Below are positions 1 to 57,621 of a DNA stretch of 57,621 nucleotides, one piece after another. The DNA is taken from the NCBI GenBank assembly GCA_013001755.1, contig JABDLY010000024.1, positions 1 through 57,621 of the forward strand. The letters are read 5' to 3'. Below the pieces are notes generated by a model. It was not told the origin of the DNA. It saw only the letters and a list, made by a program, of their open reading frames with translations, and searched no databases. Positions within the stretch are counted from its first letter, which is position 1; each line of letters begins with the position of its first letter. A program made the translations under genes and the position numbers. Origin of the DNA: Sphingomonadaceae bacterium. GTDB taxonomy: Bacteria > Pseudomonadota > Alphaproteobacteria > Sphingomonadales > Sphingomonadaceae.

Positions 1-54
1 TCGGTATCAGTCGTCTGATGCGTTCTACACTAAATTTGAGCTGAGACATGCGCC

Positions 55-68
55 TTGACGCGAATCAA
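55..68. promoter_or_regulatory. FNR/FixK box
   Basis: TTGAC-GCGA-ATCAA vs consensus TTGAT-N4-ATCAA, about 60 nt upstream of usp start, with TGTAAT-like -10 near 88-93. Confidence 0.8.
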
Positions 69-128
69 CTGACCACGTTCAAATCCTTGTAATTCGGTTC
101 TTTGCAAAGGGACCATCTGGAATTGCCG

Positions 129-947
129 ATGAAACAGATTCTCGTACACATGCACCAAGATGCCGGTCAGCGCAGTCGGCTGAACACCGCGGCATCGATT
201 GCCAAAATGACCGACGGGAAGCTCCTCTGCTGCCAGCCGACACATGTCCCGTGGATAGCACTGGAAGGCTATCCATTCATCATTCGGGCCGGATTGTCGG
301 AGAAGGAGGTGTGGGACGCTGCCGGCGAACACTGGCAAGAACATTATGAAGATATGTTGCCAGTTATCCAAAAATTGAACGTTCCCCATAGCTGGCTTCG
401 CGTTAGAGCCAAATCGGCAGAAGCGCTGATTGAGAAAGCTCCATTGGCCGATCTGACAATCGTCAGCCTCGGCCGAAACCCCGTCGACAATATGGATTCC
501 CCGACGTTTGTGGCGGACGTGATATCGGGGGCTGGCGGCCCGGTACTCGCCCTTCCCGAAGCAATCGAGAATTTCGATCCTAACGGCCCTGCCGTAATTG
601 CGTGGGACGGATCGAATGAAGCGGGGAAAGCTTTGCGCGCCAGCCTGCCGCTGCTCAAGCATTCGCGCCACATCCTCGTGCTTTGCATTGGTGAAGTAGA
701 TCGGCGGAGTTACAGCACGCAGGACGCCGCCGAATATCTGGAATTATACGGGCTTTCGGCTGAAGTCCGGGATGTGCCGAAACGTGGTAAAATCGCCAAC
801 CGGCTGCTCGCCATCGCCAAGGCCGAGAAGGCCGCGATGCTGGTTATGGGCGCGTACAGCCATTCGAGAGCGCGAGAGATGGTATTGGGAGGAGAAACCC
901 GGAGGATGCTTGAGCAACGCCAGGTTGCAGTGTTTTTCACGCACTAG
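129..947 (+). CDS. Universal stress protein (tandem UspA domains)
   Basis: MKQILVH start; IAWDGSNEA and LVMGAYSHSRAREMVLGG motifs. Confidence 0.9.
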   Translation: MKQILVHMHQDAGQRSRLNTAASIAKMTDGKLLCCQPTHVPWIALEGYPFIIRAGLSEKEVWDAAGEHWQEHYEDMLPVIQKLNVPHSWLRVRAKSAEALIEKAPLADLTIVSLGRNPVDNMDSPTFVADVISGAGGPVLALPEAIENFDPNGPAVIAWDGSNEAGKALRASLPLLKHSRHILVLCIGEVDRRSYSTQDAAEYLELYGLSAEVRDVPKRGKIANRLLAIAKAEKAAMLVMGAYSHSRAREMVLGGETRRMLEQRQVAVFFTH

Positions 948-1318
948 CTGGATACGAAGAATGTGCTTCCGTATCGGAAAATTCCGGCGGCTATCGCCAT
1001 CGGGTCGCCGTGCCCCAACTTTCCCGGAGTTCGACATCATCCCTCGCATCTCGCGGCGATTCGGCGGAAAGCTGGGAATAGCGCTTCGTTTCTTATGCAC
1101 TCGCCTCCAGTCGTTCTCGAATTGTGAGCGACGATGCTTTTGATGGACGATGCGATGCGGAACTGACTCCGCATTGCATTCGATCGCCGCCATACACCGT
1201 GAAATCTCGATCGAGCCGCCGAGCAATCGGACATCGCCATCTAGGTATTATCCACGACTCCATATCGGTTGGAATCATGTCACCTAAACCGACATGAATT
1301 ATCCTCCGGGAGAACGTC

Positions 1319-1963
1319 ATGTTGCTTGAAAAATCTCGTCAATTCGCGGCTCCGTCAAAATCCCGATGCGAACCTGCATCTTCGCATGCATTGTTGCATT
1401 CGGGTCAAACGCTGTTCTGGGAGGGCGATGATGCAAGCAAGATTTTCAGGATCGAAGCCGGCGCGATACGAGCCGTTATCTATGGCGAAGATGGCGAGCG
1501 CCAGCTCATAGGCTTTTTCATGGGTGGAAACGAAATCGGGATGCCATCGCATGGTTGTTATCAATACACTGCCGAAGCCATCACCGACGTAGTATATAGT
1601 ACGGTGCCCGTTGAATCCTGGTCCGATCGATTGCGGTCCGCCCGTGCACTGGACAAAGAAGTGTTCGGCGCTCTCGAATGCGAACTGGATTCCTGCCGCG
1701 TTCGCAGTCAGCTGTTGTCGAGACAGGGGGCGTTGACCCGCATTTGTGCTTTTCTCTCCGGACTTTGCCAGCGTCTGGGCTCCGATGAAGCTTTCACCGT
1801 ACCCATGCCCCAGATCGACATTGCGGCCTATCTTGCGCTGACGCCTGAGACGGTCTGTCGGGCGATACGGAAGTTAAAGGATATCGGTATGATCGAAATA
1901 GACCGGCATGATCATATTCGAGTGAAAGATGCGCGAGCATTGGTGCCGATGATGACGCATTGA
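1319..1963 (+). CDS. Crp/Fnr family transcriptional regulator, FixK-like
   Basis: LFWEGD...DGERQLIGF cNMP-like domain; HTH DIAAYLALTPETVCR; no N-terminal FNR Cys cluster; GGGAGA SD. Confidence 0.85.
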   Translation: MLLEKSRQFAAPSKSRCEPASSHALLHSGQTLFWEGDDASKIFRIEAGAIRAVIYGEDGERQLIGFFMGGNEIGMPSHGCYQYTAEAITDVVYSTVPVESWSDRLRSARALDKEVFGALECELDSCRVRSQLLSRQGALTRICAFLSGLCQRLGSDEAFTVPMPQIDIAAYLALTPETVCRAIRKLKDIGMIEIDRHDHIRVKDARALVPMMTH

Positions 1964-1985
1964 ACTGGCCGATATTCGGCGGCGC

Positions 1986-2297
1986 CTAGTGCGCTCCATG
2001 AGAAAGCTCCGACCGTCGGTCCTCCAACCTGATCGGCGGTCTTTGGGTTTCGAGTAGCGGGATCCGCATATCGAGGATGATGATTTCCACTAAGCGGGCC
2101 GACATGGCTTCGCCTGATGAAAACAAAGCGCCGCTGACTTGATCTCGCTCAATTCGCGGGTGCGAAATGCTGATATCGATGCAATTGCCCGATAAAGAGT
2201 TGAAGGCAGAAACGATCGGTCGAAGCGCAAGCCTAGTCGATATGACGCCATTCGACGATGACATATCAGGTGGGGGCCTGCAGCACCGGATCGACAT
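1986..2297 (-). CDS. Hypothetical protein (alternative 39-aa version starting at 2105)
   Basis: Only ORF filling the gap; no recognisable family. Confidence 0.25.
   Translation of the reverse strand: MSIRCCRPPPDMSSSNGVISTRLALRPIVSAFNSLSGNCIDISISHPRIERDQVSGALFSSGEAMSARLVEIIILDMRIPLLETQRPPIRLEDRRSELSHGAH
2139..2152. promoter_or_regulatory. FNR/FixK-like box
   Basis: TTGAT-CTCG-CTCAA, 9/10 match to consensus. Confidence 0.5.
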
Positions 2298-2401
2298 CCT
2301 TCTAGGAGACTGATCTGAGTTGCCTGCAGGCCCTTCCTTCTATTTCTTATCAGCGAGCACTATCCGTTGGGCAGCGCCATCAGGATCGCCGAACTGGGCC
2401 G

Positions 2402-3286
2402 TCAGCCCTCAATCGTATCTTGATCGGAATATTGGCAGAAGGGGTCGTCACGATCGAAGCGAGCGGCGGCGAGCCGCTCCGGCGATTGGATCCGAGCCAC
2501 GTCGCGGCGATATATGTCGGGATAGAATTCGATAGTTTCGTCGGATCGGGGCACAGCTGTAAAATAGCTGACATAGACCTGGATCGGCTGATCAAGAGAA
2601 ACCGTCCGGGTGCGCCCACTCTGAACAATGCTGTCCACGCGCTCGCGGTTCCAGGCGGGATCGACGGATGCCAGTGCAGTGACAAAATCGAGCGCGTCGC
2701 CGACGCGGACGCAGCCGTGGCTAAGCGCACGTGCCTCGCGTTCGAACAATGAGCGATTCGATGTGTCGTGAAGGAAAACACTATGGGGATTGGGCATGAT
2801 CAGTTTCATGCGGCCAAGCGCATTGCCCGGCCCCGGCCGCTGGCGATAACGGCCATTCTGATAGACATAACCGCGCTGGGCTGCGCGGCGAGGATTATTC
2901 CGCACCATTGATGCGATGCCCTCTGCCGCGATACTGGACGGTATCTCCCACCAGGGATTGAGTATCACTCCAGATACCGTCGCGCTGAATTCGGGCGTCG
3001 GTGTACGCGTCGTGCCAACAATCACCGGCCATCGTTGAATGACACGGTACCCATCCCACAATGTCACATCGAAAGCCGCCGCGTTCACGATCAGATATCG
3101 ACCGTCAAAATTACCATTCAGCCGCCGCCAACGATCGATGTTGGCAGCCAATATGGCGCGTGTGGCCGGGCTTTCCTCACGCTCGTAGGCGTCGATCAAT
3201 GCCGAATGGTGAGGATGGATTTCGCTTTGTGCAACCGACGCTGAAGTCATGGAAATCAAAACGAGGAAAAAGGTCAATCTGATCAT
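2402..3286 (-). CDS. L,D-transpeptidase (YcbB/YkuD-like) with signal peptide
   Basis: VIVG...NPWWEIPSSI, PGPGNALGRMKL, FLHDT...SHGCVRV catalytic motif; GGAGAGGGAG SD before MIRLTFF. Confidence 0.9.
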   Translation of the reverse strand: MIRLTFFLVLISMTSASVAQSEIHPHHSALIDAYEREESPATRAILAANIDRWRRLNGNFDGRYLIVNAAAFDVTLWDGYRVIQRWPVIVGTTRTPTPEFSATVSGVILNPWWEIPSSIAAEGIASMVRNNPRRAAQRGYVYQNGRYRQRPGPGNALGRMKLIMPNPHSVFLHDTSNRSLFEREARALSHGCVRVGDALDFVTALASVDPAWNRERVDSIVQSGRTRTVSLDQPIQVYVSYFTAVPRSDETIEFYPDIYRRDVARIQSPERLAAARFDRDDPFCQYSDQDTIEG

Positions 3287-3321
3287 GGGCTCCCTCTCCG
3301 CGAACGCCGGCATTCGAACAA

Positions 3322-3335
3322 TAAGTGGTTCTACT
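3322..3335 (-). promoter_or_regulatory. Island motif copy (candidate FixJ site)
   Basis: AGTA-GAACCA-CTTA on minus strand between divergent ldt and usp. Confidence 0.5.
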
Positions 3336-3403
3336 TATGTCGCGATTGCGCCGGATGCTGCCATATTGGCGTGAGAACGAGACGGGTTTTTGGGAGAGTA
3401 GCG

Positions 3404-4210
3404 GTGAAATCAATCCTTCTGCATGTATATGAAGACCGCGAATTCGAAACACGCTTTCAGGCGGCGCTTGATCTCGCACGGACATTCAACGGCCACATCA
3501 CATGTCTGCACGCTACACCCTTCGAAGATTATCTCGCCACCGATCCGTTCATGGTGGCGGCGCTTCCGGTAGAATTCTCGACCAAGATGCAAAAGAAGCG
3601 CGACGCGCTTCAAGCGTCGATACAAGACGAGATCGAGAACGAAGACGTCTCCTGGGACTGGATCCACAAGGACGATCTGATTTCAGACGCCTTGATCCGG
3701 CATTCGGTGTTGAGCGACGTGATTGTGGTGAGCAGCGCCGTCCGCGACCAATATAAGGACGATGCGCGCGCGGTCGTCGGCAAGGTCATTACGCATGCCA
3801 AGGCCCCGGTACTTTCGATACCTTCCAAGCTGAAGCGTCTTGACCTGAAGAAACCTGCAATCGTCGCATGGAACGGCAAACCCGAAGCTGCCGCTGCGCT
3901 GCGCCAAGGACTGCCTCTGCTAAAATTCGCCTCAAGCGTGCACCTTGTATCTGTTGGCGATCGTCTCCTAGCGTATCCACCGGATAGGGCCGCCCGATAC
4001 CTGTCACGCCACGGCGTCAAGTCCGAAATCGTCTCGCGACCTATTGGCGAGAACGTCAGCTCGTCGCTTCAAGATGCGGCCAGGGAATTCTCGGCGGGTC
4101 TGCTTGTAATGGGTGGATATGGCCACTCGCGGCTGCGCGAATATTTCCTCGGGGGAGTGACGCGCGAACTGCTGGAAACCAGCCCAGTTCCGATGCTGTT
4201 TGGGCATTAG
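3404..4210 (+). CDS. Universal stress protein
   Basis: GTG start after GGGAGAG; KSILLHV, IVAWNG, LVMGGYGHSRLREYFLGGVT. Confidence 0.9.
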   Translation: MKSILLHVYEDREFETRFQAALDLARTFNGHITCLHATPFEDYLATDPFMVAALPVEFSTKMQKKRDALQASIQDEIENEDVSWDWIHKDDLISDALIRHSVLSDVIVVSSAVRDQYKDDARAVVGKVITHAKAPVLSIPSKLKRLDLKKPAIVAWNGKPEAAAALRQGLPLLKFASSVHLVSVGDRLLAYPPDRAARYLSRHGVKSEIVSRPIGENVSSSLQDAAREFSAGLLVMGGYGHSRLREYFLGGVTRELLETSPVPMLFGH

Positions 4211-4348
4211 CGGCTTATCATGCTGACGGACGATTTTCAGCCCAGGCACGCGATATTCTGCGGGTTATGGCGGCAGTTCCCAAGCGCAGCCGCGAAGCTG
4301 AAGGATGCTCGACCACCGCTGCCGTCACCGTTTCAATAGGAGGAACAA

Positions 4349-5038
4349 CTGGCCCTGCAATCTCTTGACGGAACCCGGTGTGAAAACATTCGCGTTTGGG
4401 ACCTTCCGCTCCGGCTCTTCCATTGGTTGTTGGTCATCGCCATCGCCGTCGCCTTTCTTTCATCTGAAGAAGGCAGCCCGCTTTCCGATTGGCACATCGC
4501 TTCAGGCTGGATCGTGGCGGTTCTGATCGTCTTTCGGCTAGCCTAGGGTCTTATTGGCGGCGAGCATTCCCGCTTCTCGGATTTCGTCAAGCCTTCCGAC
4601 TTCAGCCACCACATAAAAGACCTCGTTCGCGCGCGCTCCAAACCGAGCCTCGGTCATAATGCGCTTGGCGCCGTCAGTGTGTTTATTTTGCTCGCGCTGA
4701 TTGGGGGGACCGTGTGGACAGGCATAATGATCGCCGAGGACGGAGGCGATGAAGTCCATGAATTGATCGCATATGCGCTGCTGGCATTCGTGGGGCTACA
4801 TATTCTTGCCGTCATCGCTATGTCGTTTCTCACGCGGGAGAGCCTGGTGAGAGCGATGTTCACGGGCAACAAGCCCGCCGAACGCCATCCGGCAGCCCGC
4901 GATGCCCGCCCGCCAGCGAGCTCAGCGTATTTCCTGGGGGCACTCGTCGTCGCCGGAACAATTCTCGCCATTATTGCCTATGATAACGCTGCGTTTCAGA
5001 TCCGTCCGATTGATTCCGTGGAACATGACGATCGATAA
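4349..5038 (+). pseudogene. Cytochrome b (HupC/HyaC-like b-type) with CTG start and internal TAG at 4544-4546
   Basis: One frame reads IRVWDLPLRLFHWLL...WHIASGW...FRLA*GLIGGEHSRFSDF...GHNALG...VHE...LHI; AGGAGG at 4338-4343 precedes in-frame CTG. Confidence 0.8.
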
Positions 5039-5152
5039 TCCGGCGCCGGCACGCAAGAAGCAGGCATCGACGACGATGAGCAGCGCGGTTGAATACGCCT
5101 CTCCACTGATTGAGATACGCAGCCGATCGGAGGACAGGCACGCCGTTTGAGA

Positions 5153-5166
5153 TAGGGACTATTACG
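5153..5166 (-). promoter_or_regulatory. Island motif copy (candidate FixJ site)
   Basis: CGTA-ATAGTC-CCTA on minus strand, upstream of second L,D-transpeptidase. Confidence 0.55.
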
Positions 5167-5227
5167 TAATTGGTTGAGATGTTTCGTTCATGGTAATTTG
5201 CGGCCCATGAAGAAAACTCCCGGAAAC

Positions 5228-5836
5228 ATGCAAGTCACGAGACGCACGCTGGTAGCGGGCGGTCTCGGTTTAGCCGCCGGCGTTAGCTCGCTTCCGCGAT
5301 CTGCCCTCGCCAATATGATGCCCCGGCAATTGTCTCCCAGACTGGCTACGTTGGCGATGGCTGCCCTTGAACGGCATCGAGGCAGTTTTTCGGCAAGCGA
5401 CCGGATTGGCATCGCCGATTTCTCCCAGCCATCGCGGGTGCCAAGGTTCCATATTCTCGACATGGATACCGGCGAAAGCCGTTCTTTGCTGGTCGCTCAC
5501 GGGCGCGGGTCGGACCCAAGCCATAGCGGCTGGCTTCGAAGCTTTTCCAACGAGCCGGGCTCAAACGCAACATCGGCGGGCGCTTACCTGACAGCGGCGT
5601 CCTATACAGGCAGCCATGGCTCGTCACGGCGTCTGATCGGCCTGGATCCGGAGAACGATAATGCCGAGGACCGCGCCATAGTCATTCACCCGGCCTGGTA
5701 TGCAAATCCGGAAATCGTCCGGCAACAGGGCAAGCTCGGCCGTAGCGAGGGATGCTTTGCCTTTGCCGAACGCGATATCGATTTGGTGCTGAGCCAGCTT
5801 GGCGAAGGCCGGATGATATACGCCAACCGCGTTTAG
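5228..5836 (+). CDS. Murein L,D-transpeptidase catalytic domain protein (YkuD_2-like), Tat-exported
   Basis: TRRTLV twin-arginine signal; VAHGRGSD, FSNEPGS, IVIH...GRSEGCFA; start could be 5207. Confidence 0.85.
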   Translation: MQVTRRTLVAGGLGLAAGVSSLPRSALANMMPRQLSPRLATLAMAALERHRGSFSASDRIGIADFSQPSRVPRFHILDMDTGESRSLLVAHGRGSDPSHSGWLRSFSNEPGSNATSAGAYLTAASYTGSHGSSRRLIGLDPENDNAEDRAIVIHPAWYANPEIVRQQGKLGRSEGCFAFAERDIDLVLSQLGEGRMIYANRV

Positions 5837-5863
5837 GCGTGTATGCCAGGCAAAAAGCCGATC

Positions 5864-5877
5864 CGTATATTCCCGTA
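5864..5877 (+). promoter_or_regulatory. Island motif copy (candidate FixJ site)
   Basis: CGTA-TATTCC-CGTA upstream of the SpoIIAA-like gene. Confidence 0.6.
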
Positions 5878-5947
5878 AATCTGAACAAGCGCCCGGGCGC
5901 TATGGCTTCCAGCTGACACATCGATTCTTAGCCGGCTGGAGGAAACC

Positions 5948-6727
5948 ATGCTCAAATTCATTCGCACCGACGACGACGTCATTGCTTTCCGGATGACGGG
6001 GCATGTCGATAGAGCCGAGGTAGAAGCGGTGCTCGACCGTCTCGAAAAAGCGCTCGATCTGCATCGAAAGACACACATGTTTGTGGAAATCGAGGCTTTC
6101 AAGGGGTTCGATGTTTCGGCGATCACGCACGATCTGACCCGCTCGCTCAAGCTTCTCGGCAAGCTCAAGCGCTTTGGCCGCGTGGCGATTGTGAGCGATA
6201 CAAGCTGGATCCGCTGGGCAAGCAAGGTGGAGAGCGCCTTGCTTCCGTTCGTCTCCTACGAAACTTTCAAAGCCGATGAACGGGACAAGGCGCTCGCCTG
6301 GGTAAAGGGTGAACAGCGCCTGCCGCATGGCGCTGCCATCAAAAAAATCGAGACCGACAGACCGAATGTGTTCGGGTTCGAGCTGGACGGAAAAATCAGC
6401 TCGGAAGAGCTCAAGGAAATTGCCGAAGAGTTTAATTCGATCTTGGACAAGGAAGAGAAGGTCAACGTCATCGCAAGGATCAAGACTTATGACGGCCTGG
6501 AACTCGAGGGCCTGCTGGAGAGTGATTTTTGGGCAATGAAGCTTGCGGGCTACAAGAAGCTTGACCGCTATGCCGTTGTCGGTGGGCCGGAGTGGATGAA
6601 GCGATGGGGCGATCTGCTCAGTCCGCTATTCCGGGTGAACATCCAGTTCTTCGACGAGGATGAAGAAGGCCAGGCTTGGGAATGGCTCAAGGCGAAACCC
6701 AGGATAGCGGAACCTGTCATCGCCTGA
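5948..6727 (+). CDS. Tandem STAS/SEC14 (SpoIIAA-like) domain protein
   Basis: Two repeats: RVAIVSD..W...A.AWV and RYAVVGG..W...AWEWL; GGAGG SD. Confidence 0.85.
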   Translation: MLKFIRTDDDVIAFRMTGHVDRAEVEAVLDRLEKALDLHRKTHMFVEIEAFKGFDVSAITHDLTRSLKLLGKLKRFGRVAIVSDTSWIRWASKVESALLPFVSYETFKADERDKALAWVKGEQRLPHGAAIKKIETDRPNVFGFELDGKISSEELKEIAEEFNSILDKEEKVNVIARIKTYDGLELEGLLESDFWAMKLAGYKKLDRYAVVGGPEWMKRWGDLLSPLFRVNIQFFDEDEEGQAWEWLKAKPRIAEPVIA

Positions 6728-6862
6728 TTGAACTGGTGTTGCCGGTGAACATGCCGCTGATCCTGACGCTCTTCCTTCTATCGAGCGCAAGTGACCGATT
6801 GCCGGTTCATCGTTTGAGCGGCAACCGCTTTGGCGGGCGATGCGGCCGCTGCGGTCCAAATG

Positions 6863-6876
6863 TGTAGATTCACCTA
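6863..6876 (+). promoter_or_regulatory. Island motif copy (candidate FixJ site)
   Basis: TGTA-GATTCA-CCTA upstream of fixL. Confidence 0.5.
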
Positions 6877-6931
6877 TTTGCGATTGTGTAAGGTGCCGCC
6901 TAGCGCATGTTGGAAAGGTGCTGGTCCATAG

Positions 6932-8101
6932 ATGAATATCGACACGAACGACTTGAAAGATGGCGACCGGAAACTGCCGATTACGCTTTCGAGCGGCGAA
7001 CATCTGCGCGCTATCATCGACACCGTCCCCGATGCGATGGTGGTCATCGATACCGAGGGTCGAATCCTCGCCTTTAGCGCAGGGGCGGAAAAAATGTTTG
7101 GCTATAGCGAGGCCGAACTTCTCGGTGAAAATGTCAGCACGTTAATGCCATCGCCGGATCGGGAGAGACATGACGGCTACATCAGCGCCTATCTCGAGAC
7201 AGGTATCAAGCGGATTATCGGAATCGGGCGGCTGACAACGGCCCGGCGGCGCAGCGGCGGCACGTTCCCCATCGATCTGTCGATTGGCGAAGCGCGGATC
7301 GGCAAAGACCGCGTTTTCGCCGGCTTCATTCGTGATCTCACGGAAAGCGAAAAAACCGAACAGCGGCTCCATGGTTTGCAGGCGGAGCTAGCGCATGTAT
7401 CACGTATCTCGGCCATGGGAACGCTCGCGACCTCCATAGCGCATGAGCTGAACCAGCCGCTCACGGCGATCGTCAATTATGTCGAGACCTGCCGCGATAT
7501 GCTTGATGATCACAGTCCTGAAACCATCGCCACTCTCAAGGACGCGCTAAGCGAATGCGCGAGCGAAACCATGCGCGCCGGCCAGATTGTCCGGCGGCTC
7601 CGCGATTTCATCTCGCGCGGAGAAATGGAGCGCCAGGTTGTCAGCCTCTCAAGGATCGTAAACGAAGCGAGCGCTCTGGCGCTGGTCAATGGCGACAGCA
7701 CAGTGGAGGTCGAAGTGGACCTTGAGCGAGATGTCGACCTGGTGCTCGCGGATCGAATTCAAATTCAGCAAGTCATCCTGAACCTGCTCCGCAATGCAGT
7801 CGAGGCGATGGAAAATTCACGCGTCAGGCGAATTCAGATCGTTAGCGAGCGCGCGGCCAATGGGTTCGTCCAGGTCACAATTGCAGACAGCGGGCCCGGT
7901 CTCGACGCAAAGGTTGCCGAGCGCCTGTTCCATCCCTTCGTCAGTACAAAGGCGAGCGGGATGGGCTTGGGTCTCTCGATTTGCCATACGATCGTCAACG
8001 GACATGGCGGCAAAATCTGGGCCGAACCCTCCCCTTTGGGAGGCACCAGTTTCCACTTCACGCTAATCGACGCTGAGCAGGGATCCGATGACGCAGAATA
8101 G
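6932..8101 (+). CDS. fixL: Heme-PAS oxygen sensor histidine kinase, soluble
   Basis: LMPSPDRERHDGYI...KRIIGIGR heme-PAS signature; AHELNQPL H-box; N, G1, G2 boxes. Confidence 0.93.
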   Translation: MNIDTNDLKDGDRKLPITLSSGEHLRAIIDTVPDAMVVIDTEGRILAFSAGAEKMFGYSEAELLGENVSTLMPSPDRERHDGYISAYLETGIKRIIGIGRLTTARRRSGGTFPIDLSIGEARIGKDRVFAGFIRDLTESEKTEQRLHGLQAELAHVSRISAMGTLATSIAHELNQPLTAIVNYVETCRDMLDDHSPETIATLKDALSECASETMRAGQIVRRLRDFISRGEMERQVVSLSRIVNEASALALVNGDSTVEVEVDLERDVDLVLADRIQIQQVILNLLRNAVEAMENSRVRRIQIVSERAANGFVQVTIADSGPGLDAKVAERLFHPFVSTKASGMGLGLSICHTIVNGHGGKIWAEPSPLGGTSFHFTLIDAEQGSDDAE

Positions 8102-8723
8102 CAACAATGTTTACCTCGTCGATGACGAAGACGCGATCAGGCGTTCGGCCAGCTTCATGCTCCGAACGTCGGGTTATGCGGTGGATGTATTCGAGTCGGG
8201 TGTGGCCTTCTTGAAGAATGTAAAGAATTTGGAACCCGGCTGCGTCTTGCTCGATATCCGAATGCCCGAAATGGACGGCCTCGATGTGCAAGAGGCACTC
8301 CAAGATCGTGGCATTCCTTTTCCAGTCATCGTGATGACCGGCCATGGCGACGTCGATGTCGCCGTCCGGGCGATGAAGGCCGGCGCGGTCGATTTCATAG
8401 AGAAGCCTTTTGCCAAGGAAGTGCTTCTCAGCGCTATCGAAGAAGGCTGCGCGCGGCTCATGGAGACCGGTCGCAAGCACAAGCGCGCCGATGAGGCGAA
8501 CCTTCGCATCCAGGCGCTGACGCCCCGCGAACAGGACGTATTGCACGGTCTGGTGAAAGGTCATCCAAACAAGACCATTGCCTATGATCTTGGCATCAGC
8601 CCGAGAACGGTGGAGATTCACCGGGCTAACCTGATGAGCAAACTCGAAGTGAACAGCCTTTCAGATGCCCTCCGCATTGCATTCGCGGCCGGCCTGGATG
8701 AGCAGATCGAGACCGACGGCTAA
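8088..8723 (+). CDS. fixJ: Response regulator FixJ
   Basis: Receiver (VDDE, LLDIRMP, FIEKPF) plus LuxR HTH SPRTVEIHRANLM; overlaps fixL. Confidence 0.93.
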   Translation: MTQNSNNVYLVDDEDAIRRSASFMLRTSGYAVDVFESGVAFLKNVKNLEPGCVLLDIRMPEMDGLDVQEALQDRGIPFPVIVMTGHGDVDVAVRAMKAGAVDFIEKPFAKEVLLSAIEEGCARLMETGRKHKRADEANLRIQALTPREQDVLHGLVKGHPNKTIAYDLGISPRTVEIHRANLMSKLEVNSLSDALRIAFAAGLDEQIETDG

Positions 8724-8804
8724 CCGCATACCGGCGCCGCGATCAGAAACCTGAAATTTCGGAATTTTCACGGGATTGTAATGCCACAGCCCGGCATATC
8801 GCCT

Positions 8805-9146
8805 TCATTCAGGCGTGTCGGGAAGATCGATAGTGCATTCCTGGATTGCTCTGGAAACGAACTGCCCGGCTTCCAGCGCCTGCATTTCGTTCAGATCTTC
8901 GCGCAGCCGCAAGGCCGTCCTTTCGTCTCCAGCAATTTTCGCGATCACGAAGCTGTGCGATTCCGGCGAAAGCCGTTGCGCCTGTTCGTCGAGACAGGCG
9001 CAAAGTTCGGCGGTCATGTCACCGTTTGAATTGCATGCAGCGGCGAAATCGCCCGGTCCCGGATCGCTGCTGTTGCAGGAGGCTGCAAAGAAAGTCGAAG
9101 CGATAAGGGCCGTGGAGCGGACGCAAGACGCGAAAATGAGACGCAT
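8805..9146 (-). CDS. Hypothetical lipoprotein
   Basis: FAASC lipobox-like signal; C...CAC...C pattern; SD-like GAAAGG. Confidence 0.55.
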   Translation of the reverse strand: MRLIFASCVRSTALIASTFFAASCNSSDPGPGDFAAACNSNGDMTAELCACLDEQAQRLSPESHSFVIAKIAGDERTALRLREDLNEMQALEAGQFVSRAIQECTIDLPDTPE

Positions 9147-9323
9147 GATCTGCCTTTCTTTCGAATTGGAAACCAGAATGGGCCGAAGGCCATGGTGCCG
9201 CCTATCCGTAATATTCCTGACCGCGCGCCGTTCAATTCCGCTAAAATGCACAGCTCAATCTTTGAACGTGAGCCCTCAGCCCTTCCGCCGGAAGCGGAGC
9301 GAGTTCCCGCAATCATTCTCGGG

Positions 9324-9689
9324 CTAATTCAGATCTTGAACCGTCGCGATCCGAAAAGGGAGCTGACTGCCGTCGGGCTCCGTCAGGGTGATATATTCGC
9401 CGGGGAGTATGACGTGCCGGTCCAACAGGAAAATTGTTTCGTCATCATCTTCGCCGACACGATAGGAAAACGCCCAGCCTTTCGGAGTCTTTATGACATA
9501 GCCTGACATGTCGCGTTCGTTCGGCCAGAAGCGTCGAACCCGCGCCATGGCTGTGTTCTCTTTCACCGCCTCTTCGTCGATCAACCCATCGTCGTTGACC
9601 GGAAGACGGATGACATAGGCTCGACTGGCCGACCCCCCCGGGAATTCAGGCGTTCGGGCAAGTTCCAAGCGAATAGATTTCCAACTCAT
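9324..9689 (-). CDS. Conserved hypothetical protein (IRLELARTPEFPGGS type)
   Basis: GGGGAGGAG SD; coherent 121-aa ORF divergent from usp. Confidence 0.75.
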   Translation of the reverse strand: MSWKSIRLELARTPEFPGGSASRAYVIRLPVNDDGLIDEEAVKENTAMARVRRFWPNERDMSGYVIKTPKGWAFSYRVGEDDDETIFLLDRHVILPGEYITLTEPDGSQLPFRIATVQDLN

Positions 9690-9748
9690 GAATCCAATTC
9701 TCCTCCCCACTTTTACGCTGTTTTCGTTGGGCGAGGCGGCGTTGAAAA

Positions 9749-9788
9749 TACGTGGATTTACGGAGAAACATATCCGTAAATCTGCGTA
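9749..9788. promoter_or_regulatory. Mirror-image pair of island motifs in a divergent promoter
   Basis: TACG-N6-TACG (9749-9762) and CGTA-N6-CGTA (9775-9788). Confidence 0.65.
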
Positions 9789-9858
9789 AATACGCACGTC
9801 TCCCTGTCGCTATTTTGCATGGCTGCACAGCACAATCTCGTCCTCCGGGAGACATTCG

Positions 9859-10671
9859 ATGAAATCCGTTCTGCTTCACATCCATGACGATGAAGGTCAG
9901 GAATCGCGCTTTCAGGCAGCGACCGATATCGTGCGTGCCTTCGACGGACATCTGACCTGCGTTCAAGCCGCGCCCTATGAGTATCCCATTTTCGGCGACC
10001 CATTCGGTGGCGCCTATGTTCTTCCCACCGTACTTGCCGAAGTGCGTCGCGAGCAGAAGGAAACACAGAAGCGGTTGGAGGAGAGGCTCGATCATGCGGG
10101 TGTCAATTGGAATTGGACAAAGTATGACGGACCAGCTGCCAAGATGCTGATCGACCACTCGAGACTCGCTGATCTTATCGTATTGAGCCACGTTCCCGAC
10201 ACCGCGAAAGGCCATGATAGCTGGCCGCCATTGACCGCTGATGTCGCCGTCCATTCGCGCGCGCCGGTACTTGCTGTCCCGGCAGACACCAAGAATTTCC
10301 CCTGCGACGGGAAAGCCATCATTGCATGGAACGGTTCTTTCGAAGCGAGCGAAGCGGTAAAGGCCGCATTGCCGCTACTCAGAATGGCGTCATCCCTCAC
10401 AATTGTATCTGTAACCGAAAGCGAGCTGGTGTACCCTGCAACCGACGCGAGCATTTACCTCGCTCGGCACGGCATTGCGTCGGATCTGGTCAACCAGCCG
10501 GCCAAAGATCGGTCTGTATCGGACGCGCTGCGGACAGCCATCCAATCACACGGCGGCGACTATCTTGTCATGGGCGCATACGGCCACTCCCGTATCCGTG
10601 AAAAGATACTCGGCGGCGTGACGCGAGACCTGCTCCGCAATTCATCCGTGCCACTGCTGATGGCGCACTAG
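9859..10671 (+). CDS. Universal stress protein
   Basis: MKSVLLHIH, IIAWNGS, LVMGAYGHSRIREKILGGVT. Confidence 0.92.
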   Translation: MKSVLLHIHDDEGQESRFQAATDIVRAFDGHLTCVQAAPYEYPIFGDPFGGAYVLPTVLAEVRREQKETQKRLEERLDHAGVNWNWTKYDGPAAKMLIDHSRLADLIVLSHVPDTAKGHDSWPPLTADVAVHSRAPVLAVPADTKNFPCDGKAIIAWNGSFEASEAVKAALPLLRMASSLTIVSVTESELVYPATDASIYLARHGIASDLVNQPAKDRSVSDALRTAIQSHGGDYLVMGAYGHSRIREKILGGVTRDLLRNSSVPLLMAH

Positions 10672-10703
10672 ACCCACTGAATCTCGGCACATTGGAGAAC
10701 AGC

Positions 10704-11534
10704 ATGGCAAAAAACCCGACAATCCTCGTCGCGACCGACCTGAGCGCACGATGCGATCGCGCCATCGATCGCGCCATGGTGATTGCCGAGTCGCAGTCGG
10801 CGCGATTGCTGATCGTTCATGTAATCGAAAAGGGAGAACTTGGAAAAGATTTGGCCTATGAGCAGGATTTGAAGGCTGAAATCGCCAGGGACTTTCCAAG
10901 CGCCACGGTGGCCGTCGAAATCATTGTCGGCCGAGGCTCCGTTCCCAAGGAGATCGCCGAAATCGCTGAACGCGAAAAATGTTCGCTCATCGTCACTGGC
11001 GTCGCACGCATGAACAGTCTGCGCGATTTCATATTGGGCACACTCGTTTCGGCACTTGTCCGCCAATCGGCGATCCCGGTACTGATTGTAAAAAAGCGAC
11101 CGTTGCGTCCATATCAGAAGATGTTGGCCGCCACCGATTTCTCGTCATGTTCGTTGCACGCGTTGCGGGTTGCAGCCGACCAATTTCCCGAACTGCCCAT
11201 TCAGCTCGAACACGCATTCCAGGTCCCCTACGGCGGGATATTGAAATCGGATCAAGTAGCAAAAGATACGCGCGCCGAGGTCAATCGCGACATGAAATCC
11301 TTCCTGAAAGAGATCGGCGACGAAGACGGATTGCTCGATCGGCTGGAAACCCACATCGCCTATGGCCAGATTACCTCTGTGGTCAGCGAGCGGCTGTCCG
11401 CCTCGGGAACCGATTTATTCGTCATTGGCACGCATGGGAAAAGCGGGTTCGCCCATGCATCGATCGGAAGCATCGCGGCCGATCTTATGTCATGGGTACC
11501 CGTCGATACGCTGGTCGTTCGGGAAACTCGCTAG
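10704..11534 (+). CDS. Universal stress protein (UspE-like tandem)
   Basis: ILVATDLS and LAATDFS repeats; IGTHGKSG...IGS. Confidence 0.9.
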   Translation: MAKNPTILVATDLSARCDRAIDRAMVIAESQSARLLIVHVIEKGELGKDLAYEQDLKAEIARDFPSATVAVEIIVGRGSVPKEIAEIAEREKCSLIVTGVARMNSLRDFILGTLVSALVRQSAIPVLIVKKRPLRPYQKMLAATDFSSCSLHALRVAADQFPELPIQLEHAFQVPYGGILKSDQVAKDTRAEVNRDMKSFLKEIGDEDGLLDRLETHIAYGQITSVVSERLSASGTDLFVIGTHGKSGFAHASIGSIAADLMSWVPVDTLVVRETR

Positions 11535-11546
11535 AAACAGGGTTGG

Positions 11547-11864
11547 ATGAGGTTGGAAGACGGAAAGTTCTCCGATTCCTACCGGTGGGCAAATTTCCGT
11601 TCTTGCAATCGTGCTGGCGCAAACCGCTTGCATGACTATGACAATGTCATTGTCGTTTACAAGATCGACCGCGGTTACTGGGGATATGAGATGACGCGAC
11701 TGATGGGCGTCTACGGCGACCCTATGATTCAGTCCATGGGCCTAGCTGGACGGATTCAAGAGCAAATAGATTTTGCTTGGAATATGCTTATCGGCGGACC
11801 AATTTTCGCCACTGCCGCGTATTTTGTTGGTCAGTGGATATATCAAGGGTTCAAAGAGAAATAG
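11547..11864 (+). other. Hypothetical ORF or 3' gene remnant with C-terminal TM segment
   Basis: AT-richer; hydrophobic helix ending WIYQGFK; no clear start context. Confidence 0.3.
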
Positions 11865-11896
11865 GTTTTTGGTTCAATCAAGTACACAATCGCCTA

Positions 11897-12070
11897 AATT
11901 TGGGTGTAGGAAAAATCATCGGTCCGGTGCTCGGATTGTTGATCGGCGGAGTGATCGCTGCGCCGATCGGTGCGCTTTTTGCCAAATGTCTCGATCCGCG
12001 CCTGATGTTTACATTTGTCGGTTTAGCGATAACTTTAACAAGCGGACTGGCTATTCTCAAAATCACCTGA
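11897..12070 (+). pseudogene. C-terminal remnant of TauE/SafE-like permease
   Basis: LGLLIGGVIAAPIGALFAK...FVGLAITLTS resembles the last helices of TauE proteins; 5' part missing. Confidence 0.55.
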
Positions 12071-12126
12071 CTGTATTTTCGTCATTGACCGTGTCGCCAA
12101 GATGTTCATCGAAAACCCGGTTTCTA

Positions 12127-12693
12127 TCAATTGCCGGACATCAGGAATTTGCGCCAGTCGATCTGCGTAAAACCAATGAGCAAGGCTATCATCGCCAATT
12201 GTATGGCGAGCCCCACCGGGCTCGTAAAATTTTCCCGGAATGCCTGGCCTATGCTGGTCTGTGCAATCCTGATGGCGGTCATCCCGTAGATTGAGTAGGA
12301 AACAAGGCGGCCCATGAAGAACGCCAGCGTGAAACGCAGCAAGCGGATCTTGGTGAGGCCCGCAGCCTCGAACAATTGCGCCGAAGGAACGGGTGACAGC
12401 GCGAAGAGTCCAAGCGCCAGATAGGTAACTTTCCTTTTCTGTTCGATGAGCTCGCCCGCGGCGGAAACGTTGCGTTTTGTCTTTTCGGGCACATAGCCTG
12501 CGAATAATCGGAACGCGTGTGCGAGAAGAAAGCGGCCGAGCGCAGCAGCACTTGCCGACGTTATGACGAGCGCCGGCAAGGGTATCGCGCTGTTCATACC
12601 GTAAAGAACGATGACCGACCATGTGGGAGGACCAAATGCCGGCATCATATTTATTCCCAATATGACAGCGAACAGGATCAGATAATCGGTCAG
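12127..12693 (-). CDS. Hypothetical membrane protein, probable CTG start
   Basis: Frame reads (L)TDYLILFAVILGINMMPAFGPPTWS; no ATG/GTG/TTG upstream of the CTG before an in-frame TAA; several TM helices. Confidence 0.7.
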   Translation of the reverse strand: MTDYLILFAVILGINMMPAFGPPTWSVIVLYGMNSAIPLPALVITSASAAALGRFLLAHAFRLFAGYVPEKTKRNVSAAGELIEQKRKVTYLALGLFALSPVPSAQLFEAAGLTKIRLLRFTLAFFMGRLVSYSIYGMTAIRIAQTSIGQAFRENFTSPVGLAIQLAMIALLIGFTQIDWRKFLMSGN

Positions 12694-12765
12694 TGTCCGG
12701 CCCCATCTTCTACGGCAGAAACAATCAATCCGCCACGCGCGTTAACGTGACAATGCCGAAGTTCT

Positions 12766-13797
12766 TCACGGAACCGCCCGTGCCGGCTCTGCCGTCGTGG
12801 CGAGCTTCTCGGTCGAAACTTCGTTTTGCGGGCGGCCGGCCTCGAATGCGCTCAGATTGGCAATCGTGGTTTCGGCGATATTGGTGAGGGCCTCATGGGT
12901 GAAGAATCCCTGATGCCCTGTGATCAGGACGTTGGGAAAGGTCAGCAGACGCGCGAATATATCGTCCTGAATGACGTGAGCGGAAAGATCGCGAAAGAAC
13001 AGGTCGCCCTCTTCCTCGTAGACATCGAGACCGAGGCTGCCGATGCAGCCCGTCTTGAGCCCGGCTATCACGGCGCGCGTATCGAGCACCGCGCCTCGGC
13101 TGGTGTTGATGATCATTACGCCCGGCTGCATCCGCGCGATGCGCTCCCCGTCGATCAGATGGTAGGTGTCGGGGGTCAGCGGACAATGGAGAGTGATGAT
13201 CTTGGCGGCGGCGGCAAGGTCGTCGAGCGCGACATAATCGACGCTGTTCGCCGCCAACCCGGCATCGGGCGACGGATCGTGCGCGATCACATGGCAGCCG
13301 AAGCCTGAAAGGATACGCGCCACAACCGATCCGATATTGCCCGTGCCGACGATACCGACCGTCTTGGAGTGGAGATCGAATCCGAGAAGCCCATCGAGCG
13401 CGAAATTGCCCTCGCGTACACGGTTGAAGGCCCGGTGCGTATTGCGCGCCAGCGACAGCATCAGCGCGACGGCATGCTCGGCGACTGCGTAGGGAGAATA
13501 TTCGGGAACCCGGACGACGGGAATTTCCAGCTGCGCGGCGGCTTCGAGATCGACATTGTTGAAGCCTGCACACCGCATTGCGACGAACCGCACACCGAGA
13601 TCGGCCAGCTGGGCGAACACATCCGCGTCGAGATCGTCGGACACGAAGGCGCAGACGGCCTCATGACCCTTGGCGAGGGCGGCGGTTTCGCACGACAGCC
13701 GGGCTTCGAGAAAGGACAGCGCATGTCTGCCGACCGCATTGGCGGCGGTCAGATAGGCCCGGTCGTAGCTTTTGGTGCTGAAAATCGCGGTCTTGAC
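12766..13797 (-). CDS. ldhA: D-lactate dehydrogenase (2-hydroxyacid dehydrogenase), GTC at expected start
   Basis: (V)KTAIFSTKSYD N-terminus in frame; RCAGFNNVD, GTGNIG, INTSRG, LDVYEEE, TGHQGF intact. Confidence 0.85.
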   Translation of the reverse strand, partial: VKTAIFSTKSYDRAYLTAANAVGRHALSFLEARLSCETAALAKGHEAVCAFVSDDLDADVFAQLADLGVRFVAMRCAGFNNVDLEAAAQLEIPVVRVPEYSPYAVAEHAVALMLSLARNTHRAFNRVREGNFALDGLLGFDLHSKTVGIVGTGNIGSVVARILSGFGCHVIAHDPSPDAGLAANSVDYVALDDLAAAAKIITLHCPLTPDTYHLIDGERIARMQPGVMIINTSRGAVLDTRAVIAGLKTGCIGSLGLDVYEEEGDLFFRDLSAHVIQDDIFARLLTFPNVLITGHQGFFTHEALTNIAETTIANLSAFEAGRPQNEVSTEKLATTAEPARAVP

Positions 13798-13854
13798 GGC
13801 ACTTCTCCCATTTCTCCCGACTGCATCGCGACGGCGGCGGCCCTGCCGACCAGC

Positions 13855-14463
13855 CTAGCACATGCCGCCGCCACCGCCCGCTGGCCGTTCGATGCTCGGC
13901 TCAAGATCGGCGATCACGCGGCGCGCGTCGAAGGCGCGTTCTTCGTCGGCCGGCGCCGGTCCCGTGTGCGTGGTGATTTCGGCATGCGCTTCGAATTCCT
14001 CGATCGTGCTGACCCTGACCCGTTCCGTCCAGAAAGGATTACCCCGTTCGGGGTGCCAGGTCCGCCATCCGAGCCCCTCGCGATAATAGCGCCAATGCGG
14101 CCGCCAATAGACGTATTCGCTGCCGAACCAAGGCCGATAGAGCGGATCGGGATGGACGTAGGTCCGCGCCTCGCGTTCGGTTAGCCGGTCGAGGATCAGA
14201 AACCAGTCATAACCCTGTTCGAGTGTCAGTTCGGCGGCGCGATACATAAGATAGCCTTCAACCCGGTCGCGCGAGGTCAGGCAATTGCCCGAAAAACTGA
14301 CGCGGAACCGGTTGTCCGCGAGCTGAGTCTCCGAATAGCCGCCCGAGACCCGCTGGCCGGGTATATCGGGCTGATACGGCGTCGCCGACACGCAGCCTGC
14401 CAGAGCGAGGGCGAAGGCGGTCAGAATTGCCAGTCCGCCGCCCATTTTTTGTCGGTCGTTCAT
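13855..14463 (-). CDS. Lipoprotein (CC0125/CC1285-like)
   Basis: LAGC lipobox; TPYQP...GYSE...RVSFSGN...YRAAELTL..GYDWF. Confidence 0.8.
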   Translation of the reverse strand: MNDRQKMGGGLAILTAFALALAGCVSATPYQPDIPGQRVSGGYSETQLADNRFRVSFSGNCLTSRDRVEGYLMYRAAELTLEQGYDWFLILDRLTEREARTYVHPDPLYRPWFGSEYVYWRPHWRYYREGLGWRTWHPERGNPFWTERVRVSTIEEFEAHAEITTHTGPAPADEERAFDARRVIADLEPSIERPAGGGGGMC

Positions 14464-14527
14464 CGCTACTTCCCCGATTGTGGTGTTCGCGAGCGAGGAT
14501 AGAGCCGGCCGCCGCCGCCGCCATATC

Positions 14528-14541
14528 AGTAAGCTTACCTA
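14528..14541 (+). promoter_or_regulatory. Island motif copy (candidate FixJ site)
   Basis: AGTA-AGCTTA-CCTA between divergent lipoprotein and DUF2267 genes. Confidence 0.5.
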
Positions 14542-14633
14542 GAGACCCGCGCGCAGCGCTTTGTTTCAAACTCCAAGGCGGTGGCCCATAGCGGCGGAGA
14601 ATTTGCGCCACCGATTTGCAACGGGAGAAGACC

Positions 14634-15059
14634 ATGAGTGCGCTCGGCCTGAAAATCATCGACAAGGCGGTCCAGGACACGAATATCTGGCTTGATGAAT
14701 TGATGGACAAGCTCGACTGGGAAGACAAACAGCGCGCCTATCGCCTGCTGCGTTCGACCCTTCATGTGCTGCGTGACCGGCTACAGATGAACGAGGCGGC
14801 CGATCTCGCGGCGCAATTGCCGACGCTGATTCGCGGGATCTATTATGAAGGCTGGCAACCGAACCGCCCGCCGACCCATCACAAGCATGAGTTGAATTTC
14901 ATCGCGGCGATCGAAGCGGCATTCATCGAGGATCCCAATGCCGATCCCGGGGTGACTGCCAGAGCGGCGCTCGCGGTTATCGCCGACCATGTCTCCGAAG
15001 GCGAGATCGACGACGTCAAGAGCGGCCTGCCGCCCGAAATCAAGGCGTTGTGGCCCTGA
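14634..15059 (+). CDS. DUF2267 domain protein
   Basis: TNIWL..L...AYRLLRSTLHVLRDRL...AAQLPTLIRGIYYEGW; GGGAG SD. Confidence 0.85.
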   Translation: MSALGLKIIDKAVQDTNIWLDELMDKLDWEDKQRAYRLLRSTLHVLRDRLQMNEAADLAAQLPTLIRGIYYEGWQPNRPPTHHKHELNFIAAIEAAFIEDPNADPGVTARAALAVIADHVSEGEIDDVKSGLPPEIKALWP

Positions 15060-15115
15060 GAACCGATCGAGGGCCGACCGAAATATCGCGGATGTGACGG
15101 GCGAAGGGAGGCATC

Positions 15116-15259
15116 ATGACAATGGCTGCGCAGGCGGCGACAGGCCCGGAAAGCTTCGCCCCCAAAGGCGGCTTCAGGGGCACCGATCTGCACAAGATCT
15201 ATGAAATGGGCGAGACCCAGGTCCATGCGCTGCGCGGCGCCGCCTCGGCATCGCCGTAG
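15116..15259 (+). pseudogene. N-terminal stub of LolD/MacB-type ABC ATPase
   Basis: GGGAGG SD; MTM...DLHKIYEMGETQVHALRG then loss of similarity at about 15239, before Walker A. Confidence 0.75.
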
Positions 15260-15669
15260 CGGGCGGGAATCGGGAAACAATAGCGCGCATCGGCCAGCGC
15301 ATGAGTCGCGAAACCGCCATCGCGCGTGAAGCCGGTGAATAACGGGTCGTTGCACAGATTCTCGCGGTCCGACCGGCAATAGGGGCATTTGCCGCAGCTA
15401 TGGCCGAGCCAAGGGATGCCGACCCGGTCGCCGATCGCGAATCCCTCGGCGCCTTCGCCGACCATACTGACCCGGCCGACGATCTCGTGCCCCGGAACGA
15501 TCGGCAGCTTGCCCTGGATATCTCCATCGACAATATGCAAATCGGTGCGGCAAACGCCGCAGGCGCCGACCTCGACGAGAATTTCTCGCTTGCCGGGATC
15601 GCGTATATCGCGTTCGATCAGGCGCAGCGGCGAGCCCGGCTCGGCAAATTCCATCGCGTGAATGCGCAT
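15235..15669 (-). pseudogene. Truncated zinc-dependent alcohol dehydrogenase
   Basis: CGVCRTDLH, VPGHE, CGKCPYC...ENLC; breaks after EAAP, Rossmann domain missing. Confidence 0.85.
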
Positions 15670-15710
15670 GGCGTCACCTATGCTTCACGGGTTGCCCCGC
15701 ACCGGTACGA

Positions 15711-16331
15711 TCATGCCGTTCGATCCTTCGCGATCAACGTTTTTTCAGCGATCATCAGCGTTGAATCGTCGGGATCGTGCCGCAGATCGAAACCCATCTC
15801 GCCCTCTAGCTGGAGCGCGGCGCGATCGTCCCAGCTCTCGATCGACCGAATCTTTCGCAATCCCTTGGCCTGGGCATAGCGGATGAGATGGCCGAGCAGC
15901 GTCCAGCTGACGCCCTGATGCTTGCGATCCTGGCGCGTGCAGAGCGCAAATTCGCCGATCTCGAAATCCGCGTCGGCGCTCAGCATGGCGGTGGCGATGA
16001 TATTGCTGTTTTCGTCTAAAGCGAGGAAGTCGATGCTCTGCAGATCATCGTCGCGCGCCATCGCCCTCAGCCGCTCGCGATCGACTTCGATCAAGCCGGT
16101 CAGAAAACGGCGATAGATATCCTCCGAACTGACATGCAGGAAAAAGTCGGCGAGCTTTTCCTCGTCGCCGGGTTTGGCCGGACGGACATGGAAAGTGACG
16201 CCGCTGCGTGTCGTCAGATCGGCACGCCATTCGGCAGTCGCTTCGTCGTTGGACAGGCCGCGGACCGATCCAGGGGTTGCGGACTGATCAGCTGAAGCGG
16301 GTGGCGATTCGGTGTCGGCGGGGCTGGTCAT
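15711..16331 (-). CDS. GNAT family N-acetyltransferase
   Basis: VRPAKPGDE..L.DFF.HVS.EDIYRRF, GEFA...KHQGVSWTLL; resembles acyl-CoA-ligase-associated GNAT domain. Confidence 0.8.
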   Translation of the reverse strand: MTSPADTESPPASADQSATPGSVRGLSNDEATAEWRADLTTRSGVTFHVRPAKPGDEEKLADFFLHVSSEDIYRRFLTGLIEVDRERLRAMARDDDLQSIDFLALDENSNIIATAMLSADADFEIGEFALCTRQDRKHQGVSWTLLGHLIRYAQAKGLRKIRSIESWDDRAALQLEGEMGFDLRHDPDDSTLMIAEKTLIAKDRTA

Positions 16332-16389
16332 GACGGGTCCTTTCCTTGCTCGGGCGAAGAATAGGAAGGAAGGCGCCGCCAGCGCGATC

Positions 16390-16403
16390 CGTAATTGCCC
16401 CTA
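16390..16403 (+). promoter_or_regulatory. Island motif copy (candidate FixJ site)
   Basis: CGTA-ATTGCC-CCTA upstream of GNAT gene. Confidence 0.55.
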
Positions 16404-16584
16404 GAGGCTATCGTCTCCTTCTCCGCGGAAAAGACATCGGAACTCCGTCTAGGCCGCCTCGCCCAGCGCGCGTACGCGCTTCAGCCAACGGCGGCGATGG
16501 CCGGCCCGAGACCCGGGTCGCCGTCGATGATGGCGACGCATGACATGAGGCGATGGATTGCACCGCCGTTTTCTGTTATAAATC

Positions 16585-16598
16585 CGTACCTTCCTATA
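16585..16598 (+). promoter_or_regulatory. Degenerate island motif copy
   Basis: CGTA-CCTTCC-TATA upstream of second fixJ. Confidence 0.4.
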
Positions 16599-16693
16599 TC
16601 CGTTCGCCGTCCGTTTGCCGGCCTGACGCTGTGAGCGGCGGGTGGAAGGCGTCAACGGATTCGATCAGCTGATCGATGCAGGAGGCCAAGGCG

Positions 16694-17320
16694 ATGGAGC
16701 AACGCCATAAGATCTATCTCGTCGACGACGATGAGGCGGTCCGCCGATCGGCCGGCTTCCTGTTGCGCACCACGGGCTATGATGTCGCGACCTACACCTC
16801 GGGCGTCGAGATGCTGGAGGAGGCCAGTGCGCTTGAGCCCGGTTGCGTTCTCCTTGATATCCGCATGCCCGAGATGGACGGCCTCGAGGTTCAGGCCGAA
16901 CTCAAGACGCGCGGCATTCCCCTCCCGGTCGTGGTGATGACCGGCAGTGATGATATCGATATCGCGATACGGGCGATGAAGGCAGGCGCGGTCGATTTCA
17001 TCGAAAAGCCTTTCGAGAAATCGGTGCTGCTCGACGCGATCGAGGAGAGTTGCGCAAGGCTCGACCGCAACAGCCGCCGATCGGCGCGCGCCGACGAGGC
17101 GCGGGTGCGGCTCGACGCGCTGACCCCGCGCGAGCGGGATGTGCTAAGGGGCCTGGTACGTGGCCATCCCACCAAGGCGATCGCCGACGATCTCGGCCTC
17201 AGCCCGCGTACCGTCGAGATCCACCGCGCGAACGTGATGCGCAATTTGGACGTGCAAAGCCTGTCCGAAGCGCTGCGCCTCGCCTTCGCCGCGGGATTCG
17301 GCGAGGACGCAGGCACCTGA
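16694..17320 (+). CDS. fixJ: Second FixJ-type response regulator (orphan paralog)
   Basis: Highly similar to 8088-8723 (LEPGCVLLDIRMPEMDGL, SPRTVEIHRAN); GGAGG SD. Confidence 0.9.
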   Translation: MEQRHKIYLVDDDEAVRRSAGFLLRTTGYDVATYTSGVEMLEEASALEPGCVLLDIRMPEMDGLEVQAELKTRGIPLPVVVMTGSDDIDIAIRAMKAGAVDFIEKPFEKSVLLDAIEESCARLDRNSRRSARADEARVRLDALTPRERDVLRGLVRGHPTKAIADDLGLSPRTVEIHRANVMRNLDVQSLSEALRLAFAAGFGEDAGT

Positions 17321-17508
17321 TCGGCAGTCTTGGCAGGTCTGCTGACGTAGATCCTCGATCTTCGCGACGCGAAAGGCAACCGAACCAGCTCAGGCCGGAT
17401 GATCCTCCATCTCAACGTTACACAGCGCGCTTCCCGCGACCTCCCAGTATCCTATCCGATAACCGCGCCTTGGTCGGCCTGCGCAAATACGGGGTGCCAT
17501 GGCGGCTC

Positions 17509-17522
17509 CGTAATTCTGCGTA
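17509..17522 (+). promoter_or_regulatory. Island motif copy (candidate FixJ site)
   Basis: CGTA-ATTCTG-CGTA upstream of usp. Confidence 0.65.
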
Positions 17523-17595
17523 CTGACCGGCGCCACCGGCTCGCTAGTCTGACCGGTTCCCGAGGGCATCGCCCGCATCGGCCAGGGGAAGAGCC

Positions 17596-18408
17596 ATGAA
17601 GTCCGTTTTGCTCCATATCCACCGCGACCATGGCCAGGAGGCACGGTTGCAAGCGGCGCTCGACATCGTGCGCACGTTCGATGGTCATCTGACCTGCCTG
17701 CAGGCGACACCGTTCGAAACCTATATTATCGGCGATCCGTTCGGCGGGGTCTACGCGCTGCCGCAGATGATCGCCGAAATCCGCAAGGGGGAAGAGGCCG
17801 AACGTCGGACGATCGAGGACCGGTTGAAGCGCGAGGGAGTGAGCTGGGACTGGCTTTCCTATGACGGTTCGGCCGCCAAGGTGCTCGCCGATAACAGCTG
17901 GCTGGCGGACCTCGCAATCGTCAGCGTGCTGACGGACAAATCCGAGTCGGGCCGTACGCCGCCGATCGCCGCCGATGTCGTGCTTCATGCGCGTGCGCCG
18001 GTGCTCGTGGTGCCCGACGAAGCCACGGGCTTCGACTGTTCGGCTGGCGCGATGATCGCCTGGAACGGGTCACGCGAATCTTCGCAGGCGCTGCGCGCAG
18101 CGCTGCCTTTGCTGCGGATGGCGGACGCGGTCACGGTGATCTGCGTGGCCGAAGAGCAAAGCAAGGGCTTGCCGCCGACCGCCGCCGCCACCTTTCTCTC
18201 GCGCCACGGCGTTGCCTGCAATCTCGTCGAACAGCCGCGCGAGCACCGATCGGTCGCCGATACGCTGCGCGCCGCGATCTCGGCCGGCGGGCCGGGCTAT
18301 CTGGTGATGGGTGCCTTTGGCCATTCGCGGCTGCGCGAGCGCGTGCTCGGCGGCGTGACCCACGATCTTCTGGCGAACCCACCGAAACCGCTGTTGCTCG
18401 CCCATTGA
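17596..18408 (+). CDS. Universal stress protein, close paralog of 9859-10671
   Basis: Same length and shared MKSVLLHIH...FDGHLTC...GDPFGG. Confidence 0.92.
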   Translation: MKSVLLHIHRDHGQEARLQAALDIVRTFDGHLTCLQATPFETYIIGDPFGGVYALPQMIAEIRKGEEAERRTIEDRLKREGVSWDWLSYDGSAAKVLADNSWLADLAIVSVLTDKSESGRTPPIAADVVLHARAPVLVVPDEATGFDCSAGAMIAWNGSRESSQALRAALPLLRMADAVTVICVAEEQSKGLPPTAAATFLSRHGVACNLVEQPREHRSVADTLRAAISAGGPGYLVMGAFGHSRLRERVLGGVTHDLLANPPKPLLLAH

Positions 18409-18539
18409 AAACGAAGCGTTGTCATGCGTGGATACGGTCATTCTCGACAGCGCGAGTTTATCCTCGGCGGCACAACGCTCGATATGCTCGGCAACAGCCC
18501 TGTGCCCCTGCTGCTCGGTCACTGATCGCGGCGAGGCTC

Positions 18540-18553
18540 CGTAGCATTGCGTA
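18540..18553 (+). promoter_or_regulatory. Island motif copy (candidate FixJ site)
   Basis: CGTA-GCATTG-CGTA upstream of hsp20. Confidence 0.65.
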
Positions 18554-18637
18554 TGGAGATGCGGCGGGCCGGGCCATAATTTCCGCGATACCGGGAATGC
18601 AGGAATTGCACCCGGCCCGTTTGCAAGGAGGTGAAAC

Positions 18638-19153
18638 ATGACAACGAAATCTTCGACCAGCTCCGAACCCATGCTGCCGTCGGCCGATACGGGCGAGGGT
18701 CGCGACCGGCCGCTGGGCTGGTTCCGCGACGAATTCGACCGGTTTGTGGGCGAGCTGCGCCAACCGCATTGGTCGCCTTTCAACTGGTCGCCCGGCAATT
18801 TTGCATTGCAGGGGCTGATGCCGCTGCCGGCGATTGACATGCGCGAGGATGACAAGACCTATCGGCTGAGCGCTGAGCTGCCGGGGCTCGACGAGGAGGA
18901 TATCGAGGTCAACGTCGCCGACGGCATGCTCACCTTGTCGGGCGAGAAGCGCGATGAACGCGACGAGAAGGACAAGGGCTTCATGCTGCGCGAACGGCGC
19001 TACGGCTCGTTCGAACGGCGCGTTACGCTCCCCTCCGATGCCGATCCAGACAATGTGACAGCGAAATTCGATCACGGCGTTCTGACGATTACCGTGGCCA
19101 AGGACGAGAAGGCCGCGGATCGCGTACGTAAGATAGCGATCGAGGCGGGCTGA
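18638..19153 (+). CDS. Hsp20/alpha-crystallin small heat shock protein
   Basis: AELPG...[10 protein letters not shown]...[14 protein letters not shown]...[12 protein letters not shown]; AAGGAGGT SD. Confidence 0.93.
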
Positions 19154-19740
19154 TCGCCGGCACGGCCCCGGCTCCTCGCGACCCAGCCGAGGGCCAGGCC
19201 GCGACCATTGCCTTTCTCGAAAGCGGCGATGCGTTCGGGTGTTCGCTCCCACCCGGACGCATCGACACGCATGCAGCGAGCGTGTTTCTCGCCGGCGATA
19301 CGGCCTGGAAGCTCAAGCGTGCGGTAAATCTGGGATATCTCGATTTTTCGACGCCCGAAAAACGCCGCGCGGCGCTCGAAACCGAGCTGCAGCTGAATCG
19401 GCGCACGGCACTCGGCCTCTACCGTGCGGTCCGCCCAATCAATCGTGACACGACCGGCGCTCTCTCGATCGGCGAACCCGGCGAGCCGGTCGACTGGCTG
19501 CTCGAAATGGTACGCTTTCCCGATGGAGCGACGCTCGAGGCGGTCGCCGCGGCCGAAGTGTACGACAAAGACTATTTCGCGAGGCTCGTCCGCCTAGGAT
19601 ATCTTGCGCCGGACATCACTACCGCCATATTGGATGGGCGTCAGCCGGCAACGCTGACCCGCATCCGCCTGGCGAGGATGTCGAAATTGCCGCTCGACTG
19701 GGCGGAGCAGCGGCGGCTGCTCGGGTTCGAAGCCTCTTAA
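19150..19740 (+). pseudogene. Chimera: N-terminus of APH/AAA bifunctional kinase fused to recombinase-type C-terminal tail
   Basis: [31 protein letters not shown]...E..LNRR then [25 protein letters not shown]...[14 protein letters not shown]; junction about 19545. Confidence 0.75.
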
Positions 19741-19940
19741 ATCCGCAACCCCTAAACTAGCATCGCAGGACCGGCTGAATGGTCTCTCCAGAGATCCGCG
19801 CAAATTTTGCGACAGGCTCCTGACGAACGGTCTCTTGGTCAGGCAGCCGCATTCTCGAGGACCCGTAAGCTACCGACATTGCGCGACTTATTGACGGGTC
19901 TGAGACGGAAGCCCAACTCTTTGCGGATTCGGGAAAAGAA

Positions 19941-20016
19941 TGGTGCCCGGGGACAGAATCGAACTGCCGACACCACGATTTTCAGTCGTGTGCTCTACCA
20001 ACTGAGCTACCCGGGC
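19941..20016 (-). tRNA. tRNA-Phe(GAA)
   Basis: GCCCGGGTAGCTCAGTTGGTAGAGC...CTGAAAA...GTTCGATTC...GGGCACCA, 76 nt with encoded CCA. Confidence 0.97.
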
Positions 20017-20058
20017 ATGTCTCGCGGAGGGTCGCGGAAGCGGGCGCTATAGGGCGCT

Positions 20059-20250
20059 TCAGCCGTCGCTGTCCACCCCGTTTTGCGCGGCGATGACGGC
20101 TTCGGGATCGGCGGGCGGGCCCGGCACGCGATAGCCGTCGCCAAGCCATTTCAGCAGGTCGCGATCCTTGCAGCCGCGGCTGCAAAAGGGCTGGAAATCC
20201 TCAGCGGATGGCTGCTTGCAAATCGGGCATTTGGAGGCGCGTTTGGGCAT
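20059..20250 (-). CDS. yacG: DNA gyrase inhibitor YacG
   Basis: CPIC...PFCSRGCKDRDL..W...YRVP. Confidence 0.9.
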   Translation of the reverse strand: MPKRASKCPICKQPSAEDFQPFCSRGCKDRDLLKWLGDGYRVPGPPADPEAVIAAQNGVDSDG

Positions 20251-20287
20251 CACCGCGATATGGCGGCCGCGGCGGCAGGCCGCAAGG

Positions 20288-21511
20288 TCAGGTCTTGCGG
20301 ACCCAATATTCGCTCATCCCGCGAAATGCCGGAATCGCGCGATAGACGGGCTCGCGTGCCGAAGGACGGACATCGGGCATTTTTTTGGCGAGCGCGCCGA
20401 ACAGCTCCTGCGCTTCGAGCCGGGCGAGCGGCGCGCCGAGACAAAAATGCCGTCCGCCGCCAAAGCTGTGATGCTTCTTGTTGGCGCGGAAGATATCGAA
20501 AACGCCGGGATCGTCGTGCACCGCAGGGTCGTGATTGGCCGCCGCCAGCGAAGTCGATACGGTCTCGCCGCGCGCGATCGGACAGCCGCCGATCTCGATA
20601 TCCTCATGTGCGATGCGGCCCGAATTGATGACCGGCGAATCGTAGCGCAGCATCTCCTCGACCGCGTCGGGAAGCAGCGCCGGATCGGCTTTCAGCGCCT
20701 CCCATTGATCGCGATGATCCATCAGCGCTTTCAGGCCGTTGCCGATGAGATCGGTCGTCGTGACGTTGCCGGCGATCAGCAGCAACTGGCATTGCTGGAC
20801 GATCTCGTCTTCGGTCATCCGGTCGCCGTCTTCCTCCGCCGCGACCATCGCACCGATCAGATCGCCCGCTGGTGTCTCGCGCCGTTTGGCAATTTCGCTG
20901 CGGAACAACTGCTGCAGATTCTCGTCGCCTTCCAAGCCCTTTTCGACGATGTCCGCCGGGCGCATGATGTTGAAAAAAGCTTCGGACGAGGCCGCCGACC
21001 AGGCCTTGAAATCGTCGCGCTGATCGGAATCGATACCGAGCATCTCGGCAATGACCGTCGTCGGCAGCGGATCGGCGACGCGCGCCATGAAATCGAACTC
21101 GTCGTCTTCGATCGCATCGAGCAGTTCTTCGGCAATGGCGCGTGTGCGGCTGCGCTGCGCTTCGACGGCGCGCGGCGTAAACGCCTTGTTGATCAGGCCG
21201 CGCAGCCTTTTGTGATCGGGATCGTCGGCCAGCAGCATCGACGGTTCATCGGTATCCTCGCCGTTTCGTGCGACGAGCAGCAAGCGCGAGAAAGTGCCTT
21301 CATTGGCCTTGCGCGGATCGGACCACATATGTTTGTCGCGCAGCACGCGGGCGACATCGGCCTCGCGCGCAAGGTGGAAGCGGCCAAAGGCGGCGTCGTG
21401 CATGACGGGCGCTATTTCGCGGAGCTGCGCAAGAACCGGATAGGGATCGTCGCGAAAAATGGGGTCGAGCGCGGTCAGCGCCGGGCCTTGGGGGATATCT
21501 TCATCTGCCAT
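20288..21511 (-). CDS. Cytochrome P450
   Basis: FGGGRHFCLG heme motif; EEMLR ExxR; I-helix LIAGNVTT. Confidence 0.93.
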   Translation of the reverse strand: MADEDIPQGPALTALDPIFRDDPYPVLAQLREIAPVMHDAAFGRFHLAREADVARVLRDKHMWSDPRKANEGTFSRLLLVARNGEDTDEPSMLLADDPDHKRLRGLINKAFTPRAVEAQRSRTRAIAEELLDAIEDDEFDFMARVADPLPTTVIAEMLGIDSDQRDDFKAWSAASSEAFFNIMRPADIVEKGLEGDENLQQLFRSEIAKRRETPAGDLIGAMVAAEEDGDRMTEDEIVQQCQLLLIAGNVTTTDLIGNGLKALMDHRDQWEALKADPALLPDAVEEMLRYDSPVINSGRIAHEDIEIGGCPIARGETVSTSLAAANHDPAVHDDPGVFDIFRANKKHHSFGGGRHFCLGAPLARLEAQELFGALAKKMPDVRPSAREPVYRAIPAFRGMSEYWVRKT

Positions 21512-21598
21512 GGCGATCCTTTCGCAACAGGAGCGAAAACTTACACCAATGTCAGCAGCAACGCAGCCCCAAAATTTGAGGTTCGATCGGTTTCCCGT

Positions 21599-22651
21599 TC
21601 AAATCAATGACAGGCTGTCGAGATCGAGCGCCATTTGGGCGGGCCTTTCGGCCATCGCCGCGAACATCGCATCGCCGCGTTCGGTCTGTTCGACATGGAG
21701 CGCGGCGTTGATCGCCATGACGAAACCGGCAAAGGCGGCGCGGCGGTATTCCTGCCAGAATGAATCGAATTCCGCCGGTGCGCCAAGCGTTTCGCGCCGT
21801 GCGAGATAGGCGCGGATCAGTCCGCGTTCTTCGCGCGCGCGTTCGTCGGCATCGGCAAAACTGGTACCGATCATATAGGCGATATCGCTCGCCGCATGAC
21901 CGATCGAGACGGTCTGCCAGTCGACAAGGATCGCCGTCTCGCCGCCATCGTCGAACAGGATATTGTCGAGCCGCATATCGTTATGCGTGATGCAGGGATT
22001 CTCGGGATCGCGATCGACATAGTTGTCGATCCTGTCGATCAGCGCCTGGCCGAGATCGAGCACATCTTCGCTGAGCAGATCGGCGAAACGTTTGCGGAAG
22101 GCGGGGTAGCTCGCCGGAAGCGATTGGCGCAGATAGCCGCCATTCGTCGTGCTGTGGAGCAGCCAGCTATATTGTTCGAGATCACCGCTTTCGGGCCGCC
22201 AGCTGTGCAGCATGGCCGCCTCATCGAGCGTCGAGCGGACCTGGGCGAGGCTGGCGCCGGCGAGCTGATCGCCCTGCTTCGCCGGCGCCATGTCGCGGAG
22301 CAAAAGCGCGAATTGCTGTTCATCCTCGCCGATCGCGGCGTAATAGGGCTCGGGACAGCTGACGCCGCTTTGCGCCGCGACATCGCGATACCAGCCGACT
22401 TCCATGTCGTAGAGATGGAAGATCGCCGCCGCGCCTCGGCTTGTCGGATCGGCGCTCGGGCATTTAGCGACGAAGGTGGTGGGCAGGCCGTTTTCGGCCC
22501 AGTCGCAGTGGAAGCGATAGCTGTCGCAGACTTGTCCTGTGCCGACGGGCTTATGAGTAAGCGAACGGAGCGACCCGGCAGGCGCATCGAACACGGTCTC
22601 GACCCAGTCGCGTTCGAATTCTTCGGGCCGTGTCGGGAAGTCGCGGCTCAT
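21599..22651 (-). CDS. Phosphotransferase (APH/EcKL-like small-molecule kinase)
   Basis: VGTGQ, FVAK, THNDMRLDN, LVDWQ. Confidence 0.85.
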   Translation of the reverse strand: MSRDFPTRPEEFERDWVETVFDAPAGSLRSLTHKPVGTGQVCDSYRFHCDWAENGLPTTFVAKCPSADPTSRGAAAIFHLYDMEVGWYRDVAAQSGVSCPEPYYAAIGEDEQQFALLLRDMAPAKQGDQLAGASLAQVRSTLDEAAMLHSWRPESGDLEQYSWLLHSTTNGGYLRQSLPASYPAFRKRFADLLSEDVLDLGQALIDRIDNYVDRDPENPCITHNDMRLDNILFDDGGETAILVDWQTVSIGHAASDIAYMIGTSFADADERAREERGLIRAYLARRETLGAPAEFDSFWQEYRRAAFAGFVMAINAALHVEQTERGDAMFAAMAERPAQMALDLDSLSLI

Positions 22652-23739
22652 CCGGCAGGGTCCATCATACCGGAAAGGCCGCTGCTGGCATGCGGCCCGA
22701 TAAACAGCTGCTCGACGACGCCGGTGCCGCGATGCTCTTCTCCGCCGAGCGTCAATGCCGCCTCGGCGAGCGCCTGGATGTGGATATAGAGCTGCTCCAT
22801 GCCGTTGACGCTCGCGGTGTCGATCGCATCATAGGCCGTCTTGAACGCGCCATGGTCGCGGCCATGGCCCCAATCGGGATGCATATAGCCGAGCCCCGAC
22901 ATATAGAAGTTGAGATCGCCGGGCTTCAGGACGAGCTTCGCGTCTTCGGCAAGATCGACAGCCAGGCGCTCGACGCGGCGCGTGCCGCTGGCATAGCTTA
23001 CATCATAACCGATCCCGTCGAATTCGCGCTCCTCGCCGCCGACAGGACAGACAACCGCGCGGCGGTTCCACCCTTCGCCCTCGCCATCGTCGTTCGAATG
23101 GAAGAAGACGGTGTGATCATCGAAGTTGAGCGGTGTCCAGAGCCAGTAGAATTGCGGCATCGCGCCCAGCGGCGGCGGCTGGCTGTCGCCCGCGCCGACC
23201 GGGCGAATGCCCCAGCTCCGGTCGCGCGTACCACGATGCGTTGCGGGATCGAGCGCATAGTCGGTGCCATCGAGCGAGATCGTGCCGGACCAGCCGCCAT
23301 TTTGCGTCAACCTCGTATAATCCATGAAGATGCGCGGCCCGTTACGCCGGATGAAGCGCGGCTCCTCGATCGGTGCATGGCGCGCGTCGAAAACGATATC
23401 GGCGGTGATCGGACTGTCGTTGCCGCTAACCACGATACGCAGCTTCTCGAGCGGTTCGACGATCTTCACCCGGACCGGGCCTACGCTCAGATCGAGCCGT
23501 TCGAAACCCATCCGCCGCGAGGCGCGGACATTGTGCTGGACGCCGTCGACGAGCAGGCAGAAGCTCGCGTCGATGATATCGAGCGCCGGGTATATCCCCA
23601 TCGCGGCGGCGAAGAAGACGCTGCCATCGGCGCTATAGCCGTTGAAGAAATAGCGATCGTAAAAATTGCGCTCGGCGTCCGCATAGGCGATCGGCTCGGG
23701 CGTCTGGTGCAGCGGGTAATCGTCGCCCTTGGTCAGCAT
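22648..23739 (-). CDS. Conserved hypothetical protein
   Basis: DDYPLHQTPEP...FYDRYFFNG, RDRSWGIR; ATGA overlap with the kinase gene. Confidence 0.8.
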   Translation of the reverse strand: MLTKGDDYPLHQTPEPIAYADAERNFYDRYFFNGYSADGSVFFAAAMGIYPALDIIDASFCLLVDGVQHNVRASRRMGFERLDLSVGPVRVKIVEPLEKLRIVVSGNDSPITADIVFDARHAPIEEPRFIRRNGPRIFMDYTRLTQNGGWSGTISLDGTDYALDPATHRGTRDRSWGIRPVGAGDSQPPPLGAMPQFYWLWTPLNFDDHTVFFHSNDDGEGEGWNRRAVVCPVGGEEREFDGIGYDVSYASGTRRVERLAVDLAEDAKLVLKPGDLNFYMSGLGYMHPDWGHGRDHGAFKTAYDAIDTASVNGMEQLYIHIQALAEAALTLGGEEHRGTGVVEQLFIGPHASSGLSGMMDPAG

Positions 23740-23790
23740 CGAAGGCTCCTCTCGCGGGCGACGATGGCACAAAGCGAAGGATGCGCAAAG

Positions 23791-24798
23791 TCAGGGATGA
23801 GTAGCGCTGATCTCACCTGAATGAAGCGCGATGGCGGGATGACTCTGCAATTTGACGCCGGCGCCAAGCCGCCGTTCGAGCGCGGCGAGCCATTCGGGCT
23901 TGTTTTCGAGATAGCCGATGATCGCCGGGTGCGCAGATATCGTGCGGTCGCCCTTGCCTTTCGAACGCTCGGCGCGGCGCAGGAGCGCGCACGTTGCAAA
24001 GCCGGCATCGCCGGACTGAGCAAGCTCCAGCAGCGAAGGCCGGGCATGGCGGCGGACTATCTGCAGGAAACCGAAGCCGTTGACGGCCGTGCGTTCGAAG
24101 GGCCGGGGAAGGGTTTCATCGAGCGCGGCGGCGGCAGCCTGTCGATCGCCCTTCGCTTCGAGCGTCGGCAGGTCGATGCCGATCGAACCGGCAATGCCGA
24201 AGCGGCGAATGGCTCCGCCGCCGGCCCGCGCTCCCGCGACCGCGAGTTCGGCGGGCGGCAGCGCGCCATCGACATCGATCACCGTCATCGCGGGAGTCAG
24301 CGATATGCGCAGCGCTCCGCCGGAAAAACGGACAACGCCGCTGCGCGCCTGTTCGAGCAGTTCATACCAACCAGCTTCCTCGAGCGTATCGGGGTGGTGC
24401 GAGGCGAGATCGCGTACCGAGTGGCCGGTTGCGCTGAGCTGTTGGCGTAGCGATAGCGCCGCACGCGCTTCGTCGGCTTCGGGCCGGTGCTTCGCCTTGG
24501 CGAGCTTTACGCCCCAGTTTTCGACGATCCGTTCGCGAGCGATCTTGACAAAAAGCGAAGCGCCTTCAGTCACGCCCGTCGGCGCGGGCTCGATAAGCGC
24601 CTCTTCGCCATTATCGATCGTCAGTTTGCCGCATCGCCCGCCTGCCGTAATTTCGGAGAGTTTCGCGCCAATGATCGCTCCTGCGCGCGCCGTTTCGCGT
24701 TCGGGCTCGATCCGCGCTTCGACGATCGCGCCGTCCTCGACCAGCGCCGCGCGCTCCTCGCCGATCCCGGCTTCGTAGAGCCATTCAGCCAAGATCAT
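23791..24798 (-). CDS. Ribonuclease E/G family protein (short form)
   Basis: TPAMTVIDVDG, GSIGIDLP, GFGFLQIVR; overlaps maf. Confidence 0.8.
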   Translation of the reverse strand: MILAEWLYEAGIGEERAALVEDGAIVEARIEPERETARAGAIIGAKLSEITAGGRCGKLTIDNGEEALIEPAPTGVTEGASLFVKIARERIVENWGVKLAKAKHRPEADEARAALSLRQQLSATGHSVRDLASHHPDTLEEAGWYELLEQARSGVVRFSGGALRISLTPAMTVIDVDGALPPAELAVAGARAGGGAIRRFGIAGSIGIDLPTLEAKGDRQAAAAALDETLPRPFERTAVNGFGFLQIVRRHARPSLLELAQSGDAGFATCALLRRAERSKGKGDRTISAHPAIIGYLENKPEWLAALERRLGAGVKLQSHPAIALHSGEISATHP

Positions 24799-25363
24799 AT
24801 CCCGCGCTCGTCAGCAGCGCGCGCGTTTCGAAAAGCGGCAGGCCGACCACGCCCGAATGGCTGCCAGAGAGGAAACGCACCCAGGCTTCGGCGCGGCCCT
24901 GGATCGCATAGCCACCGGCCTTGCCCTGCCATTCGCCGGTGACGAGATAGGCGGCGATATCGGCCTCGGTCAGCCGCTTGAAGATGACGATCGTCTCCGA
25001 GAGCCGATGCCGCGCCGTGCCTCCGCCATCGACCAATACGACCGCGGAAAACACCCGGTGACGGCGGCCCGAGAGCAAGGCCAGGCATCGCCGCGCTTCG
25101 GCTTCGCTTTCCGCCTTCGGCAAAATCCGGCGGCCCGCGGCGACGACCGTATCGGCCGCGAGCACCAGATCGCCTTTGTGATCGGGCGCCACCGCCGCCG
25201 CTTTTTCCGCTGACATACGCTTGGCGTATTCGCGGGGAAGCTCGCCGCGCCCCGGCGTCTCGTCGATGTCGGCAGGGACGACCGCAGCGGGCGTCACGCC
25301 GATCCGCGCGAGCAAATCGCGGCGGCGCGGGCTGGCGGAGGCGAGGATAAGGCGCATTGCCAT
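24785..25363 (-). CDS. maf: Maf family nucleotide pyrophosphatase
   Basis: LILASASPRRR, AADTVV, KAGGYAIQG, VVGLP. Confidence 0.93.
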   Translation of the reverse strand: MAMRLILASASPRRRDLLARIGVTPAAVVPADIDETPGRGELPREYAKRMSAEKAAAVAPDHKGDLVLAADTVVAAGRRILPKAESEAEARRCLALLSGRRHRVFSAVVLVDGGGTARHRLSETIVIFKRLTEADIAAYLVTGEWQGKAGGYAIQGRAEAWVRFLSGSHSGVVGLPLFETRALLTSAGYDLG

Positions 25364-25375
25364 GCGCGGCGCGGT

Positions 25376-25594
25376 TTACTTGAACCGGTAGGTGATACGG
25401 CCCTTGGTCAGGTCGTAAGGGGTCATCTCGACGAGCACTTCGTCGCCGACAAGGACGCGGATGCGGTTCTTGCGCATCTTGCCGGCCGTGTGGCCGAGGA
25501 TCTCGTGATCATTTTCGAGCTTCACACGGAACATCGCATTGGGGAGCAGCTCCACCACATGCCCGCGCATCTCAAGCAGTTCTTCTTTCGCCAT
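25376..25594 (-). CDS. infA: Translation initiation factor IF-1
   Basis: MAKEE...LPNAMFRV...[13 protein letters not shown]. Confidence 0.98.
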
Positions 25595-25663
25595 AAAATC
25601 TCATATAGTGCCGTAAATCCGCCGCGCCATAGCGGGCGAAGCCGCGAAAGGGAAGCGAAAGCC

Positions 25664-26545
25664 TTAGTTTCGGCCCGCCATGCGCCGCGCCTTGTCGATC
25701 GCGCGCCAGGCAAACGATTTTGCGCGGTTCGGATGCGGAAAGCGCTTGGGAGCAGCAGGATTAAGCCCGCACCGGCGAAGCAGCGCGTTCATTTCGCGCG
25801 CATACATTTCGTGATAGGCCCATTCGCTCTGCCAGGTGATCGACAGCGAAACCGAGGTTCCGGGCCCGTTCTGCACCCAATGCGGCGCCTTGACGGGGAC
25901 ATAGATCGCCTGGCCGGGCGCCAGTTCGAATGGCTCGCCCCTGGCCGCGAACTCATCGCGCCAGTCGAGATTGCGGTGGCCGCCGGCATGGAAGGCCTCA
26001 TGCGCCGTGCCGGGCGTCAGGTCGTCGTCACCGACGGGGAAAACGGTCATCACTTTCGATCCGCGCAACTGGAGCAGGATGTTATGTTCCGGATCCATAT
26101 GGAAGGGCGTCACGGCGCCCGGCGATGAGACGAAGATAAAGCCTTCGAGCTTCATCATCTCGCCGGTAACGGCGCGTACGGCCGGTTCGATCTCGGCGAG
26201 CGTTTCGTGGAGCAAAGCCTTATAGGTTGCGTTCTGCTCGATGAATTTGAGCACCATCCAGCTGTCATTGCTCTCGATATTTTCAAGCGTTTCGGCAATG
26301 CCGAGGCCGTTATCGGGTATATCGACAGGATCGATTCCGACCGGCAGGTCGGCGCGGTTATATTCGACATCCACTTCGCGCATCGACAACGCCAGCTTGC
26401 CCAGCGCCTCGAAACTCAACAGCGGATGATCGCGCATCTCGTGATCGAGCCGGCAGGGCGTTTCAGGATAGGCGGCGCGTAAACTGGTTAGCGCGCCCTC
26501 GCCAAATACCGGCGTTTGCGCCGCGACCCGCGTTTCCATGTTCAT
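25664..26545 (-). CDS. Cupin/JmjC-like Fe(II)/2-oxoglutarate-type oxygenase
   Basis: VTPFHMDPEHN (HxD) and APHWVQN distal His; ATGA overlap with upstream GNAT. Confidence 0.75.
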   Translation of the reverse strand: MNMETRVAAQTPVFGEGALTSLRAAYPETPCRLDHEMRDHPLLSFEALGKLALSMREVDVEYNRADLPVGIDPVDIPDNGLGIAETLENIESNDSWMVLKFIEQNATYKALLHETLAEIEPAVRAVTGEMMKLEGFIFVSSPGAVTPFHMDPEHNILLQLRGSKVMTVFPVGDDDLTPGTAHEAFHAGGHRNLDWRDEFAARGEPFELAPGQAIYVPVKAPHWVQNGPGTSVSLSITWQSEWAYHEMYAREMNALLRRCGLNPAAPKRFPHPNRAKSFAWRAIDKARRMAGRN

Positions 26546-27768
26546 GAGGAACGCTTCCGTAACTTGCCGAGCATTGTCTTCGCCCGGCCAAAGCCGTTTT
26601 CGACGGCACGGCAGGCGTGAAAGATCGCGCGGTTGCGCCGGCCCTGCAGCGGCAGCGTGACACGCACGATGCGGCGGCGTGCTTGCCACAGGCTGTCGAT
26701 CATCGGATGGTCCTGCGAAGCGCAGCTATCGATCCACTCGATATCGCGGCGTTCGAGAATTCTGAGATTATAGCGTTCGATCAGGACGCCGGGCGAATAA
26801 TGCGCATAGTCCTCGTCAAAGGCGATCTTGAACGAATATCCGCCGGGCGCGGCGAGAAAGTTGATCAGCATCGCGATCGGCCGGCCATCGAGATCGAGCC
26901 GATGGAAATCGAGCTTTCGGGCGCGATGGCCACCGAGACAGGCGTCGCGGAAAAAGGCGGCGACATTCGCGTTGCACGCCAGCGCCGAACCGGCCGCGCC
27001 CTTCCAGCCTTTGCGTTCGAGCGCAAGAAAGGCATCGATCCATGGTGCCGCCTCCTCAGTGGCCCCAAGCGTCGCAAAGGCCAGATCGCCCTGTTCGGCG
27101 AGGCGATTGGATAGCCGGTTGATCTCCTTGCGCTTTTTCTTGCGAACGGCCCCGGCCCAATAAACTTCCGGCGCAAGGTCCGATCGCAGCAGCGCGCGCT
27201 CGACGCGGTGAACGGTATCGCAGCGTTTCGCTGCCGATTTCAGGCCGCGGTGCAGCGGACCATTTTCGACCAGACCGTCGATATGGAGCAATCCCGTCGC
27301 CCAATCGCGATCGTCGAGCGCGGAGAGCAATGTCGACCAGAAGCCGGTCTCGATCCCGCGGCGAACCATCGGCGTTCCGAGAAAGGCATTGTCATGCCGC
27401 CAATTCTGGACATTGCGAACCGGGATGCGGCCGTAATGCGATTTGACCGTCAGCGGCAGCAATCCGGCCAGCAGACCATCGGACGAGGTTACGACCGCAA
27501 TCCGGACGTTGGCCGTATCGGCGAGATGGTGCAGCGACGGCCCGAGAAACCAGCGTTCGGCAAAAACATTGGGTTGGGCGGCCTCGTCGGCGAGCACGTC
27601 CCATTGCGAAACGATCTCGGCGGGCAGCGCGTCCGGCGGGTAGAAATGGCAGCTGAGGCAGGCCGGGGCGCCGGCAGTCACGGGAAAAGCCGCGGGCGCA
27701 GCGAACCGTTTCGGCTCCGCCACCCCGCGCCTGTCCCATGATCCTGCAATTGCCGTTTCGGCGTTCAT
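26542..27768 (-). CDS. GNAT acetyltransferase, CelD/BcsL (HfsK-like) type
   Basis: FLALE.KGWKG..GSA, FKIAFDEDYA.YSPG motifs. Confidence 0.8.
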   Translation of the reverse strand: MNAETAIAGSWDRRGVAEPKRFAAPAAFPVTAGAPACLSCHFYPPDALPAEIVSQWDVLADEAAQPNVFAERWFLGPSLHHLADTANVRIAVVTSSDGLLAGLLPLTVKSHYGRIPVRNVQNWRHDNAFLGTPMVRRGIETGFWSTLLSALDDRDWATGLLHIDGLVENGPLHRGLKSAAKRCDTVHRVERALLRSDLAPEVYWAGAVRKKKRKEINRLSNRLAEQGDLAFATLGATEEAAPWIDAFLALERKGWKGAAGSALACNANVAAFFRDACLGGHRARKLDFHRLDLDGRPIAMLINFLAAPGGYSFKIAFDEDYAHYSPGVLIERYNLRILERRDIEWIDSCASQDHPMIDSLWQARRRIVRVTLPLQGRRNRAIFHACRAVENGFGRAKTMLGKLRKRSS

Positions 27769-27789
27769 CGGCGCGTTCTCCCAGCCTGC

Positions 27790-27830
27790 TTAACAAAGGC
27801 TTTAGCGCGATGCGGTTAAATAAAATTTGA
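27790..27830. promoter_or_regulatory. Two CtrA-like boxes
   Basis: TTAA-N7-TTTA (27790-27804) and GTTAA-N7-TTGA (27815-27830). Confidence 0.45.
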
Positions 27831-27857
27831 AAGGCGAGGTTAGCGGAAAGGGTTAAT

Positions 27858-27970
27858 TCTGCCGGGGATTCTGTTTGTCAGGCTCGAGCTGGCGGTCGAG
27901 CCGGCCGGGGCCGCGTCGAGCCGGAAGCGAGGGCCGGCAACCAGCCTGACAAAGAAAAAGCCCCGCCAGA
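27858..27970. repeat. Long imperfect intergenic hairpin (structured RNA or miniature element)
   Basis: TTTGTCAGGCT/AGCCTGACAAA 11-bp stem, outer CGGGG/CCCCG and TCTG/CAGA, inner GCCGGCC/GGCCGGC. Confidence 0.6.
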
Positions 27971-28081
27971 CGAATCCAGCAGGGCCAAGGTTCAGGAACC
28001 GGATAGTTGCAACATTTTTGCCTTAATTGCAAGCTTTGCAATTGCGCTGGCGGGACGCCGCGAAGCTGATATGCTGGGTCG

Positions 28082-28549
28082 ATGGACACCGATCCGATCA
28101 CCATCATCCAGACGATTATCGACGGCACTGTCGAGGGCGGCGGGCCGCCTCCCTATATCGAAGGCATGCGGCTCGACGGGATGGTTTTCACGGCGGTCGA
28201 AAAGGGCAAATTTACCCTCGAATGGACGCCCGCAATGCACCATTGCCACTATGACGGGATCGTCCAGGGCGGCGTGATCAATGTCATTGCCGATAGCGGC
28301 CAGGCGTTTGCTTTCTGGTCGAGCGCAAATTCCGAAAGCAATGAAAATTATTCGACGGCCGAGTTCTCGACGCGCTTCTTCCGGCCGATCAAGGCAGACG
28401 AGACGATGATCGTCGAAAGCACCGTGCTCAACCGCTCGCGGCGGCTCGGCGTAATCGAATCGAACTTCACCCACGCCGAAACCGGCAAGCTCCACGCCAA
28501 GGTCACGGGCAGCTGGATGCTCGTCAATCGCGATTTCGGCGAGGGATAA
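28082..28549 (+). CDS. PaaI family thioesterase
   Basis: GIVQGG...IADS, FFRPI hot-dog fold motifs. Confidence 0.8.
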   Translation: MDTDPITIIQTIIDGTVEGGGPPPYIEGMRLDGMVFTAVEKGKFTLEWTPAMHHCHYDGIVQGGVINVIADSGQAFAFWSSANSESNENYSTAEFSTRFFRPIKADETMIVESTVLNRSRRLGVIESNFTHAETGKLHAKVTGSWMLVNRDFGEG

Positions 28550-28600
28550 GCTTTTTCTTCGTGGGAGAAGCGCATCGAGCGCTCTCGATACGGCCACAAG

Positions 28601-28638
28601 AAAAAGCCCGCCCGGATCGCTCCGGACGGGCATTTCTT
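28601..28638. terminator. Probable bidirectional intrinsic terminator
   Basis: AAAAA-GCCCGCCCGGA-TCGC-TCCGGACGGGC-ATTTCTT between convergent genes. Confidence 0.75.
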
Positions 28639-28656
28639 GGTCGGTAACTGAGCCGG

Positions 28657-30798
<2,142 letters not shown>

Positions 30799-31030
30799 CG
30801 GTTCTAGAATCATTTTGGCTCAAAGCCCCCTGTAAACTGGTTGCCCGCATAGAAAGAAACGCCCGGAATCGGGCGCAACGCGGAGTTGGGGGCGCTATAA
30901 AGGCCGAATCGCAGATTATGCAAGCCGGGAAAACGCTATTGGCGGTCAAAATCGCGCTTATGGTGGCGACGGTTATTGTTGAGGCTGGCAGCAGGTCTGC
31001 GATTGCGGGCGAGCGCCGCGGTTTCCCGCG

Positions 31031-31972
31031 CTAATGTTCCCAACCGAGCGTTTCGGGCAAGTCGAGCGGACGTCCGCCCTCTTCGATCGCGATGCCCTCT
31101 CCCGCGACAACCAGACCGATGCAATGGATCGGCACACCGACATCCTCCGCCGCCGTCTCGACCTGCCTGCGCGCGCGTTTCGGCGCAGCGAAGAGCAACT
31201 CATAATCATCGCCCGCGGTCGCGGCGAACAGTGCCGATTGGCGATTGTCACCCTTTGCTTCGACGAAGGCAGGCGATAGCGGAACGTCGATCGTTTCGAT
31301 GACAATCCGCACTCCGCTCGCCTCGGCCATGCGGCGCGCATCGATCAGCAGCCCATCCGAAATATCCATCATCGCGCTGACCAGCTGGGCGAGTTGCTGT
31401 CCGAGCGCGAGCTGCGGCGTCGGGCGGCGATAGGCGGCAAGCAGCGCGTCGGGTCCTTCGGCATCGCCGCGCGCGATTTCGAGTCCCGCGCCGGCATCGC
31501 CGAGCGTCCCGCTGACCCAAAGCTCGTGACCATCGGCCGCGCCGTCGCGTGCAGGAGAATTGTCGGCCTCGCCTATCGCCGTCAGCCCGAATTGTCGCGC
31601 GCTGCCTTCGGGCGCGCGCACGGTATCGCCGCCGAGCAGCGGGCACCCAAATTCCGCAAGCGCCGCGCCCAGGCCTTCGGCAAACTGGTTATCCCAGCCA
31701 TCGTCGCCCGAAAGATTATAGGATGTCAGCGCGCCGAGCGGCCGCGCGCCCTTGGCGGCGAGATCGGAAAGATTGGCGACGACGAGCTTCCAGCCGATAT
31801 CGGCGGGCGGATCGTCGCTCAGGAAATGGACGTTTTCGACGAGCGCGTCATGGGTAAGAACAAGATTCTTGCCGCCATGCGCGAAGACGGCCGCGTCGTC
31901 GTTGAGCCCCCGTGCGCCGGGATGCGAGGCAAAGCCGCGAAGCTTGTCGATGAAGGTTGTTTCGGCGGACAT
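31031..31972 (-). CDS. thiL: Thiamine-monophosphate kinase
   Basis: DDAA, NLSDLAAKGA, GGDT, DISDGL, GDDYELLF. Confidence 0.93.
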   Translation of the reverse strand: MSAETTFIDKLRGFASHPGARGLNDDAAVFAHGGKNLVLTHDALVENVHFLSDDPPADIGWKLVVANLSDLAAKGARPLGALTSYNLSGDDGWDNQFAEGLGAALAEFGCPLLGGDTVRAPEGSARQFGLTAIGEADNSPARDGAADGHELWVSGTLGDAGAGLEIARGDAEGPDALLAAYRRPTPQLALGQQLAQLVSAMMDISDGLLIDARRMAEASGVRIVIETIDVPLSPAFVEAKGDNRQSALFAATAGDDYELLFAAPKRARRQVETAAEDVGVPIHCIGLVVAGEGIAIEEGGRPLDLPETLGWEH

Positions 31973-32043
31973 CGGCCTGATCCTAGCAGCAAAAGGCCGC
32001 GAAGTTCTCAACAATTCGTTTACGGGCGGCACCGATTCAAGCT

Positions 32044-32133
32044 GTCATTGCGAGCGCAGCGAAGCAATCCAGAGCCGCAAGCGTTGTCACCAGCCGCTCT
32101 GGATTGCGTCGTCGCTTTGCTCCTCGCAATGAC
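32044..32133. repeat. REP-like palindrome family A, copy 1
   Basis: GTCATTGCGAGCGCAGCGAAGCAATCCAGAG...CTCTGGATTGC...CTCGCAATGAC; near-identical copy at 47077. Confidence 0.85.
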
Positions 32134-32142
32134 GAATCGAAG

Positions 32143-32589
32143 TTAAGAGCGCACATCCTTGGCGATCGCGTCGAGCAGACCGTTGACGAAGTTCTTCTCG
32201 CGCTTGTCGTAGAATGCATCCGCGACGTCGAGATACTCGCCGATCACCGTCGCGACGGGAATATCGGCGCGTGCGAGCAGCTCATAGGTGCCGGCGCGCA
32301 AAATCTGTTTTTGCGGTTTGTCGAGCCGGTCGAGGCTCCATCCCGCAGCGAGCTTGCCGGCAATCAGCGCGTCGATCTCCTCGCGCCGCGCATCGACGCC
32401 GGTGACGATATCGTCGAAGAAATCGGCTTCGGCCTCGGCGAATTCGGTCTCCTCGATCACCGCACCGAGCCGGTGCGCATGAAATTCGCGCAGCAGCGGG
32501 CCGAGCTTCATGCCCTCCATATCCTGCTGATAGAGCGCCTGCACCGCGCCGAGCCGCGCAGCGGACCGGGATTGCGAGCGCCGGGTCAT
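32143..32589 (-). CDS. nusB: Transcription antitermination factor NusB
   Basis: RSAARL.AVQALYQ...FVNGLLD. Confidence 0.95.
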   Translation of the reverse strand: MTRRSQSRSAARLGAVQALYQQDMEGMKLGPLLREFHAHRLGAVIEETEFAEAEADFFDDIVTGVDARREEIDALIAGKLAAGWSLDRLDKPQKQILRAGTYELLARADIPVATVIGEYLDVADAFYDKREKNFVNGLLDAIAKDVRS

Positions 32590-33113
32590 CCGCCGGTTTT
32601 CATCCTCAGACGTCCGAGAAAGTCACCCTTGCCGATCGCCAAGCCCGCGGCGCGCAAAATGTCATAGGCGGTCGTCGCGTGGAAATAGAAATTGGGCTGG
32701 GCGAAGGAGAGCAGGAAATTTTCCGCCGTGAACGGTATTTTCATGTCGCCGAAACTGAACTCCATATCCTGTCCGATAAAGCCTTCGACCTCCGACTGAT
32801 CGATCGCCTCGATCGCCTCGCGCGCCGAGTTTAGCACGTCGCGCAGCGCGTCGAAACTTTCGGGCGGAGCGGCGAGGCTGGGCGAATAAAGGCCGGCGCG
32901 GACGCCTTCGATGGCGCCGATCGAATGTTCGCCGACCGATTTCACCTGATAGGCGAACGGCAACATGTCTTCGATCAATCGTGCTTGTACTATCTCTTCT
33001 TCGGACGTGCCGGTTTCCTGACAAAAGGCTTCGGCCTTGTCGACGAGCGCCGATACCGAGCCGATGATCTGGATATTGCCGGGAATGATCGCATCATAGA
33101 GCGAAAGGGGCAT
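32586..33113 (-). CDS. DUF1993 family protein
   Basis: ARLIEDMLPF..QV, PNFYFHATTAYDILR..G..IGK.DFLG. Confidence 0.85.
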   Translation of the reverse strand: MPLSLYDAIIPGNIQIIGSVSALVDKAEAFCQETGTSEEEIVQARLIEDMLPFAYQVKSVGEHSIGAIEGVRAGLYSPSLAAPPESFDALRDVLNSAREAIEAIDQSEVEGFIGQDMEFSFGDMKIPFTAENFLLSFAQPNFYFHATTAYDILRAAGLAIGKGDFLGRLRMKTGG

Positions 33114-33133
33114 GGTCGTCTCCTATTGGGTGT

Positions 33134-34429
33134 CTATCGCCGAGATAGCCGCATGGCGACCGATTTGGCGTGGGCGGGCAGGCCTTCGGCTTCGGCGAGC
33201 GCGACAGCCGCCGGGCCGATAGCGGCGAGTGCATCGTCATCGCAACCCAGAAAGCTCGTCCGCTTCATGAAATCGAGCACCGAAAGCCCCGAAGAAAAGC
33301 GCGCGCGACGGCCCGTCGGCAGCACATGGTTGGGCCCGCCGACATAGTCTCCGACAGCTTCGGGCGTGGTACGGCCGAGGAAAACCGATCCGGCATGGCG
33401 GACGTTCTCGAAGAGCATATCGGGATCGCGGACGGCGAGTTCGAGATGTTCGGGTGCGAGGCGGTTTGAGAGTTCGACCGCCTGATCGAGCGTTCTAACG
33501 AGAATGATCGCGCCATTGTCCTCCCAGCTTTTCCCCGCGGTTTTCGCGGTCGGAAGGTTGCGAAGTTGCCGCGCAACGCCAGTTGCAACCGCTTCCGCGA
33601 GCGATTCGTCGTCGGTGAACAGGATCGACTGGCTCGTCGGATCATGTTCGGCCTGGCTCAGCAAATCGGCGGAAATCCAGTGCGGATCGGCCTCGCCGTC
33701 GGCGATCACGACGATCTCGGACGGCCCCGCGACCATGTCGATACCGACTGTCCCATATAATTGCCTTTTCGCTTCGGCGACCCACGCATTGCCAGGGCCG
33801 GTAATCACATCGGCGCGGGGTATCGTATCGGTCCCGAAGGCGAGCGCCGCGACGGCTTGCGCGCCGCCGATGCGGTAAATTTCCTGCACGCCGGCGATTT
33901 CGGCGGCCGCCAGCACCAGCGGGTTGATCTCGCCGTCCGGCGTCGGCGTGACCATGGCGATCCGCTCGACGCCCGCGACCATGGCGGGAATCGCGTTCAT
34001 CAGCACCGAGGACGGATAAGCCGCGCGGCCGCCCGGGACGTAAAGCCCTGCGGTCTCAACGGCAGACCAGCGCGATCCCATGCGGACACCGGCCTCGTCG
34101 GTCGTTTCGCTGTCTTCAGGGCGCTGCTTCTCGTGAAAGGCACGAATTCGCGCCGCCGCCAACTCCAGCGCCTCGCGCAGTTCGGCGTCGAGACCGTCGA
34201 GCGCCATACAGCAGTGTTCCTTGGCGATCCGCACATCCATCGCCGCCGGATCGAAACCGTCGAACCGCGCGGTGTATTGAGCAACTGCGACGTCACCGCG
34301 TGCCTTCACATCTGCGATGATCGCGGCGACATCGCGCGACACATCCTCATCCGATCCGCGCCGCGCTTCGACGAGATCGGTGAAGCGGGCTTCGAAATCG
34401 GCGTCGGTGCTGTCGAGTCTAAGCGGCAT
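33134..34429 (-). CDS. hisD: Histidinol dehydrogenase
   Basis: [34 protein letters not shown]. Confidence 0.97.
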
Positions 34430-35081
34430 CGCGTGCGCTCACTATCTCGCGGAATTCATCGACGAGCGGCACTATCTCCGGCTTGGTCTTGAACGCCGCG
34501 CGGTTGACGATCAGCCGCGACGTCACCTCGCACAGCATCTCGACCTCGACGAGATTATTGGCCTTCAACGTCCCGCCGGTCGACACGAGATCGACGATCC
34601 GCTTGGCGAGCCCCAGTTTCGGCGCAATCTCCATCGCGCCGTTGAGTTTGACGCATTCGGCCTGCACGCCCTTTGCCTCGAAATGCCGCCGCGTGAAATT
34701 GGGATATTTGGTCGCGATGCGGACATGGCTCCATTCGCGCGGATCGTCATCGGCGGCCAGATCAGCTGGTTCGGCAACCGACAGCCGGCAATGGCCGATG
34801 CCGAGATCGACCGGCGCGTAGATTTCCGAATAGCGATATTCCTCGAGCACATCCGAGCCGACGATGCCGATCTGCGCCGCGCCATGGGCGACGAAGGTCG
34901 CGACATCGAAGGCGCGGACGCGGATGATATCGATATCGGGATTGCTCGTGCCGAAGCGCAGCGCCCGCGATCTCTCATTATGGAAATCGTCATCGGGCAC
35001 AATTCCGGCTTCGGCGAGGATCGGTAGCGCCTCGTCGAGTATCCGCCCTTTCGGGATTGCAAAGATTACAGGCACGCTCAT
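34419..35081 (-). CDS. hisG: ATP phosphoribosyltransferase, short form
   Basis: AIPKGRI, IATKYP, GAMEIAP...[12 protein letters not shown]; 220 aa, no C-terminal regulatory domain. Confidence 0.95.
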
Positions 35082-35129
35082 GGGATTGCGCGCTTTACTT
35101 GGGGGCAGTGGCGCGGGCAAGCTAGGGGC

Positions 35130-36170
35130 ATGAACGAGAAAGAGGCGGAAGTCAGGAAAGCGTTCCGGCAGCAGGCCGAATTTTGTCGCGGCCTCGGCTC
35201 GCCGATCACTGCCGAGGTGCTCAATACGGCGGCGGATAAGCTGAGCGGCGACACCGAAACGGGCAAGCGCATCCTTTTCTGGGACGGCGATCCGACGGCG
35301 GGCGGCGACAATGTCACGCTGCGGCTTGCGGGTGGGCTCCATGCGGTTGCGCGATCAGGCGACGATGAGCGGCTCGCGGCGGCCTATCGCGGCGAAGGCG
35401 ACGTTTCGGCGGCAGTCGAGGCGGCGCTGGTCGAGCATGACGCAGCGCTGCTTCCCTGGCTCGACACCGCACCGCAGACCAACGAGGCTGGCCGCGCAGC
35501 GGTGGTCATGGCCGGGTTGCTGGTCGCGGCGGACCGCTTTCCGCTGCCGATCGACCTGCTCGAACTCGGATCGAGTGCCGGGCTGGTGCTCAATCTTGCC
35601 CGTTATCGCTATGATCTCGGCGGGCGCGAAGCGGGCGAACCGACCTCACCATTGCTGCTCAAGCCCTCATGGACCGGCGCGCCGCCGCCCGACGCGCCGG
35701 TCGATATCATTACCCAGCACGGCGTCGATCGCAGCCCAGTCTATCTTTCGACGCCCGCGGCCGAGGAGCGGCTGACCGCCTATATCTGGCCCGATCAGCG
35801 CCAGCGGCTCGAAACCGTCGAAGCCGCGATCCGCCTCGCCCGCGCCTTCACGCCGCCAGTAATCCAGGGCGAAGCGGCCGACTGGACCGAGAAGCGGTTG
35901 GCGCAGCCGCAGGCCGATGGCGTGATGCGCATCCTGTTCCACACGATCGCCTTCCAATATTTTCCCGACGACCAGAAAGATCGTGTGCGCGTCGCGATCG
36001 AGGCCGCGGGCGCGGCGGCCACCGAAGACCGGCCCTTTGGCTGGCTGTCCTTCGAGTTCGACGAAGCGAAAAACGCCTGCGAGCTCCACCTGACACTCTG
36101 GCCGACCGGCGAGAAATACCATCTCGCCAACGCCCATCCGCATGCGACGAGCGTAAGCTGGAAGGGGTAA
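35130..36170 (+). CDS. DUF2332 family protein
   Basis: [30 protein letters not shown]. Confidence 0.85.
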
Positions 36171-36252
36171 GGGCAGTCCAGATCGGCTGGCGGGGGCTCG
36201 TTTTGCCTCTGGACTATTTCGCCCGCGGTTATGTTCGGCCCGCCACGCTACA

Positions 36253-36408
36253 CCGATTATCCCGAGCGCAGTCGAGGGATCTGCTCGAGCCCTTCGACTG
36301 CCTGCAAGGCAGGCGCTCAGGATAGACTTCGGCCTCCGGCCGTAGCCGAGAACATGTGCGGTCTCGGCTACGCTCGACCGGCCCTTCGACCTCGCTCAAG
36401 ACGAACGG
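36253..36408. repeat. Composite REP-like cluster, family B
   Basis: TATCCCGAGCGCAGTCGAGGG/CCCTTCGACTG..CGCTCAGGATA arms, CGTAGCCGAGA/TCTCGGCTACG hairpin, CCCTTCGAC..GCTCAAGACGAACGG. Confidence 0.7.
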
Positions 36409-36434
36409 ATTCAGGTGAGTTGATCGCTTGCCGA

Positions 36435-37331
36435 TCAAGGGTAACTCACCGTCTTCGGCTCGTCGGGAAAGGGGATGCGTTCATCGGGGTCGTCGGGGAC
36501 GATCGGGAAGCGCCGCGCCTTCCAGTCGTCGATCCCCTGCTGGATGCGGTCTTTTCGCGACGAGACGAAATTCCAGTAGACATGGCGCGGGCTGGCAAAG
36601 GCTTCGCCGCCGCACAGCATGATCTGCGCTCCGTTCTCGGATTTCAGCGTCGCCGCTACGCCAGGCTGCAATACGTAAAGCGTTTGCGGCTCCAGGGCCT
36701 CACCATCGAGCGTGGCATCGCCATGCGTCATATAGAGCGCGCGTTCCTCAGCCTCCGCGTCGATTGGTATGCCGCCGCCTGCTTCGAGCCGGATGTGCGC
36801 GTTGATCGTCTCGGCATAGGTCGTCACCGGCGCGGCCTCGCCCCAAAGATTTCCCATGATGACACGCGCTTCGGCACGATCGCCCGAAATGAGCGGCAAG
36901 TCTTGCTTGGCAACATGTTCGAACGCCGGATCGATCTCTTCGCGCCCGTCGGGCAGTGCAAGCCAGGTCTGGATCAGTTGCAACCGTTGCTCGGCGCCGC
37001 GATCTTCATCGGCGCTGCGCTCCGAATGGACGATGCCTCTGCCTGCGGTCATCAGATTCACCGCACCAGGCTCGATAAGCTGCTCGGTGCCGAGCGAATC
37101 GCGGTGCATGATCCGCCCTTCGAGCAGATAGGAGACGGTCGCCAGCCCGATATGCGGATGCGGGCGGATATCGATCGCGTCGTCGGGGCCGAGTGTCGCC
37201 GGACCGGCATCGTCAAAAAAGACGAACGGGCCGACCATGGTGCGCGATTTGGCGGGGAGCGCGCGGCGCACCGTGAACCCGCCGAGATCGTGCGAGGCCG
37301 GGGTTATCGTTTGGGCGATGGGGGTATTCAT
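36435..37331 (-). CDS. Pirin family protein
   Basis: VGPFVFFD, PHPHIGLATV, HRDSLG, MTAGRGIVHSE. Confidence 0.93.
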   Translation of the reverse strand: MNTPIAQTITPASHDLGGFTVRRALPAKSRTMVGPFVFFDDAGPATLGPDDAIDIRPHPHIGLATVSYLLEGRIMHRDSLGTEQLIEPGAVNLMTAGRGIVHSERSADEDRGAEQRLQLIQTWLALPDGREEIDPAFEHVAKQDLPLISGDRAEARVIMGNLWGEAAPVTTYAETINAHIRLEAGGGIPIDAEAEERALYMTHGDATLDGEALEPQTLYVLQPGVAATLKSENGAQIMLCGGEAFASPRHVYWNFVSSRKDRIQQGIDDWKARRFPIVPDDPDERIPFPDEPKTVSYP

Positions 37332-37348
37332 TCGCAGTCTTTCCAGTT

Positions 37349-37458
37349 CCGATTACCCTGAGCCTGTCGAAGGGTTGTCCTTACCTTCCGGCGGAACAGA
37401 AGAAAGTACAGGGGTTGGGCTACGCCTGCCTTCGGCCCGACAAGCTCAGCCCAAACGG
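37349..37458. repeat. REP-like element, family B
   Basis: CCGATTACCCTGAGCCTGTCGAAGGG ... CGACAAGCTCAGCCCAAACGG. Confidence 0.65.
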
Positions 37459-37471
37459 TTTTCCTTCTTTG

Positions 37472-37765
37472 TTACTCCGCCAGTTCGCTCGGCGCCTTGG
37501 CCTTGATCGCGAGCGCGTGCACCCGCTCCTCCATCAGATCGCCGAGCGCCTTGTTGACCGCACGTTGCCGCTCGACGCGGGTCATATCGTCGAATTGCAG
37601 CGCGACGATCTCGACCGTGAAATGCGATTCGCCGCTGCCGTCGTCGCCGGCATGGCCGCGATGCGCCGCGCTGTCGTTGATCACGCGCAAATGCGTCGGG
37701 CCGAGCGCCTCGGTCAGCCGCTTTTCGATTTCGGCCGCTACGGGCCCTTTCGATTCTTCTGTCAT
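37472..37765 (-). CDS. bolA: BolA family protein
   Basis: DSAAHRGH...GESHF...RVERQR.V...VHALAI. Confidence 0.92.
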   Translation of the reverse strand: MTEESKGPVAAEIEKRLTEALGPTHLRVINDSAAHRGHAGDDGSGESHFTVEIVALQFDDMTRVERQRAVNKALGDLMEERVHALAIKAKAPSELAE

Positions 37766-37802
37766 GCGCCCTATATAGACGGTCGAAAGCAAAGGAGCAC
37801 CC

Positions 37803-38396
37803 TTGGCCTCATCCGCCCGCCATAGCCGCTTCCACGGCCGCATCGACGATAGCGACCATCTCTGCGATCATCCCGATTGCATTGAGACGGGCGAATTTCG
37901 CGCGCCCAAGACCGGGCACAGGCGCGGCGGTTTCGACGGGCCGGGCGATTATCATTATCTCTGTCTCGATCATGTCCGCGCGTTCAACGCCGGTTATAAT
38001 TATTTCGAGGGCATGGACGATGACGCGATCTGGGCGGCGCAGCGGCCCTGGTCGGGCTGGGAACGCGAGATCAAGGCGTTCGCGACGGCGGGCGGCGGCG
38101 CAACGCCGCGCTGGCAGGACTTCACCGACCCGCTCGACGCGATCGGCGCAAAATTCCGCACCGGCGTCCGCGCCCCGCGCAAGGACGGCAAGCCGCTAAG
38201 CGACCGCGACCGCGAGAATCTGCAGATACTTGGGTTAGACAAGGACGCCGACCGCAAGGCGCTGCGCCGCCGCTACGCCGAACTGCTCCGCCAATACCAC
38301 CCCGACCGCAATGGCGGCGACCGCAGCCGGGAGAAGATGCTGCAACGCGTGATCGAGGCCTATCAGGAGTTGAAGCTGGCGACGGCTTTTTCTTAG
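37803..38396 (+). CDS. J-domain (DnaJ-like) protein
   Basis: CDHPDC...GEFRAP, CLDHVRAFN..YNYF, YHPDRNGGD. Confidence 0.88.
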   Translation: MASSARHSRFHGRIDDSDHLCDHPDCIETGEFRAPKTGHRRGGFDGPGDYHYLCLDHVRAFNAGYNYFEGMDDDAIWAAQRPWSGWEREIKAFATAGGGATPRWQDFTDPLDAIGAKFRTGVRAPRKDGKPLSDRDRENLQILGLDKDADRKALRRRYAELLRQYHPDRNGGDRSREKMLQRVIEAYQELKLATAFS

Positions 38397-38833
38397 CCGC
38401 AATCCAATTTGCTGCGTACCAGCGACGGTTTCCAGCGTTTTTCGTAATAGCCGGTAGCGAGAGGCAAATAGTCTTTTACTCGCGCGGAGGCGTCGATGGC
38501 TAATGCGCGTTGTATGAGATCTTCAATATCGGCCTCTGGGGCACCGTGGATGACAGCAATCCATTTTTTGCAGTACGCTAGAATGTACTTTGCATCCTTC
38601 GTCAGCTTCGCAGAAGGATCTAATTGCCGGACCACTTGTTCAAAATCACGTAGCGCATCTCGATTGCGTTCGAGGCTGACGGAGCACCTTCCCCTCAGCG
38701 CCAATGCTTTCGCTTTTCCCCCGCGCAAATCGATGTAGCGATTTATGTGCTCGAGACAGGCCTTTGAGTCATTAAAGTCTGCCGCTCTCAAAGCCCTAAC
38801 CCAGTGATTGGCGGCAGCGAAACGATTGATCAT
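38393..38833 (-). CDS. Hypothetical TPR-like protein, lower GC
   Basis: ALALRGRC...DALRDFEQV helical repeat-like segment; follows the upstream gene closely. Confidence 0.55.
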   Translation of the reverse strand: MINRFAAANHWVRALRAADFNDSKACLEHINRYIDLRGGKAKALALRGRCSVSLERNRDALRDFEQVVRQLDPSAKLTKDAKYILAYCKKWIAVIHGAPEADIEDLIQRALAIDASARVKDYLPLATGYYEKRWKPSLVRSKLDCG

Positions 38834-38844
38834 GATAGCACCCG

Positions 38845-40179
38845 CTAAACCTCCGCCAACGCCTGCTCGAAGTCGGCGATCAGATCGTCGGGATCCTCGA
38901 CGCCGATCGACACCCGCACAAGATTGTCGGTAATCCCCAGCGCCGCTTTGCGTTCGTCGGGCACCGAGAGATGCGTCATCGCGGCCGGGTGGCTGGCCAG
39001 CGATTCGGTGCCGCCGAGGCTGACGGCGAGCTTGGTAATGCGCAGCGCGTCGAGGAAGCGGAAGCTTTCTTCCTCGCCGCCCGCGATAAACAGTGAGAAG
39101 GTCGATCCGGCGCCGGTGCAATGGCGGTCGTAGATATCCTTCTGGCTCGAGCCGTCCTCGAGATGCCCGAGATAGCCGAGCCCTTCGACCTTGGGATGAT
39201 CGCGCAGGAACGCGCAGACCTTTTCGGCGTTTTCGCCCGCGCGCGTCATGCGGAGTTCGACGGTTTCGAGGCTGCGTAGCAGCATCCAGGCGGTGTTGGG
39301 GTCGGTGATCGTGCCGATCGTGTTGCGCATCGCGCGGATCGGATCGAGCCATTTCTTCAGCCCAAGCGCGCCGCCCGCGACGAGATCGCTATGCCCGCCG
39401 ACATATTTGGTCAGGCTGTAGATCGAGATATCGGCGCCATGGTTGAGCGGCTGGCTCCAGAGCGGGCCGAGAAAGGTATTGTCGATCGCGACCGGCGGCG
39501 GATCGTCGGGGAAGGCGGCATCGACGGCGTCGCGCACCATCTCGACATCGACGAGCGCGTTGGTCGGGTTGGCGGGGCTTTCGAGATAGACGATCGCGAC
39601 GCGGCCCGATCCTGTGCACTGGTTTTTGGCCTGTTCGAGCAGCGTGTCCATGTCCTCGCGGCTCGCACCTGCCGGAAAGTCGATAAACGTTACGCCGAAA
39701 CGGCCGAGCACGCGGTTGATCAGCGTCTCGGTCGCCGCATAGAGCGGGCCCGAATGGACGACGACGTCGCCCTGATTGACGTTCGCGAGCAGCACCGTGG
39801 CGATCGCCGACATGCCGCTCGAGAAGACCAATCCCTCTTCGGCATCTTCCCAGACGCTGAGCCTGTCCTCGCAGATTTCCTGATTCGGGCCGTTGAAACG
39901 CGAATAGACCAGCCCATCGGCGCCGCCGGGACGCTTGCCGGTGATCCCTTCGAAATGGCGCTTGCCGGCCGCGGCGCTTTCGAACGCGAAGGTCGAGGTA
40001 AGGAAAATCGGTGGTTTGAGCGAGCCTTCGGAGAGTTTCGGATCGAAGCCATGGCCCATCATCAGCGTCGAGGGTTTGAGCTTGCGGTCGCCGATCTTCT
40101 CGACCTCGGGCTTCGGATTGCGGCGCGGCGTCGTGCCGGTGAGATCGGATTCGTTCGGGGTCGCGGGTGTCTTGGCCAT
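38845..40179 (-). CDS. Cystathionine gamma-synthase/methionine gamma-lyase family PLP enzyme
   Basis: YSRF, FSSGMSAI, ESPANPT, DNTF, SLTKYVGGHSD, AVSLGG.ESL. Confidence 0.92.
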   Translation of the reverse strand: MAKTPATPNESDLTGTTPRRNPKPEVEKIGDRKLKPSTLMMGHGFDPKLSEGSLKPPIFLTSTFAFESAAAGKRHFEGITGKRPGGADGLVYSRFNGPNQEICEDRLSVWEDAEEGLVFSSGMSAIATVLLANVNQGDVVVHSGPLYAATETLINRVLGRFGVTFIDFPAGASREDMDTLLEQAKNQCTGSGRVAIVYLESPANPTNALVDVEMVRDAVDAAFPDDPPPVAIDNTFLGPLWSQPLNHGADISIYSLTKYVGGHSDLVAGGALGLKKWLDPIRAMRNTIGTITDPNTAWMLLRSLETVELRMTRAGENAEKVCAFLRDHPKVEGLGYLGHLEDGSSQKDIYDRHCTGAGSTFSLFIAGGEEESFRFLDALRITKLAVSLGGTESLASHPAAMTHLSVPDERKAALGITDNLVRVSIGVEDPDDLIADFEQALAEV

Positions 40180-40242
40180 TTTTGGCGGTCCTTCCTTGTT
40201 CCACGCTCCCAGGAAGGCGGGAGCTGACAAAGGCGGGAAGGG
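40180..40242 (-). promoter_or_regulatory. Candidate SD-sequestering leader pseudoknot
   Basis: Stem GCUCCC/GGGAGC with loop GCCUUCCU complementary to AGGAAGG 10 nt before the start codon. Confidence 0.35.
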
Positions 40243-40289
40243 CTCAGAACGAACTGCGCATTCCTAACCTCCGCAGGAACGCATCACCC

Positions 40290-41696
40290 TCATCCGCCGA
40301 TCGTCGCCACCATCCAGGTGATCGCTACGATCATCGGTATGCCGCAAATATCGAGCAGGAAGCCGGACTTCAACATCCTTGGCAGCGCAATATGGTGCGT
40401 CGACCAGGCGATCGCGTTGGGACCGGTGCCCGAAGGCAGCATAAAGCCCCAGCTTGCCGCTAGCGCGGCGGGCATGGCGAGGTACATCGGATCGGCCCCG
40501 GTCGCGACGATCAACGCCGCGATAACCGGCATGATGCCGCTCGCGGTAGCAACGTTCGAGGCGAATTCGGTGACGAGCACGACGAGCGCGGTGACGGCGA
40601 GCGCGATGATGACGAGGTTGACCGTCTGCAGCGGCTGAAGCGCTTCGCCTAGCCAGGCCGCAAGCCCCGATGCGATGATTCCCGAGGCGAGCGCCAGTCC
40701 GCCGCCGAACAGCATGATGACGTCCCAGGGCGCGCGATTCGCTTCGCGCCAGTTAAGCAACGGCCGTCCCGATCCATCGGGCAGCACGAAGAGCAGCAGA
40801 CCGCCGATAATCGCCACCGTTCCGTCATGGATCGCGCCTTCGGGCAGCAAGCCTTTGACGAAGGGCAGCATTATCCAGGCTGCGACGACAAGCGCAATCA
40901 CCGGCACCAGCCGCTTTTCCGCCCCGCTCCATGTCCCCGGATCGCCAATCGCCGCCTGCGCGCCATCGACGTCGAACGCGTGGCGCGCGACTTTCTGGAC
41001 GCGGATCAGGATGAACAGGCACAGCGGAATGCCGGCAAGGACGACCGGCAGGCCGAAGCTCGCCCAGAGCAGGAAGCTGACCGGGATATCGAGCGTCCGC
41101 TCCATCAATCCCGCGGCAATCGCATTGGTCGGCGAACCGACGAGCGTGCCGAGTCCGCCGATCGACGCGGCAAAGGCAATGCCCATGACGAGCGCGCCGG
41201 CAAAACCCCCGGTCTCCCCCTCGGCGACATTGGCGGCCGCGAGCACGGCGACGGCGATCGGGATCATGATCAGCGTCGTCGAGGTGTTCGAGACGATCAT
41301 CGAAAGGATCGCGGTTGCGGTCATAAACGCCAGCAGCAGCCCCCAGGCCGTCTTCCCGGCGCGCGCTATGATCGCCAGCGCCAGCCGTTTGTGGAGCCCG
41401 GTGCGCTCGATGGCGAGCGCTATAAAGGCGCCGCCGAGAATCAGGAACAATATCGGCGAATAATAGGCGCCGGCGACCTCGTTGGTCGTCATCACGCCCA
41501 TGAAGGGCAACAGGATGAAAGGCAGCAGCGCCGTCGCGGTCAGCGGCAGCGCCTCGGTCATCCACCAGCTCGCCATCAGCGCGACCAGTGCCGCGGTGCG
41601 CCAGGCTTCGACCGGCATGCCTTCGGGTGCGGGCAGAACGAGGAGCAGCGCGAACAGCCCGAGCCCGCCCCAAAAGCCATAGGTTTTTGCCGACAT
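40290..41696 (-). CDS. DASS/SLC13 family anion:Na+ symporter
   Basis: WWMTEALP, SNTSTT, GTLVGSPTN, TEFASN.A, FMLPSGTGPNAI. Confidence 0.92.
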   Translation of the reverse strand: MSAKTYGFWGGLGLFALLLVLPAPEGMPVEAWRTAALVALMASWWMTEALPLTATALLPFILLPFMGVMTTNEVAGAYYSPILFLILGGAFIALAIERTGLHKRLALAIIARAGKTAWGLLLAFMTATAILSMIVSNTSTTLIMIPIAVAVLAAANVAEGETGGFAGALVMGIAFAASIGGLGTLVGSPTNAIAAGLMERTLDIPVSFLLWASFGLPVVLAGIPLCLFILIRVQKVARHAFDVDGAQAAIGDPGTWSGAEKRLVPVIALVVAAWIMLPFVKGLLPEGAIHDGTVAIIGGLLLFVLPDGSGRPLLNWREANRAPWDVIMLFGGGLALASGIIASGLAAWLGEALQPLQTVNLVIIALAVTALVVLVTEFASNVATASGIMPVIAALIVATGADPMYLAMPAALAASWGFMLPSGTGPNAIAWSTHHIALPRMLKSGFLLDICGIPMIVAITWMVATIGG

Positions 41697-41727
41697 CGCC
41701 CCTCCTAAACCCCGCCTAACACCAATC

Positions 41728-41807
41728 GTCATTCCCGCGAAGGCGGGAATCCAGAGCAGCTAGCGAAACCGCCTGTGGCTCTGGATTCCCGCCTTCGCGG
41801 GAATGAC
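41728..41807. repeat. REP-like palindrome family C
   Basis: GTCATTCCCGCGAAGGCGGGAATCCAGAGC and its perfect inverted copy. Confidence 0.85.
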
Positions 41808-41815
41808 AAAGTTGG

Positions 41816-42589
41816 TTAGTCAGCGCGCAGAGAAATCACCGACAGCTGCCGGCCGTAATCGGGTTCTTCGCGATGCGTCGCGCGGCGATAGCTGAAGAAG
41901 CGATCTTCATTGGCATAGGTGTCGAGCCCGATCAGTTCGACGGTCGGCACGCCGATGAAATCGAGCCAGGCCGCGACATAGGCTTCGAGATCGAAATAAT
42001 GATGGCCGGGCGCTCCCGCGCGGAAGAAGCGTTCATTTTCGGGCTCGATATCTTCGAAGCGCTTGCGAAACCCGTCATCTACCTCATAGGAGCCGCGACC
42101 GATGCACGGGCCGATCGCGGCGGCGATGCGCTCGCGCTGCGCGCCCAGTCCTTCCATCTGCTCGACGACCGAGCGCGCGACGCCGGTCATCGCGCCCTTC
42201 CATCCGGCATGCGCGGCGCCGATCACGCCGGCTTCGGTGTCGGCGAGCAGGATCGGCGCGCAATCTGCGGTGAGGATGCCGAGCGCAAGGCCGGGCTTGT
42301 CGGTAACCATTGCATCGGCCTTGGGCCGTTCGTCATCGGCAAAGCGCCGCGTCACGACCACCGCATCGGGCGAATGGACCTGATAAAGCGTTACAAGCTG
42401 CGCCTCGCCTGCCACGGCTTCGGTGGCGCGGCGGCGATTGGTGTCGACGTCCGAGCGGACATCGTCGGTGCCGATGCCGACATTGAGACTTTCATAGAGA
42501 CCGCTCGATGCGCCGCCTTTGCGCCCGAGAAATCCGTGGGGCACGGGATCGAGCGCCTTGGCGCGAATAATATCGATTTTTGCTGGCAT
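41816..42589 (-). CDS. pgeF: Peptidoglycan editing factor / purine nucleoside phosphorylase YfiH
   Basis: QVHS, TADCAP, AHAGWKG, IGPCI, FFSYRR. Confidence 0.93.
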   Translation of the reverse strand: MPAKIDIIRAKALDPVPHGFLGRKGGASSGLYESLNVGIGTDDVRSDVDTNRRRATEAVAGEAQLVTLYQVHSPDAVVVTRRFADDERPKADAMVTDKPGLALGILTADCAPILLADTEAGVIGAAHAGWKGAMTGVARSVVEQMEGLGAQRERIAAAIGPCIGRGSYEVDDGFRKRFEDIEPENERFFRAGAPGHHYFDLEAYVAAWLDFIGVPTVELIGLDTYANEDRFFSYRRATHREEPDYGRQLSVISLRAD

Positions 42590-42657
42590 GGAGTTCCTGA
42601 ACCATTTGGGCGGCCCGCCGCTTTAGCGGGCCGGGCGCAGGTTGCAACGCGCCGTGG

Positions 42658-43713
42658 TCAAAATGCGGCAGGATCGGGCCAATCGGTGGAAACCAGCGCC
42701 ATAACCTTGAAAATAGAACCCATTTCGGACCGATCGGTCAGCCGTTTGCGCGCGGCGACTAGCTCGTCGCGCCGTTCGGGCGCGGCCTTGGTCAGTGCCA
42801 TGGTGCGTGCGCCGATGCCGAGCGCTTCGAGCCATTCGCCTTGGGCGACCGGGCGATAGACGCGCAGGCCCGCCGCGCGCCCGATCCGCGCCAGCACCGA
42901 GAAATCGACATGGGCGGTAAGGTCGCATTCGCCGGGATCGGCGAAGACATCGGCGAAACCATGATCAGCGATCGCCTGAAGCGTGTCGCCGACCGCCGGA
43001 CCTTGATAGCCATAGTCGATGACCAGCGCCGCGCCGCCCTGGGCTGAGATACGCCCGGCCAGGGCGAGCGCCGCGCTTTCGACCGCCGGCGAGGTTTCGA
43101 CAATGCTGCCGATCGGCGCATCGGCGAGCGGTTCGGGGATGAGTTCGTCGAACGGCCCACCCGATACCAGCGGCACGAAGCTACCCTCCTTGCGTCCGAT
43201 CATCAGCTCGAACCAGCCCTTTTCAGTGCGCTGGATCTGGCGGATAGGCAGCGCATCGAAAAATTCATTGGCGACGACAAGGAGCGGCCCGGTCTCGGGC
43301 AGGCTGTCGATATCGTCATGCCAGCGCGCCGTCGGCAACCTGCCCGCCTGGCTCTTGCGCAAAGTGCCACTCGTTTCGACAAGGTGGATCGGCGGTTCGA
43401 ACCGCGCCGCGCGCATTGCCCGTAGCGCGTCTTCGGCCAGCGTCCCGCGCCCCGGTCCAAGCTCGACATAATGAGCGGTCGAAGGCTTGCCGGCGCGCGA
43501 CCAGAGATCGGCGAGCCACAGCCCGACCAGTTCGCCGAACATTTGGCTGATTTCGGGCGCGGTAATGAAATCGCCCTCGGCGCCGAGCGGATCGCGCGTT
43601 GCATAGTAATGCGCATTGGCCTCGGCCATGAATTGCGCAAGCGGGATCGGTCCGGCGGTTTCGATCAGGCGGGTCAGGCGATCGGCAAGCGCGTTGGGCT
43701 CAGGCGGCGGCAT
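42658..43713 (-). CDS. Class I SAM-dependent methyltransferase (MidA/NDUFAF7)
   Basis: [38 protein letters not shown]. Confidence 0.92.
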
Positions 43714-44584
43714 CTGTCGTTTTATCGCTCGAACCGCCTCGCACATCGCGACCTTTCGAGGTTGCGATCAGATAAATCCCGCCGAGCAGCATCGGCACGG
43801 TAAGTAACTGCCCCATCGACATATCGAACCAGAGCAAGCCGAGATGATCGTCGGGCTGGCGGAAGAATTCGACGATGAAGCGCGATGCGCCATAGCCGGC
43901 GAGGAAGAATCCGACGAGCTTGCCCGGATAATAGCGCGCACCGGTTTTCCAGAACAGGAACCAGAGCAGCAGGAACAGCGCGATCCCCTCAAGCCCGGCC
44001 TCGTAAAGCTGGCTCGGATGGCGCGGCTGGCCATCGGCGAGCGGGAAAGTCATCGCCCAGGGCACTTCGCCGGGCCGCCCCCAAAGCTCGCCGTTCACGA
44101 AATTGGCGATCCGCCCGAAAAACAGGCCAAAGGGTATCGTGCAGGCGACATAGTCATGAATGCGCAGCCAGCTCAGCTTATGCCGCCAGGCCATGAAGAA
44201 AATCGCGAGGCTGACGCCGATCACGCCGCCGTGGAACGACATGCCGCCATCCCAGACGCGGATGATATCGCCCGGACTGGCGAAATATTCGGCCGGTTTG
44301 TAGAACAGCACATAACCCAGCCGCCCGCCGAGCAGTATGCCGAGCGTCGCGTAAAACACCAGATCGTCGGCATGGCGCCGCGCCATCGGTGAGCCGGGCT
44401 GGGCGATCAGCTTGAGCAGATACCACCAGCCGAGGATGATCCCGGCGATATAGGCGAGGCTGTACCAGCGCAGCTGGAAGAAGCCGAGATCGAGGGCGAT
44501 CGGCGAAAGGCCGAACTGCTCCCAACGCAGATAGTCGCCCGTTGCGGCAACCGATGCAATAAGAAAATCCAACACTTCCCCCAT
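43700..44584 (-). CDS. lgt: Prolipoprotein diacylglyceryl transferase
   Basis: [36 protein letters not shown]. Confidence 0.97.
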
Positions 44585-44657
44585 GGGCTTTTGGCCTCCA
44601 TAATGGCGGGGAGCCGAAACGGAAAGCCGCGCTTTATGCGCGCAGAGGAGAGTGACG

Positions 44658-45233
44658 ATGGCGACGCAAGCAGCCGAAGCCCCGGCAAAGTCTTTTACGC
44701 GGATGCAGGACGGCCAGCCCGAGCATTGGGCGGTGATCGGCGCCGAGCATCAGGCGCATTACAAAACCGATGCGCCGAAACGCATTATTCAGCATCTCCG
44801 GGATCTCGACGAGCTGACGCTGGGCTTTGGCTGTTCGCAGCTTCAGCACAGCCTGATGACCGCCACGCTCGCACGCCGCGACGGCGCCAGCGACGAGGAA
44901 GTCGTTGCCGCCTTGTGCCACGATATCGGCAAGACGATGTCGGTGCCCAATCACGGGGCGATCGCGGCTGAAATCCTCAAACCCTATGTTTCCGACGATC
45001 TCTACCACGTGATCAAATATCATCAGGATTTCCAGGGCGCCTATTATTACAATTATATGGGCCGCTCGACGACGATGCGCGAAGATCACAAAGACGAAAG
45101 CTGGTACGGCCTAGCTTGCAAGCTCGTCGACGAATGGGACGCGCCGGCCTTCGATCCTGACTTTGAAGTGGACAGCCTCGAAAGCTTCGAACCCGAAATC
45201 ATGAGCGTCTTTTCGCAACCGAAAATGATGTGA
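44658..45233 (+). CDS. HD domain phosphohydrolase/oxygenase-like protein
   Basis: LQHSL...ALCHDIGK...NHG...YH...DEWD; GAGGAG SD. Confidence 0.8.
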
Positions 45234-45248
45234 CGCAAATTTATTTGC

Positions 45249-45336
45249 GTCATCCCGGACTTGATCCGGGATCTCGTGCAGTCGGGCAGAACCGTCCGAA
45301 CAAGCTGCGGGAGATTCCGGCTTCCGCCGGAATGAC
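45249..45336. repeat. REP-like palindrome related to family C
   Basis: GTCATCCCGGACTTGATCCGGGATCTC ... GAGATTCCGGCTTCCGCCGGAATGAC. Confidence 0.75.
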
Positions 45337-45369
45337 GGCCCAAGGGATGCAATCTAGGCAATAGAAGCG

Positions 45370-45570
45370 ATGAAACAGGCTCGATTCTTCCCCGCAATAG
45401 TCTCCTCGTCGCTGATGCTGGTCGCCGCCTGCGCGACCACCGAGGAGCAGCTCAACACCGGTTATGTGACCAATTTCGCCGAATGCGCCGCGGATGGCGG
45501 CAACCCGATCCTCGAGGGCAATCCGCGCCGCTGCCTTCATAACAACCAATATTTCGTCGACGGGCGCTGA
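45370..45570 (+). CDS. Small lipoprotein (66 aa)
   Basis: VAAC lipobox; VTNFAECAADGGNPILEGNPRRC two-Cys module. Confidence 0.65.
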   Translation: MKQARFFPAIVSSSLMLVAACATTEEQLNTGYVTNFAECAADGGNPILEGNPRRCLHNNQYFVDGR

Positions 45571-45628
45571 TATAGCCAGCGAAGCACCATTAGGCGCGGA
45601 GATCGACCCGCCGATCGCCGCCGCGCCG

Positions 45629-47068
45629 ATGGCGCATCATGGCGAGGGCGGGGCATTGGGCAAAACGGGCTTCGCCTGGGCGATCTTCGAATGGGCGCGC
45701 AACCCCTATTATATCCTCATCGTCATCTACATCTTCGCGCCCTATTTCGCGCGCGATATCGTCGGCGCCGATGTGCTGGCGAGCGGCGAATTGGCCGGGA
45801 TGGATACGGCGACGGCGACGCAGACCGCCAATGCGCGCGGTCAGGCGGCGATCGCCTCTGTCACCAAATGGGCGGGTCTCGTTGCCGCGCTGACCGCTCC
45901 CTTTCTCGGCGCGGCGCTCGATCGCGGTGGGCGGCGCAAACCGCTGCTCGCTGTCATGCTCGGTACTATTGCGCTCGCTTCGTGGATGCTCTGGTATGCG
46001 ATCCCCGGCGAAGAGGGTCTGCCGACAAGCGTCGTGATGATCATCCTGATTATCGCCTATGTAAATTACACCTATTCGGAAGTGACGCATAATTCGATGC
46101 TGCCCGCCGCCGGGCGGCCCGGCGCGCTGTCGATGATCTCGGGGCTTGGCCTCGGGCTCGGCAATCTTGCCGCGACGATCATGTTTGTCGCGCTGGTCGG
46201 GCTGTTCGCGCTGCCCGCGTCGATCGGCTGGCCGTTCGCCGAACCGCAATTCGGCTTCGATCTCACCCGCTATGAGCATATGCGGATCGCCGGGCCGCTT
46301 TGCGCGATCTGGCTCTTACTCTTCTCTATCCCCTTCTTTCTTTATGCGAAGGACCCCGGCGTTCGCGGCGCGAGCTGGGCGGCGGCGGCAAAGTCAGGCG
46401 CGGCCAGCGTCATCCGCACGGTGCGCGAGGCGGCGCATTATGTCGAGCTGCTCAAATTCCTCATCGCGCGGATGTTTTACGCCGATGCGATGGCGGCTCT
46501 GCTCGCGCTCGGCGCGGTTTACGTTTCGCTGTTCCTCGAATGGGGTTTTCTCGAAATGACCGGCTATGCGATTTTCGCTTCGGCCTGGGCGTTCTTCGGC
46601 GGGCTGGTCGGCGGCTGGCTCGACAATAAGGTCGGCGTGAAACCGGCGCTGATCCTCGAAATTATCGGCATGGTCGCTGTCCTCGCGGCGCAGCTTTCGA
46701 TCACCAACGAAACGCTCTTCTACGGCCTGATCGACAATTACCAGGTCTGGGAAGGCATCGTCTTCCAGGACCTTGCCGACCTCGTCTATCTCGCTCTGGC
46801 TGCGGTATTGGCAGTCACTGCGACCGCCAGCATATCGTCGAGCCGCACGATGCTCGTGACGCTAGCGCCGCCGGGACGCGCCGGCGAGTTTTTCGGGCTC
46901 TACGCAATCGCCGGCACCGTCACTGTCTGGCTCGGCCCGCTGCTCGTCGAGACCTTCACCAACGCCTTTAACGACCAGCGCATCGGCATGGCGTCGATCG
47001 CGATCCTCTTTGCGATCGGGCTGGCGGTGCTGGCGTTTGTGCGGGTTGAGAGCGATCCGGGCCGCTAA
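45629..47068 (+). CDS. MFS transporter, UMF1/Atg22-like (start uncertain)
   Basis: WAIFEWA...IFAPYF, HNSMLP, GEFFGLYA..G; about 12 TM helices. Confidence 0.85.
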   Translation: MAHHGEGGALGKTGFAWAIFEWARNPYYILIVIYIFAPYFARDIVGADVLASGELAGMDTATATQTANARGQAAIASVTKWAGLVAALTAPFLGAALDRGGRRKPLLAVMLGTIALASWMLWYAIPGEEGLPTSVVMIILIIAYVNYTYSEVTHNSMLPAAGRPGALSMISGLGLGLGNLAATIMFVALVGLFALPASIGWPFAEPQFGFDLTRYEHMRIAGPLCAIWLLLFSIPFFLYAKDPGVRGASWAAAAKSGAASVIRTVREAAHYVELLKFLIARMFYADAMAALLALGAVYVSLFLEWGFLEMTGYAIFASAWAFFGGLVGGWLDNKVGVKPALILEIIGMVAVLAAQLSITNETLFYGLIDNYQVWEGIVFQDLADLVYLALAAVLAVTATASISSSRTMLVTLAPPGRAGEFFGLYAIAGTVTVWLGPLLVETFTNAFNDQRIGMASIAILFAIGLAVLAFVRVESDPGR

Positions 47069-47076
47069 TCTCGTTC

Positions 47077-47165
47077 GTCATTGCGAGCGCAGCGAAGCAA
47101 TCCAGAGCCGCAAGCGCTTTCCCTGCGGCTCTGGATTGCTTCGTCGCTGCGCTCCTCGCAATGAC
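47077..47165. repeat. REP-like palindrome family A, copy 2
   Basis: Arms nearly identical to 32044-32133; between convergent genes. Confidence 0.85.
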
Positions 47166-47192
47166 GGTCTGTCTCCGACACAAGATCGGATA

Positions 47193-47804
47193 TCACTGCA
47201 TCGTGATCGCCGTCTGGAAGGCCGGACGGGCTTCGATGCGACCGATATAGGCTTTGAGGTTCGCCATCTCGTCGGGCACGCAACCGAGGCGGTTGCTCAT
47301 GAACGCGGCGTGGCCGAGCATGATATCGGCGGCGGAGAAATCGCCGATCAGATAATCCTTGTCCGCGAGATCCTCGTCGACCGGTGCCCAGGCGCGGGTC
47401 AGCAATTTCTTCGCCTGCGCCAGCACCGTTTCGTCGCGGCGTTCGGGCGGCAGCAGCATTGTATGGACGACGATCGTATTGACCGGCGGCATCACCATGC
47501 CCTCGCAATAGTGGAACCATTGAAGATATTTGGGGAAGGTATCGGCATCGGCCGCGGGTTTGAGACCGCCCTTCTTGTGTCGCTCAAGCACATATTCGAC
47601 GATCGCGCCCGATTCCCAGATCGTCACGTCGCCATCTTCGAGCACCGGGATCCGCCCGAGCGGATGACGCGCGCGATGCTCGTCGGATTTCAGGTCCTTG
47701 GGATGGAAGGCCATCTTGTTGATCTCATAGGGCAGCTCCAGTTCCTCGAGCAGCCAGACGATCCGGCCGGCGCGCGAATTGGGCGCGAAATGGAGTTTGA
47801 GCAT
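47193..47804 (-). CDS. Glutathione S-transferase
   Basis: SRAGRIVWLLEEL, HPLGRIPVL, ESGAI, FSAADI. Confidence 0.92.
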   Translation of the reverse strand: MLKLHFAPNSRAGRIVWLLEELELPYEINKMAFHPKDLKSDEHRARHPLGRIPVLEDGDVTIWESGAIVEYVLERHKKGGLKPAADADTFPKYLQWFHYCEGMVMPPVNTIVVHTMLLPPERRDETVLAQAKKLLTRAWAPVDEDLADKDYLIGDFSAADIMLGHAAFMSNRLGCVPDEMANLKAYIGRIEARPAFQTAITMQ

Positions 47805-47915
47805 GGCGATATCCTCTGTTGCCGTCTCTCCATGTTGGCGTCTCGCCCCGCTGTGCACAACCTCCACCGGCCATATGGCTAGCCCTGCAACTCCCTCCCG
47901 ACTAAATAGCCGAAC

Positions 47916-50153
47916 ATGGTCCGATCGTCCCGCTCCGGCATTACGCGCCGACGCCTGCTGATCGCGGGCGGCGCGGGCGCTGGCCTCGCGCTGGCCTGGG
48001 GGCTCTGGCCGCGCAACTATTCGCACAACCTCGCCGCCGCCGAGGGCGAAAGCATCTTCAACGCTTTCCTCAAGATCGGCGAAGACGGCCATGTCGCCGT
48101 TGTCGTGCCGCAATGCGAGATGGGACAGGGCGTGTGGACCAGCCTGCCGCAGGCGCTTGCCGACGAACTCGGAGCGGACTGGCGGCAGGTCGGCGTCGAG
48201 CCGTCGCCGATCAACCCGCTTTACGCCAATGATTTCCTAGTTGCCGAAGGCGCCGGCGTCACGCTCCCAACCGGAATGACGAGTTTCGGCAATTGGGCGT
48301 CGCATGAATATGCCGTGCGTAACGCGCTGATGATGACCGCGGGATCGACCTCGATCCGCGGCTTCGAACAGCGGTTCCGCGAAGCCGGTGCGGCGGCGCG
48401 AACCTTGCTGTGCATGGCGGCGGCCGATCGCTGGACCGTCGGCTGGGAGGATTGCGAAACCGCCGAAGGCTTCGTGATCCATGGCGACAAGCGGCTGCGC
48501 TTCGGCGAGATTGCTTCGGAAGCCGCGACCTATACTCTGCCCGGTGAAGTCGCGCTGCTCGATCCCGCCAACCGACCGATTACCGGGCAACCGATGCCGC
48601 GACTCGACCTTCCGTCGAAGGTCGATGGTTCGGCGCGCTATGCCGGCGATGTGCGGCTGCCCGATATGATGTTCGCATCGGCGCGCCAGGCGCCGTCGGC
48701 AAGGCACCGCCTCAAAGCGGTCAATCGCGAGGCGGCCGATAATGTTTTCGGTGTCGTCGCGGTGTTCGAAAACCCGCGTTTCGTCGCCTGTGTCGCGACC
48801 AATTGGTGGGCGGCCAACCGCGCGGTCAACGCGCTCGCGCCCGAATGGGAGAGCGATGAAACGCCCGCCAGCGATGCCGGCATCGGCGAAGCCCTGGCGG
48901 CAGCGCTCGATGGCGAGGGTGAGCGTTTCGTCAATGAGGGCGATCTCGCTGCGGCCTTTGCGTCGGGCGGGGCGTTGCGTTCGACCTACAGCGTCGCCGC
49001 CGCACCGCATGCCGCACTCGAACCGCTGACCGCGACCGCGCGGGCGCAGGGCGACCGGATCGAAGTCTGGGCGCCAAGCCAGGCACCGGGCCTTATGCGC
49101 GCCGCAATTGCCAAGGCGATCGGCCATAATGAGGGGCAGGTGACGCTCTATCCGATGCTGGCGGGCGGCAGCTTCGGCCGCAAGCTCGAACATGACGCCG
49201 CCGTGCAGACGGCGATCATCGCGCGGCGGATGAACCGGCCGATCCAGCTGACCTGGTCACGCGAGGAAGATATTCGCAGCGATTATCCGCGTCCCGCCGT
49301 TCGTGCGCGAATGACGGGCAAGGCGGACGGACGGGGCCGCATCAACGTGCTCCATAGCCGGATCGCCGCGCCCTCGGCGACCAATCAGATGACGCGGCGG
49401 ATCATGCCCGAAAGTTGGTCGGGCGATGGCGGCGACGCGTCGGAAGCCGCCGTCGCCGGTGCGCGGCCTGCCTATGCCATTCCCAATCTCGCCGTCGAAC
49501 ATATGCCCGCCGATATCGGCGTCGACTGCGGCAATTGGCGCTCGGTCGCGCATAGTTACACTGCCTTTTTCACCGAATGTTTTGCCGACGAGCTTGCAAG
49601 CCGCGCGAACATCGAACCGCTCTCCTTCCGCATCGGCATGCTCGGCCATCAACCCCGGCTCGCGCGGTGCCTGACCAATGCCGCGATGCTCGGCGGCTGG
49701 GATGGCGGCGAACAGGGCGGCGGCATGGGGCTGGCCGTGCACAGCGCCTTCGGCAGCCATATCGCATTGCTAGTGCGACTCCACATTGGCGACGATCAGC
49801 GCCCGGTAATCGATGCCGTCTCCGCAGCGGTCGATTGCGGCCGGATCGTCAATCCCGAAATCGTCCGCCAGCAGATCGAGGGCGGCATCGTGTTTGGAAT
49901 GGCGGCGGCGCTTGGCGCGGCGATAACCTACGAAGCCGGCGTGCCGGTCGAGACCAATTTTGACGGCTTGGCTTTGCCCCGCCTCGCCGATGTACCCGAA
50001 ATGGAGATCGAACTTATCGAAAGCAGCGAGGAACCGGGCGGCGTTAGCGAGCTCGCGGTTCCCGTTGCTGCACCGGCTATCGGCAACGCAATCTTCGCGG
50101 CGACCGGGCAGCGGCTGCGCAAGCTTCCTTTCATTGTCGGCGGAGTCGCCTGA
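47916..50153 (+). CDS. Xanthine dehydrogenase family molybdopterin-binding subunit (IorB-like), Tat signal
   Basis: ITRRRLL; EMGQG, TAGSTS, GGSFGRK, WRSV, VNP...QIEGG, GGVSE. Confidence 0.9.
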   Translation: MVRSSRSGITRRRLLIAGGAGAGLALAWGLWPRNYSHNLAAAEGESIFNAFLKIGEDGHVAVVVPQCEMGQGVWTSLPQALADELGADWRQVGVEPSPINPLYANDFLVAEGAGVTLPTGMTSFGNWASHEYAVRNALMMTAGSTSIRGFEQRFREAGAAARTLLCMAAADRWTVGWEDCETAEGFVIHGDKRLRFGEIASEAATYTLPGEVALLDPANRPITGQPMPRLDLPSKVDGSARYAGDVRLPDMMFASARQAPSARHRLKAVNREAADNVFGVVAVFENPRFVACVATNWWAANRAVNALAPEWESDETPASDAGIGEALAAALDGEGERFVNEGDLAAAFASGGALRSTYSVAAAPHAALEPLTATARAQGDRIEVWAPSQAPGLMRAAIAKAIGHNEGQVTLYPMLAGGSFGRKLEHDAAVQTAIIARRMNRPIQLTWSREEDIRSDYPRPAVRARMTGKADGRGRINVLHSRIAAPSATNQMTRRIMPESWSGDGGDASEAAVAGARPAYAIPNLAVEHMPADIGVDCGNWRSVAHSYTAFFTECFADELASRANIEPLSFRIGMLGHQPRLARCLTNAAMLGGWDGGEQGGGMGLAVHSAFGSHIALLVRLHIGDDQRPVIDAVSAAVDCGRIVNPEIVRQQIEGGIVFGMAAALGAAITYEAGVPVETNFDGLALPRLADVPEMEIELIESSEEPGGVSELAVPVAAPAIGNAIFAATGQRLRKLPFIVGGVA

Positions 50154-51154
50154 TGGACAAGCCCGATTTCCACCCCGATATGGCGCCGCCCAAGATCGGC
50201 ATATTGCTGGTCAATCTCGGGACACCAGATGCGCCGACGCCGCGAGCCGTGCGGCGCTATCTCGCCGAATTTCTGTCCGATCGCCGCGTCGTCGAGCTGC
50301 CCCGGGTGGCCTGGAAGCCGCTGCTCTATGGTGTCATCCTCAACACCCGGCCGCGAAGATCGGCAAAGGCCTATGCCAAAGTCTGGACCGATCGTGGCTC
50401 GCCGCTCGCCGTCATCACCGAGGACCAGGCAACCGGATTGCAGGATCGGATCGGCGATGCGGCTCAGGTCAGCCACGCGATGCGCTATGGCCGACCAGGC
50501 ATCGGCTATCGGCTCGATCGGATGAAGGAAGCGGGGTGCGAGCGAATTCTCGTTGCACCGCTCTATCCGCAATATTCCGGCGCGACGACGGCGAGCGTGA
50601 TCGACGATGTGGCAGCGGCGCTCGCCAAGATGCGCTGGCAGCCGGCGATCCGGACGCTGCCGCCCTATTATGACGACCCGCTCTATATCGACACGGTTGC
50701 CGCTTCGGTGCGCAGCGGCATCGAGCAGCTCGATTTCGAACCGCAGGCGTTGGTCGCGAGCTTCCACGGCATGCCGCGCCGCACGCTCGAGCTCGGCGAT
50801 CCCTATCATTGTCAATGCCAGAAAACCGCACGGCTGATCGGCGAAGCGCTCGGCAAGCCGGTTTTCATAGCGTTCCAGTCGCGCTTCGGCCGCGCCAAAT
50901 GGTTCGAACCGGCGACGAGCGATTTGCTCGCCGCGCTGCCCCAAAAGGAGCTGAAGAGCGTTGCGGTGTTCGCCCCGGGTTTCGCCGCCGATTGCCTTGA
51001 AACGCTCGAAGAACTGGCGATGGAGGGACGCGACATCTTCCTCGAAGCGGGCGGCGCCGATTTTGCCTATTTGTCGTGTCTCAACGATTCAGAAGCCGCG
51101 ATGGCGATGCTCGAAACGCTTGTTCGCCGCGAAATCGCCGGCTGGGTCGATTAG
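50153..51154 (+). CDS. hemH: Ferrochelatase
   Basis: NLGTP, LYPQYS, SFHGMP, FQSRFG, DCLETLEE. Confidence 0.96.
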   Translation: MDKPDFHPDMAPPKIGILLVNLGTPDAPTPRAVRRYLAEFLSDRRVVELPRVAWKPLLYGVILNTRPRRSAKAYAKVWTDRGSPLAVITEDQATGLQDRIGDAAQVSHAMRYGRPGIGYRLDRMKEAGCERILVAPLYPQYSGATTASVIDDVAAALAKMRWQPAIRTLPPYYDDPLYIDTVAASVRSGIEQLDFEPQALVASFHGMPRRTLELGDPYHCQCQKTARLIGEALGKPVFIAFQSRFGRAKWFEPATSDLLAALPQKELKSVAVFAPGFAADCLETLEELAMEGRDIFLEAGGADFAYLSCLNDSEAAMAMLETLVRREIAGWVD

Positions 51155-51303
51155 GTTCTGTGCTCACAATTAGCGCCGTCTCTGCGCGAGTGAATTTGGC
51201 TGTTGGTTAGGAAGAAAGGCGCAGGCCATGTGGTTCATGGTCGAGCCTTTCTGACGCTGCCAGCGGCCAAATTCACTCGCCCCGTTATTTATGAGTACAG
51301 AAT

Positions 51304-53967
51304 CTAGGCGGCCGATTGCTTGCGAAGGGGTTTGCGCTCTTCCTCCTGGGGTCTTTCCGCCAGCCGTTCAAGATCGAATCCCCGTGCAAACTCGATGCCG
51401 GCGCGATCCGCATCGGTCCAGCGCACCCGCGCCGGGAACAGCTCGTTCTCGAGGACTTCGATCAGCACTTCGCTATCGGGCTCAAGCGTGTCGAGCCCTT
51501 CGAGCATCGCGCCGGTCGCGGAAATATCGCGGATCCTGACCTTCTGCATCTCACCGCCGGAATCGACCGTCGCGCTGCGCAACATCTTGGTCCGCGGCGA
51601 ACGGCTGGCCTTGAAGCCATGGGCTGTTGCCTTGCCGCCGTTCGTTGCCAGCATCTTGCTCGCCTCTTCGGCTGCCATCGGCTTGCCGTAGATATATCCC
51701 TGAATATGAGAACAGCCGAGTTCGCGAACCAGATCGACCTCGTCCTCGATTTCGACGCCTTCGGCGGTGGTTTCCATGTAGAGCGTTTCGGCGAGCGAGA
51801 CGATCGCTTTCACGAGAGCGGCGTTGCGGTTGCCCGGCACCGCTGCGCCGCGGATGAAGCTCTGGTCGATCTTGATCTTGTCGAACGGCGCGGTCTTCAG
51901 ATAGCCGAGCGACGAATAGCCCGTGCCGAAATCGTCGAGCGCCAGCCGGACGCCAAGCCCCTTTAGCGACTTGAACATTTTGTCGCTGTCCGCGCTTTCA
52001 TCGAGGAACACGCCTTCGGTGATTTCGAGCTCGAGCCGGTTGGGATCAAGTCCCGAATTGGAAAGCGCGCTGGTTACGACCGACGGCAGTCCCGGATTGG
52101 CAAACTGTATCGGCGAAACATTTACAGCAACGCGGGCTGCTCGCGGCCATTTCACCGCATCGTGGCACGCCTTGCGCAACACCCATTCGCCGATCTGCTC
52201 GATCAACCGGATATCTTCGGCGACCGGTATGAAGTCGGCCGGCGAAATGGCGCCGTGAGTGGGATGTTCCCAGCGAATAAGCGCCTCGAAGCCGACGATG
52301 TTCGCATCCTTGGTGCTGACAACCGGCTGATAGGTCAGATACAGCTCGTCATTGTTGAGCGCCTGGCGCAGATCGTCTTCGAGGCGTTTGCGCTTCTTCG
52401 CGCCGCTGTGCATTTCGGCGCGATAGAAACGATGAACGCCGCGCCCGTCGCCCTTGGCGGCATAGAGCGCAAGATCGGCATTGCGGACGACAGTTTCCAC
52501 ATCCTCGCCGTGGTCGGGCGCGACGGCGATGCCGATCGAGCAACCGATGGTCAGCGTCACGCCGTCGACCATATAGGGTTGCGACAGCGCGGCAATGATC
52601 GAACGGGCGAGCTCGGCCAAAGCCGTGTGGTCGCCCATATCGGGAAGCACGATCTCGAACTCGTCGCCGCCGAGCCGGCCGACCATGCCGCGATCGCCAA
52701 CTGTCGCGAACAGCCGTTGGCCGACTTGTTTGAGCAGCGCGTCACCGACCGGATGGCCCATAGTATCGTTGATCGTCTTGAATCGGTCGAGGTCAAGCAG
52801 CAGCAGCGCTACCGGTTTCAATTCGTTGCGCTGGCCGGCCGAAAGCGCGTTAGCGAGGGCGAGCCGCATTTCCTGCCGGTTGGCAAGACCGGTCAACTCG
52901 TCATAGCGCGCCATGCGTTGTACTTCGTCCTGCGACCGGCGCTTTTCGGTCAGATCGGCACCCGTTCCCGCATAGCCGCGAAACCGGCCGAGCGAATCGA
53001 TGATCGGCCGCCCGGTGACCGACCACCAGCGTTCTTCCTCGTCGACCGCCGCGCGAACCGAAACATCGCTGAAGGCGCTTCGCGTCGACAGATGAAAGCC
53101 GAGCGCCCGTTCGCCATCCTGTGCATCGCCGCCGCTCATCATCAGCTCGGAAAAAGGACAGCCGATCAGATCGCCGACATCGCGGCCAAGCGTCTGCGAC
53201 AGGTTTGCGCTTAGATAAACGAGATTGCCCGAACGATCGGTTTCCCAGAACCAGCCATGGCCGTTGGCCTCGAACTCGGCGATCAGGCGATTGGCCCGCC
53301 GGCTCTTGTTGACCTCGATCTGATGCCGCCGGTTGAGATAATGGTCGAAATGCGCCTGGGTCAGGCTCATTGCCCAAAGGCAGGCGAGGAGAGCGACCCC
53401 GACGATTGCCACCACCGAACTGCCAGACAGCGAGATCGCCGTGACGATCGACGCGGCGGCAAAGACTAACATTGCGGCATGGGTCGACAACAAGGCGACC
53501 AGAATGACGATCGCCGCGGCAAATATGGCGACGAGGCCGATCATCGCCAGATTGCCATCGGGCAATTTGCCGACCTGCCAGCCCAATACCGCAAGGCATA
53601 TGCCGAGGGCGCCCGCGATCGGCATGATGAGTTTGACCTGCTGATCCGGCCGGCGCTTCCAAAAGGCGCGCGCGCGAAACAGCAAAAATCCGAATATCGA
53701 CAGCGCGACCATCGGCGCCGCGGAAAGACTGGCAAAGGCGAGCAGGTCATAGTCACCGATGATGATCATCGCGGTAAAAACAAGCGCAACCGCGATGAGC
53801 TGCGCATAGACAACGGCCGGCCAGAGCGCGGCGGTGCGTCTTACCTTGGCAGTCTGCGCTTCGATCGCGAACGGATTGTCCGACGACGCCAGTCCAAGGC
53901 TCGCGAGCCAGCCGTCATTTGCAGTGTCGTCGGCCGCGTCCGGATGGGGTTTTCGGATATTCATCAT
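51304..53967 (-). CDS. Membrane-anchored PAS-GGDEF-EAL-PilZ c-di-GMP signalling protein
   Basis: N-terminal TM helices; WFWETD PAS; GGDEF; EAL; DDFGTGYSS; RSPR...DISATG PilZ. Confidence 0.92.
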   Translation of the reverse strand: MMNIRKPHPDAADDTANDGWLASLGLASSDNPFAIEAQTAKVRRTAALWPAVVYAQLIAVALVFTAMIIIGDYDLLAFASLSAAPMVALSIFGFLLFRARAFWKRRPDQQVKLIMPIAGALGICLAVLGWQVGKLPDGNLAMIGLVAIFAAAIVILVALLSTHAAMLVFAAASIVTAISLSGSSVVAIVGVALLACLWAMSLTQAHFDHYLNRRHQIEVNKSRRANRLIAEFEANGHGWFWETDRSGNLVYLSANLSQTLGRDVGDLIGCPFSELMMSGGDAQDGERALGFHLSTRSAFSDVSVRAAVDEEERWWSVTGRPIIDSLGRFRGYAGTGADLTEKRRSQDEVQRMARYDELTGLANRQEMRLALANALSAGQRNELKPVALLLLDLDRFKTINDTMGHPVGDALLKQVGQRLFATVGDRGMVGRLGGDEFEIVLPDMGDHTALAELARSIIAALSQPYMVDGVTLTIGCSIGIAVAPDHGEDVETVVRNADLALYAAKGDGRGVHRFYRAEMHSGAKKRKRLEDDLRQALNNDELYLTYQPVVSTKDANIVGFEALIRWEHPTHGAISPADFIPVAEDIRLIEQIGEWVLRKACHDAVKWPRAARVAVNVSPIQFANPGLPSVVTSALSNSGLDPNRLELEITEGVFLDESADSDKMFKSLKGLGVRLALDDFGTGYSSLGYLKTAPFDKIKIDQSFIRGAAVPGNRNAALVKAIVSLAETLYMETTAEGVEIEDEVDLVRELGCSHIQGYIYGKPMAAEEASKMLATNGGKATAHGFKASRSPRTKMLRSATVDSGGEMQKVRIRDISATGAMLEGLDTLEPDSEVLIEVLENELFPARVRWTDADRAGIEFARGFDLERLAERPQEEERKPLRKQSAA

Positions 53968-54010
53968 TGCCGCTTAGCTGAATTCGGTAATCGCCAGCCT
54001 GACCGACGTG

Positions 54011-54026
54011 GTTAACGACCGCTTTA
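54011..54026. promoter_or_regulatory. CtrA-like box
   Basis: GTTAA-N7-TTTA about 45 nt upstream of the c-di-GMP gene; extra GTTAAC at about 54066. Confidence 0.45.
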
Positions 54027-54162
54027 CGAATGCGCCGATCGACACCCGTTCATCCGGCCAGCGCGGTTAACGTTTCGCCAAACGCTACCTTCCGTTCGCG
54101 GAACTTGCGCGGCTCCCGCGCGCTTCCTAGAAAATGACCAAAGACAGGAAGAGGACACGCAC

Positions 54163-54885
54163 ATGGCGAAAACGGCAATTGTAACGGGCGGAACGCGCGG
54201 CATCGGCGAAGCGATATCGGTGATGCTCAAAGATCAGGGAATGACGGTCGCCGCGAATTTCGGCGGCAACGAAGAAAGGGCCAAGGCGTTTACCGACAGG
54301 ACCGGCATTGCCGCCTATAAATGGGATGTTGGCGATCATGAAGCGTGTCAGGAAGGCTGCGCGCGGGTTGCCGAGGAAATCGGCCCGATAGACGTTCTCG
54401 TCAACAATGCCGGGATCACGCGCGACGGCACGCTCGCCAAGATGAGTTATGAGGATTGGCACGAGGTGATGCGCGTCAATCTTGGCGGCTGTTTCAATAT
54501 GGCCAAGGCCTGCTTTCCCGGGATGAAGGAACGCGGCTGGGGCCGGATCGTCAATATCGGCTCGATTAACGGCCAGGGAGGGCAATATGGTCAGGTCAAC
54601 TATGCTGCGGCCAAATCGGGCATCCACGGCTTCACCAAAGCGCTGGCGCAGGAAGGCGCAAGGGCGGGCATAACCGTCAACGCGCTGGCGCCGGGCTATA
54701 TCGACACCGATATGGTCGCGGCGGTGCCCGAACCTGTGCTCGAAAAGATCGTCGCCAAGATACCGGTGGGCCGTTTGGGCCAGGCCGAAGAAATCGCGCG
54801 CGGTGTGGCTTTCCTCTGTTCCGATGAAGCTGGATTCGTCACCGGATCGACGATGTCGATCAATGGCGGGCAGCATATGTATTGA
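54163..54885 (+). CDS. phbB: Acetoacetyl-CoA reductase
   Basis: TGGTRGIG, NNAGITRD, SINGQ.GQYGQVNYAAAK, NGGQHMY. Confidence 0.93.
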   Translation: MAKTAIVTGGTRGIGEAISVMLKDQGMTVAANFGGNEERAKAFTDRTGIAAYKWDVGDHEACQEGCARVAEEIGPIDVLVNNAGITRDGTLAKMSYEDWHEVMRVNLGGCFNMAKACFPGMKERGWGRIVNIGSINGQGGQYGQVNYAAAKSGIHGFTKALAQEGARAGITVNALAPGYIDTDMVAAVPEPVLEKIVAKIPVGRLGQAEEIARGVAFLCSDEAGFVTGSTMSINGGQHMY

Positions 54886-54903
54886 TCGCGGCGGTGCCGG
54901 GTG

Positions 54904-55143
54904 ATGTCACGACACTATCACCCGCCCGTCAAACGCAGCGTGACGATTGCAGGACATCCAACCTCGATCACGCTCGAACCGCTCTTCTGGCGCGGGCTGG
55001 AGCTTGCTGCGGAGAAACGCGAACTGCCGCTCAGCGCGATCATTGCGGATATCGACGCCGAGCGGCTCGAAGCCAGCGATCCGCCCAATCTCGCAAGCGC
55101 AATCCGCGCCTGGCTGTACCGCGAGGCACTTGAGAGAGACTAG
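54904..55143 (+). CDS. Ribbon-helix-helix domain protein
   Basis: KRSVTIAGH.TSITLE..FW...NLASAIR. Confidence 0.85.
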   Translation: MSRHYHPPVKRSVTIAGHPTSITLEPLFWRGLELAAEKRELPLSAIIADIDAERLEASDPPNLASAIRAWLYREALERD

Positions 55144-57621
55144 CTGTCGCGGCCGAGCAGAATTCGAGCCTGAGCGCCGATTTGCGCGAGCATGGCTGCG
55201 CTTGGGGCAGCAGCGCGCTTCGCGCGGGCTACGAGATCGGTGAACTGCTTCACGCGGTCGGCATGGAGCCGTAGCCAGTTTTCGACATCCTTGATCGGGT
55301 CGCGCGTATTGGTACGGCCGAGAAAATCGAGCCGCAGCTGTTCGAAATCGCGGCTGAGATTGGCGGCAAGCAATTTTTCCCACGGATCGCTCGAGCCGAA
55401 GCGCAAGGCGGTCGCGTTTGCCCAATCGAGTCCGAGCGCTTCACCGAGCCTCGTATAGGCGCGCGCAATATCGAGTTCGCTAACATCCAACCGCGCGCCG
55501 AGATCGGCCATCGGAACCGCGCCCTTCAGGTCCATCACCCGCACGATCCGGTCCACGAGTGCGCTATCGACGTCGATATCGGCGACTTGCTCGTGCATCG
55601 ATGCGGCCATTGAGCGCGACTCGTCCTTGAGCAATTCGTCGAGCGCGATGTTTATGCGTTCGACGCCCGGGCCGAGCCTTTCGGCCAGCTCGCTTGGCAT
55701 GGTTGTGGCGTCGCTGACGCGGATAAGATCGGCAAGCGGCATCCGCAGATTGGTTTGCGCCATGTTGAACAGGCGGAGCCGTTCCTGCTCCGATATATCG
55801 GCGCGCTCTATATCCGTCCAAAGCGTCTCGAGATCGAAAAGCTGGTCGGCAGCGAAATAGGCGACGGCGATGCGCGAGAGTTCGACGCCCTCTTCTTCCG
55901 CGAGCTCGAGCGGCATGATGAAACCGATGCGATTGACGACACGGTTGGCGATCTTCGTCGCGATAATTTCCGCGCGCAGCCGATGGCTGCCGATCGCTTC
56001 GGGAAAGCGTTCGCGAATTGCGGCGGGGAAGGAGCCGCGCAACAGCGGATCGAACATCGGATCGCTGGTCAGGTCGGTGTTTTCGACGGCATCCTGGAGG
56101 ACCAGTTTGGTATGCGCGAGCAGGACCGAAAGTTCGGGTCGGGTCAGGCCGCGATCGTCCTGTTTGCGGCGCAGCAAATCTTCGCTCGTATCGAGGCCTT
56201 CGACCGCCCGGTCGAGCCGGTCGGCGTTTTCCAGGATCTCGATGATGCGAACCTGGCTCGGCAGGCCTTCGCCGCCATCCTGTTCGGCCAGCGACAGGGC
56301 AAGCGTTTGCAGTCGATTGTCTTCGAGAACGAGCGCGGCGACCTCGTCGGTCATCGACACAAGCAGTTCGTTGCGATCTTCGAAGCTCAGATTTCCTTCG
56401 GCCATCTGCCGATTGAGCGGAATCTTGATGTTGACCTCGTTATCCGAGCAATCGACGCCGGCGCTGTTGTCGATAAAGTCGGTATTGAGCCGTCCGCCAT
56501 GCGAAGCGAATTCTATTCGCCCCGCCTGGGTCAGGCCGAGATTGGCGCCCTCGCCGATCGCCTTGGCCAGGACGTCCTTGCCGTTGACGCGGACCTTGTC
56601 ATTGGCCGGGTCGCCGACCTCTATATGCGCCTCGTTCGCCGCCTTGATATAGGTGCCGATACCGCCGAACCAGAGCAGATCGACCTCGGCCTTCAATATC
56701 GCGCCGATCAGCTGCGACGGCCGCATTGATTCATCCTCGATATTCAAAAGCTCACGGATTTCGTCGGTTAGAGGTATCTCCTTCAAACTGCGTGAGAAAA
56801 TGCCGCCGCCCTTGGAGATCAGCTTTTCGTCATAATCCTCCCATGACGAGCGCGGCAGATCGAACAATCGCTTGCGCTCGTCCCAGCTTTTCTCCGGATC
56901 GGGATTGGGATCGATGAAGATATCGCGATGATCGAAGGCCGCGACGAGTTGGAGCGCCCTGGAAAGCAGCATCCCGTTGCCGAACACATCGCCCGACATA
57001 TCGCCGCAACCGGCGACACGGATCGTGTCGGTCTGCACATCGACGCCCATTTCGAGGAAATGCCGCTGGACCGAGACCCAGGCGCCCTTGGCGGTAATCC
57101 CCATCGCCTTGTGATCATAACCATGGCCACCGCCGCTCGCAAAGGCATCGCCGAGCCAGAAGCCGCGTTCGGTGGCAATCGCATTGGCGACGTCGGAGAA
57201 GGAGGCGGTGCCCTTGTCGGCGGCGACAACGAAATAGGGATCGTCATCGTCGCGGATCACAACATCGCCGGGGTGGACGACTGCATCGTCGACCAGATTG
57301 TCGGTCACCGACAGCAACGTCCGGATAAACATCCGATAGCATTCGGTGCCTTCGGCAATCCATGCATCGCGATTTTCGGCAGGATTGGGGAGGTTTTTCG
57401 GATAAAAGCCGCCCTTGGCACCGGTCGGTACGATGACGGCGTTCTTGACGAGTTGCGCCTTCATCAGGCCGAGAATCTCGGTGCGGAAATCATCGCGCCG
57501 GTCGGACCAGCGCAAGCCGCCCCGGGCAACTTTTCCAAACCGCAAATGAATGCCCTCGATTTTCGGGCTGTAGACAAAAATTTCCCGCCATGGGTTCGGC
57601 AGCGGTAACTCGACAATATTC
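55140..57621 (-). CDS. Large NAD-specific glutamate dehydrogenase, 3' part (5' end outside window)
   Basis: ARGGLRWSDR, VAADKGTA, GDMSGDVFGNG, EGANLG, DNSAGVDCSD.EVN. Confidence 0.95.
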   Translation of the reverse strand, partial: NIVELPLPNPWREIFVYSPKIEGIHLRFGKVARGGLRWSDRRDDFRTEILGLMKAQLVKNAVIVPTGAKGGFYPKNLPNPAENRDAWIAEGTECYRMFIRTLLSVTDNLVDDAVVHPGDVVIRDDDDPYFVVAADKGTASFSDVANAIATERGFWLGDAFASGGGHGYDHKAMGITAKGAWVSVQRHFLEMGVDVQTDTIRVAGCGDMSGDVFGNGMLLSRALQLVAAFDHRDIFIDPNPDPEKSWDERKRLFDLPRSSWEDYDEKLISKGGGIFSRSLKEIPLTDEIRELLNIEDESMRPSQLIGAILKAEVDLLWFGGIGTYIKAANEAHIEVGDPANDKVRVNGKDVLAKAIGEGANLGLTQAGRIEFASHGGRLNTDFIDNSAGVDCSDNEVNIKIPLNRQMAEGNLSFEDRNELLVSMTDEVAALVLEDNRLQTLALSLAEQDGGEGLPSQVRIIEILENADRLDRAVEGLDTSEDLLRRKQDDRGLTRPELSVLLAHTKLVLQDAVENTDLTSDPMFDPLLRGSFPAAIRERFPEAIGSHRLRAEIIATKIANRVVNRIGFIMPLELAEEEGVELSRIAVAYFAADQLFDLETLWTDIERADISEQERLRLFNMAQTNLRMPLADLIRVSDATTMPSELAERLGPGVERINIALDELLKDESRSMAASMHEQVADIDVDSALVDRIVRVMDLKGAVPMADLGARLDVSELDIARAYTRLGEALGLDWANATALRFGSSDPWEKLLAANLSRDFEQLRLDFLGRTNTRDPIKDVENWLRLHADRVKQFTDLVARAKRAAAPSAAMLAQIGAQARILLGRDS

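Follow-up and report, generated by a model that had tools for sequence, protein, structure and literature searches.

In rhizobia and Caulobacter it is established that the release of O2 from FixL leads to phosphorylation of FixJ. In Mycobacterium tuberculosis the kinases of the DosR system bind heme and DosR, a NarL-family regulator, is a direct activator; the system uses GAF sensors and an 18-20-bp site. FxkR of Rhizobium etli and R. leguminosarum, an OmpR-type regulator linked to hFixL, recognizes GTTACA-N4-GTTACA, with candidate sites before 10 operons. FixLJ has been listed solely for Rhizobiales and Caulobacterales, with FixJ sites predicted before four genes in the former and before fixK only in the latter; fixK is the sole conserved target, and the missing common FixJ consensus hampers the discovery of new ones (PMC4999443). 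The predicted FixK regulon includes Hsp20 and a Zn alcohol dehydrogenase, while uspA is placed under FNR (PMC2908626). DosR/DevR is presented, in the portions of the two reports drawn on here, as a gas-responsive two-component system of about 48 genes including six universal stress proteins (USPs) and hspX (PMC2914252; PMC4973870). For Sphingopyxis granuli TFA an FnrN regulon is described in which uspA has its class II box at -41.5 (PMC7713065), and usp, hsp and fixLJ genes are placed on the tRNA-linked element ICE3 (bioRxiv 10.64898/2025.12.11.693706).

The window analysed here, 57,621 nucleotides of a Sphingomonadaceae bacterium (GCA_013001755.1, contig JABDLY010000024.1), contains an island (1 to ~19,900) that runs off the left end of the contig and is bordered on its right by tRNA-Phe (19941..20016, -). 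Beyond the tRNA the sequence is syntenic in congeners, the left side matches in patches only, and a search of GCA_013001755.1 for a second, att-type copy of the tRNA-Phe 3' end found none. An assembly chimera was rejected, as runs X2 and X3 cover 30/30 bins of 1-20,000 and an X1 contig spans 11,568-17,118 over the GC step, with no single piece bridging the whole island. The island carries a 16-bp element, TMMGTA-N4-YNCBTA, which we predict to be bound by phosphorylated FixJ, such that FixL would directly activate about ten stress promoters at low oxygen; we assign this reading a probability of roughly 0.8. It is supported at the sequence level by the boxes themselves, their intergenic placement, a fixed spacing to a -10-like hexamer, an intact heme-PAS FixL and the recognition helices of two FixJ proteins. 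The best reading of the whole is a predicted direct, DosR-like FixJ regulon that would largely replace the FixK relay, with a small FixK arm kept.

That small arm lies at the left of the island, where an FNR/FixK-type box (55..68; one mismatch to TTGAT-N4-ATCAA) precedes usp1 (129..947, +; Pfam Usp), which clusters with FNR-box usp genes of relatives and is likely to be under FixK/FnrN control. A weak-scoring but conserved FixJ box (1242..1257, +; 5.9 bits; the same block in 7/7 aligned relatives) stands upstream of a Crp/Fnr-family, FixK-like regulator gene (1319..1963, +; Pfam), whose product has FixK as its top NCBIfam match at 91 bits, below the cut-off of 300, and is 48-52% identical to the crp products beside fixLJ in relatives. 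A second FNR/FixK-type box (2139..2152) lacks a clear target here; in congeners a box in a comparable position lies beside ykuD1. All site scores quoted are from a matrix trained solely on relatives.

The remaining boxes precede genes of diverse families, assigned by Pfam unless otherwise indicated. One (3322..3337, -; 13.1 bits) lies between the divergent ykuD1, encoding YkuD L,D-transpeptidase 1 (2402..3313, -), and usp2 (3404..4210, +; start codon chosen here); another (5153..5168, -; 15.8 bits) is upstream of ykuD2, a YkuD_2 L,D-transpeptidase gene (5228..5836, +), and a third (5862..5877, +; 20.6 bits; TATGGC at spacer 23) is upstream of a SpoIIAA-like (STAS/SEC14) protein gene (5948..6727, +). 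After the sensor genes described below, the box at 9205..9220 (+; 19.5 bits; CATTCT at spacer 24 leftward) is upstream of a 113-aa lipoprotein-like ORF of no family (8805..9146, -), and two boxes share one intergenic region, that at 9749..9764 (-; 15.6 bits) preceding hypA (9324..9689, -), a conserved 121-aa protein with zero Pfam/NCBIfam matches whose gene has a box upstream in 20/25 relatives, and that at 9773..9788 (+; 19.1 bits; TATTTT at spacer 22) preceding usp3 (9859..10671, +) and usp4 (10704..11534, +), which are separated by 32 nt and likely co-transcribed. Further right, a box (14526..14541, +; 12.6 bits; TATCCT at spacer 24 leftward) separates a CC0125/CC1285-family lipoprotein gene (13855..14463, -; NCBIfam and Pfam), followed by a D-2-hydroxyacid dehydrogenase gene, from a DUF2267 gene (14635..15059, +, start approximate), and the next (16388..16403, +; 13.4 bits; TATTCT at spacer 24 leftward) is upstream of the GNAT acetyltransferase gene gnat (15711..16331, -), which is followed by a truncated alcohol dehydrogenase gene. 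The last two precede usp5 (17596..18408, +; box 17507..17522, +; 18.0 bits; TAGTCT at spacer 22) and the Hsp20 small heat-shock gene hsp20 (18638..19153, +; box 18538..18553, +; 21.0 bits; TAATTT at spacer 23). A clear -10 at spacers 22-24 is absent from sites 1242, 5153, 9749 and 16583 and from the DUF2267 side of 14526.

That the 16-bp motif is real is confirmed by its enrichment. The initial annotation had described a recurrent 14-mer, and its recurrence in the island was borne out: there are 10 copies in 1-19,900 against 0.55 expected from the rate in the remaining genome, and 1000 shuffles of the island's non-gene DNA alone gave a mean of 0.38 and a maximum of 4. Strict 16-bp copies also number 10 (shuffled expectation 0.43), each intergenic and left of tRNA-Phe, and the relatives-only matrix finds 10 island sites of at least 12 bits against 0.61 expected. 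All 12 copies originally listed are present at the positions given for them, and a 13th, the box at 1242 ahead of the FixK-like gene, had been overlooked. The 13 sites are all intergenic, as had been claimed, in an island of which 24% is non-gene, and the distance from box end to start codon, put earlier at ~35-110 nt, is 35-94 nt (55-84 nt for the likely target). Two of the site gradings changed, as the copy upstream of fixL (6861..6876), once counted among the plainly read, scores a weak 4.4 bits, and of the two copies called weaker that at 16583 is indeed weak (5.9 bits) but that at 9205 is strong. Right of the tRNA, where the motif had not been noticed, strict copies are indeed absent; the loose 14-mer does occur twice (26165 and 56650), each time inside an ORF and without the upstream T. 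A genome-wide regulon in GCA_013001755.1 was not adopted, the 74 off-contig matches of at least 12 bits being without promoter assignment and treated as mostly background.

The upstream T bears on the unit of recognition. It lies two bases 5' of the 14-mer in 12/12 island sites, compared with 11/68 matches elsewhere in the genome, and its retention in the island led us to take the unit as 16 bp. The half-site spacing proposed at the outset is indeed special, as identical half-sites at 12 alternative spacings give 0-3 copies each in 1-19,900. The ideal half-site TACGTA is self-complementary, however, and the element is thus as much an imperfect inverted repeat as the 10-bp direct repeat originally described; in TACGTA-N4-TACGTA the two readings coincide. 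A pure 10-bp direct repeat is disfavoured, since the outer T and A are both conserved and the element is used in either orientation. It could be argued that the boxes are products of promoter duplication, or came along with the island, and that most have no function in this genome, as the island contains broken genes and the paralogous usp3 and usp5 have similar boxes. Flanking conservation outside the 16 bp is, however, absent among 12 sites, the target genes belong to unrelated families, and the relatives considered below show both a fixed -10 spacing and repeated changes of box type, making this explanation highly improbable. As several genes are broken, part of the predicted regulon may be decaying.

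The candidate readers of the boxes are encoded within the island. The gene fixL (6932..8101, +), with the weak box noted above (+; TAGCGC at spacer 24) upstream, encodes a soluble heme-PAS histidine kinase whose heme domain matches PDB FixL heme domains (E 1e-42), and its H80, R100 and H171 align with S. meliloti FixL; we take these to comprise the phospho-acceptor His, the distal arginine and the proximal histidine. The His and Arg are retained in 73/75 FixL proteins of the clade defined below. The protein is without the N-terminal membrane part and scores 461 against an NCBIfam cut-off of 850, model positions 1-120 being missing. Overlapping fixL is fixJ1 (8088..8723, +), a response regulator gene (NCBIfam FixJ 253.7 bits, cut-off 255; PDB 5xso, E 7e-54), and the orphan paralogue fixJ2 (16676..17320, +), preceded by the weak box at 16583..16598 (+), encodes a protein 67% identical to FixJ1 that scores 240 bits against the same cut-off. 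In the HTH segment (NKTIAYDLGISPRTVEIHRANLM versus NKSIAYDLDISPRTVEVHRANVM) the recognition helix of both proteins matches that of S. meliloti FixJ, and FixJ2 departs immediately ahead of it (PNK to PTK). Autoregulation of fixL by FixJ is at most weakly suggested, a box of at least 10 bits standing upstream of just 15/77 related fixL genes.

The resemblance to a Sinorhizobium FixJ site noted in the initial annotation holds as to type, the nearest published sequence being the 16-bp S. meliloti fixK site TAAGTAATTTCCCTTA (quoted in PMC4999443), which the pattern fits exactly, rather than the SELEX decamer put forward there. On an S. meliloti locus the relatives-only matrix marks a site of 11.2 bits, 69 nt ahead of the gene that occupies the fixK position, as one of 5 matches of at least 9 bits in 40.6 kb; TA is absent at spacers 20-27 of this fixK site. 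A different regulator might instead read the boxes, for example a FixJ-ended hybrid kinase or a NarL-family protein, with FixLJ a mere neighbour; at 90.5% completeness over 244 contigs, and with an island that continues past the contig's left end, the assembly could be missing a further box reader. GerE/LuxR-type DNA-binding domains are, however, found solely on FixJ1 and FixJ2 in GCA_013001755.1, the box follows the FixJ clade across genomes, and it is found before fixK-like genes, the known FixJ target. We therefore regard such a reader as very unlikely.

Related loci lend support to FixJ as the reader. In a quick tree the island FixJ falls in a separate, mostly sphingomonad clade present in 121/401 sampled genomes of the family (~30%). 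Among 77 clade loci, those with FixJ at least 55% identical, a spacing of 6 gives 87 matches as against 5-16 at six other spacings, and de novo EM without the window returned the same motif from the clade loci and TTGA-N6-TCAA from other FixJ loci. A qualifying box within ~10 kb is absent from 17/77 of these loci, and for the plasmid fixLJ of SYK-6 the box scan gave no clear regulon, whereas a plasmid of Sphingomonas sp. MM-1, a cultured strain with this clade, bears boxes near hsp20. Strict matches genome-wide number 149 versus 46 (40 + 40 genomes), a modest excess, and the reversed control is slightly raised too (192 versus 160). As the genomes are kin, p-values are overstated. In relatives boxes also precede genes for cytochrome bd subunit I, a COX1-family oxidase, PhaC and BON proteins; cyd, cco and phbC are elsewhere FnrN/FixK targets.

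The geometry of the promoters speaks to the direction of control. In 37/81 sense-oriented boxes a -10-like TA lies at spacer 23, with 0 at spacers 17-21, and this 23-bp distance is, as far as sequence can tell, the position of an activator. FixJ might bind and yet not activate at low oxygen, either because unphosphorylated FixJ represses or because the signal sensed by the kinase is NO or CO and not O2. In R. palustris unphosphorylated FixJ is reported to repress nif genes (PMC13327599), in S. granuli TFA a response to NO and to further stresses is described for ICE3 genes, whose soft core includes usp as well as fixL/fixJ, and a box over the -35 could equally block polymerase. Against this, a box replacing the -35 at fixed distance from a -10-like hexamer is a class II layout, comparable with the S. 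granuli Fnr boxes at -41.5; the same gene families in other genomes bear activating FNR/FixK boxes; and FixL retains its distal arginine and proximal histidine. Control of this other kind is accordingly judged unlikely.

The upstream regions of usp genes, scanned with a window-trained matrix, reveal how the two types of box are distributed. The FixJ box is present on 41/60 usp beside a clade FixJ, 15/40 unlinked usp of the same genomes and 3/58 usp in genomes without the clade, whereas the FNR box is found on 0/60, 14/40 and 30/58, respectively; both occur on one usp in only 2/164 cases. In one of the 3 exceptions a FixJ lies 3 kb away, barely below the identity threshold. The usp tree requires at least four switches between the two boxes. 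Across Sphingomonadaceae the same gene families carry a putative FixJ or FNR/FixK box, rarely both, and would have switched several times. As an island-wide signal the FNR/FixK box was rejected, just 2 sites being found at no more than one mismatch in 20 kb, compared with 10 FixJ boxes of at least 12 bits. Given this scarcity, the island departs from the canonical FixLJ-FixK cascade, whose downstream genes are mostly FNR/FixK-boxed. The large direct FixJ regulon first proposed from the window, still a prediction, has thus passed tests of enrichment, conservation, geometry and co-occurrence.

In the circuit that we propose, O2 would leave the FixL heme, switching the kinase on, and FixJ1 would be phosphorylated. 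A FixJ dimer would then occupy the box, each half-site contacted by one C-terminal domain, with the box centre near -43 and overlapping the -35 region, and would recruit sigma-70 polymerase by class II activation in either orientation. The predicted targets are usp2, usp3-4, usp5, hsp20, the SpoIIAA-like gene, hypA, two lipoprotein genes, gnat-adh and the ykuD genes, and a residual relay would run from FixJ through the FixK-like gene (box 1242) to usp1 (FNR box at 55). This wiring is predicted for many relatives of the same family.

With the FixLJ-FixK systems of S. meliloti, B. diazoefficiens and C. crescentus the locus shares a heme-PAS FixL with FixJ, the same 16-bp site, a box before a fixK-like gene and similar downstream families; it differs in its about ten box promoters beside two FNR-type boxes, its separate FixJ clade and its FixL without the N-terminal membrane part. 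The boxes stand before stress genes (usp2, usp3-4, usp5 and hsp20), for which direct control in the manner of DosR is predicted from sequence; the phylum and the binding site are different, however, and the sensor is a PAS-type FixL, not of the DosS/DosT GAF type. The likeness to DosR is thus one of analogy in the predicted wiring, not membership. S. granuli belongs to the same order, but its uspA is Fnr-boxed, and the portions of the FnrN and ICE3 reports considered mention neither FixJ sites nor a FixJ regulon. FxkR differs in motif, and the island regulators are FixJ-type.

We lean towards a wider interpretation in which a distinct FixJ clade would run a DosR-like dormancy programme directly; stress, oxidase, heme and PHB genes would have passed to it from FNR/FixK control time and again, one class II box being exchanged for another at the same promoter position. 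The result would be a one-step, heme-sensed low-oxygen circuit, borne on islands and plasmids and independent of the host Fe-S sensor. About 100 natural sites at a fixed distance from the -10 provide a testable FixJ consensus and promoter architecture, and a graded promoter set for FixJ-based optogenetic tools such as the YF1/FixJ reporter pDusk, which in E. coli uses the FixK2 promoter (PMC9594775). On homologous genes, the near-exclusive swap between a putative FixJ box and an FNR/FixK box would offer a clean natural example of a two-tier cascade reduced to one, and it hints at a stress programme of the DosR kind in sphingomonads employed for bioremediation.

The motif that the initial annotation had described across the island (positions 1–19,900, left of tRNA-Phe) as a 14-mer, NGTA-N6-C(G/C/T)TA, is present at all 12 listed positions, and every site is, as claimed, intergenic. 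The island holds 10 copies of the 14-mer against 0.55 expected; the same half-sites at 12 other spacings yield 0–3 copies each. All 12 sites also carry an extra T two bases upstream of the 14-mer, compared with 11 of 68 matches elsewhere, and the extended pattern, TNNGTA-N6-CBTA, matches the window 10 times, always within 3322–18553, against a mean of 0.43 and a maximum of 2 in 100 shuffles. It should be emphasized, however, that because this pattern was derived from the window's own sites, tests independent of them weigh more. The suspected likeness to the Sinorhizobium FixJ site was borne out, as the S. meliloti fixK site reported in passages of PMC4999443, TAAGTAATTTCCCTTA, fits the island pattern exactly. 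According to the same passages, the FixJ site is an imperfect palindrome of 18 bp; since the ideal half-site, TACGTA, reads identically on both strands, the direct-repeat and palindrome interpretations amount to the same thing.

FixJ (E < 1e-62) was found in 121 of 401 family genomes, the host assembly included. We examined 94 loci of up to ~20 kb (80 chosen for contig room plus 14 more), which were divided by identity to FixJ1 (8088..8723, +), ignoring the motif, into clade B (at least 55%, n=77) and group A (below 55%, n=17). A quick tree places all 77 B sequences, together with the two FixJ proteins of the window, in one branch (support 99), to which the Sphingobium sp. SYK-6 protein and three A rows on long branches also belong. 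The closest named relatives of the window's FixJ come from Sphingomonas and Sphingobium, and the family is on that ground called sphingomonad. At spacing 6 the strict pattern occurs 87 times in B loci, versus 5–16 times at six other spacings. De novo expectation maximization on 106 B upstream regions, excluding the window, returned TccGtA-nnnt-TcCgtA (log-likelihood 619 versus 53–63 when shuffled), and 38 A regions returned TTGA-N6-TCAA (266 versus 52–61). A matrix built from relatives only finds 10 island sites of at least 12 bits against 0.61 expected, and 1 right of the tRNA; it also recovers the S. meliloti site ahead of the gene that occupies the place of fixK, a name assigned by synteny. 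The motif is real, with good computational support, and the idea that the boxes are inert copies is highly improbable.

When a matrix was trained on the 12 window sites and the threshold set at 10 bits, boxes in B loci were located upstream of 41/64 usp, 13/17 hsp20 and 15/77 fixL genes, and of 0/80 fixJ genes, for which the upstream DNA is the inside of fixL; 17 of the 77 loci lack a qualifying box. Other boxed genes, from naive ORF calling in 24 of 43 cluster representatives, encode cytochrome bd subunit I, a COX1-family oxidase, PhaC, BON, flavodoxin-like and host-attachment proteins; FnrN/FixK targets elsewhere include cyd, cco and phbC (passages of PMC4999443). On an SYK-6 plasmid (L162) the clade fixLJ sits within a copper-resistance cluster, where the neighbouring promoters lack clear boxes. 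In A loci usp genes have a FixJ box in 0/6 cases and an FNR box (TTGAT-N4-ATCAA type, up to 2 mismatches) in 6/6, the FixJ box being placed at crp/fixK and the ykuD pair instead (12 of 15 ykuD upstream regions). The divergent pair of L,D-transpeptidase genes shares a FixJ box even in FixK-type clusters (loci L141–L146), and is a possible direct FixJ target tied to cell-wall remodelling that was not found in the literature covered.

The two box types appear to replace one another upstream of usp. Scoring FixJ boxes by the window-trained matrix and FNR boxes with up to 1 mismatch, usp beside B fixLJ (n=60) carry 41 FixJ and 0 FNR boxes; those more than 50 kb off or on another contig of B genomes (n=40) carry 15 and 14; and those in genomes without B-type FixJ (160 of ~280 searched, homologous usp in 66, 58 of 77 matches examined) carry 3 and 30. 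Both types occur together at only 2 of 164 usp. The three exceptions comprise a usp with a FixJ 3 kb off (E 8e-62), a second that is transcribed divergently from crp, its genome having a 44% FixJ, and a third whose genome carries a 50% FixJ on a different contig. A FastTree of 167 USPs, with the 54 rows having neither or both boxes excluded from the count, needs 6 box-type changes, at least 4 of them forced by well-supported branches; within a supported branch, the window's usp3 and usp5 group with seven genes that carry FNR boxes. Similarly, the SpoIIAA-like gene has an FNR-like box in congeners (46–51% identical to the window's over the aligned part) versus a 20.6-bit FixJ box in the window. 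Genome-wide, a strict box-plus-TA pattern has 149 matches in 40 B genomes versus 46 in another 40, the reversed controls giving 192 and 160; most genomes thus have a regulon of modest size. The strongest matrix match outside the island (17.4 bits, host contig C140, position 511) lies just upstream of an apparent 16S rRNA gene and may be chance.

Downstream of 81 sense-oriented boxes a TA starts exactly 23 nt past the box in 37 and 22 nt past it in 8, and at 17–21 nt in none. If that TA opens the −10 hexamer, the box would span about −51 to −36, centred near −43, a predicted class II activator position like that of the Fnr boxes of S. granuli (part of PMC7713065). Of the 12 window sites, 9 (3322, 5862, 6861, 9205, 9773, 14526, 16388, 17507 and 18538) are followed toward a gene, at spacer 22–24, by a TA- or CA-type hexamer, which is missing at 5153, 9749, 16583 and also 1242. 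Near the 9205 box (9205–9250) a TAAAAT placed 21 nt to its right faces the hypA 3′ end, a possible antisense promoter. It could be argued that FixJ represses, as its unphosphorylated form does in R. palustris (part of PMC13327599), or answers a signal other than oxygen; set beside the predicted class II geometry, this seems unlikely. Window FixL matches solved FixL heme domains and retains the histidine and arginine aligned with those of S. meliloti FixL, which we take to be the heme ligand and the distal arginine. FixJ1, at 253.7 bits against a family cut-off of 255, has the recognition helix of S. meliloti FixJ. That an unseen regulator reads the boxes is similarly unlikely: in the 2.49-Mb, 90.5%-complete assembly, no GerE-domain protein was found besides FixJ1 and FixJ2. 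The best reading, at a probability of about 0.8, is that phospho-FixJ under low oxygen directly activates these promoters in a predicted class II manner. The orphan FixJ2 (16676–17320, +) has PTK for PNK ahead of the recognition helix and TGSD for TGHG in the receiver; it may bind more weakly or act as a modulator.

The box and FixLJ are already known. In passages of PMC4999443, FixJ sites are predicted upstream of four genes for Rhizobiales and of fixK alone for Caulobacterales, and FixJ is described as acting both directly and via fixK in PMC7078487, the part consulted giving no large direct set. No large direct FixJ regulon in sphingomonads was found in full-text searches of openly accessible papers. 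All 7 relatives that were aligned keep a block upstream of the Crp/Fnr gene (1242–1261), and an FNR-type box precedes usp1 at 55–68; the canonical relay therefore probably survives for one or two promoters. A cysteine-rich Fnr-type protein encoded elsewhere in the host genome could read the usp1 box. Another FNR-type box (2139–2152), between convergent gene ends and similarly placed in congeners, may serve a small gene or RNA that escaped detection.

The island, which ends at tRNA-Phe, contains five usp, a Crp/Fnr regulator, two ykuD, SpoIIAA-like, fixL-fixJ1, fixJ2, gnat, adh, DUF2267, hsp20 and lipoprotein genes on a contig (C146) that the window covers entirely. The tRNA and the DNA to its right share long syntenic blocks with congeners; matches to the left are patchy, with at least one in each of 17/17 congeners, and island DNA is also present in independent runs. 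The island looks like a mosaic, since its crp, ykuD, DUF2267, adh and SpoIIAA-like genes, which closely resemble those of the congeners' FixK-type cluster, are combined with fixLJ of clade B. An in-frame TAG breaks a cytochrome b561-like gene at 4340–5038. At 15116–15669 a truncated alcohol dehydrogenase (−) overlaps an N-terminal remnant (+) of what, from sequence likeness, is presumably an ABC-transporter ATPase gene, which suggests a deletion junction. The ORF adjoining the tRNA 3′ end (19230–19740), without a match in Pfam or NCBIfam, is an apparent fusion of two gene parts, presumably aminoglycoside-phosphotransferase-like at the N-terminus and serine recombinase at the C-terminus; the latter part has an 88% match in a congener, adjoining the same tRNA. 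The 121-aa hypA protein (9324–9689, −), without a family in Pfam and NCBIfam searches, has homologues near clade fixLJ in 25 cases, 20 with a box upstream, and is a good regulon marker. In a congener a FixLJ-FixK cluster of a different clade, with FNR boxes (L144, G002:C9:20026-31161), lies ~2.3 kb from the same tRNA-Phe, and the site can therefore hold either the FixJ-type or the FixK-type wiring.
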